Positions 1 to 64,000 of a stretch of DNA of 64,000 bases are shown here, one piece after another. The notes beneath the pieces are model-generated. The model was not told the DNA's origin and made no database searches. It saw only the letters and a list, made by a program, of their open reading frames with translations. This DNA is from an uncultured Verrucomicrobiae bacterium (GTDB lineage Bacteria > Verrucomicrobiota > Verrucomicrobiia > Chthoniobacterales > Chthoniobacteraceae). Made by a program: the position numbers and the translations under genes. Within the stretch, counting starts at the first letter, position 1, and every line of letters starts with the position of its first letter. The stretch lies in the NCBI GenBank assembly GCA_963836755.1, contig CAWIKF010000001.1, forward strand, positions 576,001 to 640,000, written 5' to 3'.

Positions 1-748
1 GAATCTGCCAATGATCGCCGGCGTTGCGCACAAAGATCGCGCCGAGATCCACGGCCGCGAGTTTGTCGACTTTTGAGTTGCTCCAATAATATGCGGTGGG
101 CTGGTGGGGAGATTTCAGGTTTTTGAGCAACTCGTCGAATCGCGCCGCGATGCGCGGTTCCTCTGCGAGCAAACTTTTGAGCTCAGCGGGAATGCTGAAA
201 TTTTCTCCGCCGGTGACTGATGGCGGCAACGTGGCGAGTCCACCTGTGGCGAAATCGTGCAAGCGCGTGCGCAAAGCGTCCGCCCAAAATCGGCGCGCAT
301 CGCGCGGGTTTGCGGCGGCGCGGATGTTGGCGACCTCGGCTGCGCTGAGCTGGAGGCTGGAAGGATCGGCCATCGCCGCGAGCAGTCGTTTCATCGCGTC
401 GTTGTGCGGGTTGATTTTGATGGAGTCAAAGTTCGCATCGGCTTCCCCTTGAAAGGCGCGATATTGGAAAACATCGAGATCCTTGTGCGGCGCGGGATTC
501 CAAGTCGGGAGGGTTTGCGCGACTTTTGCCGCCGGTTGCGCGACGAAGTAAATCGCCTGGCTGGAGATGCCGCGGGCGAAGTTCATGGAAGTGTTTGTCT
601 GCGTGAGAATTTCGCCTTTGACCAGCGGCGCCGTATCGATTTTTCCAAAGGAGTCAAAGCGGGCGATGGCCGCGGGTGCATCATCGGCGCGCGCGATCAG
701 CGGGAAGATGGCGAGAAGGATTGCGACGGCGCGGAGAAGAAACTGCAT
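1..748 (-). CDS. Exported hypothetical protein, truncated by window edge
   Basis: Manual translation from ATG at 748 (MQFLLRAVAILLAIFPLIARADDAP...) stays open to position 1; signal-peptide-like N-terminus; absent from ORF track because the stop lies outside the window. Confidence 0.7.
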   Translation of the reverse strand, partial: MQFLLRAVAILLAIFPLIARADDAPAAIARFDSFGKIDTAPLVKGEILTQTNTSMNFARGISSQAIYFVAQPAAKVAQTLPTWNPAPHKDLDVFQYRAFQGEADANFDSIKINPHNDAMKRLLAAMADPSSLQLSAAEVANIRAAANPRDARRFWADALRTRLHDFATGGLATLPPSVTGGENFSIPAELKSLLAEEPRIAARFDELLKNLKSPHQPTAYYWSNSKVDKLAAVDLGAIFVRNAGDHWQI

Positions 749-814
749 TACGAATTTGTTAAAGTGGAGTGGCTGGCTTGACAACTCCCGAGCCGCTGGG
801 ACTACTCACATGCC

Positions 815-1708
815 ATGCGCGCAGCTTCGTCATGGCACGTCGATCTCGATGGCGCGTGGTCTCGCGGGGCGGCGCCGGGCGCGTTTTTTTTTGACGCGCG
901 GGAATGGGGCCCGGGCCTGCGCTACAGCACGACTCGCGGGCTGGTGAACGATTTTTACGAACACGTCGCTCCATCGATCTCGCCGTTCACGCTGTATGGC
1001 TCGGGCGATTTTCACTACCTGACGGCGCTTTGGCTGCGGCAGATCGAGGAGCCGTTCACGCTGGTCTCGTTTGACAATCATCCCGACTGGGACGTGCGCC
1101 CGCCGTATTGGTGCTGCGGGACGTGGATCAATCGCGCGCTCACGCTGCCGCAACTGCGGGACGTGGCGATCTGGGGTTGCGGGAATTTCGAGCTCGACTG
1201 GCCGAATCGGCTCTTTGCAAATCACGGCGCGTTGCGTGCAAACCGGCTTCAGGTCTGGCCTTGGGCCGCGCGCGTGTCAGCTTCGGCGCGAAAAAAATGG
1301 CCGGGGATCAACGACGAAGATTGGCGTCAAAAGTTTGAGACTTTTGCCGCGGCGCTCGCGGGCGGAAAAGTTTACGTGACCGTGGATTTCGATTGTCTGC
1401 GCGCGGAAGAGGCGACGACGAACTGGGAAAATGGCTTGTTCACGGCCGCAGGAATCGCGTGGGCTCTCGGGCGTTTGCGCCAGCACGCGGAAATTATCGG
1501 CGGCGATGTGTGCGGCGCGTATTCGCCAGCGCGTTACATCCGTTTTAAACAACGGATCGAAGCGAATCTCGATCATCCAAACATTGGGAACGTTGATTCC
1601 GAAGCTGCGGAGGGGCGGAATTTACGCGCGCTGCGGATGATCTGGCCGGCGTTAACTGGCCGAGACGAGAACCACGCCGAGGCTAATGAGCAAAACGCCA
1701 ATCCATAG
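815..1708 (+). CDS. Arginase/deacetylase-fold metallohydrolase
   Basis: GSGDFHY, FDNHPD and VDFD metal-binding-like motifs; 3' end overlaps the convergent transporter gene by 57 nt. Confidence 0.7.
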   Translation: MRAASSWHVDLDGAWSRGAAPGAFFFDAREWGPGLRYSTTRGLVNDFYEHVAPSISPFTLYGSGDFHYLTALWLRQIEEPFTLVSFDNHPDWDVRPPYWCCGTWINRALTLPQLRDVAIWGCGNFELDWPNRLFANHGALRANRLQVWPWAARVSASARKKWPGINDEDWRQKFETFAAALAGGKVYVTVDFDCLRAEEATTNWENGLFTAAGIAWALGRLRQHAEIIGGDVCGAYSPARYIRFKQRIEANLDHPNIGNVDSEAAEGRNLRALRMIWPALTGRDENHAEANEQNANP

Positions 1709-1993
1709 AGTGAGCGTCATTTTTTCTTTCAGGAAAATGGAGGCGGTAATGACGATCAAAATCGGGCTCAGCCCCTCGAACGGATAAAGATAGCTCAGAT
1801 TCCGAAACCTAGCCAGCAGTCCAAGCCAAACAAAGAACGCCAGCGCTTTCACCGCGATCCCGCTCATGAAAATGCCAAGAAATTTTGCCCGCGGCGTGCT
1901 TTCGGGCTGGCTCATGGCGTGTTTGAAAAAAATCTGTCCCGCCACGGAACTGCCTTCTGAAAGCAGGATGAGCAGGAATGCCGCCAGCGTCAC
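1652..1993 (-). CDS. SMR/EamA-type small membrane transporter (ArnE/ArnF-like)
   Basis: Four hydrophobic helices, LSYLYPF..L and FLKEK motifs; GTG start at 1993 overlaps upstream stop (GTGA). Confidence 0.75.
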   Translation of the reverse strand: MTLAAFLLILLSEGSSVAGQIFFKHAMSQPESTPRAKFLGIFMSGIAVKALAFFVWLGLLARFRNLSYLYPFEGLSPILIVITASIFLKEKMTLTLWIGVLLISLGVVLVSAS

Positions 1994-2418
1994 AGCCGGT
2001 CCTCGATCTTCATCAACGGCTTCGCGATGACCACAACGCCGACGATCACCAACAAAATACCTCCCCAGCGCAGCGGAGGAATATTTTCGCGGAAAAAAAT
2101 CCACGATGCGAGCGGGACGAGCGCATAACCCGCGCCCGTGAGGTTATAAGCAATATTCAGCGGCACGGAGCGCAAGGCATACAGCCATGAGACGAGGCTC
2201 GCGATCATCGCCAGGATGCCGAGCCAGACCCAGCCGGATTTCAGCCCGGTGAAGCCCAGAACCGCATCATGCACCGTTTCATCCGCTCCGCGTTTCATGA
2301 AAAGCTGCGACGCCGCGGAGAGCACGATGCTGATCGAGATCTGGACGTAGGGATTTACAAACCAATGAGCGCGGGCGGGAACGATTTCCGATGGAGGCTG
2401 AGTGTCGGGTGCCAACAT
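1990..2418 (-). CDS. SMR/EamA-type small membrane transporter (ArnE/ArnF-like)
   Basis: SQLFMKRG, WLYALRSVPLNIAY and FFRENIPPLRWGGILL motifs; tandem partner of 1652..1993. Confidence 0.8.
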   Translation of the reverse strand: MLAPDTQPPSEIVPARAHWFVNPYVQISISIVLSAASQLFMKRGADETVHDAVLGFTGLKSGWVWLGILAMIASLVSWLYALRSVPLNIAYNLTGAGYALVPLASWIFFRENIPPLRWGGILLVIVGVVVIAKPLMKIEDRL

Positions 2419-2488
2419 TTGAGCGGCCGAGTCTAGGAACGGCTGCGCGCTTTGTCCACCGCTTGCGCAACCGTGTGAAACGCGCTAA

Positions 2489-3394
2489 ATGCGGGGAATG
2501 AAGATGCTCGCGCACAAGACCGCCGACTGGATTCCCGTGACCTGCGCGCTCGCCCACGCGGCCTATCTGGTCGGTCTGTTCCTGATTTTCCCGCACACGC
2601 CGTGGTGGCTACTCTGCATCCTCGGTTTCATCTACTCGGTCAGCATTTCCTGGAACATTAACGGCATCGCTCACAACTTCATTCACAATCCGTATTTCCG
2701 ATGGGAGCCGCTGAACTACGCCTTTAGCTGGCTGCTCTCAGTCACGATGGGATTTTCGCAGCAGTTCTATGAGCTGATTCATAACCGTCATCATCAGGGC
2801 AATAGCGACCGGCCCGATGAGCATGGTGAAACTGCTGATCCGCTTTCCATTTATAAGCACGGGCATGATGGTGAGGCGGAAAGCGTCTGGACCTATACTT
2901 TTTTCGGCTACTTCCGCGACGATCCAAAGGCGATCTATCGCGACATTGCGAAGCGGCATCCTTTCAGCGCAAAGTTCGGGGTCTTTGAAATTGTCTCGTG
3001 GGTCCTGCTCGTGATCGCTTGCTTCCTACTGAACTGGAAGTTCATGCTTTTCTTTTTCCCGTTTTACTATTTCGGCCATTGCCTTTCCTACCTCAATGGC
3101 TACTTCCTTCACTACGGCGGAAATCCGGACGTGCCGCTCGCCTGGGGAGTGAGCAGCTATCACAAACTTTATAACTTAATCTGGTTCAACAACGGCTATC
3201 ACGCAGAGCATCATTACAAGCCAAAGGTTCACTGGACTGAGATGAGAGCCCTACATGAAAAGATCAAGGATGAGCAGCGCCGCGCGGGCGTTCGCGTAAT
3301 CAAGCCGCCGCACGCGCTCGCGTTTCTCGACCCGGATCTGCCGGCGAAAAGTCGCCCGCTAGCGCCAGACCTACAGGCCGCACGGCAGGCCTGA
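2489..3394 (+). CDS. Membrane fatty acid desaturase family protein
   Basis: Three His boxes (HNFIH, HNRHH, HAEHH) plus hydrophobic segments. Confidence 0.85.
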   Translation: MRGMKMLAHKTADWIPVTCALAHAAYLVGLFLIFPHTPWWLLCILGFIYSVSISWNINGIAHNFIHNPYFRWEPLNYAFSWLLSVTMGFSQQFYELIHNRHHQGNSDRPDEHGETADPLSIYKHGHDGEAESVWTYTFFGYFRDDPKAIYRDIAKRHPFSAKFGVFEIVSWVLLVIACFLLNWKFMLFFFPFYYFGHCLSYLNGYFLHYGGNPDVPLAWGVSSYHKLYNLIWFNNGYHAEHHYKPKVHWTEMRALHEKIKDEQRRAGVRVIKPPHALAFLDPDLPAKSRPLAPDLQAARQA

Positions 3395-3402
3395 GCTGCG
3401 AG

Positions 3403-4608
3403 CTAGAGTTCATGCGCGTTGTGAAAACGCTGAATCGTCGCGTCGTGACGAGTAGGTTCCAGATATTGGATCGCAATCTTAAAAAGAGGATTGAATAACG
3501 GCGACGTGTGCCGCGCGTAAAGGTCTTGCGGAGCCAGATCCAAACGTAGGTGCAATTTTGGATCGTAGTTCAAAGGCCCCGTGTGGTAGCGCTTCAACCC
3601 ATGTTCCATTGCCCATTGGACGACATCGCGCCACGTGACGAAATACATCTGCAAGTCGAGAGAAACGGCATAGTCCATTCCAACATTCAAATCGTAGATG
3701 GTATCCTCATGCACAAGGCACAAGTTGAAGGCAATGATTCGTCCGTTTTGCCTCCACAAAAAGTAGCGCACGCGGTCAGGCATCCTTTGGCCAAGCATGC
3801 ATAAATATTCGCGCGTCAACTCCTCGAATTGAAACTCGGAGCGCTGAAAAGTTTGGAGGTATAACGAATATATGTCATCGACGATCGGTGTGACATCGGA
3901 AACTACTTCCATCGTAAGCTCCACATCCTTGGTTTCCCTCAACTTTCGACGAAGGTTTTTGCGAAAGACTTTTCCGAGCTTGCGCTGCATATAGTCTTCG
4001 AAGCTGGTGAACTCAAGATCAAGCTTCGCTGCCGGCATGCTGGGAACCCGCTTGTAGTCGTTGTCTAAGAACGTCGCCAGTGCCGAACGATAATCCGAGG
4101 GAAAGTCCTTCAAGAGAATGATCGAGGCCTTTCCCCGCGCATAGCTATTCATGGCTTCATGCAAGGCCTCGACGGCCCATAATTCGGTGCTATCGAGCTG
4201 CCCCTCACCGGCCGCACAACCAACCATCATCATTTTCAGGCTTAGGAAACGCGGCCAGATTTTACGTGCCATTCCTACGATCTTCCGCAGACTCTTTGGC
4301 AACCCAACAGTGAGATCTTGAACCACGAAGAAGAAAGGCTGGATGGTCACCGCGCCCGAGCGATCGTTTTCTAAAATGAAGTAACGGTAGTCGAACTGCG
4401 GCAGAGTCTCTTCGACCGTCTCGTAATAACGATAGTCCTTTGCATGGCCGGAAAGAAGCCGCATCCAGCACTCTGGACGGATTTGTTTCGAGGAAGCGAC
4501 CACATGCGCCATCCCATGCTTCGTCTTGATTGATGTCGATTTTCCTTGCAACGAGTCGCTGCCTGCGGGGAGGCAGGAAAGCAGCGAAGATTCAAATGCG
4601 GATTCCAT
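3403..4608 (-). CDS. GNAT/FemAB-like acyltransferase
   Basis: SFEDYMQRKLGKVFRKNLRRK, IYSLYLQT and YDPKLHL pattern of double-GNAT proteins; true start may be at MAHVV. Confidence 0.7.
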   Translation of the reverse strand: MESAFESSLLSCLPAGSDSLQGKSTSIKTKHGMAHVVASSKQIRPECWMRLLSGHAKDYRYYETVEETLPQFDYRYFILENDRSGAVTIQPFFFVVQDLTVGLPKSLRKIVGMARKIWPRFLSLKMMMVGCAAGEGQLDSTELWAVEALHEAMNSYARGKASIILLKDFPSDYRSALATFLDNDYKRVPSMPAAKLDLEFTSFEDYMQRKLGKVFRKNLRRKLRETKDVELTMEVVSDVTPIVDDIYSLYLQTFQRSEFQFEELTREYLCMLGQRMPDRVRYFLWRQNGRIIAFNLCLVHEDTIYDLNVGMDYAVSLDLQMYFVTWRDVVQWAMEHGLKRYHTGPLNYDPKLHLRLDLAPQDLYARHTSPLFNPLFKIAIQYLEPTRHDATIQRFHNAHEL

Positions 4609-4683
4609 GAAGAGATAACAACTCGTCTACGATCTTCTTTGCGTCTTTCAGGCCAATTACACAGAAATTAAACTACAATGAAT

Positions 4684-5865
4684 TCACTCTTGGATTCGCT
4701 GCAGCAGAACTCCTGCGCCGGCGCATGTGAACAGTGCTCCCAAGGCTAGAAAGACGATGTCACCCATGATGTAGGTGATCGGGGCATTATGCATATTGAT
4801 CAATCGAAAGGCGTGGCAAAAGTGAGTGAGCGGAAATGTTTGGGAAATAACTCGAATTGCAGACGGCAGTTGCTCAAGTGGAGCAAAAGCACCTGAAAGC
4901 GGAAAGACGGGCAGGAGATAGAAAACCGCGAGCTGAATCGCCTGTGTCTGGGTGTGGCAGAAAGCGGAAATCAATAAGCCAAGACCTAGCGAACAACACA
5001 GGAAGAGAAAGCAGATGAGACCTAGAATCATAGGCTGTCGAAATGCCGTATGGAAGTGAAAGTAGGCGACAGCAATGGTAGTCGCTATCAGGAACAAGGA
5101 GAGGACCAGGTAAGGAAATACCTTGCCTATAACAATCTCACTGCGGCGCAATGAAGTGACCATCAGTTGATACAGTGTTCCTGACTCCCGCTCACGAGCG
5201 ATTGTGCAAGCCATCAAAGTAACCGTGAGAAGTTGCAGGATGAGACCTATGATCCCGGGGATTACGTAGTCGATGAATCTTTGCTGCGGGTTGTATAAGA
5301 CCGTAGTCTGGACGGTCCACGGATCCATTGCCGAGACAAACTCCTGACGCACCCCTTCCGGCAGCTTCTTTGCCATGTCGAAAACCTCCAGCGGGAGTTG
5401 ATCAATCATCTCCTGACGCGACTGCAGTTGAAAGTCTCCCAGCGCAGCCTGCAAAGCTCCTGTGACCTGGTCGCCAGTGGTCGTGTCGCTACCATCGACG
5501 AATAGCTGGAGTGGTTGTGGGTTGCCGTTGTTTAAACCTTGTCCCCAGCCTTTGGGTATGACAAGACTTGCCTGCACTTTTTCCCGCAACAGATCCGGAG
5601 TAGTTGTGCTCGGAGGCCTAGCCCGGAGCGAGAAGGTGTTGTTGGTCGAAAGGGCTTGAATCAGCTTTTCGCTCTCGGAACTTTGATCCCGATCTTCGTA
5701 AGATGTCGGCACATCTGTTAGAGCTGTGACTTCAAAGGCGTGGCCGAACATTAACGTCAACAATGGTGGAAGTAGAATGACCAGCACCATGATTCGCCGA
5801 TCGCGCACGATGTGCAGAAGCTCTTTATAGGCGACGCTGGCGATGCCGAAGAGGCTTTGTTTCAT
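4684..5865 (-). CDS. ABC-2 type transporter permease (YbhS/R-like)
   Basis: KELLHIVRDRR N-terminus, IARERESGT, LSGAFAPLE and PLTHF motifs. Confidence 0.9.
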   Translation of the reverse strand: MKQSLFGIASVAYKELLHIVRDRRIMVLVILLPPLLTLMFGHAFEVTALTDVPTSYEDRDQSSESEKLIQALSTNNTFSLRARPPSTTTPDLLREKVQASLVIPKGWGQGLNNGNPQPLQLFVDGSDTTTGDQVTGALQAALGDFQLQSRQEMIDQLPLEVFDMAKKLPEGVRQEFVSAMDPWTVQTTVLYNPQQRFIDYVIPGIIGLILQLLTVTLMACTIARERESGTLYQLMVTSLRRSEIVIGKVFPYLVLSLFLIATTIAVAYFHFHTAFRQPMILGLICFLFLCCSLGLGLLISAFCHTQTQAIQLAVFYLLPVFPLSGAFAPLEQLPSAIRVISQTFPLTHFCHAFRLINMHNAPITYIMGDIVFLALGALFTCAGAGVLLQRIQE

Positions 5866-6806
5866 CTCAGCCTTAGCATTCCTGCATAGCCTTGTGAGTA
5901 GGCTTTAAAAACGTCCTCCATATCAGCATCCACCCAGCGGTGACCTTGCCATGCGATGTCAGCGAAAGGCCATGCATTTTGCCAGCTTGCGAGTAATCTT
6001 TCGGGCTCGGCCGAGTAGATGCGCGCCCTGCCGCTCCGCAAAGATACTCCCAAGACACCTTCTGTCTCTCGCAATTGCACCAACGCCGGCATGACTGGCT
6101 CGACCTGCATCTCCAAAAGCTTACTCGCGATGCCTTCCTTGAGTTGCTGCGGAGAATCCTTCACCAGCAATCGGCCTTTGTGCAGGAACCCTACTTCTGT
6201 GCAACGTTCTGCTTCGTCCATGTAGTGGGTCGTGACAAAGATGGTGGTTCCTTGGTGACTTAGATCGTAAAGCAAATCCCACATCTGCTGGCGATGCACC
6301 GGATCGAGACCGGACGTTGGCTCATCGAGAAAAAGTAGCAGCGGCTTGTGGATCAATGCGCAAGCAACTGCGAGAAGCTGCTTCATTCCGCCCGAAAGGC
6401 TTCCGGCTTTCTCCGTCCGCTTTCCCTCGAGGTCTGTAAGGCGTAAAAGTTCAGCGACGCGGCTGTCGATCTCGTCGCGAGGAACATGGTAGGCGCCGCC
6501 AAAAAAGCGGAGATTTTCCAGCACAGTCAGTTCAGGATAGAGGCTGAATTTTTGGGCGACGTAGCCAAACTTTTCGCGGATGGAATAGCGGTCGCGCCAG
6601 ATCTCGCTGCCGCCGATAAAGCCTTGGCCACTGGTTGGTTTGGTAAGGCCGCAGAGCATCCGCATCGTGGTAGTTTTACCGGCGCCATTTGCGCCGAGAA
6701 ATCCGAATATTTCCCCCGCCGAGATCGAGAGCGAAATGCCATCGACTGCCGCGGTCGTGCCGTAGTTTTTCCTCAACTGCTCCAGAACGATGATCGGCTT
6801 GCTCAT
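5862..6806 (-). CDS. ABC transporter ATP-binding protein
   Basis: Walker A GANGAGKTT, signature LSGGMKQ, Walker B LFLDEPT, H-loop TTHY. Confidence 0.95.
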   Translation of the reverse strand: MSKPIIVLEQLRKNYGTTAAVDGISLSISAGEIFGFLGANGAGKTTTMRMLCGLTKPTSGQGFIGGSEIWRDRYSIREKFGYVAQKFSLYPELTVLENLRFFGGAYHVPRDEIDSRVAELLRLTDLEGKRTEKAGSLSGGMKQLLAVACALIHKPLLLFLDEPTSGLDPVHRQQMWDLLYDLSHQGTTIFVTTHYMDEAERCTEVGFLHKGRLLVKDSPQQLKEGIASKLLEMQVEPVMPALVQLRETEGVLGVSLRSGRARIYSAEPERLLASWQNAWPFADIAWQGHRWVDADMEDVFKAYSQGYAGMLRLR

Positions 6807-6932
6807 GAAAGGCGCGGCAGTGATAGCAAAGTTTGGCGCAAACGCAACGCGCGCAGGAAAGGTCGGTGCGACGTTGAGGAAGCGCCCGCAGTTTGTGCAG
6901 CGCGGCCTGAAGATTAGATCAGTCGAACCCGC

Positions 6933-7862
6933 TTAGAAAGGGAACGTCGCAGCAAGCCGGATGTAAGGCGCGCCTTGTGTTTCCTGAATGATGTCGGGGC
7001 GATAGAAATCAAACTTCCGCGCAAAGGCATAACCCGCGGTGAATTCGACTTCCATCCATTTCCAGCCGAAGTAATGCACGCCGCCGCCGGCACGCAGTTC
7101 ATAGTATTCGACTGGAGTGTGATTGAGATTCTTTGCCCCTTCGTCGGTGCGGCTATCATTGCGGAACGAGCCGCCGTAGATCTCGCCGCCGCCCCAGATT
7201 TCCCAGTCGTCGGAAATTTTGTAAACAAGCTTCGGCTCGGGCAGGTAAGCGCGCAGATCCCATTTTTCATTGATGTGCCAGAGCACGCCGGCGATCGGCA
7301 GCACGGGATATTCGCGCAGGAGCGACATGGTGACGCCGCCGATGAGGTAAAATTTGTCCTGCACCACCGGATACGCGAGCACGATATTCGTCGGCGCATC
7401 GAACGCATCGTATCGAATGTCATGCGCGACATAAAGGCCGGGCTTGCTTTCGATGAAAAAGCCCATGTTTTTCCCGACCCAGTATTCGAGCGCGATCACT
7501 CCGGCGTAGCTCGAAAGCGTGTTCGGCGCGAGTGAGCGGTTGTTGCCAAAGTCGTAGCGATTCCATTCGATCCCGAGCTTCAGATACCAGTTGCCGCTCA
7601 ATGGAATCCTGTGCGTCAGCTCTACGTCGTAATGCCAGGTGTTCGTGTTGTCGTTCGACTTCTCGTGTTCACTGCGACCCTTGTGCTTTTTGAATTCGCT
7701 TTGAAAGGTTTGATCGCCCTGCACTCGCAATTCATTGATCGGCACCAAGCTTCGCAAATCCGGCGCCGATTGTTTGAAATCAACCGTCGGCCCGGCAAAA
7801 AGCGGCATCACGCCGATGGTGAGGAAAAAGAAAAGAGAAGCGGAGGCGGATCGGTTTTTCAT
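6933..7862 (-). CDS. Putative outer-membrane beta-barrel protein
   Basis: Signal peptide, alternating aromatic beta-strand pattern, C-terminal Phe (LAATFPF). Confidence 0.65.
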   Translation of the reverse strand: MKNRSASASLFFFLTIGVMPLFAGPTVDFKQSAPDLRSLVPINELRVQGDQTFQSEFKKHKGRSEHEKSNDNTNTWHYDVELTHRIPLSGNWYLKLGIEWNRYDFGNNRSLAPNTLSSYAGVIALEYWVGKNMGFFIESKPGLYVAHDIRYDAFDAPTNIVLAYPVVQDKFYLIGGVTMSLLREYPVLPIAGVLWHINEKWDLRAYLPEPKLVYKISDDWEIWGGGEIYGGSFRNDSRTDEGAKNLNHTPVEYYELRAGGGVHYFGWKWMEVEFTAGYAFARKFDFYRPDIIQETQGAPYIRLAATFPF

Positions 7863-8059
7863 GATTCGGCGCGAACGCTAGTAAAATCTGCCGAGCTTGT
7901 ATAGTCGATTTATAGAAATTTCTAGCGATGAAGTGCGCTCCGTGTCTGCTCGCCGCGGCGGAGTTTGGAAGAGATTGCGGGCACGCGGAAAAATATCGCC
8001 GCCGCGATGCGGACTACGAATGAAAGCAACGTGACAGCAACGTCACGCCGCTCGCCGTT

Positions 8060-10033
8060 CTACGTGCAGCGGAAAAAACTCGGCCGATGGAAAATTCCCG
8101 CGCGATAGTTCGCAACAGTCGCGAGCGCGAGCAGCGGGAAATTGTTCCGATACATGTCGTATTTCAAATAAAACACGCGCGGAAAACCGGTGCCGGTCGT
8201 CTCCGGCTCCGTCCATGAACCGTCGCGATTTTGCGTGCGGACGAGGTAGTCAATGCCACGCTGCAAACAGCGCGAATGCGGATCGCCGGCCGCGCAGAGA
8301 CCCATGATCGCCCACGAAGTTTGTGATGCGGTGCTCGGGCCTTTGCCTTTGAGCGACGGGTCGTCGTAAGTCGCGCAAGTTTCACCCCAGCCGCCGTCGT
8401 CATTCTGACAGCTCTCGATCCATTCCTTCGCGCGCACGATCCAATCCTGCCGCATATCTTCGCCGATCGCCCGCAGCCCGCGGAGCACCTGCCATGTGCC
8501 GTAAATGTAATTGACGCCCCAGCGGCCATACCACGAGCCATCATCCTCCTGCGTTTCTTTTAAAAATTGCAGCGCGCGCTGCACGCGGAGATCGGCGCGA
8601 TCGAAACCGATGTAACCGAGCAGCTCGAGCGTGCGGCCGGTGAGATCGCTGCAGGTCGGATCGAGAATGGCGTTGTGATCGGCAAAAGGAACATCCTCGA
8701 GCCAGCGCTTCGTGATGTCTTTGTCGAATGCCGCCCAGCCGCCGTCGCGGCATTGGAAACTCAGCAGCCACTCGAGCGCGCGATTGAACAGCTGGCCGTA
8801 TTTCTCGCGGTCACGCGGACTGACCAGGCGCAGGCCGATGAGCACCATCGCGGTGTCATCGGTATCGGGATAAAACACGTTGTTAAACTCGAAAGCCCAG
8901 CCGCTTGACTCGTGGTGCGGATTCTTGCGGCGCCAATCGCCCGGCACGCGCACCTCTTTTTCCTCGAGCCAGCCAAGCGCGCGCTGGAGCGCGGCGTGCG
9001 ACGGATCGAGGCCGGACTCGCCGAGCGCGATGATGTTGATCGCAGTGTCCCAGACCGGCGAGAGGCACGGCTGGATGCGGAAGTCCTCCGGATCATCCAC
9101 GAACAATCCGGCGAAATCGTTTTTCGCTTTTTGCAAAGTCGGATCGTCGTCCGGCGTGCCGAGTGATTGCAGCGCGATGATGGAATTGAGCATCGCCGGA
9201 AAGACCGTCGCGAGCCCGTCCGAGCCGGCGCCCATTCGCTCCGTCATCCATTCCTTTGCCTTGCGCAATGCGTGCTGGCGGAAAGGTTGCAGCGTCGTCG
9301 TGTCGAGCACGCGGAATGTCTCGGTGGCGGTGAGGAAAAAGTTTCGCCACGTAAAAAAATGCTCATCGCGTGGCATCGAGAGATTTTTTTGCTCGGTGCC
9401 CGCAGGATACAATTCGTGGAGATGCTTTTCGGCAGGAAGCTGCCGCGTCGGCTTGAGATGATTGATGATCGCGAGCGGCATCAGCATCGCGCGACTCCAC
9501 GACGACATCTCGTAGATGTTGAAGAAAAACCAATCGGGCAAAAGGACCAGCTCGACTGGAATCGCCGGCAAATATTTCCACGGAAATTGTCCCAGCAACG
9601 CGAGGTAAAGTTTCGCGTAAGTATTCATGCGCGGGATGCCGCCGAGGCGCAAAATCGCCGCACGCGCTTCTTGCATCCACGGCGAACTTTGCGCGTGCCC
9701 GGCAAGTTTTAATGCGAAGTAAGCTTTGACCGACGCATTGATTTCGCCCGGGCCGCCTTCGTAGATATTCCAGCCGCCATCGGTCAACTGCCGGCGTCGG
9801 ATGTGTTGCACACATTTTTCCTGCAGCACCGGATCGACCGCGTCCGCCCAATGCATGTAAAGCACGTAATCCGAGCAGAGCGTCGAATCGACCATCAGCT
9901 CGCCAACCCAGTAGCCATCAGGGTTCTGGAGGCGCAGCAGATTTCCCTGCGCGAGGCGAATCGCCTCATTCAGCTGCCCGGCGGCGCGCTCAGCTACGGC
10001 GCCACGGAGATGCAAAGATTCCACGTTCATCAC
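8060..10033 (-). CDS. shc: Squalene-hopene cyclase
   Basis: Catalytic DTDDTA (DxDD), several QW repeats (QEDDGSWYGRWGVNYIYGT), SPVWDT, GTGFPRVFYL. Confidence 0.97.
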   Translation of the reverse strand: MMNVESLHLRGAVAERAAGQLNEAIRLAQGNLLRLQNPDGYWVGELMVDSTLCSDYVLYMHWADAVDPVLQEKCVQHIRRRQLTDGGWNIYEGGPGEINASVKAYFALKLAGHAQSSPWMQEARAAILRLGGIPRMNTYAKLYLALLGQFPWKYLPAIPVELVLLPDWFFFNIYEMSSWSRAMLMPLAIINHLKPTRQLPAEKHLHELYPAGTEQKNLSMPRDEHFFTWRNFFLTATETFRVLDTTTLQPFRQHALRKAKEWMTERMGAGSDGLATVFPAMLNSIIALQSLGTPDDDPTLQKAKNDFAGLFVDDPEDFRIQPCLSPVWDTAINIIALGESGLDPSHAALQRALGWLEEKEVRVPGDWRRKNPHHESSGWAFEFNNVFYPDTDDTAMVLIGLRLVSPRDREKYGQLFNRALEWLLSFQCRDGGWAAFDKDITKRWLEDVPFADHNAILDPTCSDLTGRTLELLGYIGFDRADLRVQRALQFLKETQEDDGSWYGRWGVNYIYGTWQVLRGLRAIGEDMRQDWIVRAKEWIESCQNDDGGWGETCATYDDPSLKGKGPSTASQTSWAIMGLCAAGDPHSRCLQRGIDYLVRTQNRDGSWTEPETTGTGFPRVFYLKYDMYRNNFPLLALATVANYRAGIFHRPSFFRCT

Positions 10034-10051
10034 GCAACGGATGGACGAGAA

Positions 10052-11350
10052 TTATACGGACACGGGTTCTTGTTTGTTGCCCGTCAGGTGCCCCCGGCCG
10101 CAGCTCACGCCATTGTGCGCCTGCACGTCGCGACCTTCCTCGATCGGTGCGGGTTTCGGCCCGAAATTGAAGGCAATATTTTTCCACGTATCGCCCGGCT
10201 TCGCCTGCAGGCCGAGGCTCGCAGTCGGCTCGTAGCCGCAATGCACCATGCAATTTTCGCAGCGAACGTCCTTCGCGACGCCATCGACGACGCCGTAATT
10301 TTCCCACTGCACTTTCTCGAGCAATTCGGCGTAGCTGCCATAATGGCCAGGGCCGCCGAGCGTGTCGGTCATGAGATAGCACGGCGCTTTCCAGCCGCGG
10401 ATGTTCCGTGTCGGAATTGCCCACGCGGAGCAGCTGAGGTCGCGTTTGCCGGCGAGAAACTCGAGATAAATCGGCGTGCCGAAAAAAGTATATTTGCGGC
10501 CCCATTCCTCGATCTTGCTGAATTTTTCGATCGTCATTTTGCGCGTAAGGAAAAAGTTTTCCGGCGCGATGTTCAGCCGCTTGATCATGTCTTTTTTCGC
10601 CGCGTCGTATTCGTAGCCGGGCGAAATCGTGTGGCCGTCCACGCCGAGGTGCGACAGATATTTAAACATCTCCTCGAGCTCGCTCATCTCGGTTTCCTTG
10701 TAAACCGTCGTGTTCGTCGCGACTTGATAGCCGACGATTTTTGCCATGCGAATGGCGAGGATGCATTCCTTGAAAACGCCTTCGCGCTCGACGATGAGAT
10801 CGTGCGTCCGCTCGAGTCCGTCGAGGTGGACGTTCCAATACATCGAGGTCGAGGGAGCGATGACCGGCTTCGCGGGATCTTTCGGGCCCTTGCGAATTTC
10901 CTCCGCATCCTTCGCGGTGATCAATTCCTCGGACTGCAAAATCTGCAGCTTCGCCTCAATCTCTGCCGGAATTTTGGCAAAGGCAGACGCAAGATATTCG
11001 CGCATCTTTTTGCGCATGAACATCGCGTTCGTGCAGACGTAAACGATCCGTTTCTGCTCGAGCAGGCCGCCGATCAGCGCTTCGATTTGCGGATAAATCA
11101 GCGGCTCGCCGCCGCAGATAGAAATCATCGGCGCATTGCATTCCTCAGCCGCGCCGAGGCAATCCTCGAGCGGCATCATATCCTTGAGCGAGGTCGAATA
11201 TTCCCGGATGCGGCCGCAGCCCGTGCAGGTGAGGTTGCAGGTGTGCAAAGGTTCGAGCTGAAGCACGGTCGCAAACTTTTTCGTGCCACGAATTTTGTGG
11301 CCGACGATGTAAGCTGCGATCTTGGCGGTGAGGGCAAGTGGAAATCTCAT
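10052..11350 (-). CDS. hpnH: Adenosyl-hopene transferase, radical SAM
   Basis: LEPLHTCNLTCTGCG (CxxxCxxC), C-terminal CENCMVHCGYE; adjacent to shc. Confidence 0.9.
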   Translation of the reverse strand: MRFPLALTAKIAAYIVGHKIRGTKKFATVLQLEPLHTCNLTCTGCGRIREYSTSLKDMMPLEDCLGAAEECNAPMISICGGEPLIYPQIEALIGGLLEQKRIVYVCTNAMFMRKKMREYLASAFAKIPAEIEAKLQILQSEELITAKDAEEIRKGPKDPAKPVIAPSTSMYWNVHLDGLERTHDLIVEREGVFKECILAIRMAKIVGYQVATNTTVYKETEMSELEEMFKYLSHLGVDGHTISPGYEYDAAKKDMIKRLNIAPENFFLTRKMTIEKFSKIEEWGRKYTFFGTPIYLEFLAGKRDLSCSAWAIPTRNIRGWKAPCYLMTDTLGGPGHYGSYAELLEKVQWENYGVVDGVAKDVRCENCMVHCGYEPTASLGLQAKPGDTWKNIAFNFGPKPAPIEEGRDVQAHNGVSCGRGHLTGNKQEPVSV

Positions 11351-11512
11351 AGGCTAAAAACTGCGGGGATAGTAGCCAAGCGCGGCGCTCTGTCAATTGC
11401 GACGGAATCCTGATCCCGCATTTTCACCGAGGTGTGTGGAAAAATTTAGGTGACTTTGCCGAGGGCTTTGGACATCTTCGCGGCTGTTTTTGCAAAAAAA
11501 AGGACCCCTAAC

Positions 11513-12013
11513 ATGAAACATTTTTTCTTTAGCCTCAGCATGGCGCTGCTCTTGGCCGCGACCGCTCCCGCCTCCGATACCCAAAACGGACTACAGGTCG
11601 ATGTGACCAAAAAAACCGTCGGCCGCAACGACACGCGCAACGCTGACTATTACTACAACCAGCAGATCGACCGGACGATGGCGCTCCACGTCCTCGCGAA
11701 AAATGTTTCCTTCAAGGAAATGCCGGAGGGGACGATCGAGTATTCGCTGCTCGTGAAACTCCACGACTATCTCGGCAAAGGCGCCTACGAACTTTACACT
11801 GGCACCGAAAAACTACCGCCGTTGAAGGTGGCGGAAACCGCAGATGTGACGCTCGGTTCCGCCGAAGTCACCGGCTGGGGAAACATCGGCGAGCAGCACA
11901 AGGACAAGCTCGATTACAAAATCGTGATCAAGCAGAACGGCGCCGTCACCATGACGCTCACGAGCAATTCCTCGTTTGATTCGCTCGCGAAAAGAGCGAC
12001 GAAAAAAAAGTAG
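11513..12013 (+). CDS. Exported hypothetical protein
   Basis: MKHFFFSLSMALLLAATAPA signal peptide; genome-typical codon use. Confidence 0.7.
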   Translation: MKHFFFSLSMALLLAATAPASDTQNGLQVDVTKKTVGRNDTRNADYYYNQQIDRTMALHVLAKNVSFKEMPEGTIEYSLLVKLHDYLGKGAYELYTGTEKLPPLKVAETADVTLGSAEVTGWGNIGEQHKDKLDYKIVIKQNGAVTMTLTSNSSFDSLAKRATKKK

Positions 12014-12027
12014 CCGCCTCGTCGCGG

Positions 12028-12183
12028 TTACGCGTCCGGCTTGGTCTTGCGCAGGCCGATGACTTTGTCGCCATCCTTGAACTGACCGCGCTTTTTGAGC
12101 AGTTCCACGCGCTCAAAGCGTTTCAAGACGTTGCGTTTCGCGGCAATGGTGCTCGCGCCTTTGAGACTGCGATGTTGGGACAT
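12028..12183 (-). CDS. PVC-superphylum signature small basic protein (51 aa)
   Basis: Manual translation MSQHRSLKGASTIAAKRNVLKRFERVELLKKRGQFKDGDKVIGLRKTKPDA has the RNVLKRxER...GLxK pattern; too short for the ORF track. Confidence 0.9.
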   Translation of the reverse strand: MSQHRSLKGASTIAAKRNVLKRFERVELLKKRGQFKDGDKVIGLRKTKPDA

Positions 12184-12265
12184 GATGAGTTAAAAGTTGC
12201 TGCGGAGTTTTTTGGAAAAGGGTGCGCACTCTGCCGCAATCGCACGCACATCGCAACCGAAAAGT

Positions 12266-13030
12266 TCAATCGCGCGTGAGCCCGCGAATCACCGAACCAA
12301 TCACCGCGCCCGCGCCGACATCGCGCACCGTCTCACCGCCGCCGCCCGAGGGAAGATACGGCTGCAGCGAATGCGCGAGGTTCGACATCGTCAGCGTTTG
12401 CAGCCAGACGCGGCCGGGACCGGTGAGCGCCGCGAGGAAAATTCCATCGCCGCCGAAAAGCATGTTGCGGATGCCGGTAATGCGCGTGATCTCGAAGCGC
12501 ACGCTCGCGTCAAACATCCCGACGTGGCCCGGATGCACGCGCAAAGTTTCTCCCGCCGCGAGATCGTAGGAAACCGTTTCGCCGCCGAGCTCGATCCACG
12601 CCGTTCCGCTGCCCGCAAGCTTTTGTAAAACAAATCCGTCGCCGCCAAAAATCCCCGCGCCGAGCGATTGCTGGAAAGCCGCACTCAGCTCGATCGCCGG
12701 CGTCCCGCACAAAAATCCGTGCCGGTGCACCATGAAAGTTTCGCCCGCGCCGAGCTTCAGCGGCACGATGTGGCCCGGCAACTTTGCCGCGAAAGCCACC
12801 GTGCCCGTCGCGCCGCGCGCCGTGTATTCCGTCATGAAAAGCGAGCCGCCGCCGACCACGCGCTTGAGCGCGCCGAAAATTCCGCCGCCGCCGCCATGCT
12901 GCGTCGTCGTGTGCATCTCGATCGCGCTTGTCATCCAGGAAAGTTCCCCTGACACCGCGATCACGCTTTCACCCGGATCGAGCGTGACCTCGAGCACAGG
13001 CATCGTGGAGCCGATGATTTGATTTTGCAT
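12266..13030 (-). CDS. TIGR00266/AIM24 family protein
   Basis: IIGSTMPVLEVTL, GGGSLFMTEY, FGGDGFVLQKL and LTGPGRVWLQT motifs; start at MQNQI. Confidence 0.85.
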   Translation of the reverse strand: MQNQIIGSTMPVLEVTLDPGESVIAVSGELSWMTSAIEMHTTTQHGGGGGIFGALKRVVGGGSLFMTEYTARGATGTVAFAAKLPGHIVPLKLGAGETFMVHRHGFLCGTPAIELSAAFQQSLGAGIFGGDGFVLQKLAGSGTAWIELGGETVSYDLAAGETLRVHPGHVGMFDASVRFEITRITGIRNMLFGGDGIFLAALTGPGRVWLQTLTMSNLAHSLQPYLPSGGGGETVRDVGAGAVIGSVIRGLTRD

Positions 13031-13214
13031 GCGCTTTGTTAAACCCGAAGCGTTTCTCCGAGTCAAAGCGAATGCCGCCTCAACGCCGTCCTGACGAAAG
13101 TCCAGCAGCAATCGGCTCGGAGTTGGCGCGAAGTGCATCTCGCCGCGGTGAGACGGCCTCAACTTTGACGCGCGCAACGCGTCGCGCCGAGCCGCGAACC
13201 GCTCCCGCGCACAT

Positions 13215-13298
13215 CCGAGCCCTACTTTCACGCCACTGCCGCTTGCATCGGCATCATTTCACCGACGCAAGCGGTTCAGTGGCGCGCGACCCGCTCGG
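13215..13298. repeat. Long imperfect intergenic hairpin (REP-like or terminator)
   Basis: CGCCACTG/CAGTGGCG, CCGCTTGC/GCAAGCGG, TCGG/CCGA and outer CCGAGC/GCTCGG arms. Confidence 0.55.
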
Positions 13299-13316
13299 GC
13301 CTTTTGAGTTTAGCGG

Positions 13317-13754
13317 TTAGCTGCCGCAGCCGACTTTCAAGCCGGTTCCGGTTTCGAGAAATGACTTGAGGCTCGCGAGGACGAGCGGCCAGCCCTTCGA
13401 GACTTTGCCGGGCATTTCCGAACCAGCTTTAAAGTCGTCATGGGTCACGGTGAGGCAGACCATGTCTTCGAGCGGCTCGATTTCGTAGGTGACGCGCGAT
13501 ATGTCCTGGCGGTCGTCCGGGTCGGTCCAGGTCACCACCAGCCGCTTCGGGCGCATGCTTTCCACGACCTCGCCCATGACCCATGTCTCGTTGTCTTTGT
13601 TGACGTGCTGCCATTGCGATCCCTTCTGCCAATCGGAGGTGTTGGAATTGCCACCCCAATACTGGCGGGTGAATTCCGGCTGCGTGAGGGCGTCCCACGT
13701 CTTTTCAGGCGTGGAACGGATGTAGGTTTTGTAGACTAAGTGTGGCTTGTTCAT
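13317..13754 (-). CDS. SRPBCC/AHSA1-domain protein
   Basis: YIRSTPEKTWDALT...GWPLVLASLKSFLETG. Confidence 0.9.
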   Translation of the reverse strand: MNKPHLVYKTYIRSTPEKTWDALTQPEFTRQYWGGNSNTSDWQKGSQWQHVNKDNETWVMGEVVESMRPKRLVVTWTDPDDRQDISRVTYEIEPLEDMVCLTVTHDDFKAGSEMPGKVSKGWPLVLASLKSFLETGTGLKVGCGS

Positions 13755-13758
13755 GATG

Positions 13759-14082
13759 TTACTTTTTTGTGTTTTGGTTTTGTTCGAGACCCTTTTTCAG
13801 ATCGCTCAACGCCTGAAGGCGATGGCGTTCATACTTGGCAATCCAGCGTCCGTAGATCTCATGCAACGGCACGGGATTGAGGTAGTGCAGTTTTTCACGT
13901 CCGCGCCACACGGTGGCGACGAGGTTCGCCGCCTCCAGTAGCGTCAGATGCTTGGTCACTGCCTGCCGCGTCATGTCGAGGTGTTGGCAAAGTTCCCCCA
14001 GCGTCTGCCCGCTGCGCGCATGCAGCTCGTCGAGCAGCTTGCGGCGGCTGGCATCGGCGAGGGCTTTGAATACTTCGTCCAT
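13759..14082 (-). CDS. ArsR-family transcriptional regulator
   Basis: VFKALADASRRKLL, MTRQAVTKHL HTH, GREKLHYLNPVP; usual partner of SRPBCC genes. Confidence 0.9.
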   Translation of the reverse strand: MDEVFKALADASRRKLLDELHARSGQTLGELCQHLDMTRQAVTKHLTLLEAANLVATVWRGREKLHYLNPVPLHEIYGRWIAKYERHRLQALSDLKKGLEQNQNTKK

Positions 14083-14097
14083 TACGAGCGCAATTAG

Positions 14098-14113
14098 GCA
14101 ACCAACTGGTTGC
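14098..14113. promoter_or_regulatory. Probable ArsR autoregulatory operator
   Basis: Palindrome GCAACC-N4-GGTTGC about 15 nt upstream of the arsR start. Confidence 0.6.
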
Positions 14114-14173
14114 ATGTCAAGCAGACTTCGTTGCTTTTTCTTTAATGTGCCCGCGTTTCCAGCCGCCTCGGCT

Positions 14174-14713
14174 TTAAACCATGCCGAGCTGCATCCGGCC
14201 CGCCTCGCTGATCATCGCCTGATTCCATGGCGGGTCCCAGACCAGCTCGACCTCCGCTTCATCCACGCCCGGCAGCGCCTCGATTTTGTTTTTCGCTTCG
14301 CCCGCGAGCACCGGCCCCATGCCGCAGCCCGGCGCGGTCAGCGTCATTTTCACATTCACCAGCGCGCCCGCGCCATCGCGAGGCGTGATCGAGCAATCAT
14401 AAATCAGCCCGAGATCGACGATGTTCACCGGAATCTCCGGGTCGTAACAAGTCTTGAGCTGATCCCAAACCGTCTTCTCATCGACCGGGCCATCGGCCGT
14501 CGCTTTTTCCGCAAAAACGCGGTCGAGGCCGAGTGCGTCGGCGTTTTCCTCCGTGATCCGGACGAGGCCGAATTCCGTGGCGACGGTGTAGCTGCCGCCG
14601 AGCGATTGCGTGATGTAAACGGTCATGCCGGCGGGAAGTTTGATCGCGTTGCCGGCGGGGATTTGAATGGCGTCAACTTCGCGGACGAGTGTGCGTTCGG
14701 TATTTTCGTGCAT
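14174..14713 (-). CDS. sufT: Fe-S cluster assembly protein SufT (DUF59)
   Basis: ITQSLGGSYTV N-domain, YDPEIPVNIVDLGLIY, MTLTAPGCGMG, WDPPW. Confidence 0.9.
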   Translation of the reverse strand: MHENTERTLVREVDAIQIPAGNAIKLPAGMTVYITQSLGGSYTVATEFGLVRITEENADALGLDRVFAEKATADGPVDEKTVWDQLKTCYDPEIPVNIVDLGLIYDCSITPRDGAGALVNVKMTLTAPGCGMGPVLAGEAKNKIEALPGVDEAEVELVWDPPWNQAMISEAGRMQLGMV

Positions 14714-14740
14714 GGGATGAGTTTGTTGAAAAGCGCGCGG

Positions 14741-15220
14741 CTATTTATCGAGGACGACTTTGACTTTTTTGTCGGCGCTCGCGCCAAATTGCTCGAGCAA
14801 ACTCGGCGACTGCGCGGGTGAATTTTCCGTGAGCGGCGTCGGCGTCGCGGGAGCGAGCGCGGAGCGAAGCGCGCCTTCGACGAGTTGCGCGCAGTGAATT
14901 TTCATCGGCGGCAGCGCGCCGAGCGGCGCGGAAAGTTCCGAGCCCGACATCGCCAGCGCTTCCTCGACAGTTTTGCCCGCGATCAATTCCGTGGCCACGC
15001 TCGCGACGGCAATCGCCGTCTCGCAGCCGAATGTTTGAAAAGTCGCGCGGTCGATGACTTTGCGGCCGTCCTTTTCCTTGAACTTTACCCACATCCGCAG
15101 CATGTCGCCGCAATCCGGGCTGCCGACGGTGCCAATGGCGTCCGCACCTTGCATCTCGCCGAGATTTTTCGGATTTTGAATCGCGCTCTCGATGCGCTGC
15201 TGGAGATTTTCTTCGCTCAT
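14741..15220 (-). CDS. IscU/NifU-N-type Fe-S scaffold protein
   Basis: NPKNLG, GSPDCGD, TFGCETAIA, LPPMKIHC (three conserved Cys). Confidence 0.85.
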   Translation of the reverse strand: MSEENLQQRIESAIQNPKNLGEMQGADAIGTVGSPDCGDMLRMWVKFKEKDGRKVIDRATFQTFGCETAIAVASVATELIAGKTVEEALAMSGSELSAPLGALPPMKIHCAQLVEGALRSALAPATPTPLTENSPAQSPSLLEQFGASADKKVKVVLDK

Positions 15221-15766
15221 TTATTCGAGATGATAGCGCGGCACATTTGCATCGATCTCGGCGCTCCATGCGTCGATGCCGCCGCGCAAACTTTTCGCAT
15301 TTTCAAATCCGTGGCCGATGAAATACGCGGCCGCATCCATGCTCCGCTTGCCGGTGTGATCGACGAAAATCGTGAGCGCCGCGCGGTCCCATTTCATTAA
15401 AATTTCCTGCATCAGCTCCTGCGTGAAAAGCATCGAGCCATCGATGCGAGCGGCGTCAAATTCCTCGCGCGTGCGGATGTCCACGAGCTTCGCCGCGCCG
15501 CCGCGCAATTGCTCGGCGAGCTCCGCGGGCGCGATCTGGATTTTCAAATCCTCCTCGTGGCTCGCCTGGATGTGCTCGATGACTTCGTCGACGGAGAGTT
15601 GCTCGTTGCGCGCGCAGACCTGCTCGAGCGTTTCCGTCGGCTGAAAGCCGCACGATGCGCAGCCGCCGATGTGGTATTTTTTGAAAAGCGCCCGCTGCGC
15701 GCCGGGATAGATTTCCAGCAGCTCGCGCATCGTGGTCGCCGGGGCGAGGCTCGTCGTGTTCAGCAT
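15221..15766 (-). CDS. CxxC N-domain plus rhodanese-like domain protein
   Basis: GGCASCGF N-domain; LVDIRTREEF, HTGKRS and SLRGGIDAWS rhodanese motifs. Confidence 0.75.
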   Translation of the reverse strand: MLNTTSLAPATTMRELLEIYPGAQRALFKKYHIGGCASCGFQPTETLEQVCARNEQLSVDEVIEHIQASHEEDLKIQIAPAELAEQLRGGAAKLVDIRTREEFDAARIDGSMLFTQELMQEILMKWDRAALTIFVDHTGKRSMDAAAYFIGHGFENAKSLRGGIDAWSAEIDANVPRYHLE

Positions 15767-15847
15767 CGCGGGCAAGATACCGGCGGGCAAAGGCAAGTAA
15801 AGTGCGCGCTTTACCGGCTCGCGCGCCGCGCTTATCGTCCGCGCTTT

Positions 15848-16477
15848 ATGCGCCGCCAAACGTTGTGGGAAGCTCGCTGGATTTTTGCCGTGGTCGTAAT
15901 TTTGACGGCGCTGCTCACGCTCGCTTCGCCATGGGCGGCAATGATCGGGCTGCTGCTGGTCGCGTATGTATTTTATTTTTTCCGCGACCCGGATCGCGTC
16001 GCTCCGGACGATCCGCGCGCGGTGGTCGCGGCGGCTGATGGCGTCGTCGCGGAGATCATCGAGATGGTCGAGCCCGAGGTGACGAAGACCGCGATGAAGC
16101 GCGTGGCGATTTTTCTTTCGGTCTTCGATGTCCACACGAACCGCGCGCCGATCGCCGGCTCGGTCACCTACCGCCATTATTATATAGGCAAATTTCTCGA
16201 CGCCCGACATCCCGACGCCACGCGTCTCAACGCCTACCAAACCTGGGCGTTTCAAAATGAGCGCGCGACGCTCGTCGTCCGGCAGATCACCGGCGCCATC
16301 GCGCGTCGCATCGTCGCCTGGTCAAAGGTTGGCGACAAAGTCGCGAAGGGCGAGCGATTCGGTATGATCCGGTTCGGCTCGCGCACCGAAATTTATATGC
16401 CACTCGATGCGACCATTTCGGTAAAAATCGGCGACCGAGTCCGCGGCGGCGAAACCGTGATCGCGCAACTGCCATGA
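15848..16477 (+). CDS. psd: Phosphatidylserine decarboxylase proenzyme
   Basis: FFRDPDR, IFLSVFDVHTNRAP, GMIRFGSRT self-cleavage site. Confidence 0.93.
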   Translation: MRRQTLWEARWIFAVVVILTALLTLASPWAAMIGLLLVAYVFYFFRDPDRVAPDDPRAVVAAADGVVAEIIEMVEPEVTKTAMKRVAIFLSVFDVHTNRAPIAGSVTYRHYYIGKFLDARHPDATRLNAYQTWAFQNERATLVVRQITGAIARRIVAWSKVGDKVAKGERFGMIRFGSRTEIYMPLDATISVKIGDRVRGGETVIAQLP

Positions 16478-17295
16478 AGGAAGACGGAAGCCCGAAGATT
16501 TATCTGCTGCCGAATTTGATGACGGCCGGAAATCTTTTTTGCGGCTTCGCAGCCACGCTTCGCATCGTCGAGGGCGCGCTCACACAACAGCGCGGCGCCG
16601 ATCCGAACGAGCTTTACCACACCGCGATCTGGTTTATCCTCGGCGCCTGCATTTTCGATCTGCTCGACGGCCGCGTCGCGCGCATGGGCGGCCACGAAAG
16701 CCCGTTTGGCCGCGAGTTTGATTCCATCGCCGACATCGTTTCCTTCGGCGTTGCGCCCGCGCTGCTCATCTACCGCATCGTCCTGCAGGAAAATTACCGC
16801 TTCGGCTGGCTTATCGCTTTTCTCTACCTCGTCTGCGGCGCGCTGCGGCTCGCGCGTTTCAATTGCATCGCCGCCGCAAACCTGCCGGGCGGCGACAAAG
16901 AGTTCAAAGGCTTCCCGATTCCCGCCGCCGCCGGCACCATCGCATCGTTAACGCTTTTTTTACTTTGGTGGCAATCCGGCGAGCATAAAGTTACCATCGG
17001 ATACGGCCGCTACATCCTGCCGCCGCTCATGATTTTCCTCGCGTTCATGATGTTCAGCCGCTTCCGCTACCCGAGCTTCAAGGCCGTCAATTGGCGCACG
17101 AAGCGCTCCATCCCGCGCTTCATCGTCATCACTTGCCTCGTCGTTTTCACCTTCATGAATTACGAGTGGATGCCGGCGGTCATCTTCATTTCCTACCTGA
17201 TTTACGGCTTCGTGCGCCCGTGGATTTCGCGCAAATGGCAGCGCGAAATCGAGGAGGAGGACGACGACGAAGACGAGGCGCCGGTGACGCCGTGA
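16474..17295 (+). CDS. pssA: CDP-diacylglycerol-serine O-phosphatidyltransferase
   Basis: LPNLMTAGNLFCG, DLLDGRVAR...FDSIADIVSFG, RLARFN; coupled to psd. Confidence 0.92.
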   Translation: MKEDGSPKIYLLPNLMTAGNLFCGFAATLRIVEGALTQQRGADPNELYHTAIWFILGACIFDLLDGRVARMGGHESPFGREFDSIADIVSFGVAPALLIYRIVLQENYRFGWLIAFLYLVCGALRLARFNCIAAANLPGGDKEFKGFPIPAAAGTIASLTLFLLWWQSGEHKVTIGYGRYILPPLMIFLAFMMFSRFRYPSFKAVNWRTKRSIPRFIVITCLVVFTFMNYEWMPAVIFISYLIYGFVRPWISRKWQREIEEEDDDEDEAPVTP

Positions 17296-18416
17296 GCGAT
17301 TTTTTGCAGCAGGGTCTGATCACCACGCTGCAATCGCTCAACGAAAAAAACGCCGCGGCGCTCGAGGCTGATCTGGAAAAGTTTGCCGCGGACTCGCCGA
17401 TCGCGCTCATCCTTCCGTGTCATGCCAACGAGCTCGGCAGCCGCGCGCTGTCGCATCTCATCGACGAAATTTCCGGCGCGAGATTCCTCCGCGAAATCGT
17501 CGTGAGCATGAATGGCCTCGATGAGCAGACTTTTAAACAGGCGCAAACTTTTTTCGAACGTCTGCCGCAACCGCATCGCGTCCTCTGGAACGATGCGCCG
17601 GAAACTGCCGCCCGCCGCGAACCCGCATTGCCACAGGGCAAAGGCCGAAATGCTTGGGCCGCCATTGGCTTGCTTGCGCGTGAAAAAAACTGCCGAATCG
17701 CCGCGTTGCTCGATTGCGACGTCACTACTTTCCATCGCGAAATGCTTGTGCGCCTTTGCACCGCATGCGCGCATCCAGCGCTCAATTTTGCTTTCGCGAA
17801 AATGTATTACTCGCGCATCGCCAGCGCCCGCGGCCGCATTTACGGGCGCGTGAGCCGGCTCTTCCTCGCGCCGCTTTTGCGCGCGCTCGTCCGCGTCGTT
17901 GGCCATCAGCCGCTGCTCGATTTTTTGCTCAGCTTCCGCTACCCGCTCGCCGGCGAATGCGCGCTGCGCCTTGATCTCGCGGCGACGCTGCCATTCGACG
18001 CCGGCTGGGGGATGGAGATCGGATTGCTCTGCGAAATCTTTCGCCGCGTCGATCCGCGCGAGATTTGCCAGGTCGATGGCGGGCGCGATTACGATCACAA
18101 ACATCAGCCGCTCGGTTGCGACACACGCACCGGACTTTTTCAAATGAGTCGCGAAATTGCCGCCGCGCTTTTCGCGCAACTCGCGGAGGAAGGGCTGCCG
18201 ATGACGGAAAAGTTTCTCGACGAACTAACAGCGAGCCATCGCCGCGAAGCCGCCGCCGCGCTCGCTCGCACACGCAGCCTCGCGCTCATCAACGGACTCG
18301 ACTTTGACGAGGAGGACGAGAGCGCGCACATCGCCGCATTCACGGACGCATTGCGCGAAGCCGCGGCGCAATTCCTCGCAGGCGCGCCGCGCGCGACGCT
18401 GCCGCCGATGGAGTAA
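17292..18416 (+). CDS. gpgS: Glucosyl-3-phosphoglycerate synthase-like glycosyltransferase
   Basis: SDFLQQGLITTL start, GKGRNAW, DCD, YGRVSRL, FRYPLAGE, YDHKHQ; GTG start overlaps pssA stop. Confidence 0.75.
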   Translation: MSDFLQQGLITTLQSLNEKNAAALEADLEKFAADSPIALILPCHANELGSRALSHLIDEISGARFLREIVVSMNGLDEQTFKQAQTFFERLPQPHRVLWNDAPETAARREPALPQGKGRNAWAAIGLLAREKNCRIAALLDCDVTTFHREMLVRLCTACAHPALNFAFAKMYYSRIASARGRIYGRVSRLFLAPLLRALVRVVGHQPLLDFLLSFRYPLAGECALRLDLAATLPFDAGWGMEIGLLCEIFRRVDPREICQVDGGRDYDHKHQPLGCDTRTGLFQMSREIAAALFAQLAEEGLPMTEKFLDELTASHRREAAAALARTRSLALINGLDFDEEDESAHIAAFTDALREAAAQFLAGAPRATLPPME

Positions 18417-18465
18417 AAGTCTGAGAATTTTGTCGCACACTAACGGCAGTGCGGCAAAGTTCGGC

Positions 18466-19998
18466 ATGGCGAAACCTGTGATCCTGATCATCCGCGACGG
18501 CTGGGGCATCAATCCGGACGGTCGCGCCGGCGCGGAGAAAAATGGTGACGCGACGCTGCTGGCGCGGACTCCTTTTCACGATGAAATGTATGCGCGATAT
18601 CCCGGCGCGACATTGCACGCGAGCGGGCTCGATGTCGGGTTGCCGGCGGGGCAGATGGGAAACTCGGAGGTCGGCCATCTCAATCTCGGCGCGGGGCGCG
18701 TGGTCTATCAGGATTTGACGCGCATCAACAAAGCGGTCGCGGAGGGAAAGCTGCGGGAAAACGATGTTTTACAAACGGCCTTCGCGCAGGCAAAGGGGAC
18801 AAGGCTGCATTTTCTCGGGCTCGTCTCGGACGGCGGCGTGCACAGCTCGCAGGAGCATCTCATCGCGCTGGCGAAGGCGGCGCGCGAAGCGGGCGTGCGC
18901 GAGATTTTCGTCCACGCGATCACGGACGGGCGCGATTCGTCGCCGACGGGTGGCGCGAAGTTTTTGGCGCATGTTGAACAGGCGTTAAAGCCTAGCGGAG
19001 CGAAAATTTTGACGGTGATCGGCCGGTATTTTGCAATGGATCGCGATAAACGTTGGGATCGGACGAAGCTGGCGTGGGACGCGATCGTGCTCGGGCGCGG
19101 CGAGCAGTCAACCGCTGATCCGAGCGCGGCGGTTGAAGCGCGTTATGCAAAAGGCGAGACGGACGAATTTTTAAAGCCGCTGATTTTTTCGCACGCGAAC
19201 GAGCAGCGCATCCGCGACGGCGACGTGATTTTGTTCTTCAATTTTCGGGCGGATCGCGCGCGGCAGATCTCGCAAGCCTTTCTGCAAAAGGATTTCAGCG
19301 GCTTCGATCGCGAAGTGACGCCGCAAACGCATTACGTGACCCTGACGCAATACGACAAAACTTACGGCTGTCCCGCGATCTTCGAACCGCAGGAATTGAA
19401 GAACATTCTCGGCGAGGTCGTGAGCCGTGCGCGGCTGAAGCAGCTGCGGATCGCGGAGACCGAAAAGTATCCGCACGTAACTTATTTTTTCAACGGCGGC
19501 GTCGAGAAGGCGTTTGACGGCGAAGATCGCCAGATTGTCCCATCGCCGAAAGTCGCGACGTATGATTTGCAGCCGGAGATGAGCGCGCCGGAAGTGTGCA
19601 AGGAAGTTTTACAAGCGCTCCCAAATTACGATCTGATCATTTTGAACTTTGCCAATCCCGACATGGTCGGCCACACCGGCGTGGTCGCGGCGGGAATCGC
19701 CGCGGTCGAGAAGATCGATGACTGTGTTAAACAAGTGCTGACACGCGTTTTGGAGCTGCACGGCAAGGCGCTCGTCACCGCGGACCACGGCAACTGCGAG
19801 CTCATGCGCAATCCGGACGGCTCGCCGAATACTGCGCACACCACGAATCTGGTCCACCTTCTCTACGTCGCCGACGACGCACATAATCTTCGCGTGGAAG
19901 ACGGGCGGCTCGCGGACATCGCGCCGACGCTTTTGTTTTTGCTCGGGCTGCCGCAGCCGAAGGAGATGACGGGCAGAAATTTATTGGTGCCGCGCTGA
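18466..19998 (+). CDS. gpmI: 2,3-BPG-independent phosphoglycerate mutase
   Basis: GQMGNSEVGH, SDGGVHS, GRYFAMDRD, NFRADRAR, NPDMVGHTG, ADHGN. Confidence 0.97.
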   Translation: MAKPVILIIRDGWGINPDGRAGAEKNGDATLLARTPFHDEMYARYPGATLHASGLDVGLPAGQMGNSEVGHLNLGAGRVVYQDLTRINKAVAEGKLRENDVLQTAFAQAKGTRLHFLGLVSDGGVHSSQEHLIALAKAAREAGVREIFVHAITDGRDSSPTGGAKFLAHVEQALKPSGAKILTVIGRYFAMDRDKRWDRTKLAWDAIVLGRGEQSTADPSAAVEARYAKGETDEFLKPLIFSHANEQRIRDGDVILFFNFRADRARQISQAFLQKDFSGFDREVTPQTHYVTLTQYDKTYGCPAIFEPQELKNILGEVVSRARLKQLRIAETEKYPHVTYFFNGGVEKAFDGEDRQIVPSPKVATYDLQPEMSAPEVCKEVLQALPNYDLIILNFANPDMVGHTGVVAAGIAAVEKIDDCVKQVLTRVLELHGKALVTADHGNCELMRNPDGSPNTAHTTNLVHLLYVADDAHNLRVEDGRLADIAPTLLFLLGLPQPKEMTGRNLLVPR

Positions 19999-20034
19999 AC
20001 AAAATTCATCGCGCTCTGGCGGAAAAATTGCTTC

Positions 20035-21726
20035 ATGATTCGCATGCACGATTTCGCTTCCCCGATTTTTTTCCGCCCGCGCAGGGCACTATTCGCCCTC
20101 ACCGCGATTCTTGGAGTCTCGCTTTGCACCGCGCGCGCGGCGACCGTTTATTCCATCGGCGACCCGACGGACGAGGAGCAGGCGTTGCTCGAAAATCTCA
20201 ACCGCGCTCGCGCTTATCCGCAGGCCGAGGCGCTGCTGCTGAAGGCGCTCACCGATCCCGATGTGCTCGAGGCGTATTCGTATTTCGGCGTGAACCTGAA
20301 TTTGATGGTGAGCCAATACGCGAGCATCAAGGTCGCGCCGCCACTTTCCTTCAACGTGCAGTTGATGGCGTCCGCGCGCTCGCACAGCCAGGACATGCTC
20401 GAAAATGCGTTCGAGGAACACAACGGCACCGATGGCAGCGATCCCGGCACGCGGATGACGAAGGCCGGTTACAATTGGTGGACTTGCGGTGAAAACATTT
20501 TTTCCTACGGCGAATCGGTGATGCACACGCACGCGGCATTCGAGGTGGATTGGGGCACGGGCACTGGCGGAATGCAGACACCGGCCGGTCATCGCCTCAA
20601 TGATCACTACTCCACTTTCCGCGAGATCGGCATCAGCATCGTGGACGGCGAAAATCAAACCGTCGGGCCTTTGGTCGTGACTCAAGATTTTGCGGCGAAG
20701 CAAACGAACGCCCCGCTGCTGACCGGTGTCGTTTATTACGATCTCAACAGCAACGGCACGTATGACATGGGCGAGGGAGTCGGCGGCGTGCCGGTTACGA
20801 TCGATGGCGCGAACTATTCGGCGGTGACGACGAACTCCGGCGGCTACTCCATTCCGTTAAACATCGTCAACGGAAATTATTACGCATATTTCGCCGTCCC
20901 TGGCATGGCCGTTTACAAAAAAGGTTTTACGATCAGCAACCTCAACAACACGAAGCTCGACTACAAACTGACCTACACACCGCCTGCGATCACAGGCACC
21001 GCCCAGCCCGTAACCGGCCAGGCGAGCACTTACAAAATCTCCGCGGTTCCCGGCACCACCTCGTATGAATATGCCGCGTCCAAATACAGCGCCTACTCCG
21101 CGGTCGAAGGCGCGGAGAACGGTCTTACGAACGTCATCGCGACAACGACGGGCACTTACGCGGTCATCGTCAAAGACGTCCACGCGAGCGGCAACGAATC
21201 TTTCCATCTCGCGCACGCGACATTTGATCCGCAGATCCTGATGTTAAAAGCAGTGTTGCGTCCGAGCAGCTCAAGCATGCTGCAATTCAAGAGCCGCCTC
21301 GGCTGGGCGACTTCGACGCAAATCGCCGGCGCTCAAGTTTCCAGCAACGGCGTCGACTGGAAAACGGTCTGGTCGGAAGCGGGCAGCAACAGCGCTGGCG
21401 AAAAAAGTTTCACCCCGCGAAGCGTCTCGTTGTCAGCCTTCGCGGGCCAGGAGCTGCAAGTCCGCTTCGTTTACGACGTTTCCGGATCGGCTTACATCAA
21501 CACCTCCAGCGGCGTCGGACTCTATCTCGACGACATCACGATGACGAACGCGCAATCGTCGCTGCCGTTCGGCGGCCGCACACTCGGCGCCACGACTTCG
21601 TTCGCGTTCACACCCGATGTCGCGACGACGTTTGGCTTGAAAGCGCGGTCACACATCGGCAGCAGGATTTTGCCGTGGGGACCGGTGCTGGCGATCACGG
21701 CGAAGGCGGCAACAATCGTCAAATGA
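20035..21726 (+). CDS. Secreted CAP/SCP-domain protein with beta-rich C-terminal domains
   Basis: Signal peptide; LNRARA, SARSHSQDM, GENI, GHRLN and FREIGI CAP motifs. Confidence 0.75.
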   Translation: MIRMHDFASPIFFRPRRALFALTAILGVSLCTARAATVYSIGDPTDEEQALLENLNRARAYPQAEALLLKALTDPDVLEAYSYFGVNLNLMVSQYASIKVAPPLSFNVQLMASARSHSQDMLENAFEEHNGTDGSDPGTRMTKAGYNWWTCGENIFSYGESVMHTHAAFEVDWGTGTGGMQTPAGHRLNDHYSTFREIGISIVDGENQTVGPLVVTQDFAAKQTNAPLLTGVVYYDLNSNGTYDMGEGVGGVPVTIDGANYSAVTTNSGGYSIPLNIVNGNYYAYFAVPGMAVYKKGFTISNLNNTKLDYKLTYTPPAITGTAQPVTGQASTYKISAVPGTTSYEYAASKYSAYSAVEGAENGLTNVIATTTGTYAVIVKDVHASGNESFHLAHATFDPQILMLKAVLRPSSSSMLQFKSRLGWATSTQIAGAQVSSNGVDWKTVWSEAGSNSAGEKSFTPRSVSLSAFAGQELQVRFVYDVSGSAYINTSSGVGLYLDDITMTNAQSSLPFGGRTLGATTSFAFTPDVATTFGLKARSHIGSRILPWGPVLAITAKAATIVK

Positions 21727-21757
21727 AATTAAAAACGCTGCACATCCCGCGCGTTTT

Positions 21758-22816
21758 TTAAAGGCTGGGAAACAAAGAAAGCTGCGACGTCGGCACGCGA
21801 AAATCGTCGGCGGAAAGCTCGATCGGAGCATTGGTGAATCCTGCCTTGTGCCTCGCGAGCTCATACAGCGCGTGCATTTGCTGCGCGTAAAAACCTTCGC
21901 CGCGCATGCGCGAGCCAAAGTTCGGATCGTTTAATTTTCCGCCGCGCATTGCGCGCACGCGCTCAAGCACTTTCTCTTTTTGTCCCGGTGCGTGCTCATC
22001 GAGCCAGTTGCTGAAAATCGGCGCGACCGCCCACGGCAGGCGCAGCGGGACGTAGCCGCCGTCGCGCGCGCCGGCCTGCGCGGTCGCGGAAAAAATCGCC
22101 GGCAGTTCGTGGTCGTTCAAACCCGGGATGCAAGGCGCCATCAGCACTCGCACCGGAATTCCAGCTGCACTCAATTCCGAAATTGCGGCGAGCCGGCGTG
22201 ATGGAGGAGAAGCGCGCGGCTCGAGTTTTTTCGCGAGATCGGCGTCGAGAGTCGTGACAGAAATATTGACGACGACCGAGTGAAATTTCGCAAGCTCCGC
22301 GAGCAAATCGATGTCGCGCGTGACGAGATGATTTTTCGTGATGATGGCGAGAGGGTTGCGAAATTCCGCGAGCACGGCGATGCAGCGCCGCGTGATTTCC
22401 AGCTTCCGCTCGATCGCCTGGTAGCAATCGGTCACACCGCTCATCACCAGCGTTTGCGGCTCCCACGATTTTTTGGAGAGCGCATCGCGCAGCAGCTCGG
22501 GCGCGTTTTCTTTCACCATGATTTTGCTTTCAAAATCGAGCCCGGCGCTGAAGCCGAGATATTCGTGCGTCGGCCGCGCGAAGCAATAGGCGCAGCCGTG
22601 CTCGCAGCCGCGGTAGGGATTCAGCGACGTCTCGAAACCGACGTCCGGGCTGTTGTTGCGCGTGATGATCGACTGCGTCGCGTCGGGAAAAAATTGGGTG
22701 CGCAGCGGCGGCGCGTCGGGATCGGGTTCAGCTGGGTCAGCGACGCACTCGAGTTTCTCGAAACGGTTTTTCGGGTTAGATCCGGCGCCGCGCGCACTTG
22801 TTGCCCGCGTGTTCAT
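21758..22816 (-). CDS. PA0069-family radical SAM protein
   Basis: NPYRGCEHGCAYCFARPTHEY, TDCYQ..ER. Confidence 0.9.
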   Translation of the reverse strand: MNTRATSARGAGSNPKNRFEKLECVADPAEPDPDAPPLRTQFFPDATQSIITRNNSPDVGFETSLNPYRGCEHGCAYCFARPTHEYLGFSAGLDFESKIMVKENAPELLRDALSKKSWEPQTLVMSGVTDCYQAIERKLEITRRCIAVLAEFRNPLAIITKNHLVTRDIDLLAELAKFHSVVVNISVTTLDADLAKKLEPRASPPSRRLAAISELSAAGIPVRVLMAPCIPGLNDHELPAIFSATAQAGARDGGYVPLRLPWAVAPIFSNWLDEHAPGQKEKVLERVRAMRGGKLNDPNFGSRMRGEGFYAQQMHALYELARHKAGFTNAPIELSADDFRVPTSQLSLFPSL

Positions 22817-22847
22817 CCGAACACTAAACGGCCTGCGCCCGCTCGAG

Positions 22848-23423
22848 TCAAACAGCGTATGATGGCTCGTTGCCGGCGCGCCATTTGATGTTGCAGCCGA
22901 TGCTCGGCTTTTGCAGAACGTTAACGGGCTGTTGCGCGAGCGCGGCATCGATCGCAGCGCGCAGATCTGCGCCGGTCGGCGGATCTTGCCGCGGGCGCGT
23001 GTCGTCGAGCTGACCGCGATACACGAGTTTTCGGTTTTGATCGAAAAGGAAAAAGTCGGGCGTGCACGCGGCGCTATAACTTTTCGCCACCGCCTGGCTT
23101 TCGTCGTGACAATACGGAAATGAAAAGTGCATTTGCCGCGCGAGCGTTCTCATTTTTCCCGGCGAATCGTCGGGATGCGTCGTGACGTCGTTTGAGCTGA
23201 TGGCGACGACGCCGAGGCCGTCGGCGTAATCGCGCGCGATGCGGATCAATTCCTCGCGCACGTGGATGACGTAGGGACAGTGATTGCAGATGAACATCAC
23301 GAGCAGCGCTTTTTTTTCCGCAAAATCCGCGAGCGAAATGGTGCGACCGCTCGCAACGTCGGGCAGCGAAAAATCGGGCGCCGTCGTGCCGAGCGCGAGC
23401 ATCATGGAAGAAGTTTTGGACAT
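22848..23423 (-). CDS. Thioredoxin-like (AhpC/TSA) protein
   Basis: MFICNHCPYV, AACTPDFF, PSIGCNIKW. Confidence 0.9.
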   Translation of the reverse strand: MSKTSSMMLALGTTAPDFSLPDVASGRTISLADFAEKKALLVMFICNHCPYVIHVREELIRIARDYADGLGVVAISSNDVTTHPDDSPGKMRTLARQMHFSFPYCHDESQAVAKSYSAACTPDFFLFDQNRKLVYRGQLDDTRPRQDPPTGADLRAAIDAALAQQPVNVLQKPSIGCNIKWRAGNEPSYAV

Positions 23424-23520
23424 GCGAGAAATGTTCCGCCGAAGCGTGCGGAATGTCGAGGCACGGGAAAACTTCCATTTTGCGGTTGCCTCGCGCGAGG
23501 GCATTTGCAGACTGCGAGCG

Positions 23521-23880
23521 ATGGAGACATTGCTGACCACGCCGACGAAGGACGAGCGCACATGGGCGATGGTCGCGCACTTGAGCGCGTTTTGCGGGCA
23601 CTTTATTCCGTTCGGACACATCGTCGGGCCGCTTCTGATCTGGATTTTGAAGAAAGATTCGCTCCCGCTGGTGAACGATCAGGGAAAGGAGGCGATGAAT
23701 TTTCAGATTACCTACACGATTTATTTCATTGTCGCCGGCGTGCTCTGCTTTGTTTTCATCGGTTGCATCATTCTGCCGATCATCTGGATCATCTATCTCA
23801 TCCTCATCATCATCGCGGCGGTGCGGGCGAATGAGGGAATCAGCTACCGCTATCCGGCGACGCTTCGGTTTCTTTGCTGA
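23521..23880 (+). CDS. DUF4870 family membrane protein
   Basis: WAMVAHLS, GPLLIW, QGKEAMNFQI, YRYP. Confidence 0.85.
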   Translation: METLLTTPTKDERTWAMVAHLSAFCGHFIPFGHIVGPLLIWILKKDSLPLVNDQGKEAMNFQITYTIYFIVAGVLCFVFIGCIILPIIWIIYLILIIIAAVRANEGISYRYPATLRFLC

Positions 23881-24059
23881 CGAAATTGGGCCTCGAATAA
23901 GGTCAGCTCGGACGCGCACCCCATAGCACGTCCGAGCCTTAACCCTAACCCAACAAAAACAGATTACGTCAGCCGGCCTTCCGGCGCGCGTCTTTTTTTT
24001 TGCGGATAAATACGCGCTTCCGCTGCGAGCATTCCGCGTCTATTTTTCCGACCCGCAAA

Positions 24060-26813
24060 ATGAGCGACCGCCGCAAACCGTATCCGTTTGACCGCATCGA
24101 CGCCCGCTGGCAGGCGCGGTGGGAAAGCGAGCAGACCTTTCACGCGCCGAATCCCGGCGAGCCCGGGTTCGATCCGACGCTGCCAAAATTCTACGTGCTC
24201 GATATGTTCCCGTATCCGAGCGGCGCGGGTCTCCACGTCGGCCATCCGATCGGCTACCTCGCGACAGACATCCTCGCGCGCTACAAAAAAATGCGCGGCT
24301 GCAACGTCATGCATCCGATGGGTTGGGATGCATTCGGTCTGCCCGCGGAGCAATACGCCATCAAGACGGGCCAGCATCCCGCGGTCACGACCGCGCGAAA
24401 CATTGCCGGCTTTAAGGGGCAGCTCCAGCGCATCGGGCTCGCGTATGATTGGGCGCGCGAGGTCAATACCACCGATTCGGGTTATCTTCGCTGGACGCAG
24501 TGGATCTTTTTGAAAATTTACGACTCGTGGTTTGATCCGGAGCAAAACAAAGCTCGTCCGATCTCCGAGCTGGTCGAGAATTTGAAATCAAAGTTCGCGG
24601 ATCCCGTTGAATTGCGCCGCGAAGTGGATGCCCACCGCCTCGCTTACGTCTCCGAGGCACCGGTAAATTGGTGCCCGGCCCTCGGCACCGTCCTCGCGAA
24701 CGAAGAAGTGATCGACGGCAAGAGCGAAGTCGGCGGCCATCCCGTCGAACGCCGACCGATGCGCCAGTGGATGCTTCGCATCACCGCTTATGCGCAGCGG
24801 CTGATCGACGAACTCGACGGCTTGGATTGGCCCGAAGGGATCAAACTTTTGCAAAAAAACTGGATTGGCCGCAGCGAAGGCGCCGAGGTTCGGTTTGAAA
24901 TCGATGTGGCTGCGCCGAAACCAGCAGGCGATGAGCCGGCTCTCCCCGGTATCCCGGTTTTCACCACGCGGCCCGACACTCTTTTCGGCGCGACCTACAT
25001 GGTGCTCGCGCCGGAGCATCGGCTCGTCGAGCAAATCAGCACCGAAGAACAATGGCCCGCTGTTCGCGACTACCGCGAGCGCACCGCGCGCAAGAGCGAC
25101 CTTGATCGCACCGAGCTGGCCAAGGAAAAAACCGGCGTCTTCACGGGCGGATCCGCGATTAACCCGGTCAACGGCGAGCGCATCCCGATCTGGATCGCCG
25201 ATTATGTCCTGCCCGGTTACGGCACCGGCGCGATCATGGCCGTCCCCGCGCACGACGAGCGCGATTGCGAATTTGCGAAAAAGTTCGACCTGCCTATCCG
25301 CGAAGTAGTCGCTCCCATCACATCCGCGCCCGTGACGACGAATCCCGAAAAGGCCTGTTTTGCCGGCGAGGGCGTTGCCATCAATTCCCAGATCCTCGAT
25401 GGCTTGCCCACGACCGAGGCCAAGAAACGCATCGCCGAATGGCTGGAAGAGCGCGGGCTTGGTAAAAAGACGATCAATTACAAATTGCGCGACTGGCTTT
25501 TCTCCCGCCAACGCTATTGGGGTGAGCCGTTTCCGATTGTCTGGGAAACCGGAGCCGATGGGCAGTTGCACCACCGCGCATTGGCGGAAACCGAGCTGCC
25601 GCTGCTCCCGCCGGAACTCGACGACTTCAAACCGACCGGCACGGGCGAGCCGCCGCTTGCGAAGGCGGTGGATTGGATTCGCTACTCCGACACCGCGACC
25701 CGCGAGACGAACACCATGCCGCAATGGGCCGGCTCGTGCTGGTATTACCTCCGCTATTGCGATCCGCGGAACGAGGCGCGCTTCGTCGGGGTCGAGGCTG
25801 AGCGATACTGGATGGGTGCTTTGGGTTCGAAACCCGGGAATTTGGATGCTGAGGGCCGGGCTATGGATTCAAAGTTTCAACCTGCGGGTTCAAATGTTCG
25901 ATCCTCGGATGCAAATCCTCATCCTGGCGGCGTCGATCTTTATGTCGGCGGGACCGAACACGCGGTGTTGCATCTCCTTTACGCCCGCTTTTGGCACAAA
26001 GTCCTCCACGATCTCGGCTACCTGAGCACGCGCGAGCCATTCCAGCGCCTCGTCAATCAAGGCCTAATCCTGGGCGAAGATGGGCAGAAGATGAGCAAGT
26101 CTCGCGGCAATGTGGTCAATCCCGACGACGTGATCGCCGAATACGGCGCGGATGCGTTCCGCTGTTATGAGATGTTTATGGGGCCGCTGGAGCAGATGAA
26201 GCCTTGGTCGATGACCGGCGTGGAGGGCGTGTCGAGGTTTCTCGCGCGCGTGTGGCGGCTGGTGATAGAGGAAAACCAGTCTGGCGAATGGGTGCTGTCG
26301 GCCGCCGTGCAAGATGCGCCGCTCGAGAAAGCGCAGTTGAAGGTGATGCACGCGGCGATCAAGAAGGTGACCGCGGACATCGAGGCGCTGAGTTTTAACA
26401 CGGCGATTTCGGAGTTGATGATCTATGTGAACGCGTTTGTGAACGCGCCGGTGAAGCCGTTGGCAGCATTGCGGACGCTGTTGGTGCTGCTGAATCCGTT
26501 CGCGCCGCATCTGACGGAGGAGCTTTGGGAGATTTTGGATTCGAAGTTCGCCGAGGCGAATCAAAGACCGTTGCTCTGCGAGCAAAAGTGGCCCGAGTGG
26601 GATGAAAGTTTCCTCGTGGAGGATGAAATCGACATACCGGTGCAGGTGAACGGCAAGCTGCGCGACAAAATTACCGTCAAAAAAGACGCAACCAACGCTG
26701 AAGTCGAAGCGCAGGCGCTTGCTGCACCAAAAATTGCCGAGCACACAGCCGGGAAAACCATCCGCAAAGTTGTGGTCGTCCGCGGCAAACTCGTCAACGT
26801 CGTCGCCGCCTAG
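24060..26813 (+). CDS. leuS: Leucine-tRNA ligase (with in-frame repeat insertion)
   Basis: [21 protein letters not shown] editing domain, KMSKS. Confidence 0.97.
25821..25925 (+). repeat. Five degenerate 21-nt units inserted in frame in leuS
   Basis: Cores TGGGTTCGAA, TGGATGCTGA, TGGATTCAAA, CGGGTTCAAA, CGGATGCAAA at exact 21-nt spacing. Confidence 0.75.
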
Positions 26814-27781
26814 CGGCGAAAGCGCCGCGCGAAACCTGCGAGCACCATGCAGCCCGCGGTGAGCTGAATCGCACTCGGCGGCTCGGGAATGACGGCGTTA
26901 ATCTGCGAGGCGTATTGCGAAAGGTCGGCCGCGGAAGTTTGATCGCCGAAGACGGATGACCCGGGCGGCTGTCCGCTGAAGCCACTCGTGGAGACGAGGA
27001 TGCCCGCGAGCTCCCAGCCGGAGCCGGTTTTGTAAAAAACCGCGCCGCCGGAGTCGCCGGGCGCGGCCTGCGCTTCGCCGGTGTTGTTGTCGAAGGTGGT
27101 GTAAAGAGTTTTCACCGTCCCGTAGCCGTCGTCGATCGTCGCAGTGCCGGTGAGATTGTTCGTCCCCCAGCGGAGCGCCTGTCCGCTTCCCTGTTTGTAA
27201 CCGTAGTAACTGTAATTGCTGCTCGTCGATTCGGTCCAGGTCCAGGGGCTCGTGGATTTGTCGACGCTCCAATAGGTGAGGAAGTCCGCGCGGTTGATGC
27301 CGTTGCCCATGAGAACGAGCGGCGCGTTTGCCGGCGGCGCCGTGCTGGCGATGGTGAGCGATGGGATTCCCGCAGGAATAGTGGTGAGCTGGAAAAGCGC
27401 GAGGTCGGTCGGCGTCCCATTGTTTGTCAGGCGGACGGCGGTGGAGGCGTTGACGGAATATGCGTTGCCGTCGAGCGATACGCCGCCAAAGGAGAAGCCC
27501 GTGCTGCTGGAGTTGTCCGAGCCGTTGCGCACTTCATGATACGCGCTGATCATCCAGCCGTTTCCGAGGTAGACGCCGCTGGTGTTGAAGCCGTCCTCGG
27601 AGTCGTAAACCAACCCGACGTTTTCAAAGCCGAAGTCATCCGCCGGAGCGGATGTGTAGGTGGCGTCGTTGTAAGTGCCACTGCCCGCCGCGTCCACCAC
27701 AGCAAACGCATGAGGCGCGAGCGCGGCGAGGCCTGCGATCCATAGCGACTTCTTAAAAAGCACCCGCAAAAAGTGCAGCAA
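26810..27781 (-). CDS. Secreted trypsin-like serine protease with PEP-CTERM sorting signal
   Basis: Triad contexts SAYH, TDLALF, GDSGG; C-terminal VIPEP, hydrophobic helix, RRFRR; exact start uncertain. Confidence 0.8.
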
Positions 27782-27839
27782 AAGCTCGCGCGGTCAAGGG
27801 CGCTTTCGCCCCAAAATTAGCAAAACGTTGGGCCGTTTT

Positions 27840-27983
27840 CTAGACTCTTCGTCCCGTCACAAAGTGCAGGATAAAGACGATCAGCGCGATGACGAGGAGG
27901 AGGTGAATCAAACCTCCCGCAACATGCAAGGCAAAGCCGCCGCCCCAAAGAATCAACAGGATAATGGCAAGAATGAGTAACAT
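27840..27983 (-). CDS. Small membrane protein (DUF5670/lmo0937-like, 47 aa)
   Basis: Manual translation MLLILAIILLILWGGGFALHVAGGLIHLLLVIALIVFILHFVTGRRV; GGAG RBS upstream. Confidence 0.8.
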   Translation of the reverse strand: MLLILAIILLILWGGGFALHVAGGLIHLLLVIALIVFILHFVTGRRV

Positions 27984-28007
27984 AATGGTCTCCTTTGTAT
28001 CTCGGTT

Positions 28008-28502
28008 TTATTTCGAAGCAGCCGCGACGTTGATGACTGATTTGGCGAGCTTCGACAACTTCTTGTCGGTCGCTGCTTCCTCGTTCAGCGTTTGCTGCAA
28101 AAGCTGTGCACCTTCCTTGTCCTTGAGCAAATCCGCATACGTGCGGACGCAGCCGTAGCCGGCTATTTCGTAATGCTCGACGCGCTGCGCGGCAGAAATC
28201 AGCCCGGCATCGCGCACTTCGTCGTCGCCTTCTTTTTCAATCATCTCCGCACCTTCTTCGAGCACACCTTCCATTCCCTTGCACTTCGGGCCGCGAGTGG
28301 TTTCGTCGTGGCTCTCGAGAATTTTTTCGAGGCGTGCGGCGTGTTCCTTCGTCTCCTCGAGGTGCATCTTGAAGCCTTCCGCGAGTTGCGGGTTTGAGGC
28401 CGCCTTGACCATCTTTGGCAGCGCCTTGATGATTTGCTTTTCAGCGCTGTAGAGGTCTTTGAGTTCGGTGACGTAAAGGTCTTTGAGGGTTTCTAACTCC
28501 AT
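28008..28502 (-). CDS. Ferritin-like DUF892 (YciF-like) protein
   Basis: ELKDLYSAEKQ, HLEET, CKGMEG, AAQRVEHYEIAGYG. Confidence 0.9.
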   Translation of the reverse strand: MELETLKDLYVTELKDLYSAEKQIIKALPKMVKAASNPQLAEGFKMHLEETKEHAARLEKILESHDETTRGPKCKGMEGVLEEGAEMIEKEGDDEVRDAGLISAAQRVEHYEIAGYGCVRTYADLLKDKEGAQLLQQTLNEEAATDKKLSKLAKSVINVAAASK

Positions 28503-28611
28503 AAGTTTTGTTTTTTCGGTGGTGCTTGTTTTCTTTGTCGCCGCGCATTTTGGCGGCACAGACGATACGGAACGTTGTGTAAAAGCGGCTGTGTCGATTT
28601 TTTAAACATTG

Positions 28612-29529
28612 ATGGAATCTCCCGATGAAATGCATGCGACCTCGCGCCGCGGTCGCGAGCTGAGCGTGGTCGGTCGCTACGCATCGCGCTCGGCCGCTTA
28701 CGAACGCGCACTGGTGGTGCTCGCGATGGAAATTCCGCATTGGATCATCCGCGACAGCGGGACGTTTCAGCTCTGCGTCGAGCCGCCGCGCGCAGCCGCC
28801 GTGCTCGCGGAGCTGGAGAAATTTGAGCGCGAGCGCGTCGCCGACGCTGCGGCGCCGGAGCCGGTGGAAAAAACTTCCACGCACTCTCTTTTCGCCGCCG
28901 CGGCAGTGATGGCACTTTTCTTTGCGTTGCAAAACATCGGTCCCGCGTGGCTGGAAGATGCGGGTGCGAGCGACAGCGCGCGCGTGCTGCATGGCGAATG
29001 GTGGCGCGTGCTCACGGCGCTGACTTTGCACGCGGATTTTTCGCACATCGGCGCGAACCTTGCCGCCGGGCTCGTCCTCGCCGCGTTCCTGCTGCCGCTC
29101 TTCGGCGCCGGCTGGACTTGGCTCGGCATTTTGCTCAGCGGCGCGCTCGGCAACTGGCTCAACGCCTGGGGCCATCGCGGCGAAATGCAAAACTCGATCG
29201 GCTCATCGACTGCGGTCTTCGGCGCGCTCGGACTTTTGGTCAGCGCGCAAATCGTCTCGCGGATTTTCGCGCTACGAAAAATCTCCACGCGGGATGTGCT
29301 GCTGCCGCTCGGCGCGGCGCTCGCGCTGCTTGCGTATCTCGGCGTCGGCGATGCACAGACCGATTTCACCGCGCATTTTTTCGGGCTGCTCGCCGGCCTG
29401 CCGCTCGGTGCGGCGGCGCTCGCGCTGCGATTGAAACAGCGCACGCCGCCCGCGGCGCAACTTGCGCTCGGTCTCGCCGCGCCCGCGTTGCTCGTGCTCG
29501 CGTGGGCATTCGCAATCGCACACGCGTGA
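28612..29529 (+). CDS. Rhomboid family intramembrane serine protease
   Basis: EWWR, HADFSHIGAN, GSSTAVFG, AHFFG. Confidence 0.85.
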   Translation: MESPDEMHATSRRGRELSVVGRYASRSAAYERALVVLAMEIPHWIIRDSGTFQLCVEPPRAAAVLAELEKFERERVADAAAPEPVEKTSTHSLFAAAAVMALFFALQNIGPAWLEDAGASDSARVLHGEWWRVLTALTLHADFSHIGANLAAGLVLAAFLLPLFGAGWTWLGILLSGALGNWLNAWGHRGEMQNSIGSSTAVFGALGLLVSAQIVSRIFALRKISTRDVLLPLGAALALLAYLGVGDAQTDFTAHFFGLLAGLPLGAAALALRLKQRTPPAAQLALGLAAPALLVLAWAFAIAHA

Positions 29530-29570
29530 TTGCTTTCCGATCCGAGCTTCGTGCATTTTGACGCTCCCGC

Positions 29571-30626
29571 ATGGACACGCTCACGATCACCGAACTCCGC
29601 CGCGCAGCAATGGAAGGGCGAATCGAGGCAAAAATTCACGCGCAGATCGAGACGCTGACGCACAAGGAAACCAGCCAGCAAAAACCGTTTTGGGAACTGA
29701 ACCTCGCCGACGCGGAGGCGAAACTGAAGCTGCGCGCGTGGAGCGATTCACCAAATTATAAACAATGCGCGGAGCTCGACACCGGCGGGTTTTTAGAGAT
29801 CAGCGGCGACTTTTCCCACAACCCGAATTTCGGCATCGAGTCGAAACGCTGGACCTGCCGCGCGCTCGATGACGAAGAACGCGCCGCGCTGCTCGGCGGT
29901 CCGCGAGAGCTCCGCGAGCGGCAGGCGCGCGATTTTGGGTTCATTTCAAAAACCGCTGCGGCGCTCGCCGAGCCGCGTCTGCAGGCGCTTTGCGGACTTT
30001 TTCTCGAGCAGCACGGCGAACGATTCCGCCGCACCGCGGCCGCACGCGGGAATCACCACGCCCGCCGCGGCGGCCTGGTCGAGCACGTCGCGCAAATGAT
30101 GCGCGCCGCCAATGCGTTATCGGATGTTTATCCGCAGTTGAACCGCGAACTTTTACTCGCTGGGGTGCTTTTTCACGATTGCGGAAAGCTCTGGGAAAAT
30201 CCGGTCGCGGAAACAGGGTTTAACATGCCTTTTGTGGAAGCCGGCGAACTTTTAGGCCATATCACCATTGGGATCGAGCTCGTCAATTTGCTTTGGCGCA
30301 AACTCGATCTCGAGCAGTGGAGCGAGCTGCGGCCGGCATCGGAAGATGTCCGTCTGCACTTGCTGCACCTCATCGCGGCACATCACGGCGAGCTGCAATT
30401 TGGCTCGCCGGTGCCGCCAAAAACTCCCGAGGCGCAAGCGCTGCACTACATCGATAACCTCGACGCAAAAATGGAAATGTTCGCGCTCGCTTATGCGCGA
30501 CCTGCCACGCTCGGGCCACGGATTTTCGAACGCCTCTGGCCGCTGCCTGGCAACGAAATCGCGCCGCTGCAAAAACTTGGCGCGAGCGCGGATTCCGCGC
30601 GCAGCCAGCCTGCAGCCGGGATTTGA
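29571..30626 (+). CDS. OB-fold plus HD-domain protein (YhaM/CBF1-like exoribonuclease)
   Basis: HHARRGGLVEH, LFHDCGK, LLGHI, AHHG..FGSP, DNLDAK. Confidence 0.8.
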   Translation: MDTLTITELRRAAMEGRIEAKIHAQIETLTHKETSQQKPFWELNLADAEAKLKLRAWSDSPNYKQCAELDTGGFLEISGDFSHNPNFGIESKRWTCRALDDEERAALLGGPRELRERQARDFGFISKTAAALAEPRLQALCGLFLEQHGERFRRTAAARGNHHARRGGLVEHVAQMMRAANALSDVYPQLNRELLLAGVLFHDCGKLWENPVAETGFNMPFVEAGELLGHITIGIELVNLLWRKLDLEQWSELRPASEDVRLHLLHLIAAHHGELQFGSPVPPKTPEAQALHYIDNLDAKMEMFALAYARPATLGPRIFERLWPLPGNEIAPLQKLGASADSARSQPAAGI

Positions 30627-30694
30627 CGCCGAGGCGGCACGCCAAAAAACGTGTTGGTTTCCGGCAAACTTTTGCTACTTTCTCCAGCCCGCAT

Positions 30695-30767
30695 GGTGGC
30701 CGTAGCTCAACGGTAGAGTCCCAGATTGTGATTCTGGTTGTTGCGGGTTCGAATCCCGTCGGCCACC
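30695..30767 (+). tRNA. tRNA-His (GTG)
   Basis: G-1 plus GTGGCCG/CGGCCAC acceptor stem, D arm TAGCTCAACGGTAGAG, anticodon arm CCAGA-TTGTGAT-TCTGG, T loop GGTTCGAATCC; full CCA not encoded. Confidence 0.95.
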
Positions 30768-30774
30768 CACCTGT

Positions 30775-32250
30775 TTAACGATCGTTCAACCACTTTGCGG
30801 CGAGTTCTGTCACGCGGTTTTTCACCGCGTCGTCCATTTTTAAAAGCTCCGGCCACGTCCGGCTGTAACCTTCGCTCGGCAATTTCCGTGTCGCATCAAT
30901 GCCCATGTGCGTGCCGAGCGTCGCGACCGTTTGCGCATGATCGAGCGCGTCGGTCGGATTTTTTACAAAGCACGAATCGCGCTGTGGATCGGTGTTGGCG
31001 CACATCCGGAACAAAACTTCGCTCGTGTTGTGCACGTCGCAATCGTCATCGACGACGATGATATATTTGGAAAACATCATCAGCCCCGCGCCCCAAAGTG
31101 CGTGCATGATTTTGTAAGCCTGCCACGCGTATTGCTTGCGGATGCTGACAAACACAAGGTTGTGGAAGACTCCTTCCGCCGGCAGCGCGATGTCGATGAT
31201 CTCTGGGAAGTTCATTTTGAACACGGGCAGAAAAATCGCGACGGTCGCGCTGCCCATGTAAAAATCTTCCATCGGCGGAATGCCGACGATCGTCGCCGGA
31301 TAAACCGCGTTTTTTCGGTGTGTTAAACAGGTGAGATGGAAGACGGGATATTCATCGACCGGCGTGTAGAAACCGGTGTGATCGCCGAAAGGACCTTCCG
31401 CGCGCATCTCGCCGGGTTGCACGTAACCTTCTAAAACGAAATCGACATCCGCCGGCACCTCGATGTCGTTGGTTTCGCACTTCACCAGCTCGACGGATTT
31501 TTTTCTGCAAAACCCGGCAAACAAGATTTCATCGAGGCCGTCGGGCAATGGCGCGGTCGCGGCGAACGTGTAAGCGGGATCGCCTCCGAGCGTGACGGCG
31601 ACGGGCATGCGCTCGTTTTTTTCGTAGTAAACTTTGCCATGTCGCGCGCCGACTTTGTGGACCTGCCAATGCATGCCGGTTGTTTTCCCATCGTAAACTT
31701 GCATGCGATACATGCCGACGTTGCGCTCGCCGCTTTGCGGATCGCGCGTGTGAACGCACGGCAGCGTGATGAAACGTCCGCCGTCGCGCGGCCAGCATTT
31801 GAGGATCGGCAAATCATCGAGCGTCGTTTCTCCCGGTGAAAATTTCTGCACGACTTCCTTGCATGCACCGTCCTTGATGTGCTTCGGGCGCGCATGCAGG
31901 AGGTCGATTCCTTGTCTAACAAGTGACCACGCCTCGCGAAGTCCGGACGGCGGTTTCGCTTTCAAAATCAGCTGCATTTGCTGCGCAAGTTCGTCGATCG
32001 AATCGAGCCCGAGCGCAGTGGCCATGCGGCTTCGGGAGCCCATTGTGTTGACTGCCACCGGAAACTTTGACGAGCGTCCGTCGATCGTTGGCTGTTCAAA
32101 GAGCAGAGCCTTGCCGCCGCCGGGCGACTTCATTTCCCGATCTGCAAACTCCGTGATTTCGAGTTCAGTCGCGACGGGAAATGAGATGCGGCGGAGCTCG
32201 CCGGCCTTTTCCAGAACGGCGAGGAATTGCGAAAATGAGCCGTAAGCCAT
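30775..32250 (-). CDS. UbiD-family decarboxylase (menaquinone pathway type)
   Basis: WPRDGGRFITL, NVGMYRMQ, EGPFGDHTGFY, GIDATRK. Confidence 0.88.
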   Translation of the reverse strand: MAYGSFSQFLAVLEKAGELRRISFPVATELEITEFADREMKSPGGGKALLFEQPTIDGRSSKFPVAVNTMGSRSRMATALGLDSIDELAQQMQLILKAKPPSGLREAWSLVRQGIDLLHARPKHIKDGACKEVVQKFSPGETTLDDLPILKCWPRDGGRFITLPCVHTRDPQSGERNVGMYRMQVYDGKTTGMHWQVHKVGARHGKVYYEKNERMPVAVTLGGDPAYTFAATAPLPDGLDEILFAGFCRKKSVELVKCETNDIEVPADVDFVLEGYVQPGEMRAEGPFGDHTGFYTPVDEYPVFHLTCLTHRKNAVYPATIVGIPPMEDFYMGSATVAIFLPVFKMNFPEIIDIALPAEGVFHNLVFVSIRKQYAWQAYKIMHALWGAGLMMFSKYIIVVDDDCDVHNTSEVLFRMCANTDPQRDSCFVKNPTDALDHAQTVATLGTHMGIDATRKLPSEGYSRTWPELLKMDDAVKNRVTELAAKWLNDR

Positions 32251-32298
32251 CGGGTGCTGGAGATTATCGGGGGCTGTGGCGCGCTGCAAATCGCATCA

Positions 32299-33222
32299 TC
32301 AAAATCGGCCGCGCACCAGCCAGACAACGAATGGAACGAAGAGCATTCCCTCCGCAAACCATTCGTAAAAAATCTCCGAGCGCGGGCGGCGCAACGCGAT
32401 GAGTAGCGCGGCGAGATAAGCGCCGGCAGCGAGCACGAGCACCGGCCAGAAGCCCGCGAAGGCAGGCGCCATCAGGGCTGCGACGAAAATCCACAATACG
32501 ATCCGCGTGCGGCGCGGTCCGAGCGCAACCGGCAAGCTGCGCGTGCCAAAGCGGCGGTCGCCGTCGTGATCGCGCAGGTCGCACAACATCATGTTAAACA
32601 TCAGAAAAAGCCACGTCCACGCCATGGCTGGAGCTTCATTCATTTTCAATTCGTGGTCGCAAAATGGCGGCACGAAATACGCGAGCGTCACGATTGTCGG
32701 CGCGAAAAAAGTTTTCACCAGCGGCACGTCTTTGCAGCGAAAACCGAAAAGCGGAAACGAGTAGCTGAGCGAAATCACACCCGCGCCGATCGCGAGCGCG
32801 AGCAGGCGCCAGTCGCGTGCAAACAGCGGAAGAAGGATGAGAATTGCTGCGGAACAAAGTGCGAGCGCGACGCTGGTTTTGCGAAGTCGCGAATGGCGCG
32901 CGAGCCGCCGCGGCGTGTTCAACGCGTCCGCCGGGTCGTGCTTGAGCCTGTCAAAATTATAAACCAAAACCGCGCCGACGAACCAGAGCGGAGCGTAGCG
33001 CGTGGCGTCAAAATCGAGGACCCGGCCGAGCGCGCAGCCGAAGGCGGCAATGCCGGCCGCGCCGTAAAGATGGAGCGTGTGCAACGCGGCGACGATCTGG
33101 CGCAGCGGGGTCGAAGGCGACGACTCGTGCGATGAACTTCGCCGGTGCGCCGATGTTTCCCTTGACCTTGCCGCGAACCTTTCCCTAGAAACTATGGTTT
33201 TCGATGAAGCTGGCGGCATCAT
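32299..33222 (-). CDS. UbiA-family prenyltransferase
   Basis: YNFDRL and DLRDHDGDRRFGTRSLPV Asp-rich motifs, multiple TM helices; start uncertain. Confidence 0.7.
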   Translation of the reverse strand: MMPPASSKTIVSRERFAARSRETSAHRRSSSHESSPSTPLRQIVAALHTLHLYGAAGIAAFGCALGRVLDFDATRYAPLWFVGAVLVYNFDRLKHDPADALNTPRRLARHSRLRKTSVALALCSAAILILLPLFARDWRLLALAIGAGVISLSYSFPLFGFRCKDVPLVKTFFAPTIVTLAYFVPPFCDHELKMNEAPAMAWTWLFLMFNMMLCDLRDHDGDRRFGTRSLPVALGPRRTRIVLWIFVAALMAPAFAGFWPVLVLAAGAYLAALLIALRRPRSEIFYEWFAEGMLFVPFVVWLVRGRF

Positions 33223-33335
33223 TTATTTGAAGGGCGCAGTTTGCGCAGGCACAGCCCGACGCGATATCTTTTTCGATAATCCACCAATAACTCATCCACT
33301 TCACTTTTTACCATTTAACGACGAGGTTTTTCTGA

Positions 33336-34373
33336 ATGCTTAACGGACTTTTCGGCTTGTTTTCCAACGATATCGGGATCGATTTGGGAACTGCCAACAC
33401 GCTGGTTTATGTCAAGGATCACGGCATTGTTTTGCGCGAGCCGTCGGTCGTGGCGGTGCAGGCCGGCACAAACAAAGTGTTGTCAGTTGGCGACGAAGCG
33501 AAACGGATGCTCGGCCGCACGCCGGGCAACATTGTCGCGATTCGGCCGCTGAAAGATGGCGTCATCGCGGACTTTGAAATCACGGAAGCGATGCTGCGGC
33601 ATTTCATCGCGAAGGTGCACAATCGGCGCAAAATGGTGCGTCCGCGCGTGGTCATCGCGGTGCCGAGCGGCATTACCGAAGTCGAAAAACGCGCGGTGAA
33701 AGACAGCGCGACGCGGGCTGGTGCGCGCGAGGTTTATTTGATCGAAGAACCAATGGCAGCGGCCATCGGCGTCGGATTGCCGGTGCAGGACGCAGCGGGA
33801 AATATGATCATCGACATTGGCGGCGGGACGACGGAAGTCGCGCTGATTTCGCTCTCGGGAATTGTCTTTTCGCGCAGCATCCGCGTGGCTGGCGATGAGC
33901 TCGACGAGGCGATCATGAATTACATGAAGCGCGCTTACAATTTGATGATCGGCGAGCGGACGGCGGAAGATATCAAAATCAAAATCGGCTCGGCGTATCC
34001 GATCGAAAAAGAGACGACGATGGAAGTGAAAGGCCGCGATCTAGTCGCGGGCCTGCCGAAAACTTTGACCATCACTTCGCAGGAAGTGCGCGAGGCTTTG
34101 CTCGAGCCGATCAGCCAAATTACGGAATCTGTGCGCGTGACGCTCGAGCGTTGCCCGCCGGAATTGAGCGCGGATCTGGTCGATCGCGGGCTGGTGCTCG
34201 CGGGCGGCGGTGCGCTGCTGCGCGGGCTCGACCGACTTTTGACGGAAGAGACGGGGCTGCCGGTGCACGTGGCCGAGGACCCGCTGAGTGCGGTCGCCGA
34301 AGGGACGGGTCGCGCGCTGAATGAACTGAAATTTCTGCGTCAGGTGGCAACGGCCGACCGGCAGTGGCACTAA
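33336..34373 (+). CDS. mreB: Rod shape-determining protein MreB
   Basis: [26 protein letters not shown]. Confidence 0.97.
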
Positions 34374-34458
34374 CTTTTTTCCGCAATGTCGAACCTTGAT
34401 CGAAAGCAGGTGTCTGACTCTCCTGAATCGATTTTGAGCGCAGACATTCTGCACCCCA

Positions 34459-35262
34459 GTGCGACACGTTAATCTCCTTGCTTTCGTCCTGTTGCTCCTC
34501 GCGGTCGCGGGATTGTTCGCGCTGAATCCGCGCAATACGCAACGCGTGCAAGCGGCGTTTCTCGGCACGATCGCGCCATTTTTAAAGACCGGATCGAGCT
34601 TGCAGACAAAGATCACTGCGATTCGGGAAGGGCTGAAAACATTGCCGCAACTCGAGCAGGAAAACGATCAGCTCAAGGTCGAGAACAAAAATTTGCAGGC
34701 AACGAATCAGATGCTGCGCGGCTACGAGGTCGAGAATAACAAGCTGCGGCACGCGCTGGAATATCGCGAGCACTCGGCGTTCAAGCTCGTGCCGGCGCGC
34801 ATCATCGCGCGCGACGCTACGACCTGGTGGAACACGGTGAAGGTCGACAAGGGTTCGGCGGACGGCGTGCAACCGGACATGCCGGTGCTGACCGAAGATG
34901 GGCTCGTCGGCAAAACCACCGTTATCTCCGAGCATGCCGCGTCGATTCTATTGATCGCGGATGAAAATTGCAAAGTGGCCGCGGCCGTGGAGGGTTCGCG
35001 CGAGCAGGGGATCGTGAAAGGCGAGCGCACGTCGACGAACTCGCTGCCGGAGATCAGCCTGAACTTTCTTTCCAAGACCGCAAACCTGAAGCCGGGGCAA
35101 AAAGTTTACAGCTCTGGCGTCGGCGGTGTTTATCCATCGGGGGTGCTCGTCGGCGTGATCAAACAATTCGAGGTGCGCGCGCTCGATGGCCACGCGACGC
35201 TCGTGCCGGCCGTGGATCTCACCACGCTCGAGGACGTGTTCATCGTGACCGGACGGAAATGA
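34459..35262 (+). CDS. mreC: Rod shape-determining protein MreC
   Basis: N-terminal TM plus coiled coil, DKGSADGV, GLVGK, SGVGGVYPSG; operon position. Confidence 0.92.
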   Translation: MRHVNLLAFVLLLLAVAGLFALNPRNTQRVQAAFLGTIAPFLKTGSSLQTKITAIREGLKTLPQLEQENDQLKVENKNLQATNQMLRGYEVENNKLRHALEYREHSAFKLVPARIIARDATTWWNTVKVDKGSADGVQPDMPVLTEDGLVGKTTVISEHAASILLIADENCKVAAAVEGSREQGIVKGERTSTNSLPEISLNFLSKTANLKPGQKVYSSGVGGVYPSGVLVGVIKQFEVRALDGHATLVPAVDLTTLEDVFIVTGRK

Positions 35263-35804
35263 TCTTCTTTTTTTTCCTGCTGGTGGCGTTGTTTTTTTCG
35301 CTCATCACGCAGCAATTCATCCCGCCGCTGCCGTGGCTGCACGAGGCGCGCGTGCTGCTGATGCCGGTCGTTTTTTTCTACGGCGCGCTGGCGACGCCGG
35401 CGTGGGCGACGATGGCGCTGGCCTTCGTGAGCGGCTTCATGTGGGACGCGCTCAATGCGCAAGTGCTCGAGACGAGCGTTGAAATTTCGCTTGGCTGGTC
35501 GATAATCCTCTACGCAGCACTCGGCGCGATCATGAGCGGTTTTCGCCCTTTATATCAACGCGGTCACGGCTGGGAAATCCATTGCCTGATGTGCGGCCCG
35601 CTGGTCGCGCTGATGGTGCTCGCTGAATATCTGATGATTACTTTTCGACGCGGCGATTTTGTTTTTACGAAAATCGTCTGGTGGCGCGTTGGCGGCGCGG
35701 GCCTCATCGCGATGATGATCGCGCCGCTGGTTTTTGGGATGCTGCAATCGTTCGCGCTGACGTTTGGCTGGATCGCGCCGCCGCGCAGAAAGGTGGTGCA
35801 GTAA
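35259..35804 (+). CDS. mreD: Probable MreD membrane protein
   Basis: Hydrophobic 181-aa ORF between mreC and mrdA, ATGA overlap, GFMWD motif. Confidence 0.7.
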   Translation: MIFFFFLLVALFFSLITQQFIPPLPWLHEARVLLMPVVFFYGALATPAWATMALAFVSGFMWDALNAQVLETSVEISLGWSIILYAALGAIMSGFRPLYQRGHGWEIHCLMCGPLVALMVLAEYLMITFRRGDFVFTKIVWWRVGGAGLIAMMIAPLVFGMLQSFALTFGWIAPPRRKVVQ

Positions 35805-38135
35805 ATGCCGCCGCGCCGACGTCAGCGGGCGCCGCGCATTGAATTGCGCGTGACCATTCTCGGATTCCTGATTTTGTGCGCGCTCGGCGTCATCATCACG
35901 CGGCTTTGGTGGGTGCAGGTTGCGCGCGGCGCTATTTATACCGCGCGGATCGCGGGGCGGTCGCAGGTCACGGTGCGCATCCCTTCGGTGCGCGGCGAGA
36001 TTCGCGATCGCAACGGCATCCCGCTTGTGACGAATCGCGCGAGCTATGAAGTTGATTTTTATTTGCCGGACATGGTGCGTGGCTTCAGGCAGCGCGCGCG
36101 TGAGCAGGGCCAGCCTATCCCGCAGATTCGTTACCAGGCGCCGGTGAAAGGAATGCTCACGAACAAAACTGAGCCGGACATTGTGAAAATCGTGAACACC
36201 GCCGTGGTGCCGCGCCTCGAGGATCTCGACCTCGCGAAGGATTACAATGCGAAGAAGCTGAAGACGCATTACCGCAACGACACCGAGGTGCCGTTCACCT
36301 ATCTCGAGGACATCGACTTCTCGACCATCGCGAAATTTTCCGAGCATGATGTCGGCCTGCCCGGCGTCGATATTTCCATTCGACCGGTGCGCCAATATCT
36401 CTACGGCGCACTCGCATCGCACTTGCTCGGCTACGTCGGTCTGCCAAACCAGATCGACGAGGAGCCGGACGTGCACGATTACAATTTCTACCAGCCCGAC
36501 TTCGAGGGGAAATCGCAGATCGAGCTGAGCATGGACAAATATCTGCGCGGCAAGCCGGGCGTCCGCGTCATGCAGCGCAACGTCAAGGGCGTGATCGAGG
36601 GCGAGGTGCGCACGCAGCCCGCGCAACCTGGCGACAATGTTTACCTCACGCTCGACGCGCGCATCCAGACGATCGCCGAGCAGGCGCTCCGCCAGCCGTT
36701 GCTCGGCCGCGCAGCAGCGGTCGTCGTTGATCCAAACAACGGCGACATCCTCGCCATGGCATCGATCCCGGACTTTGACCCGAATGTTTTCATCCCGAGT
36801 GTCTCACCAAAAGCGTGGGCCGCGCTTAACGACGATCCCGCCGTGCCGCTCGTCAACCGCGCCGTCAGCGGATTCCCGCCGGGCTCGACTTTTAAAATCG
36901 TCACCGCGCTCGCGGGGCTGACGAAGCACCTCGGCAACACGCATTTCAATTGCTCCGGCGGCGTGCAATACGGCGACCATTTCTTCCACTGCTGGATCGC
37001 GGAAAAAGGCGGCGCGCACGGGACGCTCGGCGTCGCGGATGCCCTCAAAGTTTCGTGCGACGCATTCTTTTACCAATACGGAAACGCGGCCGGCATCGAG
37101 GCCATCGACCACATCGGCCAGATCCTCGGGATGGGACAAAAATACGACATCGGATTGTCCGATGAAAAAGAGGGCTGCATGCCCGGCCCCGAATGGATGA
37201 AGGTCAAGTATCCGCGCGAGAAATGGTCCAACGCCTATACCGCGAACGTCTCCATCGGCCAGGGCTACGTCCTCGCGAGCCCGCTTCAAATGGCGATGGC
37301 CTACGCGACCGTCGCGAATGGCGGCGTCGCATACACGCCGCGGCTTGTTAAAACAGTGCTAACACCCGATGGAAAGCCCGCGCTCGATGATGACGGCCAC
37401 GTCGCCGTTCCCGACCAGGCGAAAATCCGCGAAGACCTGCGCACCGAACTTTCTGCAGCCGACATCGAACTCGTTCGTCACGGCCTCTGGGAAGTGGTCA
37501 ATGAAAAGGGCGGCCCCGGCGGCGGCGGCACCGGCGCGAAAGGCCAGCTCAAAGGCGTGGTCGTCGCGGCGAAGACCGGCACCGCGCAGGCGACCGAGCA
37601 TGGAAAAAAAGAGCACATCGCATGGTTTTGCTGCTTTGCACCGTATGACCATCCGAAATACGTTGTTGTCGCCATGGTGCAAGGCGGCGAACATGGCGGC
37701 AGCGTCGCTGGCCCGATCGCCGCGCATATTCTCGATCAATGTCTCGCCATGGATAAAGGCACTTACAACGTTCCGCTCGCGGTCCTCACGCCGCAGCACA
37801 ACGATCATCCCTTCCAGATGATCTCGTTGATTCCCGACTACAAAGAGAACCCGTCGCTCCAGGGAGGCACCGACGAGGAATCGGCGGATACGCAGACGCC
37901 GGCGGAAGCGCCGCAGATGGGCCGCAGCAAAGCATCGCCCGACATTCGCGAGGAAGCCGACGCGCAGGGGAAAGTGATCCCGCGCGCGCAACGCGTGAAA
38001 AAAGCGACTGCCGCCGATGCGCCCACTCCCGCGCCGGATCGGCGCAACGTTTTCGAAAAATTTTTCCATCCAAACAGAACTGCCCCGGCGCAGCAGCCTT
38101 CACCGGCCCAGCATCGCCCCCACTGGCCGTTCTAG
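35805..38135 (+). CDS. mrdA: Penicillin-binding protein 2
   Basis: RGEIRDRNG, STFK (SxxK), SCD, KTGT. Confidence 0.92.
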   Translation: MPPRRRQRAPRIELRVTILGFLILCALGVIITRLWWVQVARGAIYTARIAGRSQVTVRIPSVRGEIRDRNGIPLVTNRASYEVDFYLPDMVRGFRQRAREQGQPIPQIRYQAPVKGMLTNKTEPDIVKIVNTAVVPRLEDLDLAKDYNAKKLKTHYRNDTEVPFTYLEDIDFSTIAKFSEHDVGLPGVDISIRPVRQYLYGALASHLLGYVGLPNQIDEEPDVHDYNFYQPDFEGKSQIELSMDKYLRGKPGVRVMQRNVKGVIEGEVRTQPAQPGDNVYLTLDARIQTIAEQALRQPLLGRAAAVVVDPNNGDILAMASIPDFDPNVFIPSVSPKAWAALNDDPAVPLVNRAVSGFPPGSTFKIVTALAGLTKHLGNTHFNCSGGVQYGDHFFHCWIAEKGGAHGTLGVADALKVSCDAFFYQYGNAAGIEAIDHIGQILGMGQKYDIGLSDEKEGCMPGPEWMKVKYPREKWSNAYTANVSIGQGYVLASPLQMAMAYATVANGGVAYTPRLVKTVLTPDGKPALDDDGHVAVPDQAKIREDLRTELSAADIELVRHGLWEVVNEKGGPGGGGTGAKGQLKGVVVAAKTGTAQATEHGKKEHIAWFCCFAPYDHPKYVVVAMVQGGEHGGSVAGPIAAHILDQCLAMDKGTYNVPLAVLTPQHNDHPFQMISLIPDYKENPSLQGGTDEESADTQTPAEAPQMGRSKASPDIREEADAQGKVIPRAQRVKKATAADAPTPAPDRRNVFEKFFHPNRTAPAQQPSPAQHRPHWPF

Positions 38136-38171
38136 GTGGAAACCAACCAATAACCATGAGGACTCAATTTC

Positions 38172-39743
38172 ATGATCGAACAAGTCAAACGGATTCTCGG
38201 ACTGACCAAGCAGACCGGCATTAAGCTCGTCATCAACAGTGAAAAACTCGAACGCCGTGTCGCCCTTCTCGAAAACGGACAGCTAGAGGAATACAACGTC
38301 GAGCGCGAAAGCGATCGCAACATCGTCGGCAGCATTTTCAAGGGCCGCGTCAAAAACATCGAGCACGGCCTCAAGGCAATGTTCGTCGACATCGGCTTCG
38401 AGAAAAACGCCTTTCTGCATTTCTGGGACGCGCTTCCGGCCGCGCTCGATAGCGGCATCGAGCAGGTCGATCGCCCCGGCGGCAAAAAGAAAAGCACACG
38501 CATCTCCTCCGCCGACATCCCGAAGATTTACCCCGTCGGTTCCGAGGTGCTCGTGCAGGTGACCAAAGGCCCCATCAGCACCAAAGGCCCGCGCATCACC
38601 ACGAACATTTCCCTGCCCGGGCGTTACCTCGTCCTCATGCCTTTCAGCGACCAGAGCGGCATCTCGCGAAAGATCGAATCGCCAAAAGAACGCGAGCGCC
38701 TTCGCAAAATCCTGCAGGAACTCAAAGTCCCCGAGGGCATGGGCGTCATCGTCCGCACCGTCGGCGAGGGCCAGCGCGCCCGCTACTTTGTCCGCGATAT
38801 CGGCCTTCTGCTCGAGCAATGGCACGCCATCGAGGAGCAGATGAAAACCCAGCCCGCCCCCGCGTGCGTCTTCCGCGAGCCCGACCTCATCGAGCGCACC
38901 GTCCGCGACTTTTTGACCGACGAAATCGACGCCGTCTTCTGCGATGACGAAGCAGCCGTCAAGCGCATGCAGGACCTCGTCGGCCAAATCTCCCGCCGCT
39001 CCCGCAGCCGCATCCAATTCTACGCCGAGCACCAGCCGATCTTTGAAAAGTTCAACGTCCAGAAACAAATCGACGACGCCTTTCATCGCCAGGTCTGGCT
39101 GAAATGCGGCGGCTACATCGTCATCGATGAAACCGAGGCCCTCATCGCCATCGACGTCAACACCGGCCGCAACAAAGGCGGCAAAGAAGTCGAGAAAACC
39201 ATCTTCCAGACCAACATGGAAGCCGCCGAGGAAATCGCCCGCCAGCTCCGCCTGCGGAACATCGGCGGCCTCATCATCGGCGACTTCATCGACATGAAAA
39301 ACCGGCGCGACCAGCAGGCCGTCTTCCAGCGCATGAAAGAGCGCCTCCGCCGCGACAAAGCCAAGACCCACGTCCTCCCCATCTCGCCCCTCGGCCTCAT
39401 GGAAATGACCCGCCAGCGCGCCCACGAAAGCCTCAGCGGCACCGTCTACGAGCCATGCCCCAATTGCCACGGGCGCGGCCGCGTCAAAACCGCCATGACA
39501 ATGAGCGTCGAGCTCCAGCGCGCGCTCCACTCCATCATGCGCAAACATCAGGACACCATCCACGACATCCGCGTCATCGTGAACCCGGCCGTCCTCCAGC
39601 GCCTCCGCGAGCAGGACGAGGAACTGCTGATCAATATCGAGCGCAAATACGAGGGCCGGCTGACATTCCGAGCCGACCCCACGTATCATCTCGAGCAATT
39701 CATGGTCACCGACGCCAACAGCGGCCTCGAGTTGAAATCCTGA
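38172..39743 (+). CDS. Ribonuclease E/G family protein
   Basis: S1 domain GSIFKGRV, TEALIAIDVNTG, RLRNIGGLI, CxxC..G. Confidence 0.93.
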   Translation: MIEQVKRILGLTKQTGIKLVINSEKLERRVALLENGQLEEYNVERESDRNIVGSIFKGRVKNIEHGLKAMFVDIGFEKNAFLHFWDALPAALDSGIEQVDRPGGKKKSTRISSADIPKIYPVGSEVLVQVTKGPISTKGPRITTNISLPGRYLVLMPFSDQSGISRKIESPKERERLRKILQELKVPEGMGVIVRTVGEGQRARYFVRDIGLLLEQWHAIEEQMKTQPAPACVFREPDLIERTVRDFLTDEIDAVFCDDEAAVKRMQDLVGQISRRSRSRIQFYAEHQPIFEKFNVQKQIDDAFHRQVWLKCGGYIVIDETEALIAIDVNTGRNKGGKEVEKTIFQTNMEAAEEIARQLRLRNIGGLIIGDFIDMKNRRDQQAVFQRMKERLRRDKAKTHVLPISPLGLMEMTRQRAHESLSGTVYEPCPNCHGRGRVKTAMTMSVELQRALHSIMRKHQDTIHDIRVIVNPAVLQRLREQDEELLINIERKYEGRLTFRADPTYHLEQFMVTDANSGLELKS

Positions 39744-39767
39744 CCCATCTGCGGCCGGGCAAAGTCG

Positions 39768-39862
39768 GCCACGGATGCACACGGGTGAAACACAGATACG
39801 GATTCCCATGCGGCCGTCCGTGGTTTCTCCACATCCGTGTTTCATCCGTTCACATCCGTGGC
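39768..39862. repeat. Palindromic element with 30-nt inverted arms
   Basis: Left arm GCCACGGATGCACACGGGTGAAACACAGAT (39768-39797) vs right arm ATCCGTGTTTCATCCGTTCACATCCGTGGC (39833-39862); related arm at about 40310-40330. Confidence 0.75.
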
Positions 39863-40143
39863 TGAAAACTCGGCGTCCCAACGAGAAAACCCGACGTCCG
39901 GTGGAGAAAACTCCACGTCCGATGGAGAAAAGCTGAGGTCCCGCGGGGAATTTCTCACGTCCCGTTGAGAAACTTCACGTCCCGGGGAGAATTTCCCACG
40001 TCCGATGCAGAAGTTTTCACGTCCCGGGGAGAATTTCCCACGTCCGGTGGTGAAGTTTTCACATCCCGAGGAGAAGTTCTGACGTCCCGTGTAGAAGTTT
40101 TCACATCCCGAAGCCATTTCCTCACGTCCCGCCGTCGAAAACG
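39851..40143. repeat. Degenerate 21-nt-period tandem array (about 14 units)
   Basis: Core (C/G)AC(G/A)TCC recurs every 21 nt (one 20-nt unit), usually with GAA at offset 14-16 and variable segments between. Confidence 0.9.
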
Positions 40144-40175
40144 GATGATTTGAGACAAATCTCTCGCGAAATCAC

Positions 40176-40281
40176 CGGGAGCGCACGCTTCCAACGTGCA
40201 GTCGCTGGCATCCTGCCGGCGACATCCGCGAAGGATTCGGCAAGGATGCCGAACCCGGCACGCTGGAAGCGCGCGCTCCCG
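40176..40281. repeat. REP-like palindromic element
   Basis: GGGAGCGCACGCTTCCAACGTGC ... GGCATCCTGCC ... GGCAAGGATGCC ... GCACGCTGGAAGCGCGCGCTCCC nested inverted repeats. Confidence 0.8.
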
Positions 40282-40392
40282 ATAAGAGCCGTCCGTCTCA
40301 TCCCAAAAAATCCGTGTCCCATCCGTGGCTGAACCAAATGGAACCCGCACGAATCTCCTTCCCAATGCACCCGGAAACGTCACTCTCCCCAA

Positions 40393-41184
40393 ATGCCTGA
40401 AAACACACCCGCCACCCCAGCCGCTCCCGCCCCGAAAAAACACAAAACCCCCGGCCCCATCGACAGCGGCCTCGTCGCGCAGCTGCGCCTCGACCAGGGG
40501 ATCATCGACTCTGCGCACGACGAGATGAGCACCGACCCCACATTCGTCACCGCCCTCAGCACCCATTTTCTCGACCGCGAAAACACCATCGCCATCACCC
40601 CCGCCAGCCTCGCCACACTTTCCACACAGGCCGGCTCCGCCCTCGCCGCATCCGGCGCGATCACCGCCGCGCAAGCCGCTCTCGACAACGTCACCGACGA
40701 CGAAGGCAACGACGCGAAAACCGCCATCGCCGCCATCCGCGCCGTGCAAGGCGCAGCGAAGGAAAAATACGAAGAAAGCGCCCCCGCGCGGCTCGGCGCC
40801 TACTTCATCGGCCACCGCCTCCACTCCCGCGACGATATCAGCACGGCCGGCACCGCCGCCTACCAGCAATTGCGCACCACCGATGCGAGCGGCAACCCCG
40901 TCACCCCGCAGGACACGCTGCCCGGTTTCACACAACCGCGCATCGATCAGCTCAAGATCGACCTCGGCAGCTACCTCACCATCGAGACCGAGCAAAGCGG
41001 CGCGCAAAAAGATACGACCGATGCGCGCAACGCCTTCGCGAATGACTGCGCGCAAGTCAGCCGCCGCCGCCGCAAACTGCAACTCGCCGTAGATGTCGAG
41101 CGTCCCTACAGCAACCCCGCGAACACCATGTTGCCCGCCTTAACTCATGGTTTTGTCCAAAGGCATCTGGAGGCGGCGGCGTAG
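40393..41184 (+). CDS. Hypothetical Ala/Thr-rich alpha-helical protein, 3' end possibly replaced
   Basis: 263-aa ORF with strong C-ending codon bias to about 41128, then an abrupt switch to AT-richer sequence. Confidence 0.7.
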   Translation: MPENTPATPAAPAPKKHKTPGPIDSGLVAQLRLDQGIIDSAHDEMSTDPTFVTALSTHFLDRENTIAITPASLATLSTQAGSALAASGAITAAQAALDNVTDDEGNDAKTAIAAIRAVQGAAKEKYEESAPARLGAYFIGHRLHSRDDISTAGTAAYQQLRTTDASGNPVTPQDTLPGFTQPRIDQLKIDLGSYLTIETEQSGAQKDTTDARNAFANDCAQVSRRRRKLQLAVDVERPYSNPANTMLPALTHGFVQRHLEAAA

Positions 41185-41592
41185 CGTTATATGCATTTGA
41201 GGACCAATTGTCCTTAAGGCCTATTCCCACGCTTTACAATGTTTAACTTCACACGAGCAGGCCTTAGCTTAGAGAAGGCTGCAAAGATGGCGGCAGCCGG
41301 GGACGAACGCATGACAGCACACCTCGGGAAGGCGGAGCGCATATCTTGAAGTCACGTTTCACGTTTCAGGAGACACTAGCGACGATCTCCTTGTATGAGC
41401 GCGTGCTAGCGGCCGCGCAGAATCTGACTGGCACGATTCCGATTAGGCAGAATTGCGAAGAGATGAAGATGCGTCTGCAAGAATACAGCTCGCAATGGAC
41501 ACAATAAACCTAGCTATCTGGCTGCTCTCCATTGTTATGATCGCCCGTTGGCTACTATCTTTGCCATTGTCGACAAATCCTAGCTCAAGATT

Positions 41593-41883
41593 ATGACTCC
41601 ACGAAACAATCCGGAATTTAAGGTAATCGTCGCTCACTGCGAGGTCTTCCAATTCGCCTGCAACCAAAATTGGGATTTGATGAGACCCATCACAGAAAGA
41701 ATTCGTGTGTGCGAGGAGTGCTCTGAGCGAGTTTATTTTTGCCGCAATGAGACAGAGTTTCGGAAGCACGCTTCCCAGGGCGAGTGTGTTGCTATTGAGA
41801 TCGTTTCTGATGGGCCATCTGTGTCCGAAACAGCGAAGCGCAGAATTCTTGCCGGAATTCCCATCCTACCGAAGTTCGATTGA
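41593..41883 (+). CDS. Small Cys-rich hypothetical protein
   Basis: FACNQNWDLM...RVCEECSERVYFC...HASQGECVA; inside AT-richer island. Confidence 0.6.
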   Translation: MTPRNNPEFKVIVAHCEVFQFACNQNWDLMRPITERIRVCEECSERVYFCRNETEFRKHASQGECVAIEIVSDGPSVSETAKRRILAGIPILPKFD

Positions 41884-41890
41884 TACAATC

Positions 41891-42109
41891 ATGCCTCCCA
41901 AACGCCGATTAACCCGCAAGAACCTTCCTTACATTGCCGATGCTTTTTCGCAGGCGCTCTCGGCCATTAAGGAGCTTGACCATGCCATGTATTTCTATGC
42001 TTCAGAGGATCACCCCATGCGTTTACGAGTTGGGGATCTCTACCGCCGCATTGAGACCCTGCATGCCGAATTCGCAGAAGCTGTCAAACGTAAGGAACAA
42101 CACTTATGA
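41891..42109 (+). CDS. Small hypothetical protein (72 aa), putative cassette gene
   Basis: ATG at 41891; stop lies just upstream of an attC-like site. Confidence 0.5.
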   Translation: MPPKRRLTRKNLPYIADAFSQALSAIKELDHAMYFYASEDHPMRLRVGDLYRRIETLHAEFAEAVKRKEQHL

Positions 42110-42122
42110 ATCACAACAACGG

Positions 42123-42182
42123 GCCTAGCCCTGCGATGCAGCTAACAGGCTCTGCTTGTAGCTAATCTTGTTCTCGTTAGGC
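42123..42182 (+). mobile_element. attC-like integron recombination site
   Basis: R'' GCCTAGC (one change from RYYYAAC), inner hairpin AGCTAACAGGC/GCTTGTAGCT, R' GTTAGGC; 60 bp; next ATG 14 nt later. Confidence 0.7.
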
Positions 42183-42196
42183 GCTTTCCACGCACC

Positions 42197-42607
42197 ATGA
42201 GATTCGTTGTGTTAGCCGCGACTTTCTCGCTCCTTCCGGTGATTGCGTTCGCTCAATTCGGAGTCGAGGATACTCGCAATCTCGGCTTTGGATTCCGGTA
42301 TGAGACGCATGCAGAACCAACCAACTCTTCGTTCGAGAGCATCACACATCAGGCTTATCTATACTATGGTGATCGCAAGCTTTGCAATGTCGGCGAGTAT
42401 TCCATCGCTCCTAGCGGTAGATTCGCAATCTATCAAGATGGCCCTTCGGGAACGCTCTTTCTATTTCGTCGCGCTGACGGCAAGATATTCCAGCTTACTC
42501 CTAAGTCCATCGGATTTCCCGAGACGTTTGTATGGCACGAGCGAGTCCACACCGTTGAGGTTCATCTCGAACACATCAAGACCCCGGCGATATTCCAATT
42601 ACCATGA
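42197..42607 (+). CDS. Exported hypothetical protein, putative gene cassette
   Basis: Signal peptide MRFVVLAATFSLLPVIAFA; flanked by attC-like sites. Confidence 0.65.
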   Translation: MRFVVLAATFSLLPVIAFAQFGVEDTRNLGFGFRYETHAEPTNSSFESITHQAYLYYGDRKLCNVGEYSIAPSGRFAIYQDGPSGTLFLFRRADGKIFQLTPKSIGFPETFVWHERVHTVEVHLEHIKTPAIFQLP

Positions 42608-42715
42608 CAAGATGCGCTGCAGCGAACCGGTCCGCACGTCACCTGCTTCGGCCGCCGCCTTTCCACCATTCATTGGCAGGAGCTCCCTCGTAGCTGACCT
42701 TAATTTACATTAGAC
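42602..42715 (+). mobile_element. Degenerate attC-like site
   Basis: ...GCGCTGCAGCGAACC...GTAGCTGACCTT...ATTAGAC parallels the first site; R' is mutated (ATTAGAC); GTG start 2 nt later. Confidence 0.5.
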
Positions 42716-42717
42716 CC

Positions 42718-43191
42718 GTGAAGAAGCTGCTCCTACAGATCGCTGTTTACTTGAGCTTCTTTAGCTTTACTGCTTCTGGGCAAGATTATCTCAAGCGATA
42801 CGATAAGCCGCTAACCTATAAGCAGGCTATCAAAGAGAAGGACATCGATTTTCCTCTCCCTGCATCGAGCCATGATATCTACTATGCGATGTATGGCGAT
42901 TGGCAGGCTTACACGCGGCTGGTGCGTTTTGAGGCGCCGGTGGCGGATTGCGTGAAGCAGGTCGATGCGGTAATTGCGTGGGACGATAAGCTCTACAAAC
43001 GGACTTCCGCATATCATCGCTTCAAAGTCACCCACGTTGATGCGCCTGGCGCTGGATATCTGGATCCGACACCTTGGATTACTCCGGGGACAATCAAACG
43101 TGGATTGTATGCCGGCAAGGAGTCGAGCCACACTCCTGAGATCTGGATCGATCTCGACAGAGGTATCTTTTACTTCAAGGAGTGTGATTAA
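42718..43191 (+). CDS. Exported hypothetical protein, putative gene cassette
   Basis: GTG start, signal peptide KKLLLQIAVYLSFFSFTASG. Confidence 0.65.
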   Translation: MKKLLLQIAVYLSFFSFTASGQDYLKRYDKPLTYKQAIKEKDIDFPLPASSHDIYYAMYGDWQAYTRLVRFEAPVADCVKQVDAVIAWDDKLYKRTSAYHRFKVTHVDAPGAGYLDPTPWITPGTIKRGLYAGKESSHTPEIWIDLDRGIFYFKECD

Positions 43192-43215
43192 ACTTCTGTC
43201 CGCTCCTTTGCAGAG

Positions 43216-44724
43216 CTAGCGCGGTTGTAAGACGACGAAGGAGCGGGTTTTGCCGCGGCAGATGAAGAGGATTTGCTTCGTGCCGGGCGCGAGCGATTGC
43301 ACGATGCGGTTGTAATCTGCCACGGACGTCACCGGCTGGCGCGCGATTTCCTCGATGACGTCGCCTTGCTGCAGCGATTCGGCGGCGGGGGAATTGGGGT
43401 CAATTTCCATGACCATCACCCCGTGCGCATTTGACGGCAGGTCGTTCTCGTGGTCAGGCGGGATTTCGCCCACGTGCAAGCCGGCGAAAACACTTTGCGC
43501 ATCGGCATTCGGCGGCGATGGCGGCGGCGGAGCGGGGAGTGTCGAGGAGGGCGGAGTCGCGGGCGACGAAAGCTGCGGCTGCTGGCGGACTTGCAGGTTT
43601 TGCGGTTGCTCGGCGATCGTGGCGCTGACGGTCTGCTCCGCGCCCGCGCGCAAGAAAGTCACATCAGCTTTGCTGCCGATCGGCACCGCGGCGACGCGCG
43701 CCCGCAGCTCCTGCACGTCGGCGACGGGATGGCCGTTGAGTTTCGTGATGACGTCGCCGCTGGTGATGCCGGCTTTTTCCGCGGGCGAATCGGCGGTGAC
43801 TTGCGCGACGAGCGCGCCCTGGTCGGACGCGAGGCCGAGCTGCTGCGCGAGGTCGGGCGTGAGCGGCTGGATCACGACACCGAGGTAGCCGTGGATGACG
43901 CGGCCGTTTTTCAAGATGCTCTCGAGCGTGCGCTTCGCCACGTTCGCCGGAATCGCGAAGCCGACGCCCTGCCAGCCGCCGGAGCCGGAATAAATGGAGG
44001 AATTGATGCCGATGATTTCGCCGCGCAGGTTCACGAGCGGGCCGCCGGAGTTGCCGGGATTGATCGCCGCGTCGGTCTGGAAAAATTCATTCGCGCTGCC
44101 TTGCATGGTGCGCCGGCCTTTCGCGCTGATGATTCCCTGCGTGACAGTTTCCTCGAGCCCGAACGGATTGCCGACGGCGATCACGCGCGAGCCGACGCGC
44201 ACTTTGTCGGAATCGCCGATCGGCAGCGGCGTGAAGCCGGCGCCCTCGACTTTCAAGACGGCGATGTCGGTATCGGGATCGGCGCCGATGATCTGCGCGG
44301 GCAATTCCTTCCCGTCGCTGAATTGCACGGTCACGGCGTCCACGTCGGCGACGACGTGGTGATTCGTCAAAATGTGGCCTTCCTTTGAAACGATGACTCC
44401 GGAGCCGAGCGACCGCTGCTCGCGCTGCTGCGGAATGCCGCGGAGGCGCCGGTTGAAGAACATGTCGAACGGGTCGATCACGTAGCCCGACGTGACGTGC
44501 TTCGACGCCGTGATGCTGACGACCGACGGGACAACCGCATCGACGAGCTTCGTGTATTCCTCCTCCATCGCCGCGAGAACTTTGACGTCATTGAGATCAA
44601 TTTTGTCGGCGGCGGCCGGCGTGAATTTTTCCGGCTGATGCACGAGCGCGTGCTTTTGATTCCACTGGAAAAGCGCGAGCACGCAGAGCGCGACGAGGAT
44701 GACAAAGATGAGGAAGCGTTTCAT
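43216..44724 (-). CDS. HtrA/DegP (Do) family serine protease with two PDZ domains
   Basis: LTNHHVV, DIAVLK, TDAAINPGNSGGPL, PDZ motifs. Confidence 0.93.
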   Translation of the reverse strand: MKRFLIFVILVALCVLALFQWNQKHALVHQPEKFTPAAADKIDLNDVKVLAAMEEEYTKLVDAVVPSVVSITASKHVTSGYVIDPFDMFFNRRLRGIPQQREQRSLGSGVIVSKEGHILTNHHVVADVDAVTVQFSDGKELPAQIIGADPDTDIAVLKVEGAGFTPLPIGDSDKVRVGSRVIAVGNPFGLEETVTQGIISAKGRRTMQGSANEFFQTDAAINPGNSGGPLVNLRGEIIGINSSIYSGSGGWQGVGFAIPANVAKRTLESILKNGRVIHGYLGVVIQPLTPDLAQQLGLASDQGALVAQVTADSPAEKAGITSGDVITKLNGHPVADVQELRARVAAVPIGSKADVTFLRAGAEQTVSATIAEQPQNLQVRQQPQLSSPATPPSSTLPAPPPPSPPNADAQSVFAGLHVGEIPPDHENDLPSNAHGVMVMEIDPNSPAAESLQQGDVIEEIARQPVTSVADYNRIVQSLAPGTKQILFICRGKTRSFVVLQPR

Positions 44725-46801
44725 TCAGCTGATTTGCGCGAGCATAAGTTTTTTCTGTTCCGACAATTAAATCGCGGAAGCGTTGGTTTTCGGCGCGATT
44801 TAAATTTGGATCGTCGGCGTAGATCCGCAGCGCCGCCTGCCGCGCGAGCTGCATCAAATCTTGATCGGCGGTGAGGCTGCCGAGCTTGAGCGGCGGCAAT
44901 CCGCTCTGCGCCGTGCCGAGGATGTCGCCCGGCCCGCGCAGCCGCAAATCGGCTTCCGCGATTTTGAAACCATCCGCCGTCTCCTCCAGCGTCCGCAATT
45001 TTTCCACGGCCTCCGCGTTCGCCGCGTCGCTGAGCAAAATGCAATACGACTTGTGCGCGCCGCGCCCGATCCGCCCGCGCAACTGGTGCAACTGCGCGAG
45101 CCCGAAGCGCTCCGCGTTTTCCACGAGCATCAGGTTCGCGTTCGGCACATCGATGCCAACTTCGATCACCGTGGTCGCGATGAGCGCCTTCGTCTCGCCG
45201 CGCCGGAAGCGTTCCATGATCGCCTCTTTTTCCGCCGGCTCGATGCGCCCGTGCAAAAGCTCGCACGGCATCGGCGCGAGCAGCGTGCGCCATTTTTCAA
45301 ACTCGACTGCCGCCGCCTTCGCATCGAGCTTCGCCGACTCGTCGATCAATGGGTAAACGATGTAACACTGCCGTCCCGCGTCGAGCTGCTGCCGGAGAAA
45401 TTTCAACGCATCCGGCAGCTTCGCCGTGTCGCGCACCGCGGTGATGATTTTGCCGCGGCCCGCCGGCATTTCGTCGAGCGTCGAGACATCGAGGTCGCCG
45501 TAAAAAGTCATCGTCAGCGTGCGCGGAATCGGCGTCGCCGTCATCACGAGCACGTCCGGCGCGGCGGCCTGCTCGAGCAAACGCGCGCGCTGCATCACAC
45601 CGAATTTGTGCTGCTCGTCGATCACCGCGAGGCCGAGTCGCGAAAATTTGACGCCCTCGTAAAGCAGCGCATGCGTGCCGATCATGATCTGTGGCTCTCC
45701 GCCGGCCGGCGCGCCATCGAAAAGCGGCAGCGCCGTTTCCTCCTGTCGCGCGCCGGTGCGAAGGGCGACGTTCACGCCGAGCGGCCGCAGCCAGCGGCAA
45801 AAGTTTAAATAATGTTGCTCCGCCAAAATTTGCGTCGGCGCCATCAACGCCGCTTGGAATCCCGCTTCCACCGCGCAAAGCATCGCGGCCAGCGCGACCA
45901 CCGTTTTGCCCGAGCCGACGTCGCCGTGCAGCAAACGGTTCATCGGATGCGGCGCCAAAAGATCGGCGCGAATTTCCCCGATGACGCGCTCCTGCGCGGA
46001 AGTGAGCGCAAACGGCAGCAGCTTCAGAAACTTTGACGCCAGTTCGCCACTGCCCGCATGCGACTCGCCGCGACGCGCGCGATTTTCCGCGCGCTTCGAG
46101 CCGACAAAAAGTTGCATCGCAAAAAATTCCGCGAGCACGAGATGAAGTCGCGCGCGTGCGCGCAGCTCCTCGCTTTCCGGAAAATGAATTTGCTGCAACG
46201 CCTCGCGAAGCGGCATGGAATCAAGCTCCGCAGGCAGCCTCTCCAAAAAGTTTGCGCCACGCGTTGCATCGAGCACGCGAAAAATCGTTTCGCGCAAAGC
46301 CCGCTGAGTCAGCCCTTCCGTCGCGCGATAAATCGGCGTGATCCGCTTGAGGTGAATCGAAACGTCCTCGTCATTTTCCACGATTTCAAACTCCGGATGA
46401 TCGATGCACATTTTTTTCCCGCGCAATTTCGGCCGGCCGAAAACGACAAGCCGCTGCCCGGTCGCGATCATTTTTTGCACGAAGTGCGCATTGAACCAGC
46501 GGCACACCAGCGGCTCGCTGAGCGCGTGCGCTGCCTCTTCCTCGAGCGTGATCTCAAAAAGTTTCTTCCAGCCCGGAAGCCGCTTCACTGCTGTCTTCGC
46601 GACGATTCCGCAGACGCAGACCGGCGTCTCACTTTCCTGCTGCGGAAAGTGATCGAACCGCGTGCGATCCTCGTATCGGCGCGGGAAATGCGTGAGCAAA
46701 TCTTCAACGGTCGCGAGGCCGAAACGCTCGAGCTGCCGCGCGCGCTGCGGCGGAATCCATTCGATTTCCCTGAGCGGAGTTTCGAGCTGCGGCGCAGTCA
46801 T
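44725..46801 (-). CDS. recG: ATP-dependent DNA helicase RecG (apparent +1 frameshift near the 3' end; as read, runs to 44597)
   Basis: GDVGSGKT, DEQH, MTATPIPRT, QLHQLRGRIGR, DLRLRGPG; ATG overlaps recJ stop. Confidence 0.92.
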
Positions 46802-48489
46802 CCCGCCGCCGCGGCGCGCACCGCCTTGATTTCGAGCTGCGTCGAGACGCGGCCTTCCCACTCGTTTCGAGCCACTTGGAACGCGACATCCCACGGCGGC
46901 GGCGGCAGCTCCATTTCCGCTGCGTTGAAAAAAATCGCCGGATGCGTGCGGCCGTTTTGACGAAGCACGAGACGAAGATGCTTTTCCTTCAGGATGCGCG
47001 AATCGGCAAATTTCACATCGCGCGCGAAGAACACCGGCTGCGCATTGCCGATGCCGAAAGGCTGAAGCGAATCATGGCCGTCGAGAAAGGCGAGATCGAG
47101 TTCGCCGAGCGAGATTTCGCCATCGACGCGGAGGCGCGGCTGCAATTGTTCATCGGTCAAAAACTCGCGCGCGCAGCGCAAAAAGGCGCGTTGAAAATCC
47201 GCGAACCGTTCCTCGCGAATCGTGAGGCCGGCGGCCATTTCGTGCCCGCCAAACTTTTCGAGAAACTCCGCGCATTCACTGAGCGCCTTGACCAGCGAAA
47301 GCCCATCAATGCTGCGTCCGCTGCCTTTTCCAAGTCCGCTTTCATCAAAGCCAATCACGAGCGCCGGCCGATGATTGGCGCGGGCGAGACGCGACGCGAC
47401 GATGCCGAGAACGCCTGGATGCCAGCCGCTCTCGCCGACGATGATTGCGGCGTCGCGCGAGGCGGAAAACTGCGCGACAACTTTTTCTTCCGCTTGTTTA
47501 ACGATCTTTTTTTCGACCTCCTGCCGTTCGCGATTCTGCGCATCGAGACTCGCGGCAATTTCGCGCGCGCGCGCCGCGTCATCCGTGAGTAAAAGTTCGA
47601 GCGCCTGCTCCGCACTCGCGAGCCGGCCGGCGGCGTTGATGCGTGGGCCGAGCTTGAATCCAACATCGCCCGCGCTCACCGGCGCGCGAACGCCGGCAAC
47701 CTCGACGAGCGCTCGGATGCCGGGCCAACGAGTGCGGGTGATTTGTCGCAGGCCACGCTGCACGAGGATTCGATTTTCGCCGATGAGCGGCACGATGTCC
47801 GCGACCGTGCCGAGCGCGACAAGATCGAGATAATCGCGCAGATCAAAATCCGCGAGCGGTCGCGTTTTCAGCAGCGCGTGGCACGCCTTGAAGACGATGC
47901 CGACGCTGCAGAGATGGTGAAAATCTTCGCCCAGCTTTGGGTTCACGAGCGCCACGCACTCCGGCAGGCTGCCCTTGCATTCATGGTGATCGAAAACGAT
48001 CGCGTCCACGCCCTGCTCGCGCAGCTGCGCGATCTCCGCCGCCGAGCAGGTGCCGCAGTCGAGTGCGAGGAGCAGCTGGGGTCTGCAACTTTTTAAACAA
48101 CGGCTGATTCCTTCCGCGCTCAAGCCGTAGCCTTCATCCATGCGCATCGGCAAAAAAGTTTGCGGCTGCGCGCCGAACGCCCGCAGCACGCGCGCGAAAA
48201 GCGCGAGCGACGTGACGCCGTCCACATCGTAGTCGCCGTAAAGGACGATCCGTTCGCCGCGGTCGATCGCGATGAGGATGCGATCGATCGCCTCGCGCAT
48301 GTGCGGCAGCAAAAACGGATCGCGCAAAGTTTTCAGCCGCGGAAACAAAAATTCGCGCGCTTCCGCGGCACTCGTGAAGCCGCGCCGGCAAAGGTGCGCC
48401 GCGAGAAATGGCGCGAGCGAAAGTTCCTCGCAAAGCGCGCGCGACAGCGCCGCATCGGCCGGCTCGGGAAAAATCCAGCGCACGCTCAC
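46798..48489 (-). CDS. recJ: Single-stranded-DNA exonuclease RecJ
   Basis: YGDYDVDG, DHH, GTVADIVPL, PRINAAGR, GGHEMAAG; GTG start overlaps upstream stop. Confidence 0.95.
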   Translation of the reverse strand: MSVRWIFPEPADAALSRALCEELSLAPFLAAHLCRRGFTSAAEAREFLFPRLKTLRDPFLLPHMREAIDRILIAIDRGERIVLYGDYDVDGVTSLALFARVLRAFGAQPQTFLPMRMDEGYGLSAEGISRCLKSCRPQLLLALDCGTCSAAEIAQLREQGVDAIVFDHHECKGSLPECVALVNPKLGEDFHHLCSVGIVFKACHALLKTRPLADFDLRDYLDLVALGTVADIVPLIGENRILVQRGLRQITRTRWPGIRALVEVAGVRAPVSAGDVGFKLGPRINAAGRLASAEQALELLLTDDAARAREIAASLDAQNRERQEVEKKIVKQAEEKVVAQFSASRDAAIIVGESGWHPGVLGIVASRLARANHRPALVIGFDESGLGKGSGRSIDGLSLVKALSECAEFLEKFGGHEMAAGLTIREERFADFQRAFLRCAREFLTDEQLQPRLRVDGEISLGELDLAFLDGHDSLQPFGIGNAQPVFFARDVKFADSRILKEKHLRLVLRQNGRTHPAIFFNAAEMELPPPPWDVAFQVARNEWEGRVSTQLEIKAVRAAAAG

Positions 48490-51158
48490 TCCTGCGATTG
48501 GCCGACGATGCCGAAGCTGCGCGTCACGAGCGCGGTCCAGCCGGTTTGATGACTCGCGCCGAGGCCGCGTCCCGTCTCGCCGTGAAAATATTCGTGGAAA
48601 AGCACGAGGTCGCGCCAATGCGGATCATCGGCAAAACGGGTATCATCGCCGTTGCACGGACGGCGTCCATTTTCATCCGGCATGAAAATTCCGGAGAGCC
48701 GCCGGGCCAGTTCCTGAGCCACTTCGCAAAGGTTTAACATTTTTCCGGAACCGGTCGGGCACTCGACTTTCAGCTCGTCGCCATAAAAATGGTGATAACG
48801 CTCGAGCGCCTCGATCAGCAGATAATTGAGCGGAAACCAGACCGGCCCGCGCCAGTTGGAATTGCCGCCGAAAAGTCCGCTGCGCGATTCCGCCGGTTCG
48901 TAATCGATGCAATATTCCGTGCCGTCGATCTGCAAAGCGTAAGGGTTTTGATAAACACGTGAAAGCGAGCGGACGCCGTGCGGCGAGAGAAATTCGTTTT
49001 CATCCAGCACGTAGCGCAGCACGCGCAGAAGGCGCTCGCGCGATGGGATCGCGAGCAACCGCCGCGTGAGCGGCTCGCCGTCGAGCGATTTTTTATCCAT
49101 GTAGGAAATGTAGTTCGCGAGATCGGGGCGATTGTGGATGAACCAGCGCAGGCGCTTGCGAAAGCCGGGCAGTTTTTCGATCACGGACTGCTCGAGAATT
49201 TCCACCGCGAAAAGCGGGACGACGCCGACGAGCGATCGCACGCGAAGCGGGATGGCACGGCCCTCGACGAGCAATTGATCGTAATAAAATCCGTCCTCCT
49301 CATTCCAAAGTCCGTTGCCGCCGAGCGAGTTCATCGCATCGACGATATCCACGAAATGCTCGAAAAACTTTGAGGCGATATCTTCGTAAGCTGGCTTCGT
49401 TTGCGCGAGCTCGAGCGCCATCGAAAGCATCGTGCCGCAATAAAAAGCCATCCACGCCGTGCCATCGGCCTGCTGCAGCGCCTGGCCATTCGGAAGCGGT
49501 TTTGAGCGATCGAAAAGTCCGATGTTGTCGAGACCGAGAAAGCCGCCGGAGAAAATGTGCTTGCCGTTGACGTCCTTGCGATTGACCCACCACGTAAAGT
49601 TTAACAAAAGTTTTTGGAACGTGCGCTCGAGAAAAAGTGTGTCGCGCTCGCCGGCGGGAGCGCTGATTTTATAGGCGCGCCAGCAGGCCCACGCGTGCAC
49701 GGGCGGATTCACGTCGCTGAAATTCCACTCGTAAGCGGGGATCGCGCCGCTCGGGTGCAGATACCATTCCCGCAAAAAAAGCAGGAGCTGCGACTTCGCG
49801 AAATCCGGATCGAGACGCGAAAATGGGATCATGTGAAAAGCGAGATCCCACGCGGCATACCACGGATATTCCCATTTCTCCGGCATCGAAATCACGTCGC
49901 TGTTAAACAAGTTTAGCCAGTCGAAATTCCGCGTGTGCGCGTGGCCCGGCGGCGGGGGCGGCATTGCGGGGTCGCCGGCGAGCCAATCCTTGATGATGTA
50001 ATTGTAAAACTGCTTTGTCCAAAGCAGCCCGGCATAGGCCTGGCGGACGATGGCGCGCTGCGGGTCGGTCAGCGTCGACGCAACTTTTTCCGCGTAGAAC
50101 GCATCGGCCTCCGCGATGCGTTTCGCGAAAATTTCTTCAAAGTCTGTGAACGCATCGTTGTCGTTTGTTGCCGAACCGTTTGTCTTCGGGCGCAAGCGCA
50201 TCCGCAGCGTCGCGCTTTCTCCGCTCGCGAGGTTCAAGACGTAATGCGGCGCGGCCTTTGTGCCGACGGCGCTGGGATTCACGGCGTCGGTTTTTCCATT
50301 CACGACAAATTCGTGAAACGCATCTTTAACAAATGGAGAAGCATTCGCAGAGTTGAACAAGCGTTGCTCGTTCGTTTCATTCTCGGTGAAAAGAAACGGC
50401 GCTTCTGTCTCGATGAAAAATTCAAACTGCCCGAGCCCCGGGTGCGTCGCGATCAGCGCGGAAGCGCTCTGTTGCTCGATTCGCGGCTTGAGCGTGCAGC
50501 CTTCGTGCGAACAGCCCCAGCTCCAGGTGTTGCGAAAAAAGAGCGTCGGCAAAACGTGAATCTCCGCAGCGTCAGGCCCTCGATTGGCGATGGTCAGCCG
50601 GATGAGAATGTCGTCGGGCGCGGCTTTCGCGTATTCCGCCGTCACGTCGAAGTAGCGCGATTCGTCGAAAATGCCGGTGTCGAGCAATTCGAATTCGCGC
50701 TCGTCCTTCCCACGGCGCGCGTTTTCCTCGATCAGCCGCGCATACGGAAATTCCGCGTGCGGGTATTTGTAGAGCCCTTTCGCGTAGGAATGCGTCGGCG
50801 TCGCGTCGAGGTAGAAATAACATTCCTTCACATCCTCGCCGTGATTTCCCTGCGGATTCGAGAGGCCGAAAAGGCGCTCTTTTAAAATGGGATCGCGGCC
50901 ATTCCAAAGCGCGAGCGCAAAGCAGAGACGGCATTCGCGGTCGCACCAGCCGAGCAGGCCGTCCTCGCCCCAGCGGTAGGCGCGGCTGCGCGCGTGATCG
51001 TGCGGGAGATAATTCCACGCGTCGCCGTCGGCCGAATAATCCTCGCGCACGGTGCCCCATTGGCGCTCGGAAAGGTAGGTGCCCCAGCGCTTCCAATTCT
51101 GCGCGCGCGCCGCGTCTTCATCGAGGCGCTGTTGCTCTGCGATCGGCGCGTCAGGCAT
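48486..51158 (-). CDS. GH63/MGH1-like glucosidase
   Basis: SERQWGTVREDYS, WEYPWYAAWDLAFH, NSNWRGPVW, EYFHGETGRGLGASHQTGWT. Confidence 0.85.
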   Translation of the reverse strand: MPDAPIAEQQRLDEDAARAQNWKRWGTYLSERQWGTVREDYSADGDAWNYLPHDHARSRAYRWGEDGLLGWCDRECRLCFALALWNGRDPILKERLFGLSNPQGNHGEDVKECYFYLDATPTHSYAKGLYKYPHAEFPYARLIEENARRGKDEREFELLDTGIFDESRYFDVTAEYAKAAPDDILIRLTIANRGPDAAEIHVLPTLFFRNTWSWGCSHEGCTLKPRIEQQSASALIATHPGLGQFEFFIETEAPFLFTENETNEQRLFNSANASPFVKDAFHEFVVNGKTDAVNPSAVGTKAAPHYVLNLASGESATLRMRLRPKTNGSATNDNDAFTDFEEIFAKRIAEADAFYAEKVASTLTDPQRAIVRQAYAGLLWTKQFYNYIIKDWLAGDPAMPPPPPGHAHTRNFDWLNLFNSDVISMPEKWEYPWYAAWDLAFHMIPFSRLDPDFAKSQLLLFLREWYLHPSGAIPAYEWNFSDVNPPVHAWACWRAYKISAPAGERDTLFLERTFQKLLLNFTWWVNRKDVNGKHIFSGGFLGLDNIGLFDRSKPLPNGQALQQADGTAWMAFYCGTMLSMALELAQTKPAYEDIASKFFEHFVDIVDAMNSLGGNGLWNEEDGFYYDQLLVEGRAIPLRVRSLVGVVPLFAVEILEQSVIEKLPGFRKRLRWFIHNRPDLANYISYMDKKSLDGEPLTRRLLAIPSRERLLRVLRYVLDENEFLSPHGVRSLSRVYQNPYALQIDGTEYCIDYEPAESRSGLFGGNSNWRGPVWFPLNYLLIEALERYHHFYGDELKVECPTGSGKMLNLCEVAQELARRLSGIFMPDENGRRPCNGDDTRFADDPHWRDLVLFHEYFHGETGRGLGASHQTGWTALVTRSFGIVGQSQE

Positions 51159-52264
51159 TTACCTGGATCACGTTTTTAATTCCGGTCGCCGGACCGAGCA
51201 CAAGATTCTCCAGATCGCTCATCGGGAAATGTCCGGTGATGAGCGATTCGGTCGCTCCCGGCCAGCGTGCGGAAAATTTCCCGAGGTCCTCGATCGCCGC
51301 GATGTATGCGCCGCGGCCGGCGTTGACGGAGCCGAAGACGACCTGATTTTTCAAGACGAGATTGCGCATGATGAGATCGGTATCGAGCTCGACGGGTGCT
51401 TTGCGGCCCGGCACTCCGGTGAAAATGAAAATGCCGTTTGTGCCGAGGACGCGGAGAGTGTCGAACGCGAATTTCGATGCGCCGGTCGCTTCGTAAACGA
51501 GATCGATGTTGCCAATTTCCTGCGCGAGCTGGTCGATGGTGTGGTCGCTCGATGAGATGTAAGTGCCGCCGATTTTTTGCACGAGCTCTGAGCTCGGATT
51601 CGGCGCGGCGTCGCGCGAGTAAACAAATGTTTTAAAACCTGCGATGACCAGCGCCATCGCGCCGAGCAGGCCGACGGGGCCCGCGCCGAGCACGAGCGCT
51701 TTGTGCACGTAGCTGTCCGTCGCGTCCGACGGCTCGCCCCACGGCAGCCGCTTTTGCATTTGCAAAGCCTCCGAGATCGCCTTCTCCGCGATCGTCAGCG
51801 GCTCGGTCAGCACGCCGACGTCGTTGCAATTCCGGCGGCACGCGAAACATGTATTTCTCCTCGTCCACGACGAGCTCCGTCATGAAGCCGTGCAGCTCAT
51901 CGATGCCGCGTTCCTTGAAGTCGCCGGTGTAACAAAAATCCTGCCGCCCCGCGCGGCACGCGTAGCACTCGGGATGATCGCACGGCCTGCGAACCATGGT
52001 CACCACTAGATCGCCGGGTTTTAAACTTTGCACGCCAGAGCCGATCTCGATGACTTCGCCGAGCGATTCGTGACCGAGCACGAGGTAGTCGGAGCCGGCT
52101 GGCGGGCGGCCGTAATCGAAATGGCAAATCTCCTTGTCGGTGCCGCAGACGCCGACTTCGCGCATGCGAAGTTTTACTTCCGTGGGCGACGAAATTTGCG
52201 GCTCGGGATGATCGTCGATGACTTTGATCTCGTGAGTTTTTGGAAAAACGGCGACGGCTCTCAT
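51151..52264 (-). pseudogene. Zinc-dependent glucose 1-dehydrogenase split by a +1 frameshift near 51825
   Basis: N half GVCGTD, LGHE, CxxxxCxxC; C half LTEPL, VLGAGPVG, EATG, FGSVNA in another frame. Confidence 0.75.
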
Positions 52265-52336
52265 TGGAATCACGATGCCAGAGGTCGAGCGAAACCACAG
52301 TTGAATTTTTCAATTCACCCGCTAAGCTTCCGCGTC

Positions 52337-52405
52337 ATGATCGTTTGTTTAAACAGCCGACTTAAGCCGCTCCGGGCCCAGCTCGGAGCGATTCTGTTTT
52401 TCTAA
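52337..52405 (+). promoter_or_regulatory. Candidate leuA leader peptide with terminator-like hairpin
   Basis: 22-aa ORF MIVCLNSRLKPLRAQLGAILFF; stem CGCTCCGGGC/GCTCGGAGCG (52368-52390) followed by a T-rich tract. Confidence 0.4.
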
Positions 52406-52465
52406 CCCGGCTGCGCTGCTCATGGTGGAGGCGGCGGAGGCCGCGCGTCTTTTCCACCGTGAATT

Positions 52466-54127
52466 ATGATTTCAAATCCAGGCAGCAAATATCGTCCTTT
52501 CCCGCCCGTCGCCTTGCCGAACAGGCAATGGCCCGACCGCGTCCTCACCGCCGCGCCCACATGGTGCAGCGTCGATCTGCGCGATGGCAACCAGGCACTC
52601 GCCGTGCCGATGAACGTCGCGCAAAAACTTGCGCTCTTTGACGCGCTGGTCCGTTGCGGCTTCAAGGAAATCGAAGTCGGTTTCCCATCGGCCTCCAATA
52701 CCGAATACGAATTCATGCGCCGCCTCATCGAGGACGGCCGCATCCCCGACGACGTCACCATTCAAGTCCTCGTGCAGGCTCGCGAAGATTTGATCGAGCG
52801 CACCGTCGAGTCGCTGGCCGGCGCGAAACGCGCGATCATCCACATGTATAACAGCACGTCGCCCGCGCAGCGCCGGTGGGTCTTCGGCTTGGAAAAAGAA
52901 GACATCGTCAAAATCGCCACGCGCGGCGCGCGCTGGATCAAGGAACGCCTCCCGCGCCTCGGCCAGACCGACGTCCACTTTCAATATTCCCCCGAAAGTT
53001 TCTCCGCCACCGAAGTGGATTTCGCGCTCGAGATTTGCGAGGCGGTCATGGAAACGTGGCAGCCGACGCCCGAGCGGAAAATCATCCTGAATCTCCCCGA
53101 CACCGTCGAGGTCGCCATGCCGAACGTCTATGCCGACCAGATCGAATGGTTCTGCACGCATTTAAAAAATCGCGACCGCGCCATCATCAGCCTCCACACG
53201 CACAACGACCGCGGCACAGGCGTCGCCGCCACCGAGCTCGGCCTCCTCGCCGGAGCCGAGCGCGTCGAGGGCACACTTTTCGGCAACGGCGAGCGCACCG
53301 GCAATCTCGACATCGTCATCGTCGCCCTCAATCTCTACATGCACGGCATCCACCCCGGCCTCGACTTCTCGCACCTCAACGAACTGCGCGAAATCTACGA
53401 ACGCTGCACCGGCATGACCGTCCCGCCCCGCCAGCCCTACGCCGGCGAGCTCGTCTTCACCGCATTCTCCGGCTCCCATCAGGACGCCATTAAAAAAGGA
53501 CTCGCAGGCCGCGGTGGCGCCGGCGCGATCTGGGACGTGCCGTATCTGACCATCGACCCCGACGACATCGGCCGCCATTACCGCGAAGTCATTCGCGTCA
53601 ATTCCCAGTCCGGCAAAGGCGGCGTCGCCTACCTGCTCGAGAGCGAATGCGGCATCATCCTGCCAAAAGACATGCAGCGCGAGTTCGGCCCCATCGCCAA
53701 CGACGAAATCGACCGCCTCGGCCGCGAAGTCAGCGCCGACGAGCTCCGCCAGCTCTTCGCCCGCGAATACCTCGACCGCGCGAGCCCGCTCGCGTTGCAG
53801 CACTTTCACGCCGACGGCACAGGCGGCAAGACCCGCTGCCGCTCCACCGTCGTCCGCGACGGCGCGCAGCTCGATTTGACCGGCGAAGGCAACGGCCCCA
53901 TCGCCGCCTTCGTCGAGGCTTTGAAAAACGCCGGCCTCCCGCGCTTCGAGATCGCCACCTATTATGAACACGCCATCGGCGGCGGCGCGGCGGCCTCCGC
54001 CATCGCCTACATCCAGATCAAACTTGCCGACGGACGCGCCCGCTGGGGCGCCGCCATCGACACGAACATCGAGCTCGCCCCGATCAAAGCTCTTCTCAGC
54101 GCGTTAAACCGCTCGCTTAAGGGATAA
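52466..54127 (+). CDS. leuA: 2-isopropylmalate synthase (yeast/actinobacterial type)
   Basis: WCSVDLRDGNQAL, SLHTHNDRG, GNGERTGN, AFSGSHQDAIKKG, GNGPIAA. Confidence 0.95.
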   Translation: MISNPGSKYRPFPPVALPNRQWPDRVLTAAPTWCSVDLRDGNQALAVPMNVAQKLALFDALVRCGFKEIEVGFPSASNTEYEFMRRLIEDGRIPDDVTIQVLVQAREDLIERTVESLAGAKRAIIHMYNSTSPAQRRWVFGLEKEDIVKIATRGARWIKERLPRLGQTDVHFQYSPESFSATEVDFALEICEAVMETWQPTPERKIILNLPDTVEVAMPNVYADQIEWFCTHLKNRDRAIISLHTHNDRGTGVAATELGLLAGAERVEGTLFGNGERTGNLDIVIVALNLYMHGIHPGLDFSHLNELREIYERCTGMTVPPRQPYAGELVFTAFSGSHQDAIKKGLAGRGGAGAIWDVPYLTIDPDDIGRHYREVIRVNSQSGKGGVAYLLESECGIILPKDMQREFGPIANDEIDRLGREVSADELRQLFAREYLDRASPLALQHFHADGTGGKTRCRSTVVRDGAQLDLTGEGNGPIAAFVEALKNAGLPRFEIATYYEHAIGGGAAASAIAYIQIKLADGRARWGAAIDTNIELAPIKALLSALNRSLKG

Positions 54128-54135
54128 CCGGTCGC

Positions 54136-54443
54136 GGTGGCAACCGGTCGGCAATTGGTGCCGACGGGACTGAGATTAGCGCCCACCGGAACGGAAATGG
54201 TGACCACCTTTTGGGAATGGTGCCCACCTTTTGGAAATGGTGACCACCTCTTTGAAAATGGTGACCACCTTTTGGAAATGGTGACCACCTTTTTGGAAAT
54301 GGTGACCACCTTTTTGGAAATGGTGACCACCTTTTTGGAAATGGTGACCACCTTTTGGAAAATGGTGCCCACCTTTTTGAAATGGTGACCACCTTTTTGA
54401 AATGGTGACCACCTTTTTGAAATGGTGGCGACTTTTCGCAACC
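54136..54443. repeat. 20/21-nt tandem array (GGTGACCACC-T4/5-GGAAAT)
   Basis: Eleven near-identical units at 54199-54423, three degenerate 21-nt units before and one after. Confidence 0.93.
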
Positions 54444-54539
54444 AGTTTCGGCCGTTTACTCTGTAGACCCGCTGGAAAAAAGGCACAGTCGCCTGAAATC
54501 GCATCGACAGTTCAGAGCTTCCAGAGCAAAAATCCCCCC

Positions 54540-56663
54540 ATGCACCCTCCATTCAACACTCGCTTCGCACGCGCCTTCCTGGTCGTCGCGGTTTTAACTT
54601 TAGCGCCAATTGCCAGCGGTTGGGCGGCGGCGCGAGTGGATCAAGAGCTGCCGGACGGCTGGAAGTTCATCAAGGACGATGCGGGTGCGACAGCCGCGAC
54701 CACGAACTGGGAAAAGGTTACCATCCCGCACACTTGGAACACCGTCGACGCCGACAAGGGCGACCACGGGAAGGACCCGCATTATAAAAATGGCTATTAT
54801 CGCGGCGCTTGCTGGTATTCCCGCACTATCGACGCGCCTGCAGCGTGGAAGGGAAAACGCGTTTTCGTCCGGTTCGAGGCCGCGTCGCTCGTCGCGAAAG
54901 TTTACCTCAACGGACAGGAACTCGGCGAGCATCGCGGCGCATTCACCGCGTTTTGCTTCGAGTTGACCCCGCTGCTGCATCCCGGCGCGAACGAACTCCG
55001 GGTCCAGGTTGACAACTCGGGCCAAAAAGATGTCCCGCCCCTCGGCGGCGATTTCAACGTCGATGGCGGCATTTACCGCCCCGTCCATCTCATCGTCACC
55101 GACCCGGTCTGCATCACGCCGCTGGATTTCGCGTCGCCCGGCGTGTTCGCGAGCACGAAGTCAGTCAACGCCGCCGCCGCGCAAATCTCAGTCGCGGCGC
55201 TCATTTCCAATGGCAAATCCGCAGCCGCGCAGGTGCGGGTGAAAACTGACATCACCGACGCGAGCGGAGCCGTGGTGGCCACGCAAACCCGTCCCGCGAC
55301 CATCGCTGCGGGCAAGACCGAGCCGGCAAACTTTACCCTGAACGTCGCGTCGCCGCACCGCTGGAACGGACGGAAGGACCCATATCTTTATACCGTGAGG
55401 GTTTCCGTCGAGGGCGGCGAGGCTTCGGACGCGGTCAGCCAGCCGCTCGGCATTCGCACAGTCGAGATCACCGAGGCGCAAGGCTTTCTTCTCAATGGCC
55501 AATCCTACCCGATCCACGGCGTGAACCGGCATCAGGATTGGGGCGGGCAGGGATGGGCCGCGACGCCTGCGAACTTTGACGAGGATGCGCAGATCATGCT
55601 GGACATGGGCGTGACCGCCGTCCGGCTGGCGCATTATCCGCAGAGCGATTACTGGCACAACCTCTGCGACCGCAACGGCATTCTCCTTTGGAACGAAATC
55701 TCGCTGGTGAATCTCATTTCCGACTCGCCGGAGTTTGCCGCCAATGCCGAGCAGCAGCTCCGCGAGATGATCCTCCAGCGTTACAACCACCCGAGCGTCG
55801 CCTTTTGGGGACTCTTCAACGAGCTGGGATTGAGCACCACGAAGCCGCCGGATGCGTTGTTGCAACATCTCAAGGAGGTGACGAACCAACTCGACCCGTC
55901 GCGCCTGATCGTCTGCGCCATTTACAGCAAACACCGAAGCTACAACCAGATCGCCGACCATCCGTGCTTCAACATTTACCCCGGCTGGTATGCCGGAATC
56001 GATAATTTCGAAAAGCTGATCGCCGAGTGCCATGACGAGGTCGGCAAGCGAATCGCCATCAGCGAATACGGCGCGGGCGCAACCCCGGCCGCCGACCAGC
56101 AACAGGAAGGGCCTTTGACGCAAAAACGCGGCGGCAAGCTCCACTCGGAGCAATGGCAGGTCCACGTGCACGAGGTGCTCTGGGCGAATTTCAAGGACAA
56201 CCCGATGCTCTGGGGCACCTTCGTCTGGTGCATGTTCGACTTTCAATCCGCGCGCCGTCACGAGGGCGGCTATGTCGGCGTGAACGACAAGGGCTTGGTC
56301 ACCGAGGATCGCAAGATCAAGAAGGACGCCTATTATTTCTACCAGGCGAACTGGACGCAAAAGCCGATGATCCACATCGCCTCCAGTCGGCTCGACCAGC
56401 GAAAGATCGCGACGACGTCGATCGAAGTTTTTTCAAATTGCAGCAAAGTCGAGCTGACCGTGAATGGGAAGGCGCTGCCAGCGGTCGCGCCCGATGGCGT
56501 CAAAGTTTTCCGTTGGGAGAATGTGGAGCTGAAAGTTGGAATCAACGAGATCGTGGCGAGGGCAACGTCCCCGCAAGGCCCCATCACCGACTCGTGCAAA
56601 TGGTCTCTCGTCGGCGATACGAATAGCTCCGTCGCTGCCCCATCAGGAACGCCGGCGCCTTAG
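54540..56663 (+). CDS. Secreted GH2 glycoside hydrolase (beta-galactosidase-like)
   Basis: GGIYRPV, GVNRHQD, RLAHYP, NHPSVAFWGLFNE, SEYGAG, NDKGLVT. Confidence 0.9.
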   Translation: MHPPFNTRFARAFLVVAVLTLAPIASGWAAARVDQELPDGWKFIKDDAGATAATTNWEKVTIPHTWNTVDADKGDHGKDPHYKNGYYRGACWYSRTIDAPAAWKGKRVFVRFEAASLVAKVYLNGQELGEHRGAFTAFCFELTPLLHPGANELRVQVDNSGQKDVPPLGGDFNVDGGIYRPVHLIVTDPVCITPLDFASPGVFASTKSVNAAAAQISVAALISNGKSAAAQVRVKTDITDASGAVVATQTRPATIAAGKTEPANFTLNVASPHRWNGRKDPYLYTVRVSVEGGEASDAVSQPLGIRTVEITEAQGFLLNGQSYPIHGVNRHQDWGGQGWAATPANFDEDAQIMLDMGVTAVRLAHYPQSDYWHNLCDRNGILLWNEISLVNLISDSPEFAANAEQQLREMILQRYNHPSVAFWGLFNELGLSTTKPPDALLQHLKEVTNQLDPSRLIVCAIYSKHRSYNQIADHPCFNIYPGWYAGIDNFEKLIAECHDEVGKRIAISEYGAGATPAADQQQEGPLTQKRGGKLHSEQWQVHVHEVLWANFKDNPMLWGTFVWCMFDFQSARRHEGGYVGVNDKGLVTEDRKIKKDAYYFYQANWTQKPMIHIASSRLDQRKIATTSIEVFSNCSKVELTVNGKALPAVAPDGVKVFRWENVELKVGINEIVARATSPQGPITDSCKWSLVGDTNSSVAAPSGTPAP

Positions 56664-57388
56664 TGCGCCGCCAGGGCGGCCTTGATCGAAGCGGCCACGT
56701 GCTGCGCGAGGAGTTGATAACCCTCCTTGCTGAAGTGCACGTTGTTCTTCGCTTGCAGTTGCGCTTCCTTCGGCAGGATCGCGTGGTAGAGATCGTCCGT
56801 CGGGATTTTGTTGTCGGCCATCACGTGCGCGGCGATTTCGTTATATTTCAACACGTCGGCTGCGATGCGGGGAGGACTCAGTCTCGTTGAGTCGGGCACC
56901 GGCGTTGTCGAGGCCCAAATCAGTTTCGCGCCGGTCGCCTGCAGGCGTTTGACCAGTTCGCGCAGATTTTTCTCATACTGATCGGGCGGCACTTGCAGGA
57001 TGGGATCGGTGAGGCCGCCTTTCATGATCTTGATGTCGTGCAGGCCAAAGTTGAAATGGATGACATCCCACTTTGCCGGCGTCTGGCCGGCGGGCGTATC
57101 GACGGCGAGCCAGGTGTCGAGGCCCGCAAGACCGGCGGTCGTCGGGCCGGAATTTGCGGCGGGGCGATGGACGTTGGCGACGCCTTTGAGCAGCTCGCGC
57201 ACGAGCGGCGTGTAACCCAGTGAAATCGAATCCCCGATCAACAACACGCGCGGCAATCCCGGTTGATCGGTCACGCCCGCCATCGCCGGGTCGTTCTTTT
57301 TTTCACCGCCCGGCTCGGGCGTGTAAGCGGCGTGGGCCAGCGTGCAGGCGCACAGGGAAAGCAACGGGAGGAGTTTGGTGAGTTTCAT
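56660..57388 (-). CDS. Secreted SGNH/GDSL hydrolase
   Basis: GDSIS, NFGLHD, NVHF; signal peptide from MKLTK. Confidence 0.85.
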   Translation of the reverse strand: MKLTKLLPLLSLCACTLAHAAYTPEPGGEKKNDPAMAGVTDQPGLPRVLLIGDSISLGYTPLVRELLKGVANVHRPAANSGPTTAGLAGLDTWLAVDTPAGQTPAKWDVIHFNFGLHDIKIMKGGLTDPILQVPPDQYEKNLRELVKRLQATGAKLIWASTTPVPDSTRLSPPRIAADVLKYNEIAAHVMADNKIPTDDLYHAILPKEAQLQAKNNVHFSKEGYQLLAQHVAASIKAALAAH

Positions 57389-57390
57389 GT

Positions 57391-58380
57391 TTAGGAGCAC
57401 AGCCAGCGTAATATTTCGCGGGCGGCGTAGGTGACGATCAAATCCGCGCCTGCGCGCTTGAAGCCGGTCATCGTTTCCATCATCGCCGCGCGCTCGTCGA
57501 GCCAGCCATTTTGCGCGGCGGCCTTGACCATGGAGTATTCGCCGCTGGTGTGGTAAATCGCGGTCGGGACTTGAAAGCGTTCCTTCACGCGCCAAAGCAC
57601 GTCGAGATACGGCAGACCGGGCTTGAGGAGGATCATGTCGGCGCCTTCCTCCAGGTCCGTGGCGACTTCGCGCAAAGCCTCGGCGCAGTTCGCGGCGTCC
57701 ATCTGGTAGGTGCGGCGGTCGCCAAACTGCGGCGCGCTTTCGGCGGCGTCGCGGAATGGGCCGTAAAAGGCGGATGCGAACTTCGCCGCATAGCTCATGA
57801 GAATGGTGCCCGCGCATCCGGCGTCGTCGAGCGCGTCGCGGATCGCGCCGATGCGGCCATCCATCATGTCACTCGGCGCGACGATGTCCGCGCCTGCTTT
57901 CGCGTGTGATACAGCCGTTTTGGCGAGCAGCTCGAGCGATTCGTCGTTCAGGATTTGCTCGCCGTCGACGATGCCGCAATGACCGTGGCTCATGTATTCG
58001 CAAAGGCAGACATCGGTGATGACGACGAGCTGCGGCGCGGATTTTTTAATCGCGCGGACGGCGCGCTGGACGATGCCATTTTCCGCATACGCCTGCGACG
58101 CGCGCTCATCTTTTTCGCGCGGAATCCCGAAGAGCAGAACCGTGCGGATGCCCTCTGCATAAGCTTCCGCGGCCTGCGCGACCGCTTCTTCGAGCGAAAA
58201 CTGCGAGACGCCCGGCATGGTGGCGATTGGCTGCGCGGCGGAAACTTTTTCGCTGATGAAAAGCGGCCAGATGAGGTCCTTCGCGAGGAGGGAATTTTCA
58301 CGGACGAGCTCGCGCACGGCGGCGCGGGCGCGCAGGCGGCGCGGACGCCGGGCCAAGTTGGCGGTTGAATTTTCCGGCAT
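57391..58380 (-). CDS. hemB: Porphobilinogen synthase
   Basis: DVCLCEYMSHGHCG, APSDMMDGR, SAFYGPFRDA, SGEYSM. Confidence 0.96.
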   Translation of the reverse strand: MPENSTANLARRPRRLRARAAVRELVRENSLLAKDLIWPLFISEKVSAAQPIATMPGVSQFSLEEAVAQAAEAYAEGIRTVLLFGIPREKDERASQAYAENGIVQRAVRAIKKSAPQLVVITDVCLCEYMSHGHCGIVDGEQILNDESLELLAKTAVSHAKAGADIVAPSDMMDGRIGAIRDALDDAGCAGTILMSYAAKFASAFYGPFRDAAESAPQFGDRRTYQMDAANCAEALREVATDLEEGADMILLKPGLPYLDVLWRVKERFQVPTAIYHTSGEYSMVKAAAQNGWLDERAAMMETMTGFKRAGADLIVTYAAREILRWLCS

Positions 58381-58405
58381 GCGCAGACCACGCTACACGG
58401 CGCGC

Positions 58406-59131
58406 GTGAACTCTCAACCCTTCCTGCTCATCGACATCAGCAATTCGTTCACGAAATTCGCGCTGAGCAGCCGCGAGCAGCTCGGGACGGTGCGGCGCAC
58501 GCCGACCGCGGGGCTGACGGCATCAATGTTTGCGAGGCATCGCGGGAGCCGCGTGGTGCTCGCATCGGTGGTGCCGGAAAAGACGCGGCTTGTGTGCAAC
58601 GCGTTCACCGAAGTTTTACAAGTGAGTGCAAAAGTAAACCTCGGTGTCGGCATTGATTACCCGCGTCCGGCGACGATCGGCGCCGACCGGCTGGCAAACG
58701 CGGCGAGCGCGGCGGAGCTTTACGGCGTGCCGGTCGTGGTGGTCGATTTCGGAACGGCGGTGACTTTCGATATCATCTCGCCCGCGCGAAAATACGTGGG
58801 CGGCGTGATTGCGCCGGGGCTTGGGGCGATGACCGATTATCTTTACCAGCGGACGGCGCTGCTGCCGAAAATCTCGCCAGTGGAGCCGGCGCGGGCGATC
58901 GGAAAATCGACGCGCGCGGCGATGATGTCCGGCGCGGTTTTTGGCTATCGCGGACTGGTGAAACAGATTTTGACGGAGATCAAACAAGAGCTGAGCGTGC
59001 GGAAAATTCGCGTGGTCGCGACCGGCGGCTACGCGGAGCTGATCGCCAAAAAGTTGCCGGAGATCGATGCAGTGCATCCGCACCTGACGCTGGAAGGTTT
59101 GCGGATCATCGGCGCGCTGAACGCGGTCTGA
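58406..59131 (+). CDS. coaX: Type III pantothenate kinase
   Basis: IDISNSFTK, GADR, VDFGTAVTFD, GGVIAPG, ATGG, LTLEGL. Confidence 0.9.
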   Translation: MNSQPFLLIDISNSFTKFALSSREQLGTVRRTPTAGLTASMFARHRGSRVVLASVVPEKTRLVCNAFTEVLQVSAKVNLGVGIDYPRPATIGADRLANAASAAELYGVPVVVVDFGTAVTFDIISPARKYVGGVIAPGLGAMTDYLYQRTALLPKISPVEPARAIGKSTRAAMMSGAVFGYRGLVKQILTEIKQELSVRKIRVVATGGYAELIAKKLPEIDAVHPHLTLEGLRIIGALNAV

Positions 59132-59145
59132 TTTGCGCGAGCGCG

Positions 59146-60150
59146 CTACGTTTCCACCACGTCGCCAAGCTCCATGCCGAGATGCCGCGCGAGGCGGATC
59201 ATGTCGTTCGGCAGCGACTTTTTCATGCTGCAGACTTTTTCGAGGTCGACCAAAGTCAGCCGCCCTTTGTTGAGCGCGACCATGGAGCCGCGCTCGCCGC
59301 TGAGGAGCGAAATGACGGCGAGTTCGCCCATGCGGCTCGCGAGCAACCGGTCGAAATGTGAGGGCCGTCCGCCCCGCTGGACGTGGCCGAGCACGGTCTT
59401 GCGCACCTCCTGCTTCAGCGGCGTGTCGCCCTGCGCCTGCTGCATATGTTTTACAAAGGTTTCCGCATCGCAAACACCTTCGGCGAGGATGATGATCGAG
59501 TCGTCGAGCCGGTTGCGGTAGCGGTTCGAGAGCATGTCGAGGATGCGCGGCATGTTGTAGCGATATTCGGGAATCACGGCGACCTCCGCACCGGTGCTGA
59601 TTGCGGTGGAGAGCGCGAGATAGCCGGAGTTGCGCCCCATTACCTCGATCAAAAAACAGCGCCGATGCGAGCGCGCTGTGTCTTTGATTTTGTCGATCAA
59701 TTCCACAATCGTGTTCGATGCCGTGTCGACGCCGACTCCGATGTCCGTGCCGTAAATGTCGTTATCGATCGTGCCGGGAATGCCGATGACCGGCAGCCCG
59801 AGCTTGTTTAATTCCAATGCGCCGCACAGCGAGCCGTCGCCACCGATGACGATGAGCCCGCTGATTTGCTGATCGCCGAGCCGGCGAACTGCCTCGGAGC
59901 GCCCTTCGCTGGTGTAAAACATTTTGCAACGGCTCGTTTGCAGCACCGTGCCGCCGCGATCGAGCACGCCGCTGAGCGAGCGCGTGGTCAGCTCCACGAG
60001 GTCGTCCTCGTAAATGCCCTGGTAGCCGTTGGAAATTCCGAATACCCGCACCCCCTGCCGAATCGCGGTTTTCGCCACGGCGCGAATGGCGGGATTCATC
60101 CCCGGCGAGTCGCCGCCGGACGTGAGGACAGCGATGGTTTTAGCGGCCAT
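59146..60150 (-). CDS. pfkA: ATP-dependent 6-phosphofructokinase
   Basis: TSGGDSPGMN, GGDGS, PGTIDND, EVMGR, LGHVQRGG. Confidence 0.93.
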   Translation of the reverse strand: MAAKTIAVLTSGGDSPGMNPAIRAVAKTAIRQGVRVFGISNGYQGIYEDDLVELTTRSLSGVLDRGGTVLQTSRCKMFYTSEGRSEAVRRLGDQQISGLIVIGGDGSLCGALELNKLGLPVIGIPGTIDNDIYGTDIGVGVDTASNTIVELIDKIKDTARSHRRCFLIEVMGRNSGYLALSTAISTGAEVAVIPEYRYNMPRILDMLSNRYRNRLDDSIIILAEGVCDAETFVKHMQQAQGDTPLKQEVRKTVLGHVQRGGRPSHFDRLLASRMGELAVISLLSGERGSMVALNKGRLTLVDLEKVCSMKKSLPNDMIRLARHLGMELGDVVET

Positions 60151-60352
60151 TAAAATTTTTTGAAAAAAGCTGACGGATTTGAACGGCGGCCGCGCGACTG
60201 TGTCAAAGCTAATGTTAGGGGAATTGGTTGGGGTGGCGCGTGTTTAGGTTTTCAAACTCCTTGGTTGGCGCGCGCCACCCTTTTTTCTTGGGAAAGAGCC
60301 GCACGATTTCGTTGCCGAAAGTTTTCCGTTGCCTGATGCTTCCGCACGGAAA

Positions 60353-61696
60353 ATGTCCGCACGCGATTCTTTCTTCGGCATCCGCGCCCAACTCATCGAC
60401 ACGCCCGAGCACGGCCAGCTCCGCTCGTGGAGCGACGGTGCGCTCATCATCGAAGACGGCTTGATCGCGGAGATCGGCGACTACGATGAGTTAAACAAAA
60501 AGCCGCGCGCTGAGCCGGTTCGCTGGCTGCATTCGAGCCGCGCCGTCGCCGTCCCGGGACTCATCGACCTGCACACGCACCTGCCGCAATATCCTGCCGT
60601 CGCCCGAGGCGAAAGCGCGCTGCTGCCGTGGCTGACGCAGCATATTTTTCCGCGCGAGCGCGAGTTCATTGGCGCAAAAGCGCGCAGGGAATGCGCCGAC
60701 TTTTTTGCCGAACTCGCACGGCACGGCACGACGACGGCGATGATTTACACAGCGATTTTTGAGGAAAGTTGCGACGCCGCATTCGAGGCGGCGCAAGCGG
60801 CGGGCGTGCGCGCGATCATCGGCAAAATGATGATGGATGTCGGAAGTTACGGCGACCTTCCGGTTGAAAAAGTCCTCGAGACATCGCTCACGCAAAGCGA
60901 ACGCCTTTGCAAAAAATGGCACGGAGCGAATGACGGAATGCTCGGCTACGCATTTAGCCCGCGCTTCGCGATCAGTTGCAGCCGCGAGCTGATGACGGCG
61001 GCCGCGGAGCTCGCGAACCGGCATGGCGCCTACATTCAGACGCATCTCTCGGAAAATCTCGATGAGCTCGAGCGCGTGAAGGAACTTTTTCCATGGGCGC
61101 GCGATTACACCGATGTCTACGAGCAATGCGGATTGCTCGGCCCGCGCACGGTGCTCGGACATTGCATTCATTTAACGGAGCGCGAGCGGAATGTTTTGGC
61201 GGAAACCGGCACGATCGCGGCGCATTGCCCGACGGCAAATTTTTTCCTCGGCAGCGGCATCATGCCTCTCGACCAAATGCTCGACGCCCACATTCCCGTC
61301 GCGCTCGGGACCGATGTCGCGGCCGGCCCGGAATTGAATTTGTGGCAGGTGATGCGGTCTGCAATCGAGGCGCAGAAGGCGCGCTCATTTTATGAAAAAA
61401 ATGTGCGCGTGCCGTCGTGCGCCGACGCACTTTTTCTCACGACGCAAGGCGCGGCGAATGCGATGGGCAAAGGCGCGCAGCTCGGTTCGTTTGAAATCGG
61501 CAAGGAGGCCGACGTGACGTTGCTCGACATTGACGCGCTGCTTCCCGCGGGTCAAAAAACGAAGGCGCAGCGACACGATCTCAGCGTGGAGGATTTGCTC
61601 GCGCTCTGCATTTATCGCGGCGGTCCGCACGCGACAGTCGAGACTTTCGTGCGCGGCAGATCGGTGTATCGCGCGCCAAACCCGGAACTTTTTTGA
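60353..61696 (+). CDS. guaD: Guanine deaminase
   Basis: DLHTHLPQY, SPRFAISC, QTHLSEN, HCIHL, LGTDVAAG. Confidence 0.88.
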   Translation: MSARDSFFGIRAQLIDTPEHGQLRSWSDGALIIEDGLIAEIGDYDELNKKPRAEPVRWLHSSRAVAVPGLIDLHTHLPQYPAVARGESALLPWLTQHIFPREREFIGAKARRECADFFAELARHGTTTAMIYTAIFEESCDAAFEAAQAAGVRAIIGKMMMDVGSYGDLPVEKVLETSLTQSERLCKKWHGANDGMLGYAFSPRFAISCSRELMTAAAELANRHGAYIQTHLSENLDELERVKELFPWARDYTDVYEQCGLLGPRTVLGHCIHLTERERNVLAETGTIAAHCPTANFFLGSGIMPLDQMLDAHIPVALGTDVAAGPELNLWQVMRSAIEAQKARSFYEKNVRVPSCADALFLTTQGAANAMGKGAQLGSFEIGKEADVTLLDIDALLPAGQKTKAQRHDLSVEDLLALCIYRGGPHATVETFVRGRSVYRAPNPELF

Positions 61697-62523
61697 TGCC
61701 GCACGATCCGATCAAAATCGCGCTGGAGGAAGACATCGGCGGCGGCGATGTGACCTGTGAATTTTTCGTCGCACCCGAGCAGCGCGGTCGCGCGCGGATC
61801 ATCGCGAAAGAGGATGGCGTCGTCGCGGGAATCGAAGTGGCGGCGGAAGTTTTTCAACGAGTCGATGCAAAAACCGTCGTGCGAATTTTGAAAAAATCCG
61901 GCAGCGAAGTGCGCGTGGCCGAGGCGGTGATGGAAATCGAAGGAACGGTGCGCGCGATTTTGACGGCGGAGCGTGTGGCGCTGAACTTTTTGCAGCGACT
62001 GAGCGGCATTGCGACGCTCACGAAAAAGTTCGTCGACGCAGTCGCGGGCACACGCGTCAAAGTTCTCGACACGCGCAAGACGACGCCCGGACTGCGCGCG
62101 TTGGAAAAGGCTGCGGTGAAAGCCGGCGGCGGAACGAATCATCGGTTCGGGCTTTTCGACATGGTGATGGTGAAGGACAATCATCTCGCCGCAAAAAACG
62201 ACGCCAACTTTTTGCGCGCCTCGATCGAATCAGTGCGCCACGCGCATCCGCAAATTCGCGTCGAAATCGAGGCGGACACGCTCGCGCAGGTGCGGATGTT
62301 TTTGGAAATTGAGGGCGTCGATGTAATTTTGCTCGACAACATGTCGTTAAACGAGATGAGGCAGGCCGTTGCGATGGGAAATGGCCGCACGCAATTTGAA
62401 GCGAGCGGTGGCGTGACTCTCGCGAGCGTGCGCGCGATCGCGGAGACGGGCGTCGATTTTATTTCGATAGGCGCGCTGACGCATTCGGCGCGTGCGCTCG
62501 ATTTTTCGCTGGAGCTTTTGTGA
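61696..62523 (+). CDS. nadC: Quinolinate phosphoribosyltransferase
   Basis: DTRKTTPGLR, HRFGL, KDNH, LLDNM, EASGG, GALTHS. Confidence 0.95.
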   Translation: MPHDPIKIALEEDIGGGDVTCEFFVAPEQRGRARIIAKEDGVVAGIEVAAEVFQRVDAKTVVRILKKSGSEVRVAEAVMEIEGTVRAILTAERVALNFLQRLSGIATLTKKFVDAVAGTRVKVLDTRKTTPGLRALEKAAVKAGGGTNHRFGLFDMVMVKDNHLAAKNDANFLRASIESVRHAHPQIRVEIEADTLAQVRMFLEIEGVDVILLDNMSLNEMRQAVAMGNGRTQFEASGGVTLASVRAIAETGVDFISIGALTHSARALDFSLELL

Positions 62524-63299
62524 AGCGCCTCGATGGCGCGGAGCTGCGCGCGATGCTGTCGCGTTGCGCTTTGGCGCGTGAAATCATTTTGCTCGCGGAG
62601 ACCGGCTCGACGAACGACGAAGCGATGCGGATGGGCCGCGATGGCGCGGCGGACGGGACGGTGATTTTCGCGGAAAATCAGACGTCGGGTCGCGGAAGAT
62701 TCGGACGAAAATGGGACGCGGAGCCAGGTGCGGCACTGACTTTTTCCGTGTTGCTGCGGCCGCAAATGCCGATGCGCGATTGGCCGCGGCTGACGACCTG
62801 CGCGGCAGTGGCGGTGGCGGAGGCGATCGAGGAAATGATCGATGGTCGCGCGGCGATCAAGTGGCCGAACGATGTTTACCTCGCGGAAAAAAAAGTGGCG
62901 GGAATTTTAATCGAGAGCCACGCTGACAAATTCGCGGTGGTAGGGATCGGCGTGAATGTGAATCAAAAAACGTTCGCGGAGCCGCTGTCGGAATCTGCAA
63001 TTTCGATGCGCCAAATGGTGCGCCGTGAGCTGGATCGGGCGGAAGTGGCGGCCGCAATTTTACGCAGGCTCGACGCGCTTTTGGCGACGTTGCGCGATGA
63101 CTTTCCAAAAATCGTGGCGGCCGCGGAGGCGCGCAGTTACTTGCGTGGGCGCTGGATCGAAGCGGAGATCGCTGGTCGCAGGGAGTGCGGAATCGCCGAG
63201 ACGCTCGATGAAGATGGCGCGCTGATTTTGCGCAAAAGTGACGGCACGGCGCTCGTGCTCTCGAGCGGCGAGGTGAGCCGCGCGCGGGCCGCGTTTTAG
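62520..63299 (+). CDS. birA: Biotin-protein ligase (no N-terminal HTH)
   Basis: STND, QTSGRGR.GRKW, KWPND, KVAGILIE. Confidence 0.9.
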   Translation: MKRLDGAELRAMLSRCALAREIILLAETGSTNDEAMRMGRDGAADGTVIFAENQTSGRGRFGRKWDAEPGAALTFSVLLRPQMPMRDWPRLTTCAAVAVAEAIEEMIDGRAAIKWPNDVYLAEKKVAGILIESHADKFAVVGIGVNVNQKTFAEPLSESAISMRQMVRRELDRAEVAAAILRRLDALLATLRDDFPKIVAAAEARSYLRGRWIEAEIAGRRECGIAETLDEDGALILRKSDGTALVLSSGEVSRARAAF

Positions 63300-63349
63300 A
63301 TTCGAACTTTTTCAGCGGGACGGCGCAGCGGGCAAGCATCCTGCTATGC

Positions 63350-64000
63350 ATGCAGGACGGAGCGATGCATATAGAACAATCGGACTTTCACGAACAACTG
63401 GTGCGCGGATTGGCGCATAAGATGAACAATATCCTGAGCCTTTTTCAGGGTTATCTCGGCTTGATGCTGGAGGACAAAAACCTCGATCGCAACACGCTCG
63501 AGGGCCTTGCGCGGATTCGCAAAGGAGCGCAGGCGGCGTCCGATTTGATGGATCGCACGCGCGTCTTTGCGAAGCCGTCGTCCGCGGTCTGGCGCGAGAT
63601 GGACGTCGCGGAATTTTTCGAGATGTCAAAGCCGTCGCTCGAGACGTTGTGTGAGCGCGGCGTGAAGCTGGAAATTTCGCTCGAAGAAAATTTGCCGCGG
63701 CTCTGGGTGGACGTTTCGCGGCTGCGCATGGCGCTGATGGAAATCGTCCGAAATGCCGTCCAGGCGAGTCCAGTGGCGGCCACAGTCGTCATTCATGCGC
63801 GCACCGAAACGCGGCGGCTGAAAGTGAAAGACGAGAACGGCGCGCCGCAGCCGATCACGTGGATTGCATTGACGGTGACGGACGAGGGCGAGGGAATCGC
63901 GCCGGAGATTGCGTCAAAAATTTTCCAGCCGTTTTTTTCCACGCGCCGCAAGCAGGATGCGATGGGGCTCGGGCTGAGCGTCGCGCTCGGGCTCGTGCAA
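63350..64000 (+). CDS. Histidine kinase (HisKA plus HATPase_c, no sensor domain), truncated by window edge
   Basis: Manual translation: LVRGLAHKMNNIL H-box, EIVRNAVQA, VTDEGEGI, FQPFFST, GLGLS. Confidence 0.75.
   Translation, partial: MQDGAMHIEQSDFHEQLVRGLAHKMNNILSLFQGYLGLMLEDKNLDRNTLEGLARIRKGAQAASDLMDRTRVFAKPSSAVWREMDVAEFFEMSKPSLETLCERGVKLEISLEENLPRLWVDVSRLRMALMEIVRNAVQASPVAATVVIHARTETRRLKVKDENGAPQPITWIALTVTDEGEGIAPEIASKIFQPFFSTRRKQDAMGLGLSVALGLVQ

Follow-up and report, generated by a model that had tools for sequence, protein, structure and literature searches.

Constant-length repeats of 20-21 nt are a published puzzle in bacteria. Subirana and Messeguer described species-specific families of such repeats, constant in length and variable in sequence around a short conserved core (PMC8161180). 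In the available portion of that paper, which concerns Bacillus, the length is noted to equal two helix turns and a protein polymerising on the repeats is proposed, so that a binding protein has been hypothesised there but is left unnamed. Other described systems share single traits with such arrays. KfrA of plasmid RA3 has an N-terminal HTH and an operator of five 9-bp repeats (PMC7783346). BrickBuilt, a MITE found in Porphyromonas gingivalis, has one 23-nt unit and terminal inverted repeats, and is described in the consulted part of the source as strictly intergenic and free of a cognate gene (PMC4596501). Rickettsia palindromic elements are ~150-bp palindromes encoding a conserved peptide and, going by the sections consulted of a review, form no tandem arrays and have no linked gene (PMC10969869). 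Type III toxin-antitoxin loci, as outlined in the accessible text, combine ToxI-family repeats of 31-46 nt, pseudoknots, a terminator and an RNase toxin (PMC3401426).

Here we analyze three tandem arrays in a window of 64,000 nucleotides (the whole stretch of DNA examined) from an uncultured Verrucomicrobiae soil bacterium. An earlier note on this DNA had described the arrays as unrelated loci sharing a 21-nt period and had offered three common mechanisms: a low-fidelity enzyme adding or copying units, protein binding phased at two helical turns, or processing into short RNAs. We propose, with moderate confidence, that all three derive, as copies or fragments, from one cassette class, in which ~11 units spaced two DNA turns apart precede the gene of an unnamed helical protein, the tract likely being a phased landing strip for that protein beside a probable promoter. 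Our literature search, which mostly covered journals outside subscription and articles without their supplements, returned no publication that connects these genes with arrays of this kind.

Results

The three arrays lie where the earlier note had placed them (array 1 at 25816-25920, array 2 with cores from 39831 to 40124, array 3 with cores from 54136 to 54424). The common 21-nt period held for arrays 1 and 2, with one 20-nt step among the 15 cores of array 2, but array 3 mixes steps of 20 (7 times), 21 (6) and 22 nt (1) between its 15 cores. Nor does a conserved core with a variable segment describe most of array 3, where the first 3 units diverge and the others are near-identical copies varying in a T run. 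The three cores are mutually different, as had been claimed, but each belongs to a multi-copy family, and each of these families includes a member flanked by a gene or a gene stub. Since the period would be inherited from one cassette class, the premise that the three loci are independent fails.

A lag scan of the source genome (96% complete) counted 62 scan windows for lag 21 and 61 for lag 42, most other lags giving 0-1; the neighboring lags 41 and 20 gave 15 and 4 windows, and the highest remaining lags were codon multiples (33 with 11 windows, 24 with 9). Together with 82 period-21 rows from TRF, this extends the 21-nt peak to the whole genome. Curation excluded 8 candidates as native coiled-coil or low-complexity coding repeats and left ~72 arrays, 67 of them outside reading frames, with short cores conserved among units. 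These arrays fall into several families and >30 distinct unit types that differ in sequence and share a single repeat length (20-21 nt). CRISPR arrays are ruled out by the head-to-tail layout of 21-nt units without spacers, and an Rfam search, CRISPR included, gave no hit. With 5 poorly segmented arrays omitted, the 62 non-coding arrays (median 11.5 units) contain 567 steps of 21, 76 of 20 and 11 of 22 nt, the mean of 20.9 nt corresponding to ~10.45 bp per turn, and in the five in-frame arrays 47 of 47 steps are exactly 21 nt. A heptad-coding origin of the period was rejected because 67/72 arrays lie outside frames and 29/62 contain steps other than 21. We also ruled out a heptamer (3 x 7) origin: arrays 2 and 3 give no signal at lag 7, and that of array 1 is weak (0.32).

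Array 1 lies within a gene for an aminoacyl-tRNA synthetase:
24060..26813, + strand: leuS (leucyl-tRNA synthetase; Pfam PF13603, PF00133, PF08264), host of array 1, its frame open through the array
25816..25920, + strand: array 1, five 21-nt units in frame in leuS, cores exactly 21 nt apart

The array occupies the LeuRS loop between YWM and GGVDLYVGG, a loop that is short in 20 of 29 relatives and holds other inserts in the remaining 9. Its lag-21 identity of 0.52 was reached by 0 of 20000 codon shuffles at lag 21 and by 0 of 4000 at any lag; TRF left it undetected even at score 30. The unit family is common to an in-frame array in the class II ribonucleotide reductase gene (contig C2, 52.3k) and to arrays at C2:356.0k and C2:1728.1k, with a profile score of 32.5 that was matched by 0/300 column shuffles and 0/60 best-of-all controls. 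Array 1 thereby has a relative that stands in front of a gene stub: this stub, at C2:1728.1k, scores 23 bits against the cassette protein family A2 introduced below, 300 shuffles giving at most 4.3. Whole arrays stand in frame in the genes of LeuRS, AlaRS, IspG, ribonucleotide reductase and an AcrB-like protein (leuS, alaS, ispG, nrdJ and acrB-like). They encode tandem heptad repeats with differing peptides, so that essential enzymes gain heptad repeats from them, and in relatives the same loops hold other, independent repeats. Read support for the assembled arrays is thin: one contig of run X1, perhaps the source sample, spans 25218-25849 across the left junction of leuS and array 1 with 0 differences, and none of the read-run contigs searched has a joint skipping array 1 or 2.

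Array 2 belongs to an inserted islet that still carries its gene:
38172..39743, + strand: rne/rng (PF10150), left border of the islet
39765..39865, no strand assigned: dispersed palindromic repeat with 38-nt arms, 79% complementary, and further copies in the genome
39830..40143, + strand: array 2, 15 units by repeat segmentation, non-palindromic core, weak 42-nt higher order
40176..40281, no strand assigned: REP-like hairpin between array 2 and the gene, 39-nt arms, no U tail
40282..40392, + strand: half palindrome and A/C-rich leader up to the start codon, also in the second copy of the locus
40393..41184, + strand: cassette gene P0002 of an unnamed helical-bundle family (A2), no Pfam match, 418 representatives at E<=0.001
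41126..43215, no strand assigned: lower-GC cargo replacing the 3' end of P0002 (50.8% GC vs 65.8% in the gene)

In the related genome G002, rne and a convergent htrA abut ~14 nt apart, and this empty arrangement is the only exact empty site found, the relatives otherwise being too diverged; synteny at the leuA and rne flanks is mostly absent among them. The second copy of the locus, at C1:273583-274243, is 89% identical over 662 bp and keeps the unit order. The palindromic repeat forms the left end of the segment common to both loci, and its right arm extends into array 2, overlapping units 1 and 2. The hairpin matches those flanking a Y1/RAYT-like domain in alaS (C1:60092-60135 and 60675-60722). 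P0002 is 3'-truncated, its conserved last ~15 residues being replaced from ~41125, and a Pfam search of the three ORFs in the cargo gave no match. No terminator-like site was found on the + strand between 39700 and 40450.

Array 3 follows a stop codon directly:
52466..54127, + strand: leuA (Pfam), stop codon directly before array 3
54128..54443, no strand assigned: array 3, 15 units with a near-palindromic core, 3 divergent and then 12 homogenised
54455..54467, + strand: end box TTTACTCTGTAGA (box search), pointing away from array 3, 84 nt before the GH2 start
54540..56663, + strand: GH2 glycosidase gene (PF02836/PF02837) downstream of the end box, start from the gene model

TRF gives array 3 a period of 20/41 with 92-93% matches. 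It is the gene-less member of a four-copy family, aligning with a gene-flanked array at C1:228.7k and with orphans at C1:29.6k and C2:713.5k; the copies have both ends conserved and middles homogenised, and the gene-flanked member neighbors a gene for a helical+FN3 protein (A3) at C1:227791-228495. Among the matches listed, leuA is followed by an array in 0 of 14 relatives.

The end box, TTACTCTG across the genome, flanks 18 arrays of ten unit types: 18 of its 31 genomic occurrences lie within 100 nt of an array, where 0.34 are expected. It stands at one array end, the opposite end carrying an inverted, degenerate copy in only 2 cases, and points away from the array in 15/18 and into it in 3/18. 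Its location is not constant: it sits on the gene side or on the far side, there directed outward or inward, and in the array 3 family its direction is away from the A3 gene. It lies 20-104 nt ahead of a cassette start codon in the source genome (G000) and in G001, G002 and G091. It may be the -10 region of a promoter; a sigma-70 scan did not pick the box, and no consistent -35 was seen by eye. Searches at arrays 1 and 2, at all 30 foreign A2 hits (loci L066-L103) and at a Y1 transposase gene with its own flanking repeats (C2:2206.4k) found no end box.

The earlier note had suggested looking for genes enriched beside such arrays, and across relatives linkage to arrays holds for two gene families. 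An upstream array is present at 21/29 intact A2-family loci (17/25 once 2 duplicates and 2 own-genome rows are removed) and at 23/27 A3-family loci (22/26 without the own-genome row), with downstream arrays at 0/27 of the latter. In the source genome ~24 of the 72 arrays face a cassette gene, stub or chimera, as curated by eye. Gene-side breakpoints range from array only, through array plus leader and stubs of 7, 35 and 43 codons, to nearly the whole gene, and array orientation relative to the gene varies. Cassette proteins can be 75% identical yet have different cores, and within 600 nt of one full-length cassette-type gene, at C1:551.6k, no array is present. Array density does not track A2/A3 counts among the genomes sampled: the 9 A3 hits of G096 go with a single array in 400 kb, and 15 arrays occur in G004, where A2/A3 hits are zero; of 12 arrays examined in G004, 3 face, by eye, another small helical family.

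The predicted structure of P0007, an intact paralogue of P0002 at C2:1698816-1699586, has a pLDDT of 97 and shows three long helices, two of 56-57 residues, with an extended basic N-terminal arm; by simple arithmetic, this helix length could roughly match the 71 A of 21 bp. Cassette proteins are net acidic (pI 5.3-6.3). Fold searches on the models, which for A3 mainly covered the C-terminus, found no DNA-binding fold, no HTH match for P0007 and no catalytic or nuclease fold in A2 or A3, and Foldseek gave no match at E<=0.001. The best structural matches of A2 (VIA) were generic helical bundles (best Z 9.7). The C-terminus of A3 is FN3-like (Z 11.0), a fold that to our knowledge is not a DNA reader. 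The 133 A2-family members have no Pfam match at cut-off, and neither this result nor the helical-bundle model, with its generic matches, points to a ToxN/CptN/TenpN-type RNase. DUF6261 (PF19775), a weak Atlas lead (0.87, 32% of members), was rejected, with no genome match at E<=0.1 and none in the A2 members listed. A2 showed no homology to three single cassette proteins and none detectable to A3 (hhalign probability 0.3%), so a single origin of the cassettes is without homology support.

Discussion

The best reading of these data is that array + gene cassettes were inherited, copied piecemeal and homogenised by slippage. Array middles are homogenised and ends degenerate, matching the slippage prediction. 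A common cause for the three arrays, as the earlier note had assumed, is thus supported, and of its three options phased protein binding fits best because of the 20/21/22 steps and the gene linkage across genomes; neither the enzyme nor the short RNAs found support. Mechanistically, a rod-shaped protein would bind one unit per two turns, reading geometry more than sequence and repressing the adjoining promoter, so that the period would stay fixed as the unit sequence drifts. The array interior would be rewritten by slippage or unequal exchange, pieces would be dispersed by a copying route such as end-joining capture or borrowed HUH/RAYT activity, and selection would retain them in intergenic sites or permissive loops. 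Ku, relevant to the first of these routes, is present in the genome. Our searches identified no mover gene or terminal repeats, and a PDDEXK_3 (GxxExxY) search of the genome gave no match. A bolder and rather doubtful extension sees in the cassettes self-spreading elements of DNA geometry, a class not yet described: several unrelated families of rod-shaped protein would each cover an array ruled at two helical turns, and one-ended copying would have its fixed origin in the end box. Gene-less arrays with a promoter would then form a chromosome-wide network of sites organised or regulated by these proteins, at times writing heptads into essential enzymes.

The insertions, which are lineage-specific and lie at stop codons or in frame, could instead mark a selfish repeat: array and gene would form a minimal mobile element whose protein helps move or protect the array (e.g. 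by scaffolding a host recombinase), the end box would serve as the recombination or nicking end, and regulation would be incidental. Copy homology often halts a few bases past the end box, two arrays have the degenerate inverted box and decayed and chimeric copies are numerous, all of which suit this account. We nevertheless consider it unlikely, as the fold searches found no catalytic fold in either protein, the end box marks only 18/72 arrays, at one end and in either orientation, and other array ends are ragged, with no target duplication seen in the flank comparisons.

Binding by a general host factor was proposed by Subirana and Messeguer for their repeats (PMC8161180). Were a nucleoid protein or the RNA polymerase machinery to bind the arrays here, the adjacent genes would be passengers of the same mobile units, in keeping with the roughly two thirds of arrays that lack a cassette gene, the A/T tract in 53/67 consensus units, the acidic proteins and a period common to non-homologous families. 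The strict upstream-only linkage in other genomes and the near absence of arrays from the related genomes G006 and G096 (1 per 400 kb each) make this quite improbable.

The arrays might also work at the RNA level, with a promoter at the end box giving a transcript that is processed to single-unit RNAs and these, as in type III toxin-antitoxin systems, guiding or inhibiting the protein; the array lies upstream of a gene without assigned function, the box points into the array in a few cases and array 3 folds strongly (z -7.2). We think this very unlikely, given that shuffled sequences fold as well as array 2 (z -1.06), the box mostly points away, array-gene orientation varies, the 20/21 alternation fits helix geometry, Rfam gave no hit and no nuclease fold was found. 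A dedicated low-fidelity enzyme adding or copying units de novo at unrelated loci, which the many unit types and the different cores of close paralogues might suggest, is the least credible of all, since dispersed copies retain unit order, array ends are conserved while middles homogenise as in slippage, and profile searches of the 96%-complete genome for Cas1 (PF01867) and reverse transcriptase (RVT_1) gave no match.

In the present genome, candidate proteins can be named together with their cognate arrays, the in-frame copies serve as a natural control for the period, and an end box is shared, all of which makes binding and mobility directly testable; the arrays may also bring promoters to new genes. 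The repeats of Subirana and Messeguer are alike in having one length (20-21 nt), many sequences, a mostly non-coding location and a short core, whereas the linked gene, the end box and in-frame insertion into housekeeping enzymes are features seen here and not named in the available portion of their paper (PMC8161180). As a working analogy, KfrA likewise pairs a long alpha-helical protein gene with a repeat operator overlapping its promoter, but here no HTH was recognised in the models, ~11 units of 21 bp are present, and there are dozens of chromosomal copies and orphan arrays (PMC7783346). As in type III toxin-antitoxin systems, a tandem array lies upstream of a protein gene, with the difference of 21-nt units, no shared fold, no nuclease fold found and no terminator-like + strand site around array 2 (PMC3401426). 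Rickettsia palindromic elements are similarly dispersed and in frame in unrelated metabolic genes, each being a single ~150-bp palindrome rather than tandem heptads with differing peptides (PMC10969869). BrickBuilt resembles these arrays as a dispersed minisatellite with non-repeat ends, outward promoter activity and whole-unit gain and loss; the arrays described here differ from it, as far as the consulted part of that source goes, in lacking terminal inverted repeats and in their many units, one-sided box, in-frame copies and linked gene (PMC4596501).

A 21-nt period across the genome

All three arrays described in the earlier note exist in the window. Named records that contain close protein relatives come from Chthoniobacterales (Verrucomicrobiota). 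The genome-wide 21-nt peak for which the earlier note suggested a test was borne out by a lag scan of the whole source genome (3.18 Mb, 96% complete): 62 windows were counted at lag 21, with 61 at lag 42 and 15 at lag 41. Counts at the other lags ranged from 0 to 11, the larger of these falling at multiples of a codon. Screening out 3- and 7-periodicity reduced 89 candidate arrays to 80, and removal of 8 further candidates as native coding repeats left 72.

25816-25920: array 1, five units; periodicity exceeds that of 20000/20000 codon shuffles
40393-41184: unnamed array-2 gene; array 2 lies upstream

Arrays 2 and 3 have 15 units each, array 2 with a single 20-nt step. The layout of conserved core plus variable segment fits array 3 in its first three units but not in the remaining ones, because its steps vary among 20, 21 and 22 nt and its middle is near-identical. 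The only match in an Rfam search of the window was a tRNA gene (30696-30767).

Arrays and their neighboring genes

The arrays had been regarded as independent loci, a view we abandon as each is tied to further arrays or to gene families. Array 3 has its units and right end in common with three other arrays, and one of its relatives adjoins a gene for a helical+FN3 protein (family A3) at C1:227.8k. Array 1 scored best with the in-frame array of class II ribonucleotide reductase and two other arrays, and one of the latter two heads a stub, 43 codons long, of the gene family next to array 2 (A2). Clustered at 50% identity, this family comprises 418 representatives; Pfam has no name for it. Array 2 is carried on a 3.5-kb islet inserted between rne and htrA; in the related genome G002 these two genes are neighbors. 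The window copy of the gene is without the family's conserved last ~15 residues, breaking at a junction with lower-GC DNA. This lower-GC cargo (41126-43215) has three ORFs without Pfam match, and a contig of run X1 skips 42183-42611 within it. The palindrome, array, REP-like hairpin and leader recur in a second copy, 89% identical over 662 bp, which continues seven codons into the gene and is followed by an FN3 tail. By eye, ~24 of the 72 arrays face a cassette gene (the helical-protein gene adjoining an array), stub or chimera.

In the predicted structure of A2, modelled with high confidence, three long helices form a bundle; the protein has a basic N-terminal arm and an invariant RRR patch. 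Since A2 is net acidic overall, with fold searches returning generic bundles only, and A3 (which joins a helical domain to an FN3-like one) has no detected homology to it, it is array layout and geometry that suggest possible DNA binding by these proteins.

The array-gene link holds beyond the source genome. An upstream 21/42-nt array was found at 21 of 29 intact A2 loci (17/25 without duplicates and own-genome rows) and 23 of 27 A3 loci (22/26 without the own-genome row), with downstream arrays at 0/27 A3 loci; the loci counted are kin, not independent. Arrays with 41/42-nt periods (C2:764.7k, C2:1471.2k and C2:2122.3k; L293 and L283) pair with one cassette family of 309-348 aa; 42-only arrays also occur at two proteins of ~206-241 aa, so a doubled period with a longer protein is not a strict rule.

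Dispersal of arrays

Arrays move without the gene. In-frame arrays of 11-13 units were found in AlaRS, IspG, ribonucleotide reductase and an AcrB-like protein; those of AlaRS and IspG match gene-flanked arrays (r 0.89 for AlaRS, 0.88 for IspG). The same enzyme loops in relatives are short or filled with other repeats: a 42-nt array in leuS and a different 21-nt array in alaS of G002, and heptamer tracts in G006. At five loci in relatives, in-frame heptamer tracts occupy these loops of LeuRS, IspG and the reductase (L002, L006, L027, L158, L172), and leuS of G014 (L029) has a ~190-residue in-frame domain, family not assigned, at the same LeuRS loop. Gene-side break points differ among copies. 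That the arrays are a selfish mobile element seems unlikely to us.

The source genome has Ku and two Y1-type domains. Its alaS (L135, C1:58953-62516) encodes an in-frame Y1/RAYT-like domain at residues ~594-834, flanked by REP-like hairpins, plus a 21-nt array; long ORFs of G006 and G008 hold similar domains. The REP-like and RAYT labels rest in part on the Y1-type domain evidence.

In 400-kb samples of five genomes, arrays numbered 15 (G004), 12 (G002), 10 (G141), 1 (G006) and 1 (G096), some coding repeats included, against 0-1 at control lags. These densities did not correspond to A2/A3 gene counts; in G004, at least one additional family of small helical proteins is in use. That the arrays serve a host factor we consider quite improbable.

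Step lengths and folding

The 62 non-coding arrays comprise 654 steps with a mean of 20.9 nt; 87 of these steps were 20 or 22 nt and several arrays alternate 20/21 steps, while in five in-frame arrays all 47 steps were 21. The period looks like helix geometry. RNA folding is not common to the arrays (z = -1.06 for array 2, -7.2 for the palindromic array 3), and an RNA role, to which array 3 might point, is doubtful indeed. Two proteins 75% identical accompany arrays with different cores. An enzyme adding units is very improbable, with no match to Cas1 or reverse transcriptase in the 96%-complete genome.

A motif at array ends

Some array ends share a short motif, the end box TTACTCTG. It has 31 copies in the source genome; 18 of these are no more than 100 nt from an array, where 0.34 would be expected, and by our grouping they span ten unit types. 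Of the 18, 15 are oriented outward from the array and 3 toward its interior. An end box at 54456 terminates array 3, in whose family it points away from the A3 gene; arrays 1 and 2 have none. In five relatives its 10-mer adjoins the array at 10 of 30 loci (G001 5/7, G002 4/7, G136 1/7 with four of the seven loci at contig ends, G006 0/4, G031 0/5). At L105, L110 and L121 (G006, G002), the 10-mer adjoins tRNA-like sequence, by eye, with no array.

Because end boxes between array and cassette gene sit 20-104 nt before the start codon, their position suggests a candidate promoter -10 region; a sigma-70 scan did not pick them. At C1:228.7k, C2:708.6k and C2:1903.7k, arrays with exact or degenerate end boxes face large secreted-looking proteins, all with the start MKYKQSF. 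This arrangement suggests that the array was co-opted as their upstream region.

Comparison with known systems

For a CRISPR array, a type III toxin-antitoxin system, a MITE and a Rickettsia palindromic element alike, the arrays lack at least one of the features tested. Constant-length 20-21-nt repeats are a published class (PMC8161180), to which the window arrays belong. The predicted mode of action resembles that of KfrA (PMC7783346) and the chromosome-wide copying that of BrickBuilt (PMC4596501). The reading we favor, at about even chances, is that each array would serve as a repeated operator, as with KfrA, and would also spread by copying to other chromosomal sites, as with BrickBuilt.

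Follow-up and report, generated by a model that had tools for sequence, protein, structure and literature searches.

CRISPR arrays consist of constant repeats and unique spacers of ~20-50 nt and are accompanied by cas genes, and TIGR-Tas loci combine a 36-nt unit, which holds two spacers, with a Tas protein carrying a Nop domain. In the ParR/parC and TubR/tubC systems and at Rep-iteron origins, helically phased repeats are coated by a protein encoded next door, and plasmid type II/III partition systems and iteron replicons combine a ribbon-helix-helix or winged-helix binder with an NTPase or a Rep origin context. LAGLIDADG homing endonucleases read palindromes as homodimers and asymmetric sites as fused pseudo-dimers. 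The locus described here lies in a window of 64,000 nt (the whole stretch of DNA that was analysed) from an uncultured Verrucomicrobiae bacterium, and pairs an array of 21-nt units with the gene of a 263-aa protein. It is unlike the partition, iteron and LAGLIDADG systems in having no ribbon-helix-helix, winged-helix or nuclease match and no NTPase or Rep neighbour.

Tandem repeats of constant 20-21-nt length and variable sequence were described in Bacillus and other bacteria by Subirana and Messeguer (PMC8161180), who guessed that a protein polymerises on them; the accessible part of their report describes no linked gene and names no protein. The arrays analysed here belong to this constant-length class. 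Both sets, as far as that part of the report goes, are non-coding, have a fixed period of 20-21 nt, form several sequence families per genome and conserve a short motif in each unit, and the report also remarks on the two helical turns. What differs here is a protein family linked in cis, whose build matches the symmetry and length of the unit. The accessible part of a further paper (PMC6749651) adds nothing on 21-nt units.

The KfrA protein of the IncU plasmid RA3 is all-helical, binds a repeated operator (O_K) at its own promoter and autoregulates, according to the available text of PMC7783346. The proposed likeness to the present locus lies in an alpha-helical protein with a repeated operator at its own promoter, in several units being needed for binding, and in autoregulation, shown for KfrA and suggested here. 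However, O_K comprises five 9-nt repeats that overlap a plasmid promoter, once per replicon, with segrosome partners, on broad-host-range plasmids that also carry kfrC and partition genes (same text), whereas the arrays described here have 10-17 units of 21 nt, are chromosomal, occur at dozens of loci and lie upstream of a predicted promoter, with no partner gene, no plasmid match and no family match. The BrickBuilt MITE of Porphyromonas gingivalis, as presented in the available part of PMC4596501, likewise consists of arrays of imperfect direct repeats that are scattered between genes and have promoters at the array edge; its units, however, are 23 nt long and of a single sequence family, its leader and tail carry terminal inverted repeats, and there is no cognate gene. 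The type III toxin-antitoxin loci toxIN, cptIN and tenpIN share with our locus a repeat array upstream of a single gene; in the accessible text of PMC3401426 their repeats are longer and fewer (31-62 nt in 1.9-5.6 copies for toxIN, 40-48 nt for cptIN) and act as RNA pseudoknots, the promoter precedes the array, a terminator separates it from the gene and the toxin is an RNase. No ToxN/CptN/TenpN-type RNase family was found in 124 members of the protein family described below (Pfam, NCBIfam, PADLOC). The arrays themselves were already known; their pairing with a gene and the symmetry rule reported here were not found in the literature searched, which misses most subscription journals.

Organization of the locus

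The array lies behind the stop codon of an RNase E/G gene, in a stretch of 3,472 nt between two convergent genes. In another genome of the same genus, G002, the stop codons of these two genes are 5 nt apart and the whole stretch is missing, a difference that we read as an insertion here rather than a loss in G002. The features are as follows.

39744-43215, no strand: stretch of 3,472 nt that separates rng (RNase E/G) from the convergent degP-like gene and is missing from G002
39765-39865, no strand: long REP-like hairpin bordering the array on its distal side, common to the sister copy at C1:273583
39864-40140, + strand: 13 array units, 21 nt each except for one of 20, with blocks GAGAA and CACGTCC; from TRF, unit splitting, dyad score and conservation harmonics
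40176-40281, no strand: inserted doublet of REP-like hairpins; the motif also flanks a unit inside an alaS-like ORF, C1:60097-61799
40310-40333, + strand: half copy of the distal REP-like hairpin, from repeat comparison
40359-40386, + strand: predicted sigma-70-type promoter, -35 TTCCCA (40359-40364), 16-nt spacer, -10 CACTCT (40381-40386)
40393-41184, + strand: gene of the all-helical 263-aa protein, whose internal duplication comprises module 1 (~aa 25-137) and module 2 (~aa 146-246)
41131-41184, + strand: diverged 3' end of the gene, C-terminal R-x-x-(L/F)-x-L-P motif lost, no simple frameshift
41193-41222, + strand: decayed attI-like site, aligning to an intact site behind the intact 256-aa paralogue C2:1698816-1699586 and resembling the site beside the intI gene of the genome
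42123-42182, + strand: attC site of an integron-type gene cassette, a passenger outside the core module
42603-42715, + strand: degenerate attC-like site, also a passenger

The 263-aa ORF starts ~255 nt past the array, in agreement with the ~250 nt given by a sequence-only reading of this DNA. This gap is filled mostly by the inserted hairpins (40176-40281), and because of them the predicted promoter stands ~220 nt from the array at this locus; its -10 element ends 6 nt ahead of the ATG (40393). Upstream of the array there is one sigma-70-like site (39660-39689), and no terminator-like site was found on the + strand between 39600 and 41500. A sister copy, C1:273583-274228, is 89% identical from the hairpin through the array and leader to codon 7 and then continues into the 3' part of an FN3-type gene, which belongs to another family; its array differs from that of the locus by 1-nt indels at two positions.

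The integron-type cassettes of the stretch have a lower GC content and carry attC sites, and an attI-like site, not an attC, lies 3' of the locus gene and of two sister units. A general link of the arrays with integrons was also considered and proved weak: 8 of the 71 arrays of the genome have an attC within 5 kb, where 3.5 were expected and the maximum in 500 draws was 9.

The array is non-coding and has a helical rhythm

Splitting the array at its TCC block gave 14 starts, from 39852 to 40124, with 12 of the 13 intervals equal to 21 nt and one (39957-39976) equal to 20 nt. Since the first start falls in the flanking hairpin, the array (about 39864-40140, + strand) has 13 true units; the period and the single 20-nt unit of the sequence-only reading thus hold, and its count of about 14 does not. 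TRF scored the array 166 at period 21 and 209 at period 42. Two conserved blocks per unit had been noticed from the letters; they read GAGAA and CACGTCC and are separated by roughly one helical turn. The repeated sequence CACGTCCCGGGGAGAATTTCC is indeed present twice, at 39976 and 40018. The variable stretches are 4-6 nt long, and the unit is non-palindromic (dyad z 0.4, p 0.33, column permutations). DNA reads (three runs of one study) matched parts of the gene at 95-100%; the 20-nt unit and positions 41129-41201 lay outside their coverage, and no contig of the DNA runs X1-X3 spanned the site of the 20-nt unit at 93% likeness. Units of 20 nt are likewise present in arrays 5, 22 and 58 of the same genome.

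The array is non-coding, in line with the earlier argument against coding heptads. All three plus-strand frames contain stops, and a single minus-strand frame is open across it (ORF 39842-40117, 91 aa). Conservation in 22 arrays of the family has no enriched 3-nt harmonic (p 0.985), and these arrays share no peptide. By contrast, the 10.5-nt harmonic accounts for 0.30 of the conservation power in the same 22 arrays (0.10 expected; 0 of 1000 permutations) and for 0.43 in the array 39864-40140 alone, and conservation within the unit has two maxima separated by one helical turn. This rhythm and the fixed period suit B-DNA, and the array probably acts as DNA. Phased A/T tracts were considered as the feature being read and rejected, the AT profile having no clear harmonic. 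Folding of the array RNA was marginally better than that of shuffled sequences (z -1.87; 6 of 200 shuffles equally good), and no Rfam family, the CRISPR families included, passed its gathering score. The earlier view that the array is not CRISPR therefore stands, given also the 4-6 nt of the variable parts and the lack of cas genes among 89 flanking ORFs of homologue loci, and so does its separation from TIGR arrays by period, which was 21 nt in 22 of 22 family arrays.

The protein is modelled as a helical rod with an internal duplication

No Pfam family passed its cut-off for the 263-aa protein. The AF2 model (pLDDT 91.6, pTM 0.72) is an all-helical rod formed by two runs of a short helix, a loop and a long helix, and hhalign matched the two halves to each other over 65 columns (E 1.5e-4, probability 51%); on this model and comparison the protein is an internally duplicated rod. 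The model of a one-module relative, encoded beside another array, has one helix-loop-long-helix run and an FN3 domain. The polar residues conserved in the family consensus (T101, E104, Q119, K125, R146, Q201, R212, R226, Q230 and D234) map mostly along the two long helices, and no catalytic set was evident among the conserved positions.

The fold search proposed earlier returned only generic helical bundles. Foldseek found nothing at E<=0.001 among PDB and viral models, the best match of a wide VIA search had Z 9.5 (rmsd 3.9, 147 aligned), as expected for helical models, and a profile search of solved structures gave a single match, at E 0.32. None of the Pfam, fold and structure-profile searches revealed a known DNA-binding fold or motif, and no nuclease, recombinase or polymerase feature was found in the protein. 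A Nop domain had no Pfam match in the 124 members, although the fold lists, being generic helical bundles, are unable to exclude a family. The earlier statement that the protein has no recognisable motif is therefore in line with these searches. Among the 124 members, Pfam gave no match, DUF6261 included, and no NCBIfam or PADLOC model passed its cut-off; PADLOC gave no family for the 263-aa protein and none that matched more than 1 of the 124. Two families of unnamed helical proteins of similar size, NCBIfam NF052641 (PQLLE) and Pfam PF19775 (DUF6261), come nearest and may be distant kin, not families to which the protein belongs. NF052641 matches 8 of the 124 members (best E 1.3e-6) and not the 263-aa protein, its best score being 28 bits against a cut-off of 80, and the Atlas has DUF6261 as a weak neighbour, at 0.86 with 139 features in common for the protein and at 0.90 with 155 for its module 2.

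The protein was at first taken for an orphan, which it is not: there are 29 close relatives, a search against 50%-identity representatives gave 472 proteins at E<=0.001, and both Verrucomicrobiota and Bacteroidota contain look-alike clusters. Its net charge is -7 (pI 5.5), the family median is +2 (pI 8.6) and paralogues in the same genome are mostly acidic, so that charge by itself does not favour DNA binding. The family match holds to about residue 246; the last ~17 residues are unlike those of every homologue, and position 248 is P where R is nearly invariant across the family. A simple frameshift was considered for this odd C-terminus and rejected, as no frame restores the family tail. The copy at the locus is probably damaged at its C-terminus.

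Array and gene form a conserved module

For the linkage analysis we used 29 non-redundant full or near-full homologue loci outside the source genome, 28 of them with upstream DNA. Same-locus duplicates, loci of the source genome (except L245, flagged), fragment matches (L007, L008, L031-L036 and L041) and loci short of upstream DNA (1, 1, 2, 1, 4 and 3 in the six sets having any) were left out of the counts. An upstream array was found at 22 of the 28 loci, always with period 21 and 11-312 nt ahead of the start, and was not detectable at the other 6. The check for arrays beside homologues, suggested from the sequence, thus came out in favour of a link. In two families of one-module proteins the upstream array was present at 35/38 and 21/27 loci, and in three other families at 11/23, 8/11 and 6/16; the a53 type had one doubtful array, none convincing, at 3 testable loci. 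No downstream window in any linkage set reached the threshold of 0.52. Array and gene are therefore one real, conserved module; the "effector" of the earlier proposal, if taken in the sense of defence, finds no support in PADLOC.

The surroundings of the module vary. The units tend to follow a housekeeping gene (rpsD, dnaB, aspartokinase, prmC) and to precede orphans, and the 89 ORFs flanking 27 homologue loci share no partner family, the neighbours differing at each locus. These ORFs include one serine recombinase and one transposase fragment, and no cas, NTPase, Rep, ribbon-helix-helix or winged-helix family. The module occurs patchily, in 9 of 101 genomes of the bacterial family, and searches of plasmids, phages and IMG/VR found no relative of the protein. 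Broad searches of the phylum, which are insensitive (7 candidates per genome), found 3 and 4 of 401 genomes.

Arrays and promoters across the genome

The source genome (3.18 Mb, 4 contigs), for which named records of homologues and the taxonomy of close matches indicate a soil member of the Chthoniobacterales (Verrucomicrobiota), was scanned at lags from 5 to 63, with a criterion of 55% identity at the lag over 126 nt. Lag 21 gave 54 loci, lag 42 gave 53, lag 63 gave 48 and lag 41 gave 13, against 0-5 at every other lag, so the 21-nt period is not due to chance. Merging the TRF and lag results (62 + 9), after removal of one TRF row within a coding repeat, gave 71 arrays with many unrelated unit sequences. 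Upstream of genes or gene pieces that fall into eight related-looking types lie 23 of these, all at ~600 nt or less and 22 at no more than 310 nt; the family of the 263-aa protein itself has five loci. The other 48 have no family gene within ~600 nt and are often 85-90% identical to a gene-bearing array; one such gene-less sister array lies in the window itself, at 54193-54470. Sister arrays of 85-96% identity are dispersed over the genome. Periods of 20, 41 and 62 nt also occur in sister arrays. In the flanks of 13 sister groups we found no shared terminal inverted repeats and no common ends: the shared sequence stops at varying points, and the sole recurring feature is a -10-like motif. The paralogues of arrays 5 and 58 are 75% identical, yet their unit cores differ, which strains a strict sequence read-out.

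The motif TTACTCTG has 31 sites in the genome; for 20 of them an array, 19 arrays in all, is no more than 200 nt away (~0.5 expected). A TT -35 at the array edge accompanies 11 of these 20 sites and none of the 11 elsewhere, and in two genomes of the same genus the motif leads into an array at 6/8 and 3/8 sites. As a candidate for the end of an element, CAGAGTAA was rejected; it is better explained as the reverse of a -10 box, and of 103 gene-linked arrays in other genomes no more than 6 have it. Among close homologues of the locus gene, a -10-like hexamer stands 6-7 nt ahead of the ATG in 8 of 11, and at any other offset in at most 2 of 11. At so short a distance the mRNA probably has no leader and does not include the array. 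In distant homologues this pattern was seen in 1 of 15, and their leaders are longer and A/C-rich.

Symmetry of the arrays follows the build of the proteins

The pairing of homodimers with palindromes and of pseudo-dimers with asymmetric sites is a signature of double-stranded DNA recognition. We scored the two-fold axis in each unit profile against column permutations. In the source genome, 6/8 of the 21-nt arrays at genes for one module and a beta domain were palindromic and 0/8 at two-module genes, and all three 41/42-nt arrays at two-module genes were palindromic. In other genomes, the two-module family of the 263-aa protein had 1 palindromic array in 22 and the family with one module and a beta domain had 24 in 33 at 21 nt, plus 2/2 at 42 nt (1/22 against 24/33, Mann-Whitney p 8e-7, a value that overstates independence because the families are few and related). 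Proteins with one module and FN3 had 13/20 palindromic arrays, plus 1/1; two further all-helical types had 0/6 and 1/8 (one of the 8 from the source genome); and proteins with two modules and FN3 had 11/11, all with period 41/42. Array symmetry thus matched protein build over five families. The module counts of the a54, a62, a53, a34 and a20 types were taken from length and weak HMM matches, not from models.

The match has exceptions. In the two one-module families 9/33 and 7/20 arrays were non-palindromic; array 43 (one module) has a non-palindromic 42-nt unit, array 20 (317 aa with a beta domain) a non-palindromic 21-nt unit, and array 53 a palindromic 42-nt unit in spite of lacking FN3. A simpler rule, in which the period doubles with the rod module, was rejected: the period was 21 at 7/8 two-module genes without a beta domain in the source genome and at 22/22 loci outside it. 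Period doubling accompanies two modules plus FN3.

Median unit similarity was 0.27-0.33 within families and 0.24-0.30 between them, and with values so close the symmetry outlasts sequence likeness. Above 40% protein identity, unit similarity follows protein identity (Mantel rho 0.31, 0/2000 permutations), a correlation that linkage alone could give. As symmetry follows protein build, the protein likely coats its own repeats.

Proposed mechanism and alternative explanations

From these comparisons and the model of the rod, we consider it rather probable that the array is a multi-site platform of double-stranded DNA, bound by the protein encoded behind it with one module per block and turn. The sequence-only reading had proposed that the protein binds, processes or propagates the array. 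Binding is the best-supported of the three, from the symmetry rule and the 10.5-nt rhythm. Processing of array RNA is disfavoured, because the -10 near the ATG (8/11) would leave the array outside the transcript, and nothing speaks directly for propagation, since features of a nuclease, recombinase or polymerase were not found. Each helical module would read one conserved block, one DNA turn from the next; each 21-bp unit would then take up one two-module monomer, giving a row of about a dozen along a single face of the helix, beside the predicted promoter of the gene. Relatives with one module and FN3 or a beta domain may dimerise, and so need a palindromic 21-mer, and those with two modules plus FN3 may require a palindromic 41/42-mer. 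As the arrays adjoin promoters, we favour the reading in which a protein filament on the array sets the output of the adjoining promoter: autoregulation at the locus, and possibly control of host genes at gene-less sister arrays. The unit encodes no mobility enzyme, and would therefore spread as a passenger cassette with outside help.

The array could instead have a regulatory or nucleoid role and be read by a protein of the host or through DNA shape alone, the gene being a regulated passenger with another function. We regard this as unlikely, even though 48 of the 71 arrays have no family gene within ~600 nt, many adjoin the shared -10-like motif with a TT -35 (11/20 against 0/11), the proteins are often acidic, and the available part of PMC8161180 describes such repeats without a linked gene. 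A host reader leaves unexplained why a change in the build of the adjacent protein goes with a change in symmetry and period, both classes occurring in one genome, and why unit similarity tracks protein identity above 40%, though linkage alone may give the latter. Dispersed sister arrays at 85-96% identity, the 89%-identical copy fused to a gene of another family (C1:273583-274228), the empty site in G002, the lack of a neighbour common to the 27 homologue loci and the patchy presence in 9/101 genomes would also fit an array that arises from, or serves as substrate for, the spread of the unit, as a minisatellite in a MITE-like or promoter-carrying element whose copying keeps the 21 bp. Such an origin seems distinctly unlikely: the sister arrays have no shared terminal inverted repeats or common ends, a mobility enzyme is not consistently near (one serine recombinase and one transposase fragment in 89 ORFs), and the symmetry rule is left unexplained.

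Two further alternatives would place the function in a product of the array. If it were transcribed, its RNA might bind and neutralise the protein in the manner seen with type III toxin-antitoxin loci, whose layout, in the accessible text of PMC3401426, resembles the order of array, hairpin and gene here; the slightly better folding than shuffles (z -1.87) and the sigma-70-like site at 39660-39689 point the same way. We judge this very unlikely, given the 13 units of 21 nt here against 1.9-5.6 units of 31-62 nt in toxIN (same text), a hairpin that is an inserted REP-like element with no + strand terminator, a promoter-like -10 directly ahead of the ATG, a period and 10.5-nt rhythm that suit B-DNA, and searches in which nothing passed the Rfam gathering score and PADLOC gave no family for the 263-aa protein. 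A heptad-repeat peptide partnering the helical protein is largely refuted and hardly credible. The divisibility of 21 by 3 and the open 91-aa minus-strand frame (39842-40117) are in its favour, against stops in all plus frames, the two places with 1-nt indels in the 89%-identical sister copy, conservation without a 3-nt rhythm, 22 family arrays that have no peptide in common (5 lack any open frame), and the 20-, 41- and 62-nt periods of sister arrays.

Significance

Beyond binding at the locus, we tentatively propose, at somewhat less than even confidence, a large, undescribed superfamily of modular helical DNA readers with one module per turn, in which fusion or dimerisation sets the symmetry and length of the target (asymmetric 21, palindromic 21 or palindromic 41/42), the proteins polymerise on their own arrays, and gene-less arrays carry promoters through which host genes would come under their control. 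The proposal predicts that oligomer state and module number set target symmetry and period. The constant-length, free-sequence 20-21-nt repeats are a published enigma, for which a polymerising protein was only guessed in the available part of PMC8161180, and the family of this locus supplies candidate proteins for them. If the proposal is correct, it would define a new fold for DNA recognition, in which each module takes one turn, and an element, regulatory or selfish, that is dispersed over dozens of loci in some genomes of soil Verrucomicrobiota. These would then be the proteins long suspected behind the 20-21-nt satellites, and may offer a new scaffold for DNA-binding filaments.

Other arrays in the window

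Two more arrays lie in the window, and the features concerned are as follows.

Window 54193-54427: second array of 20/21-nt units, gene-less, with the core GGTGACCACC
Window 54456-54463: motif accompanying the second array
Window 25811-25967: third array, 21-nt and degenerate, detected by a lag scan and missed by TRF

The sisters of the second array are arrays 0, 5 and 30 among the 71 arrays of the genome. At the edge of this array lies a predicted promoter directed towards an ORF of 707 aa, which begins at window 54540 and, by the look of its sequence, reads like a sugar hydrolase. No relative of the helical-protein gene adjoins the degenerate array.

Codon usage and the leader hairpins

In the helical-protein gene (window 40393-41130), G is avoided at third codon positions (C 0.64, G 0.17). 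A similar avoidance was found in most two-module genes, and it is absent from several one-module or FN3 genes. A C skew can also be observed in the 3' half of the neighbouring RNase E/G gene, rng.

The hairpin doublet of the leader (window 40176-40281) has copies within long ORFs at two sites of the source genome, G000 (C1:60097-61799 and C2:1020821-1020896), and these ORFs read as alaS and ispG by sequence. The 21-nt arrays 2 and 39 are also located inside the open frame of these alaS- and ispG-like ORFs.

Integron surroundings

The only integron integrase of the genome above the cut-off was identified at locus L063 (C2:763489-766140), where 45 nt separate the end of the integrase from a 41-nt array with a 348-aa helical+FN3 gene. 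Another attC cluster (C2:1470100-1471462) contains a related array-gene unit. Both 41-nt two-module+FN3 units carry, between array and gene, a TGGCAC-N7-TGC motif, which is sigma-54-like.

C2:764535-764570: TGGCAC-N7-TGC motif
C2:1471140-1471240 (minus strand): TGGCAC-N7-TGC motif

One contig of sequencing run X1 places window position 42611 directly next to 42183 and thereby lacks the cassette that the two attC sites enclose; its short side has only 25 letters, and it may represent a different cassette array.

Copies of array units elsewhere in the genome

At locus L010 (C1:273583-274680), a copy of the window unit was found that covers the hairpin, the array, the leader and the first 7 codons with 89% identity; this copy is fused to the 3' portion of a gene of the FN3 type, and an attI-like site then follows. 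Array 28, together with its leader and gene start, is duplicated at array 37 over 496 nt with 96% identity.

C2:660721-661741: array 28 unit
C2:923700-924210: array 37 duplicate

The gene is cut off in the duplicate, and array 37 is a second case in which the gene was lost and the array kept.
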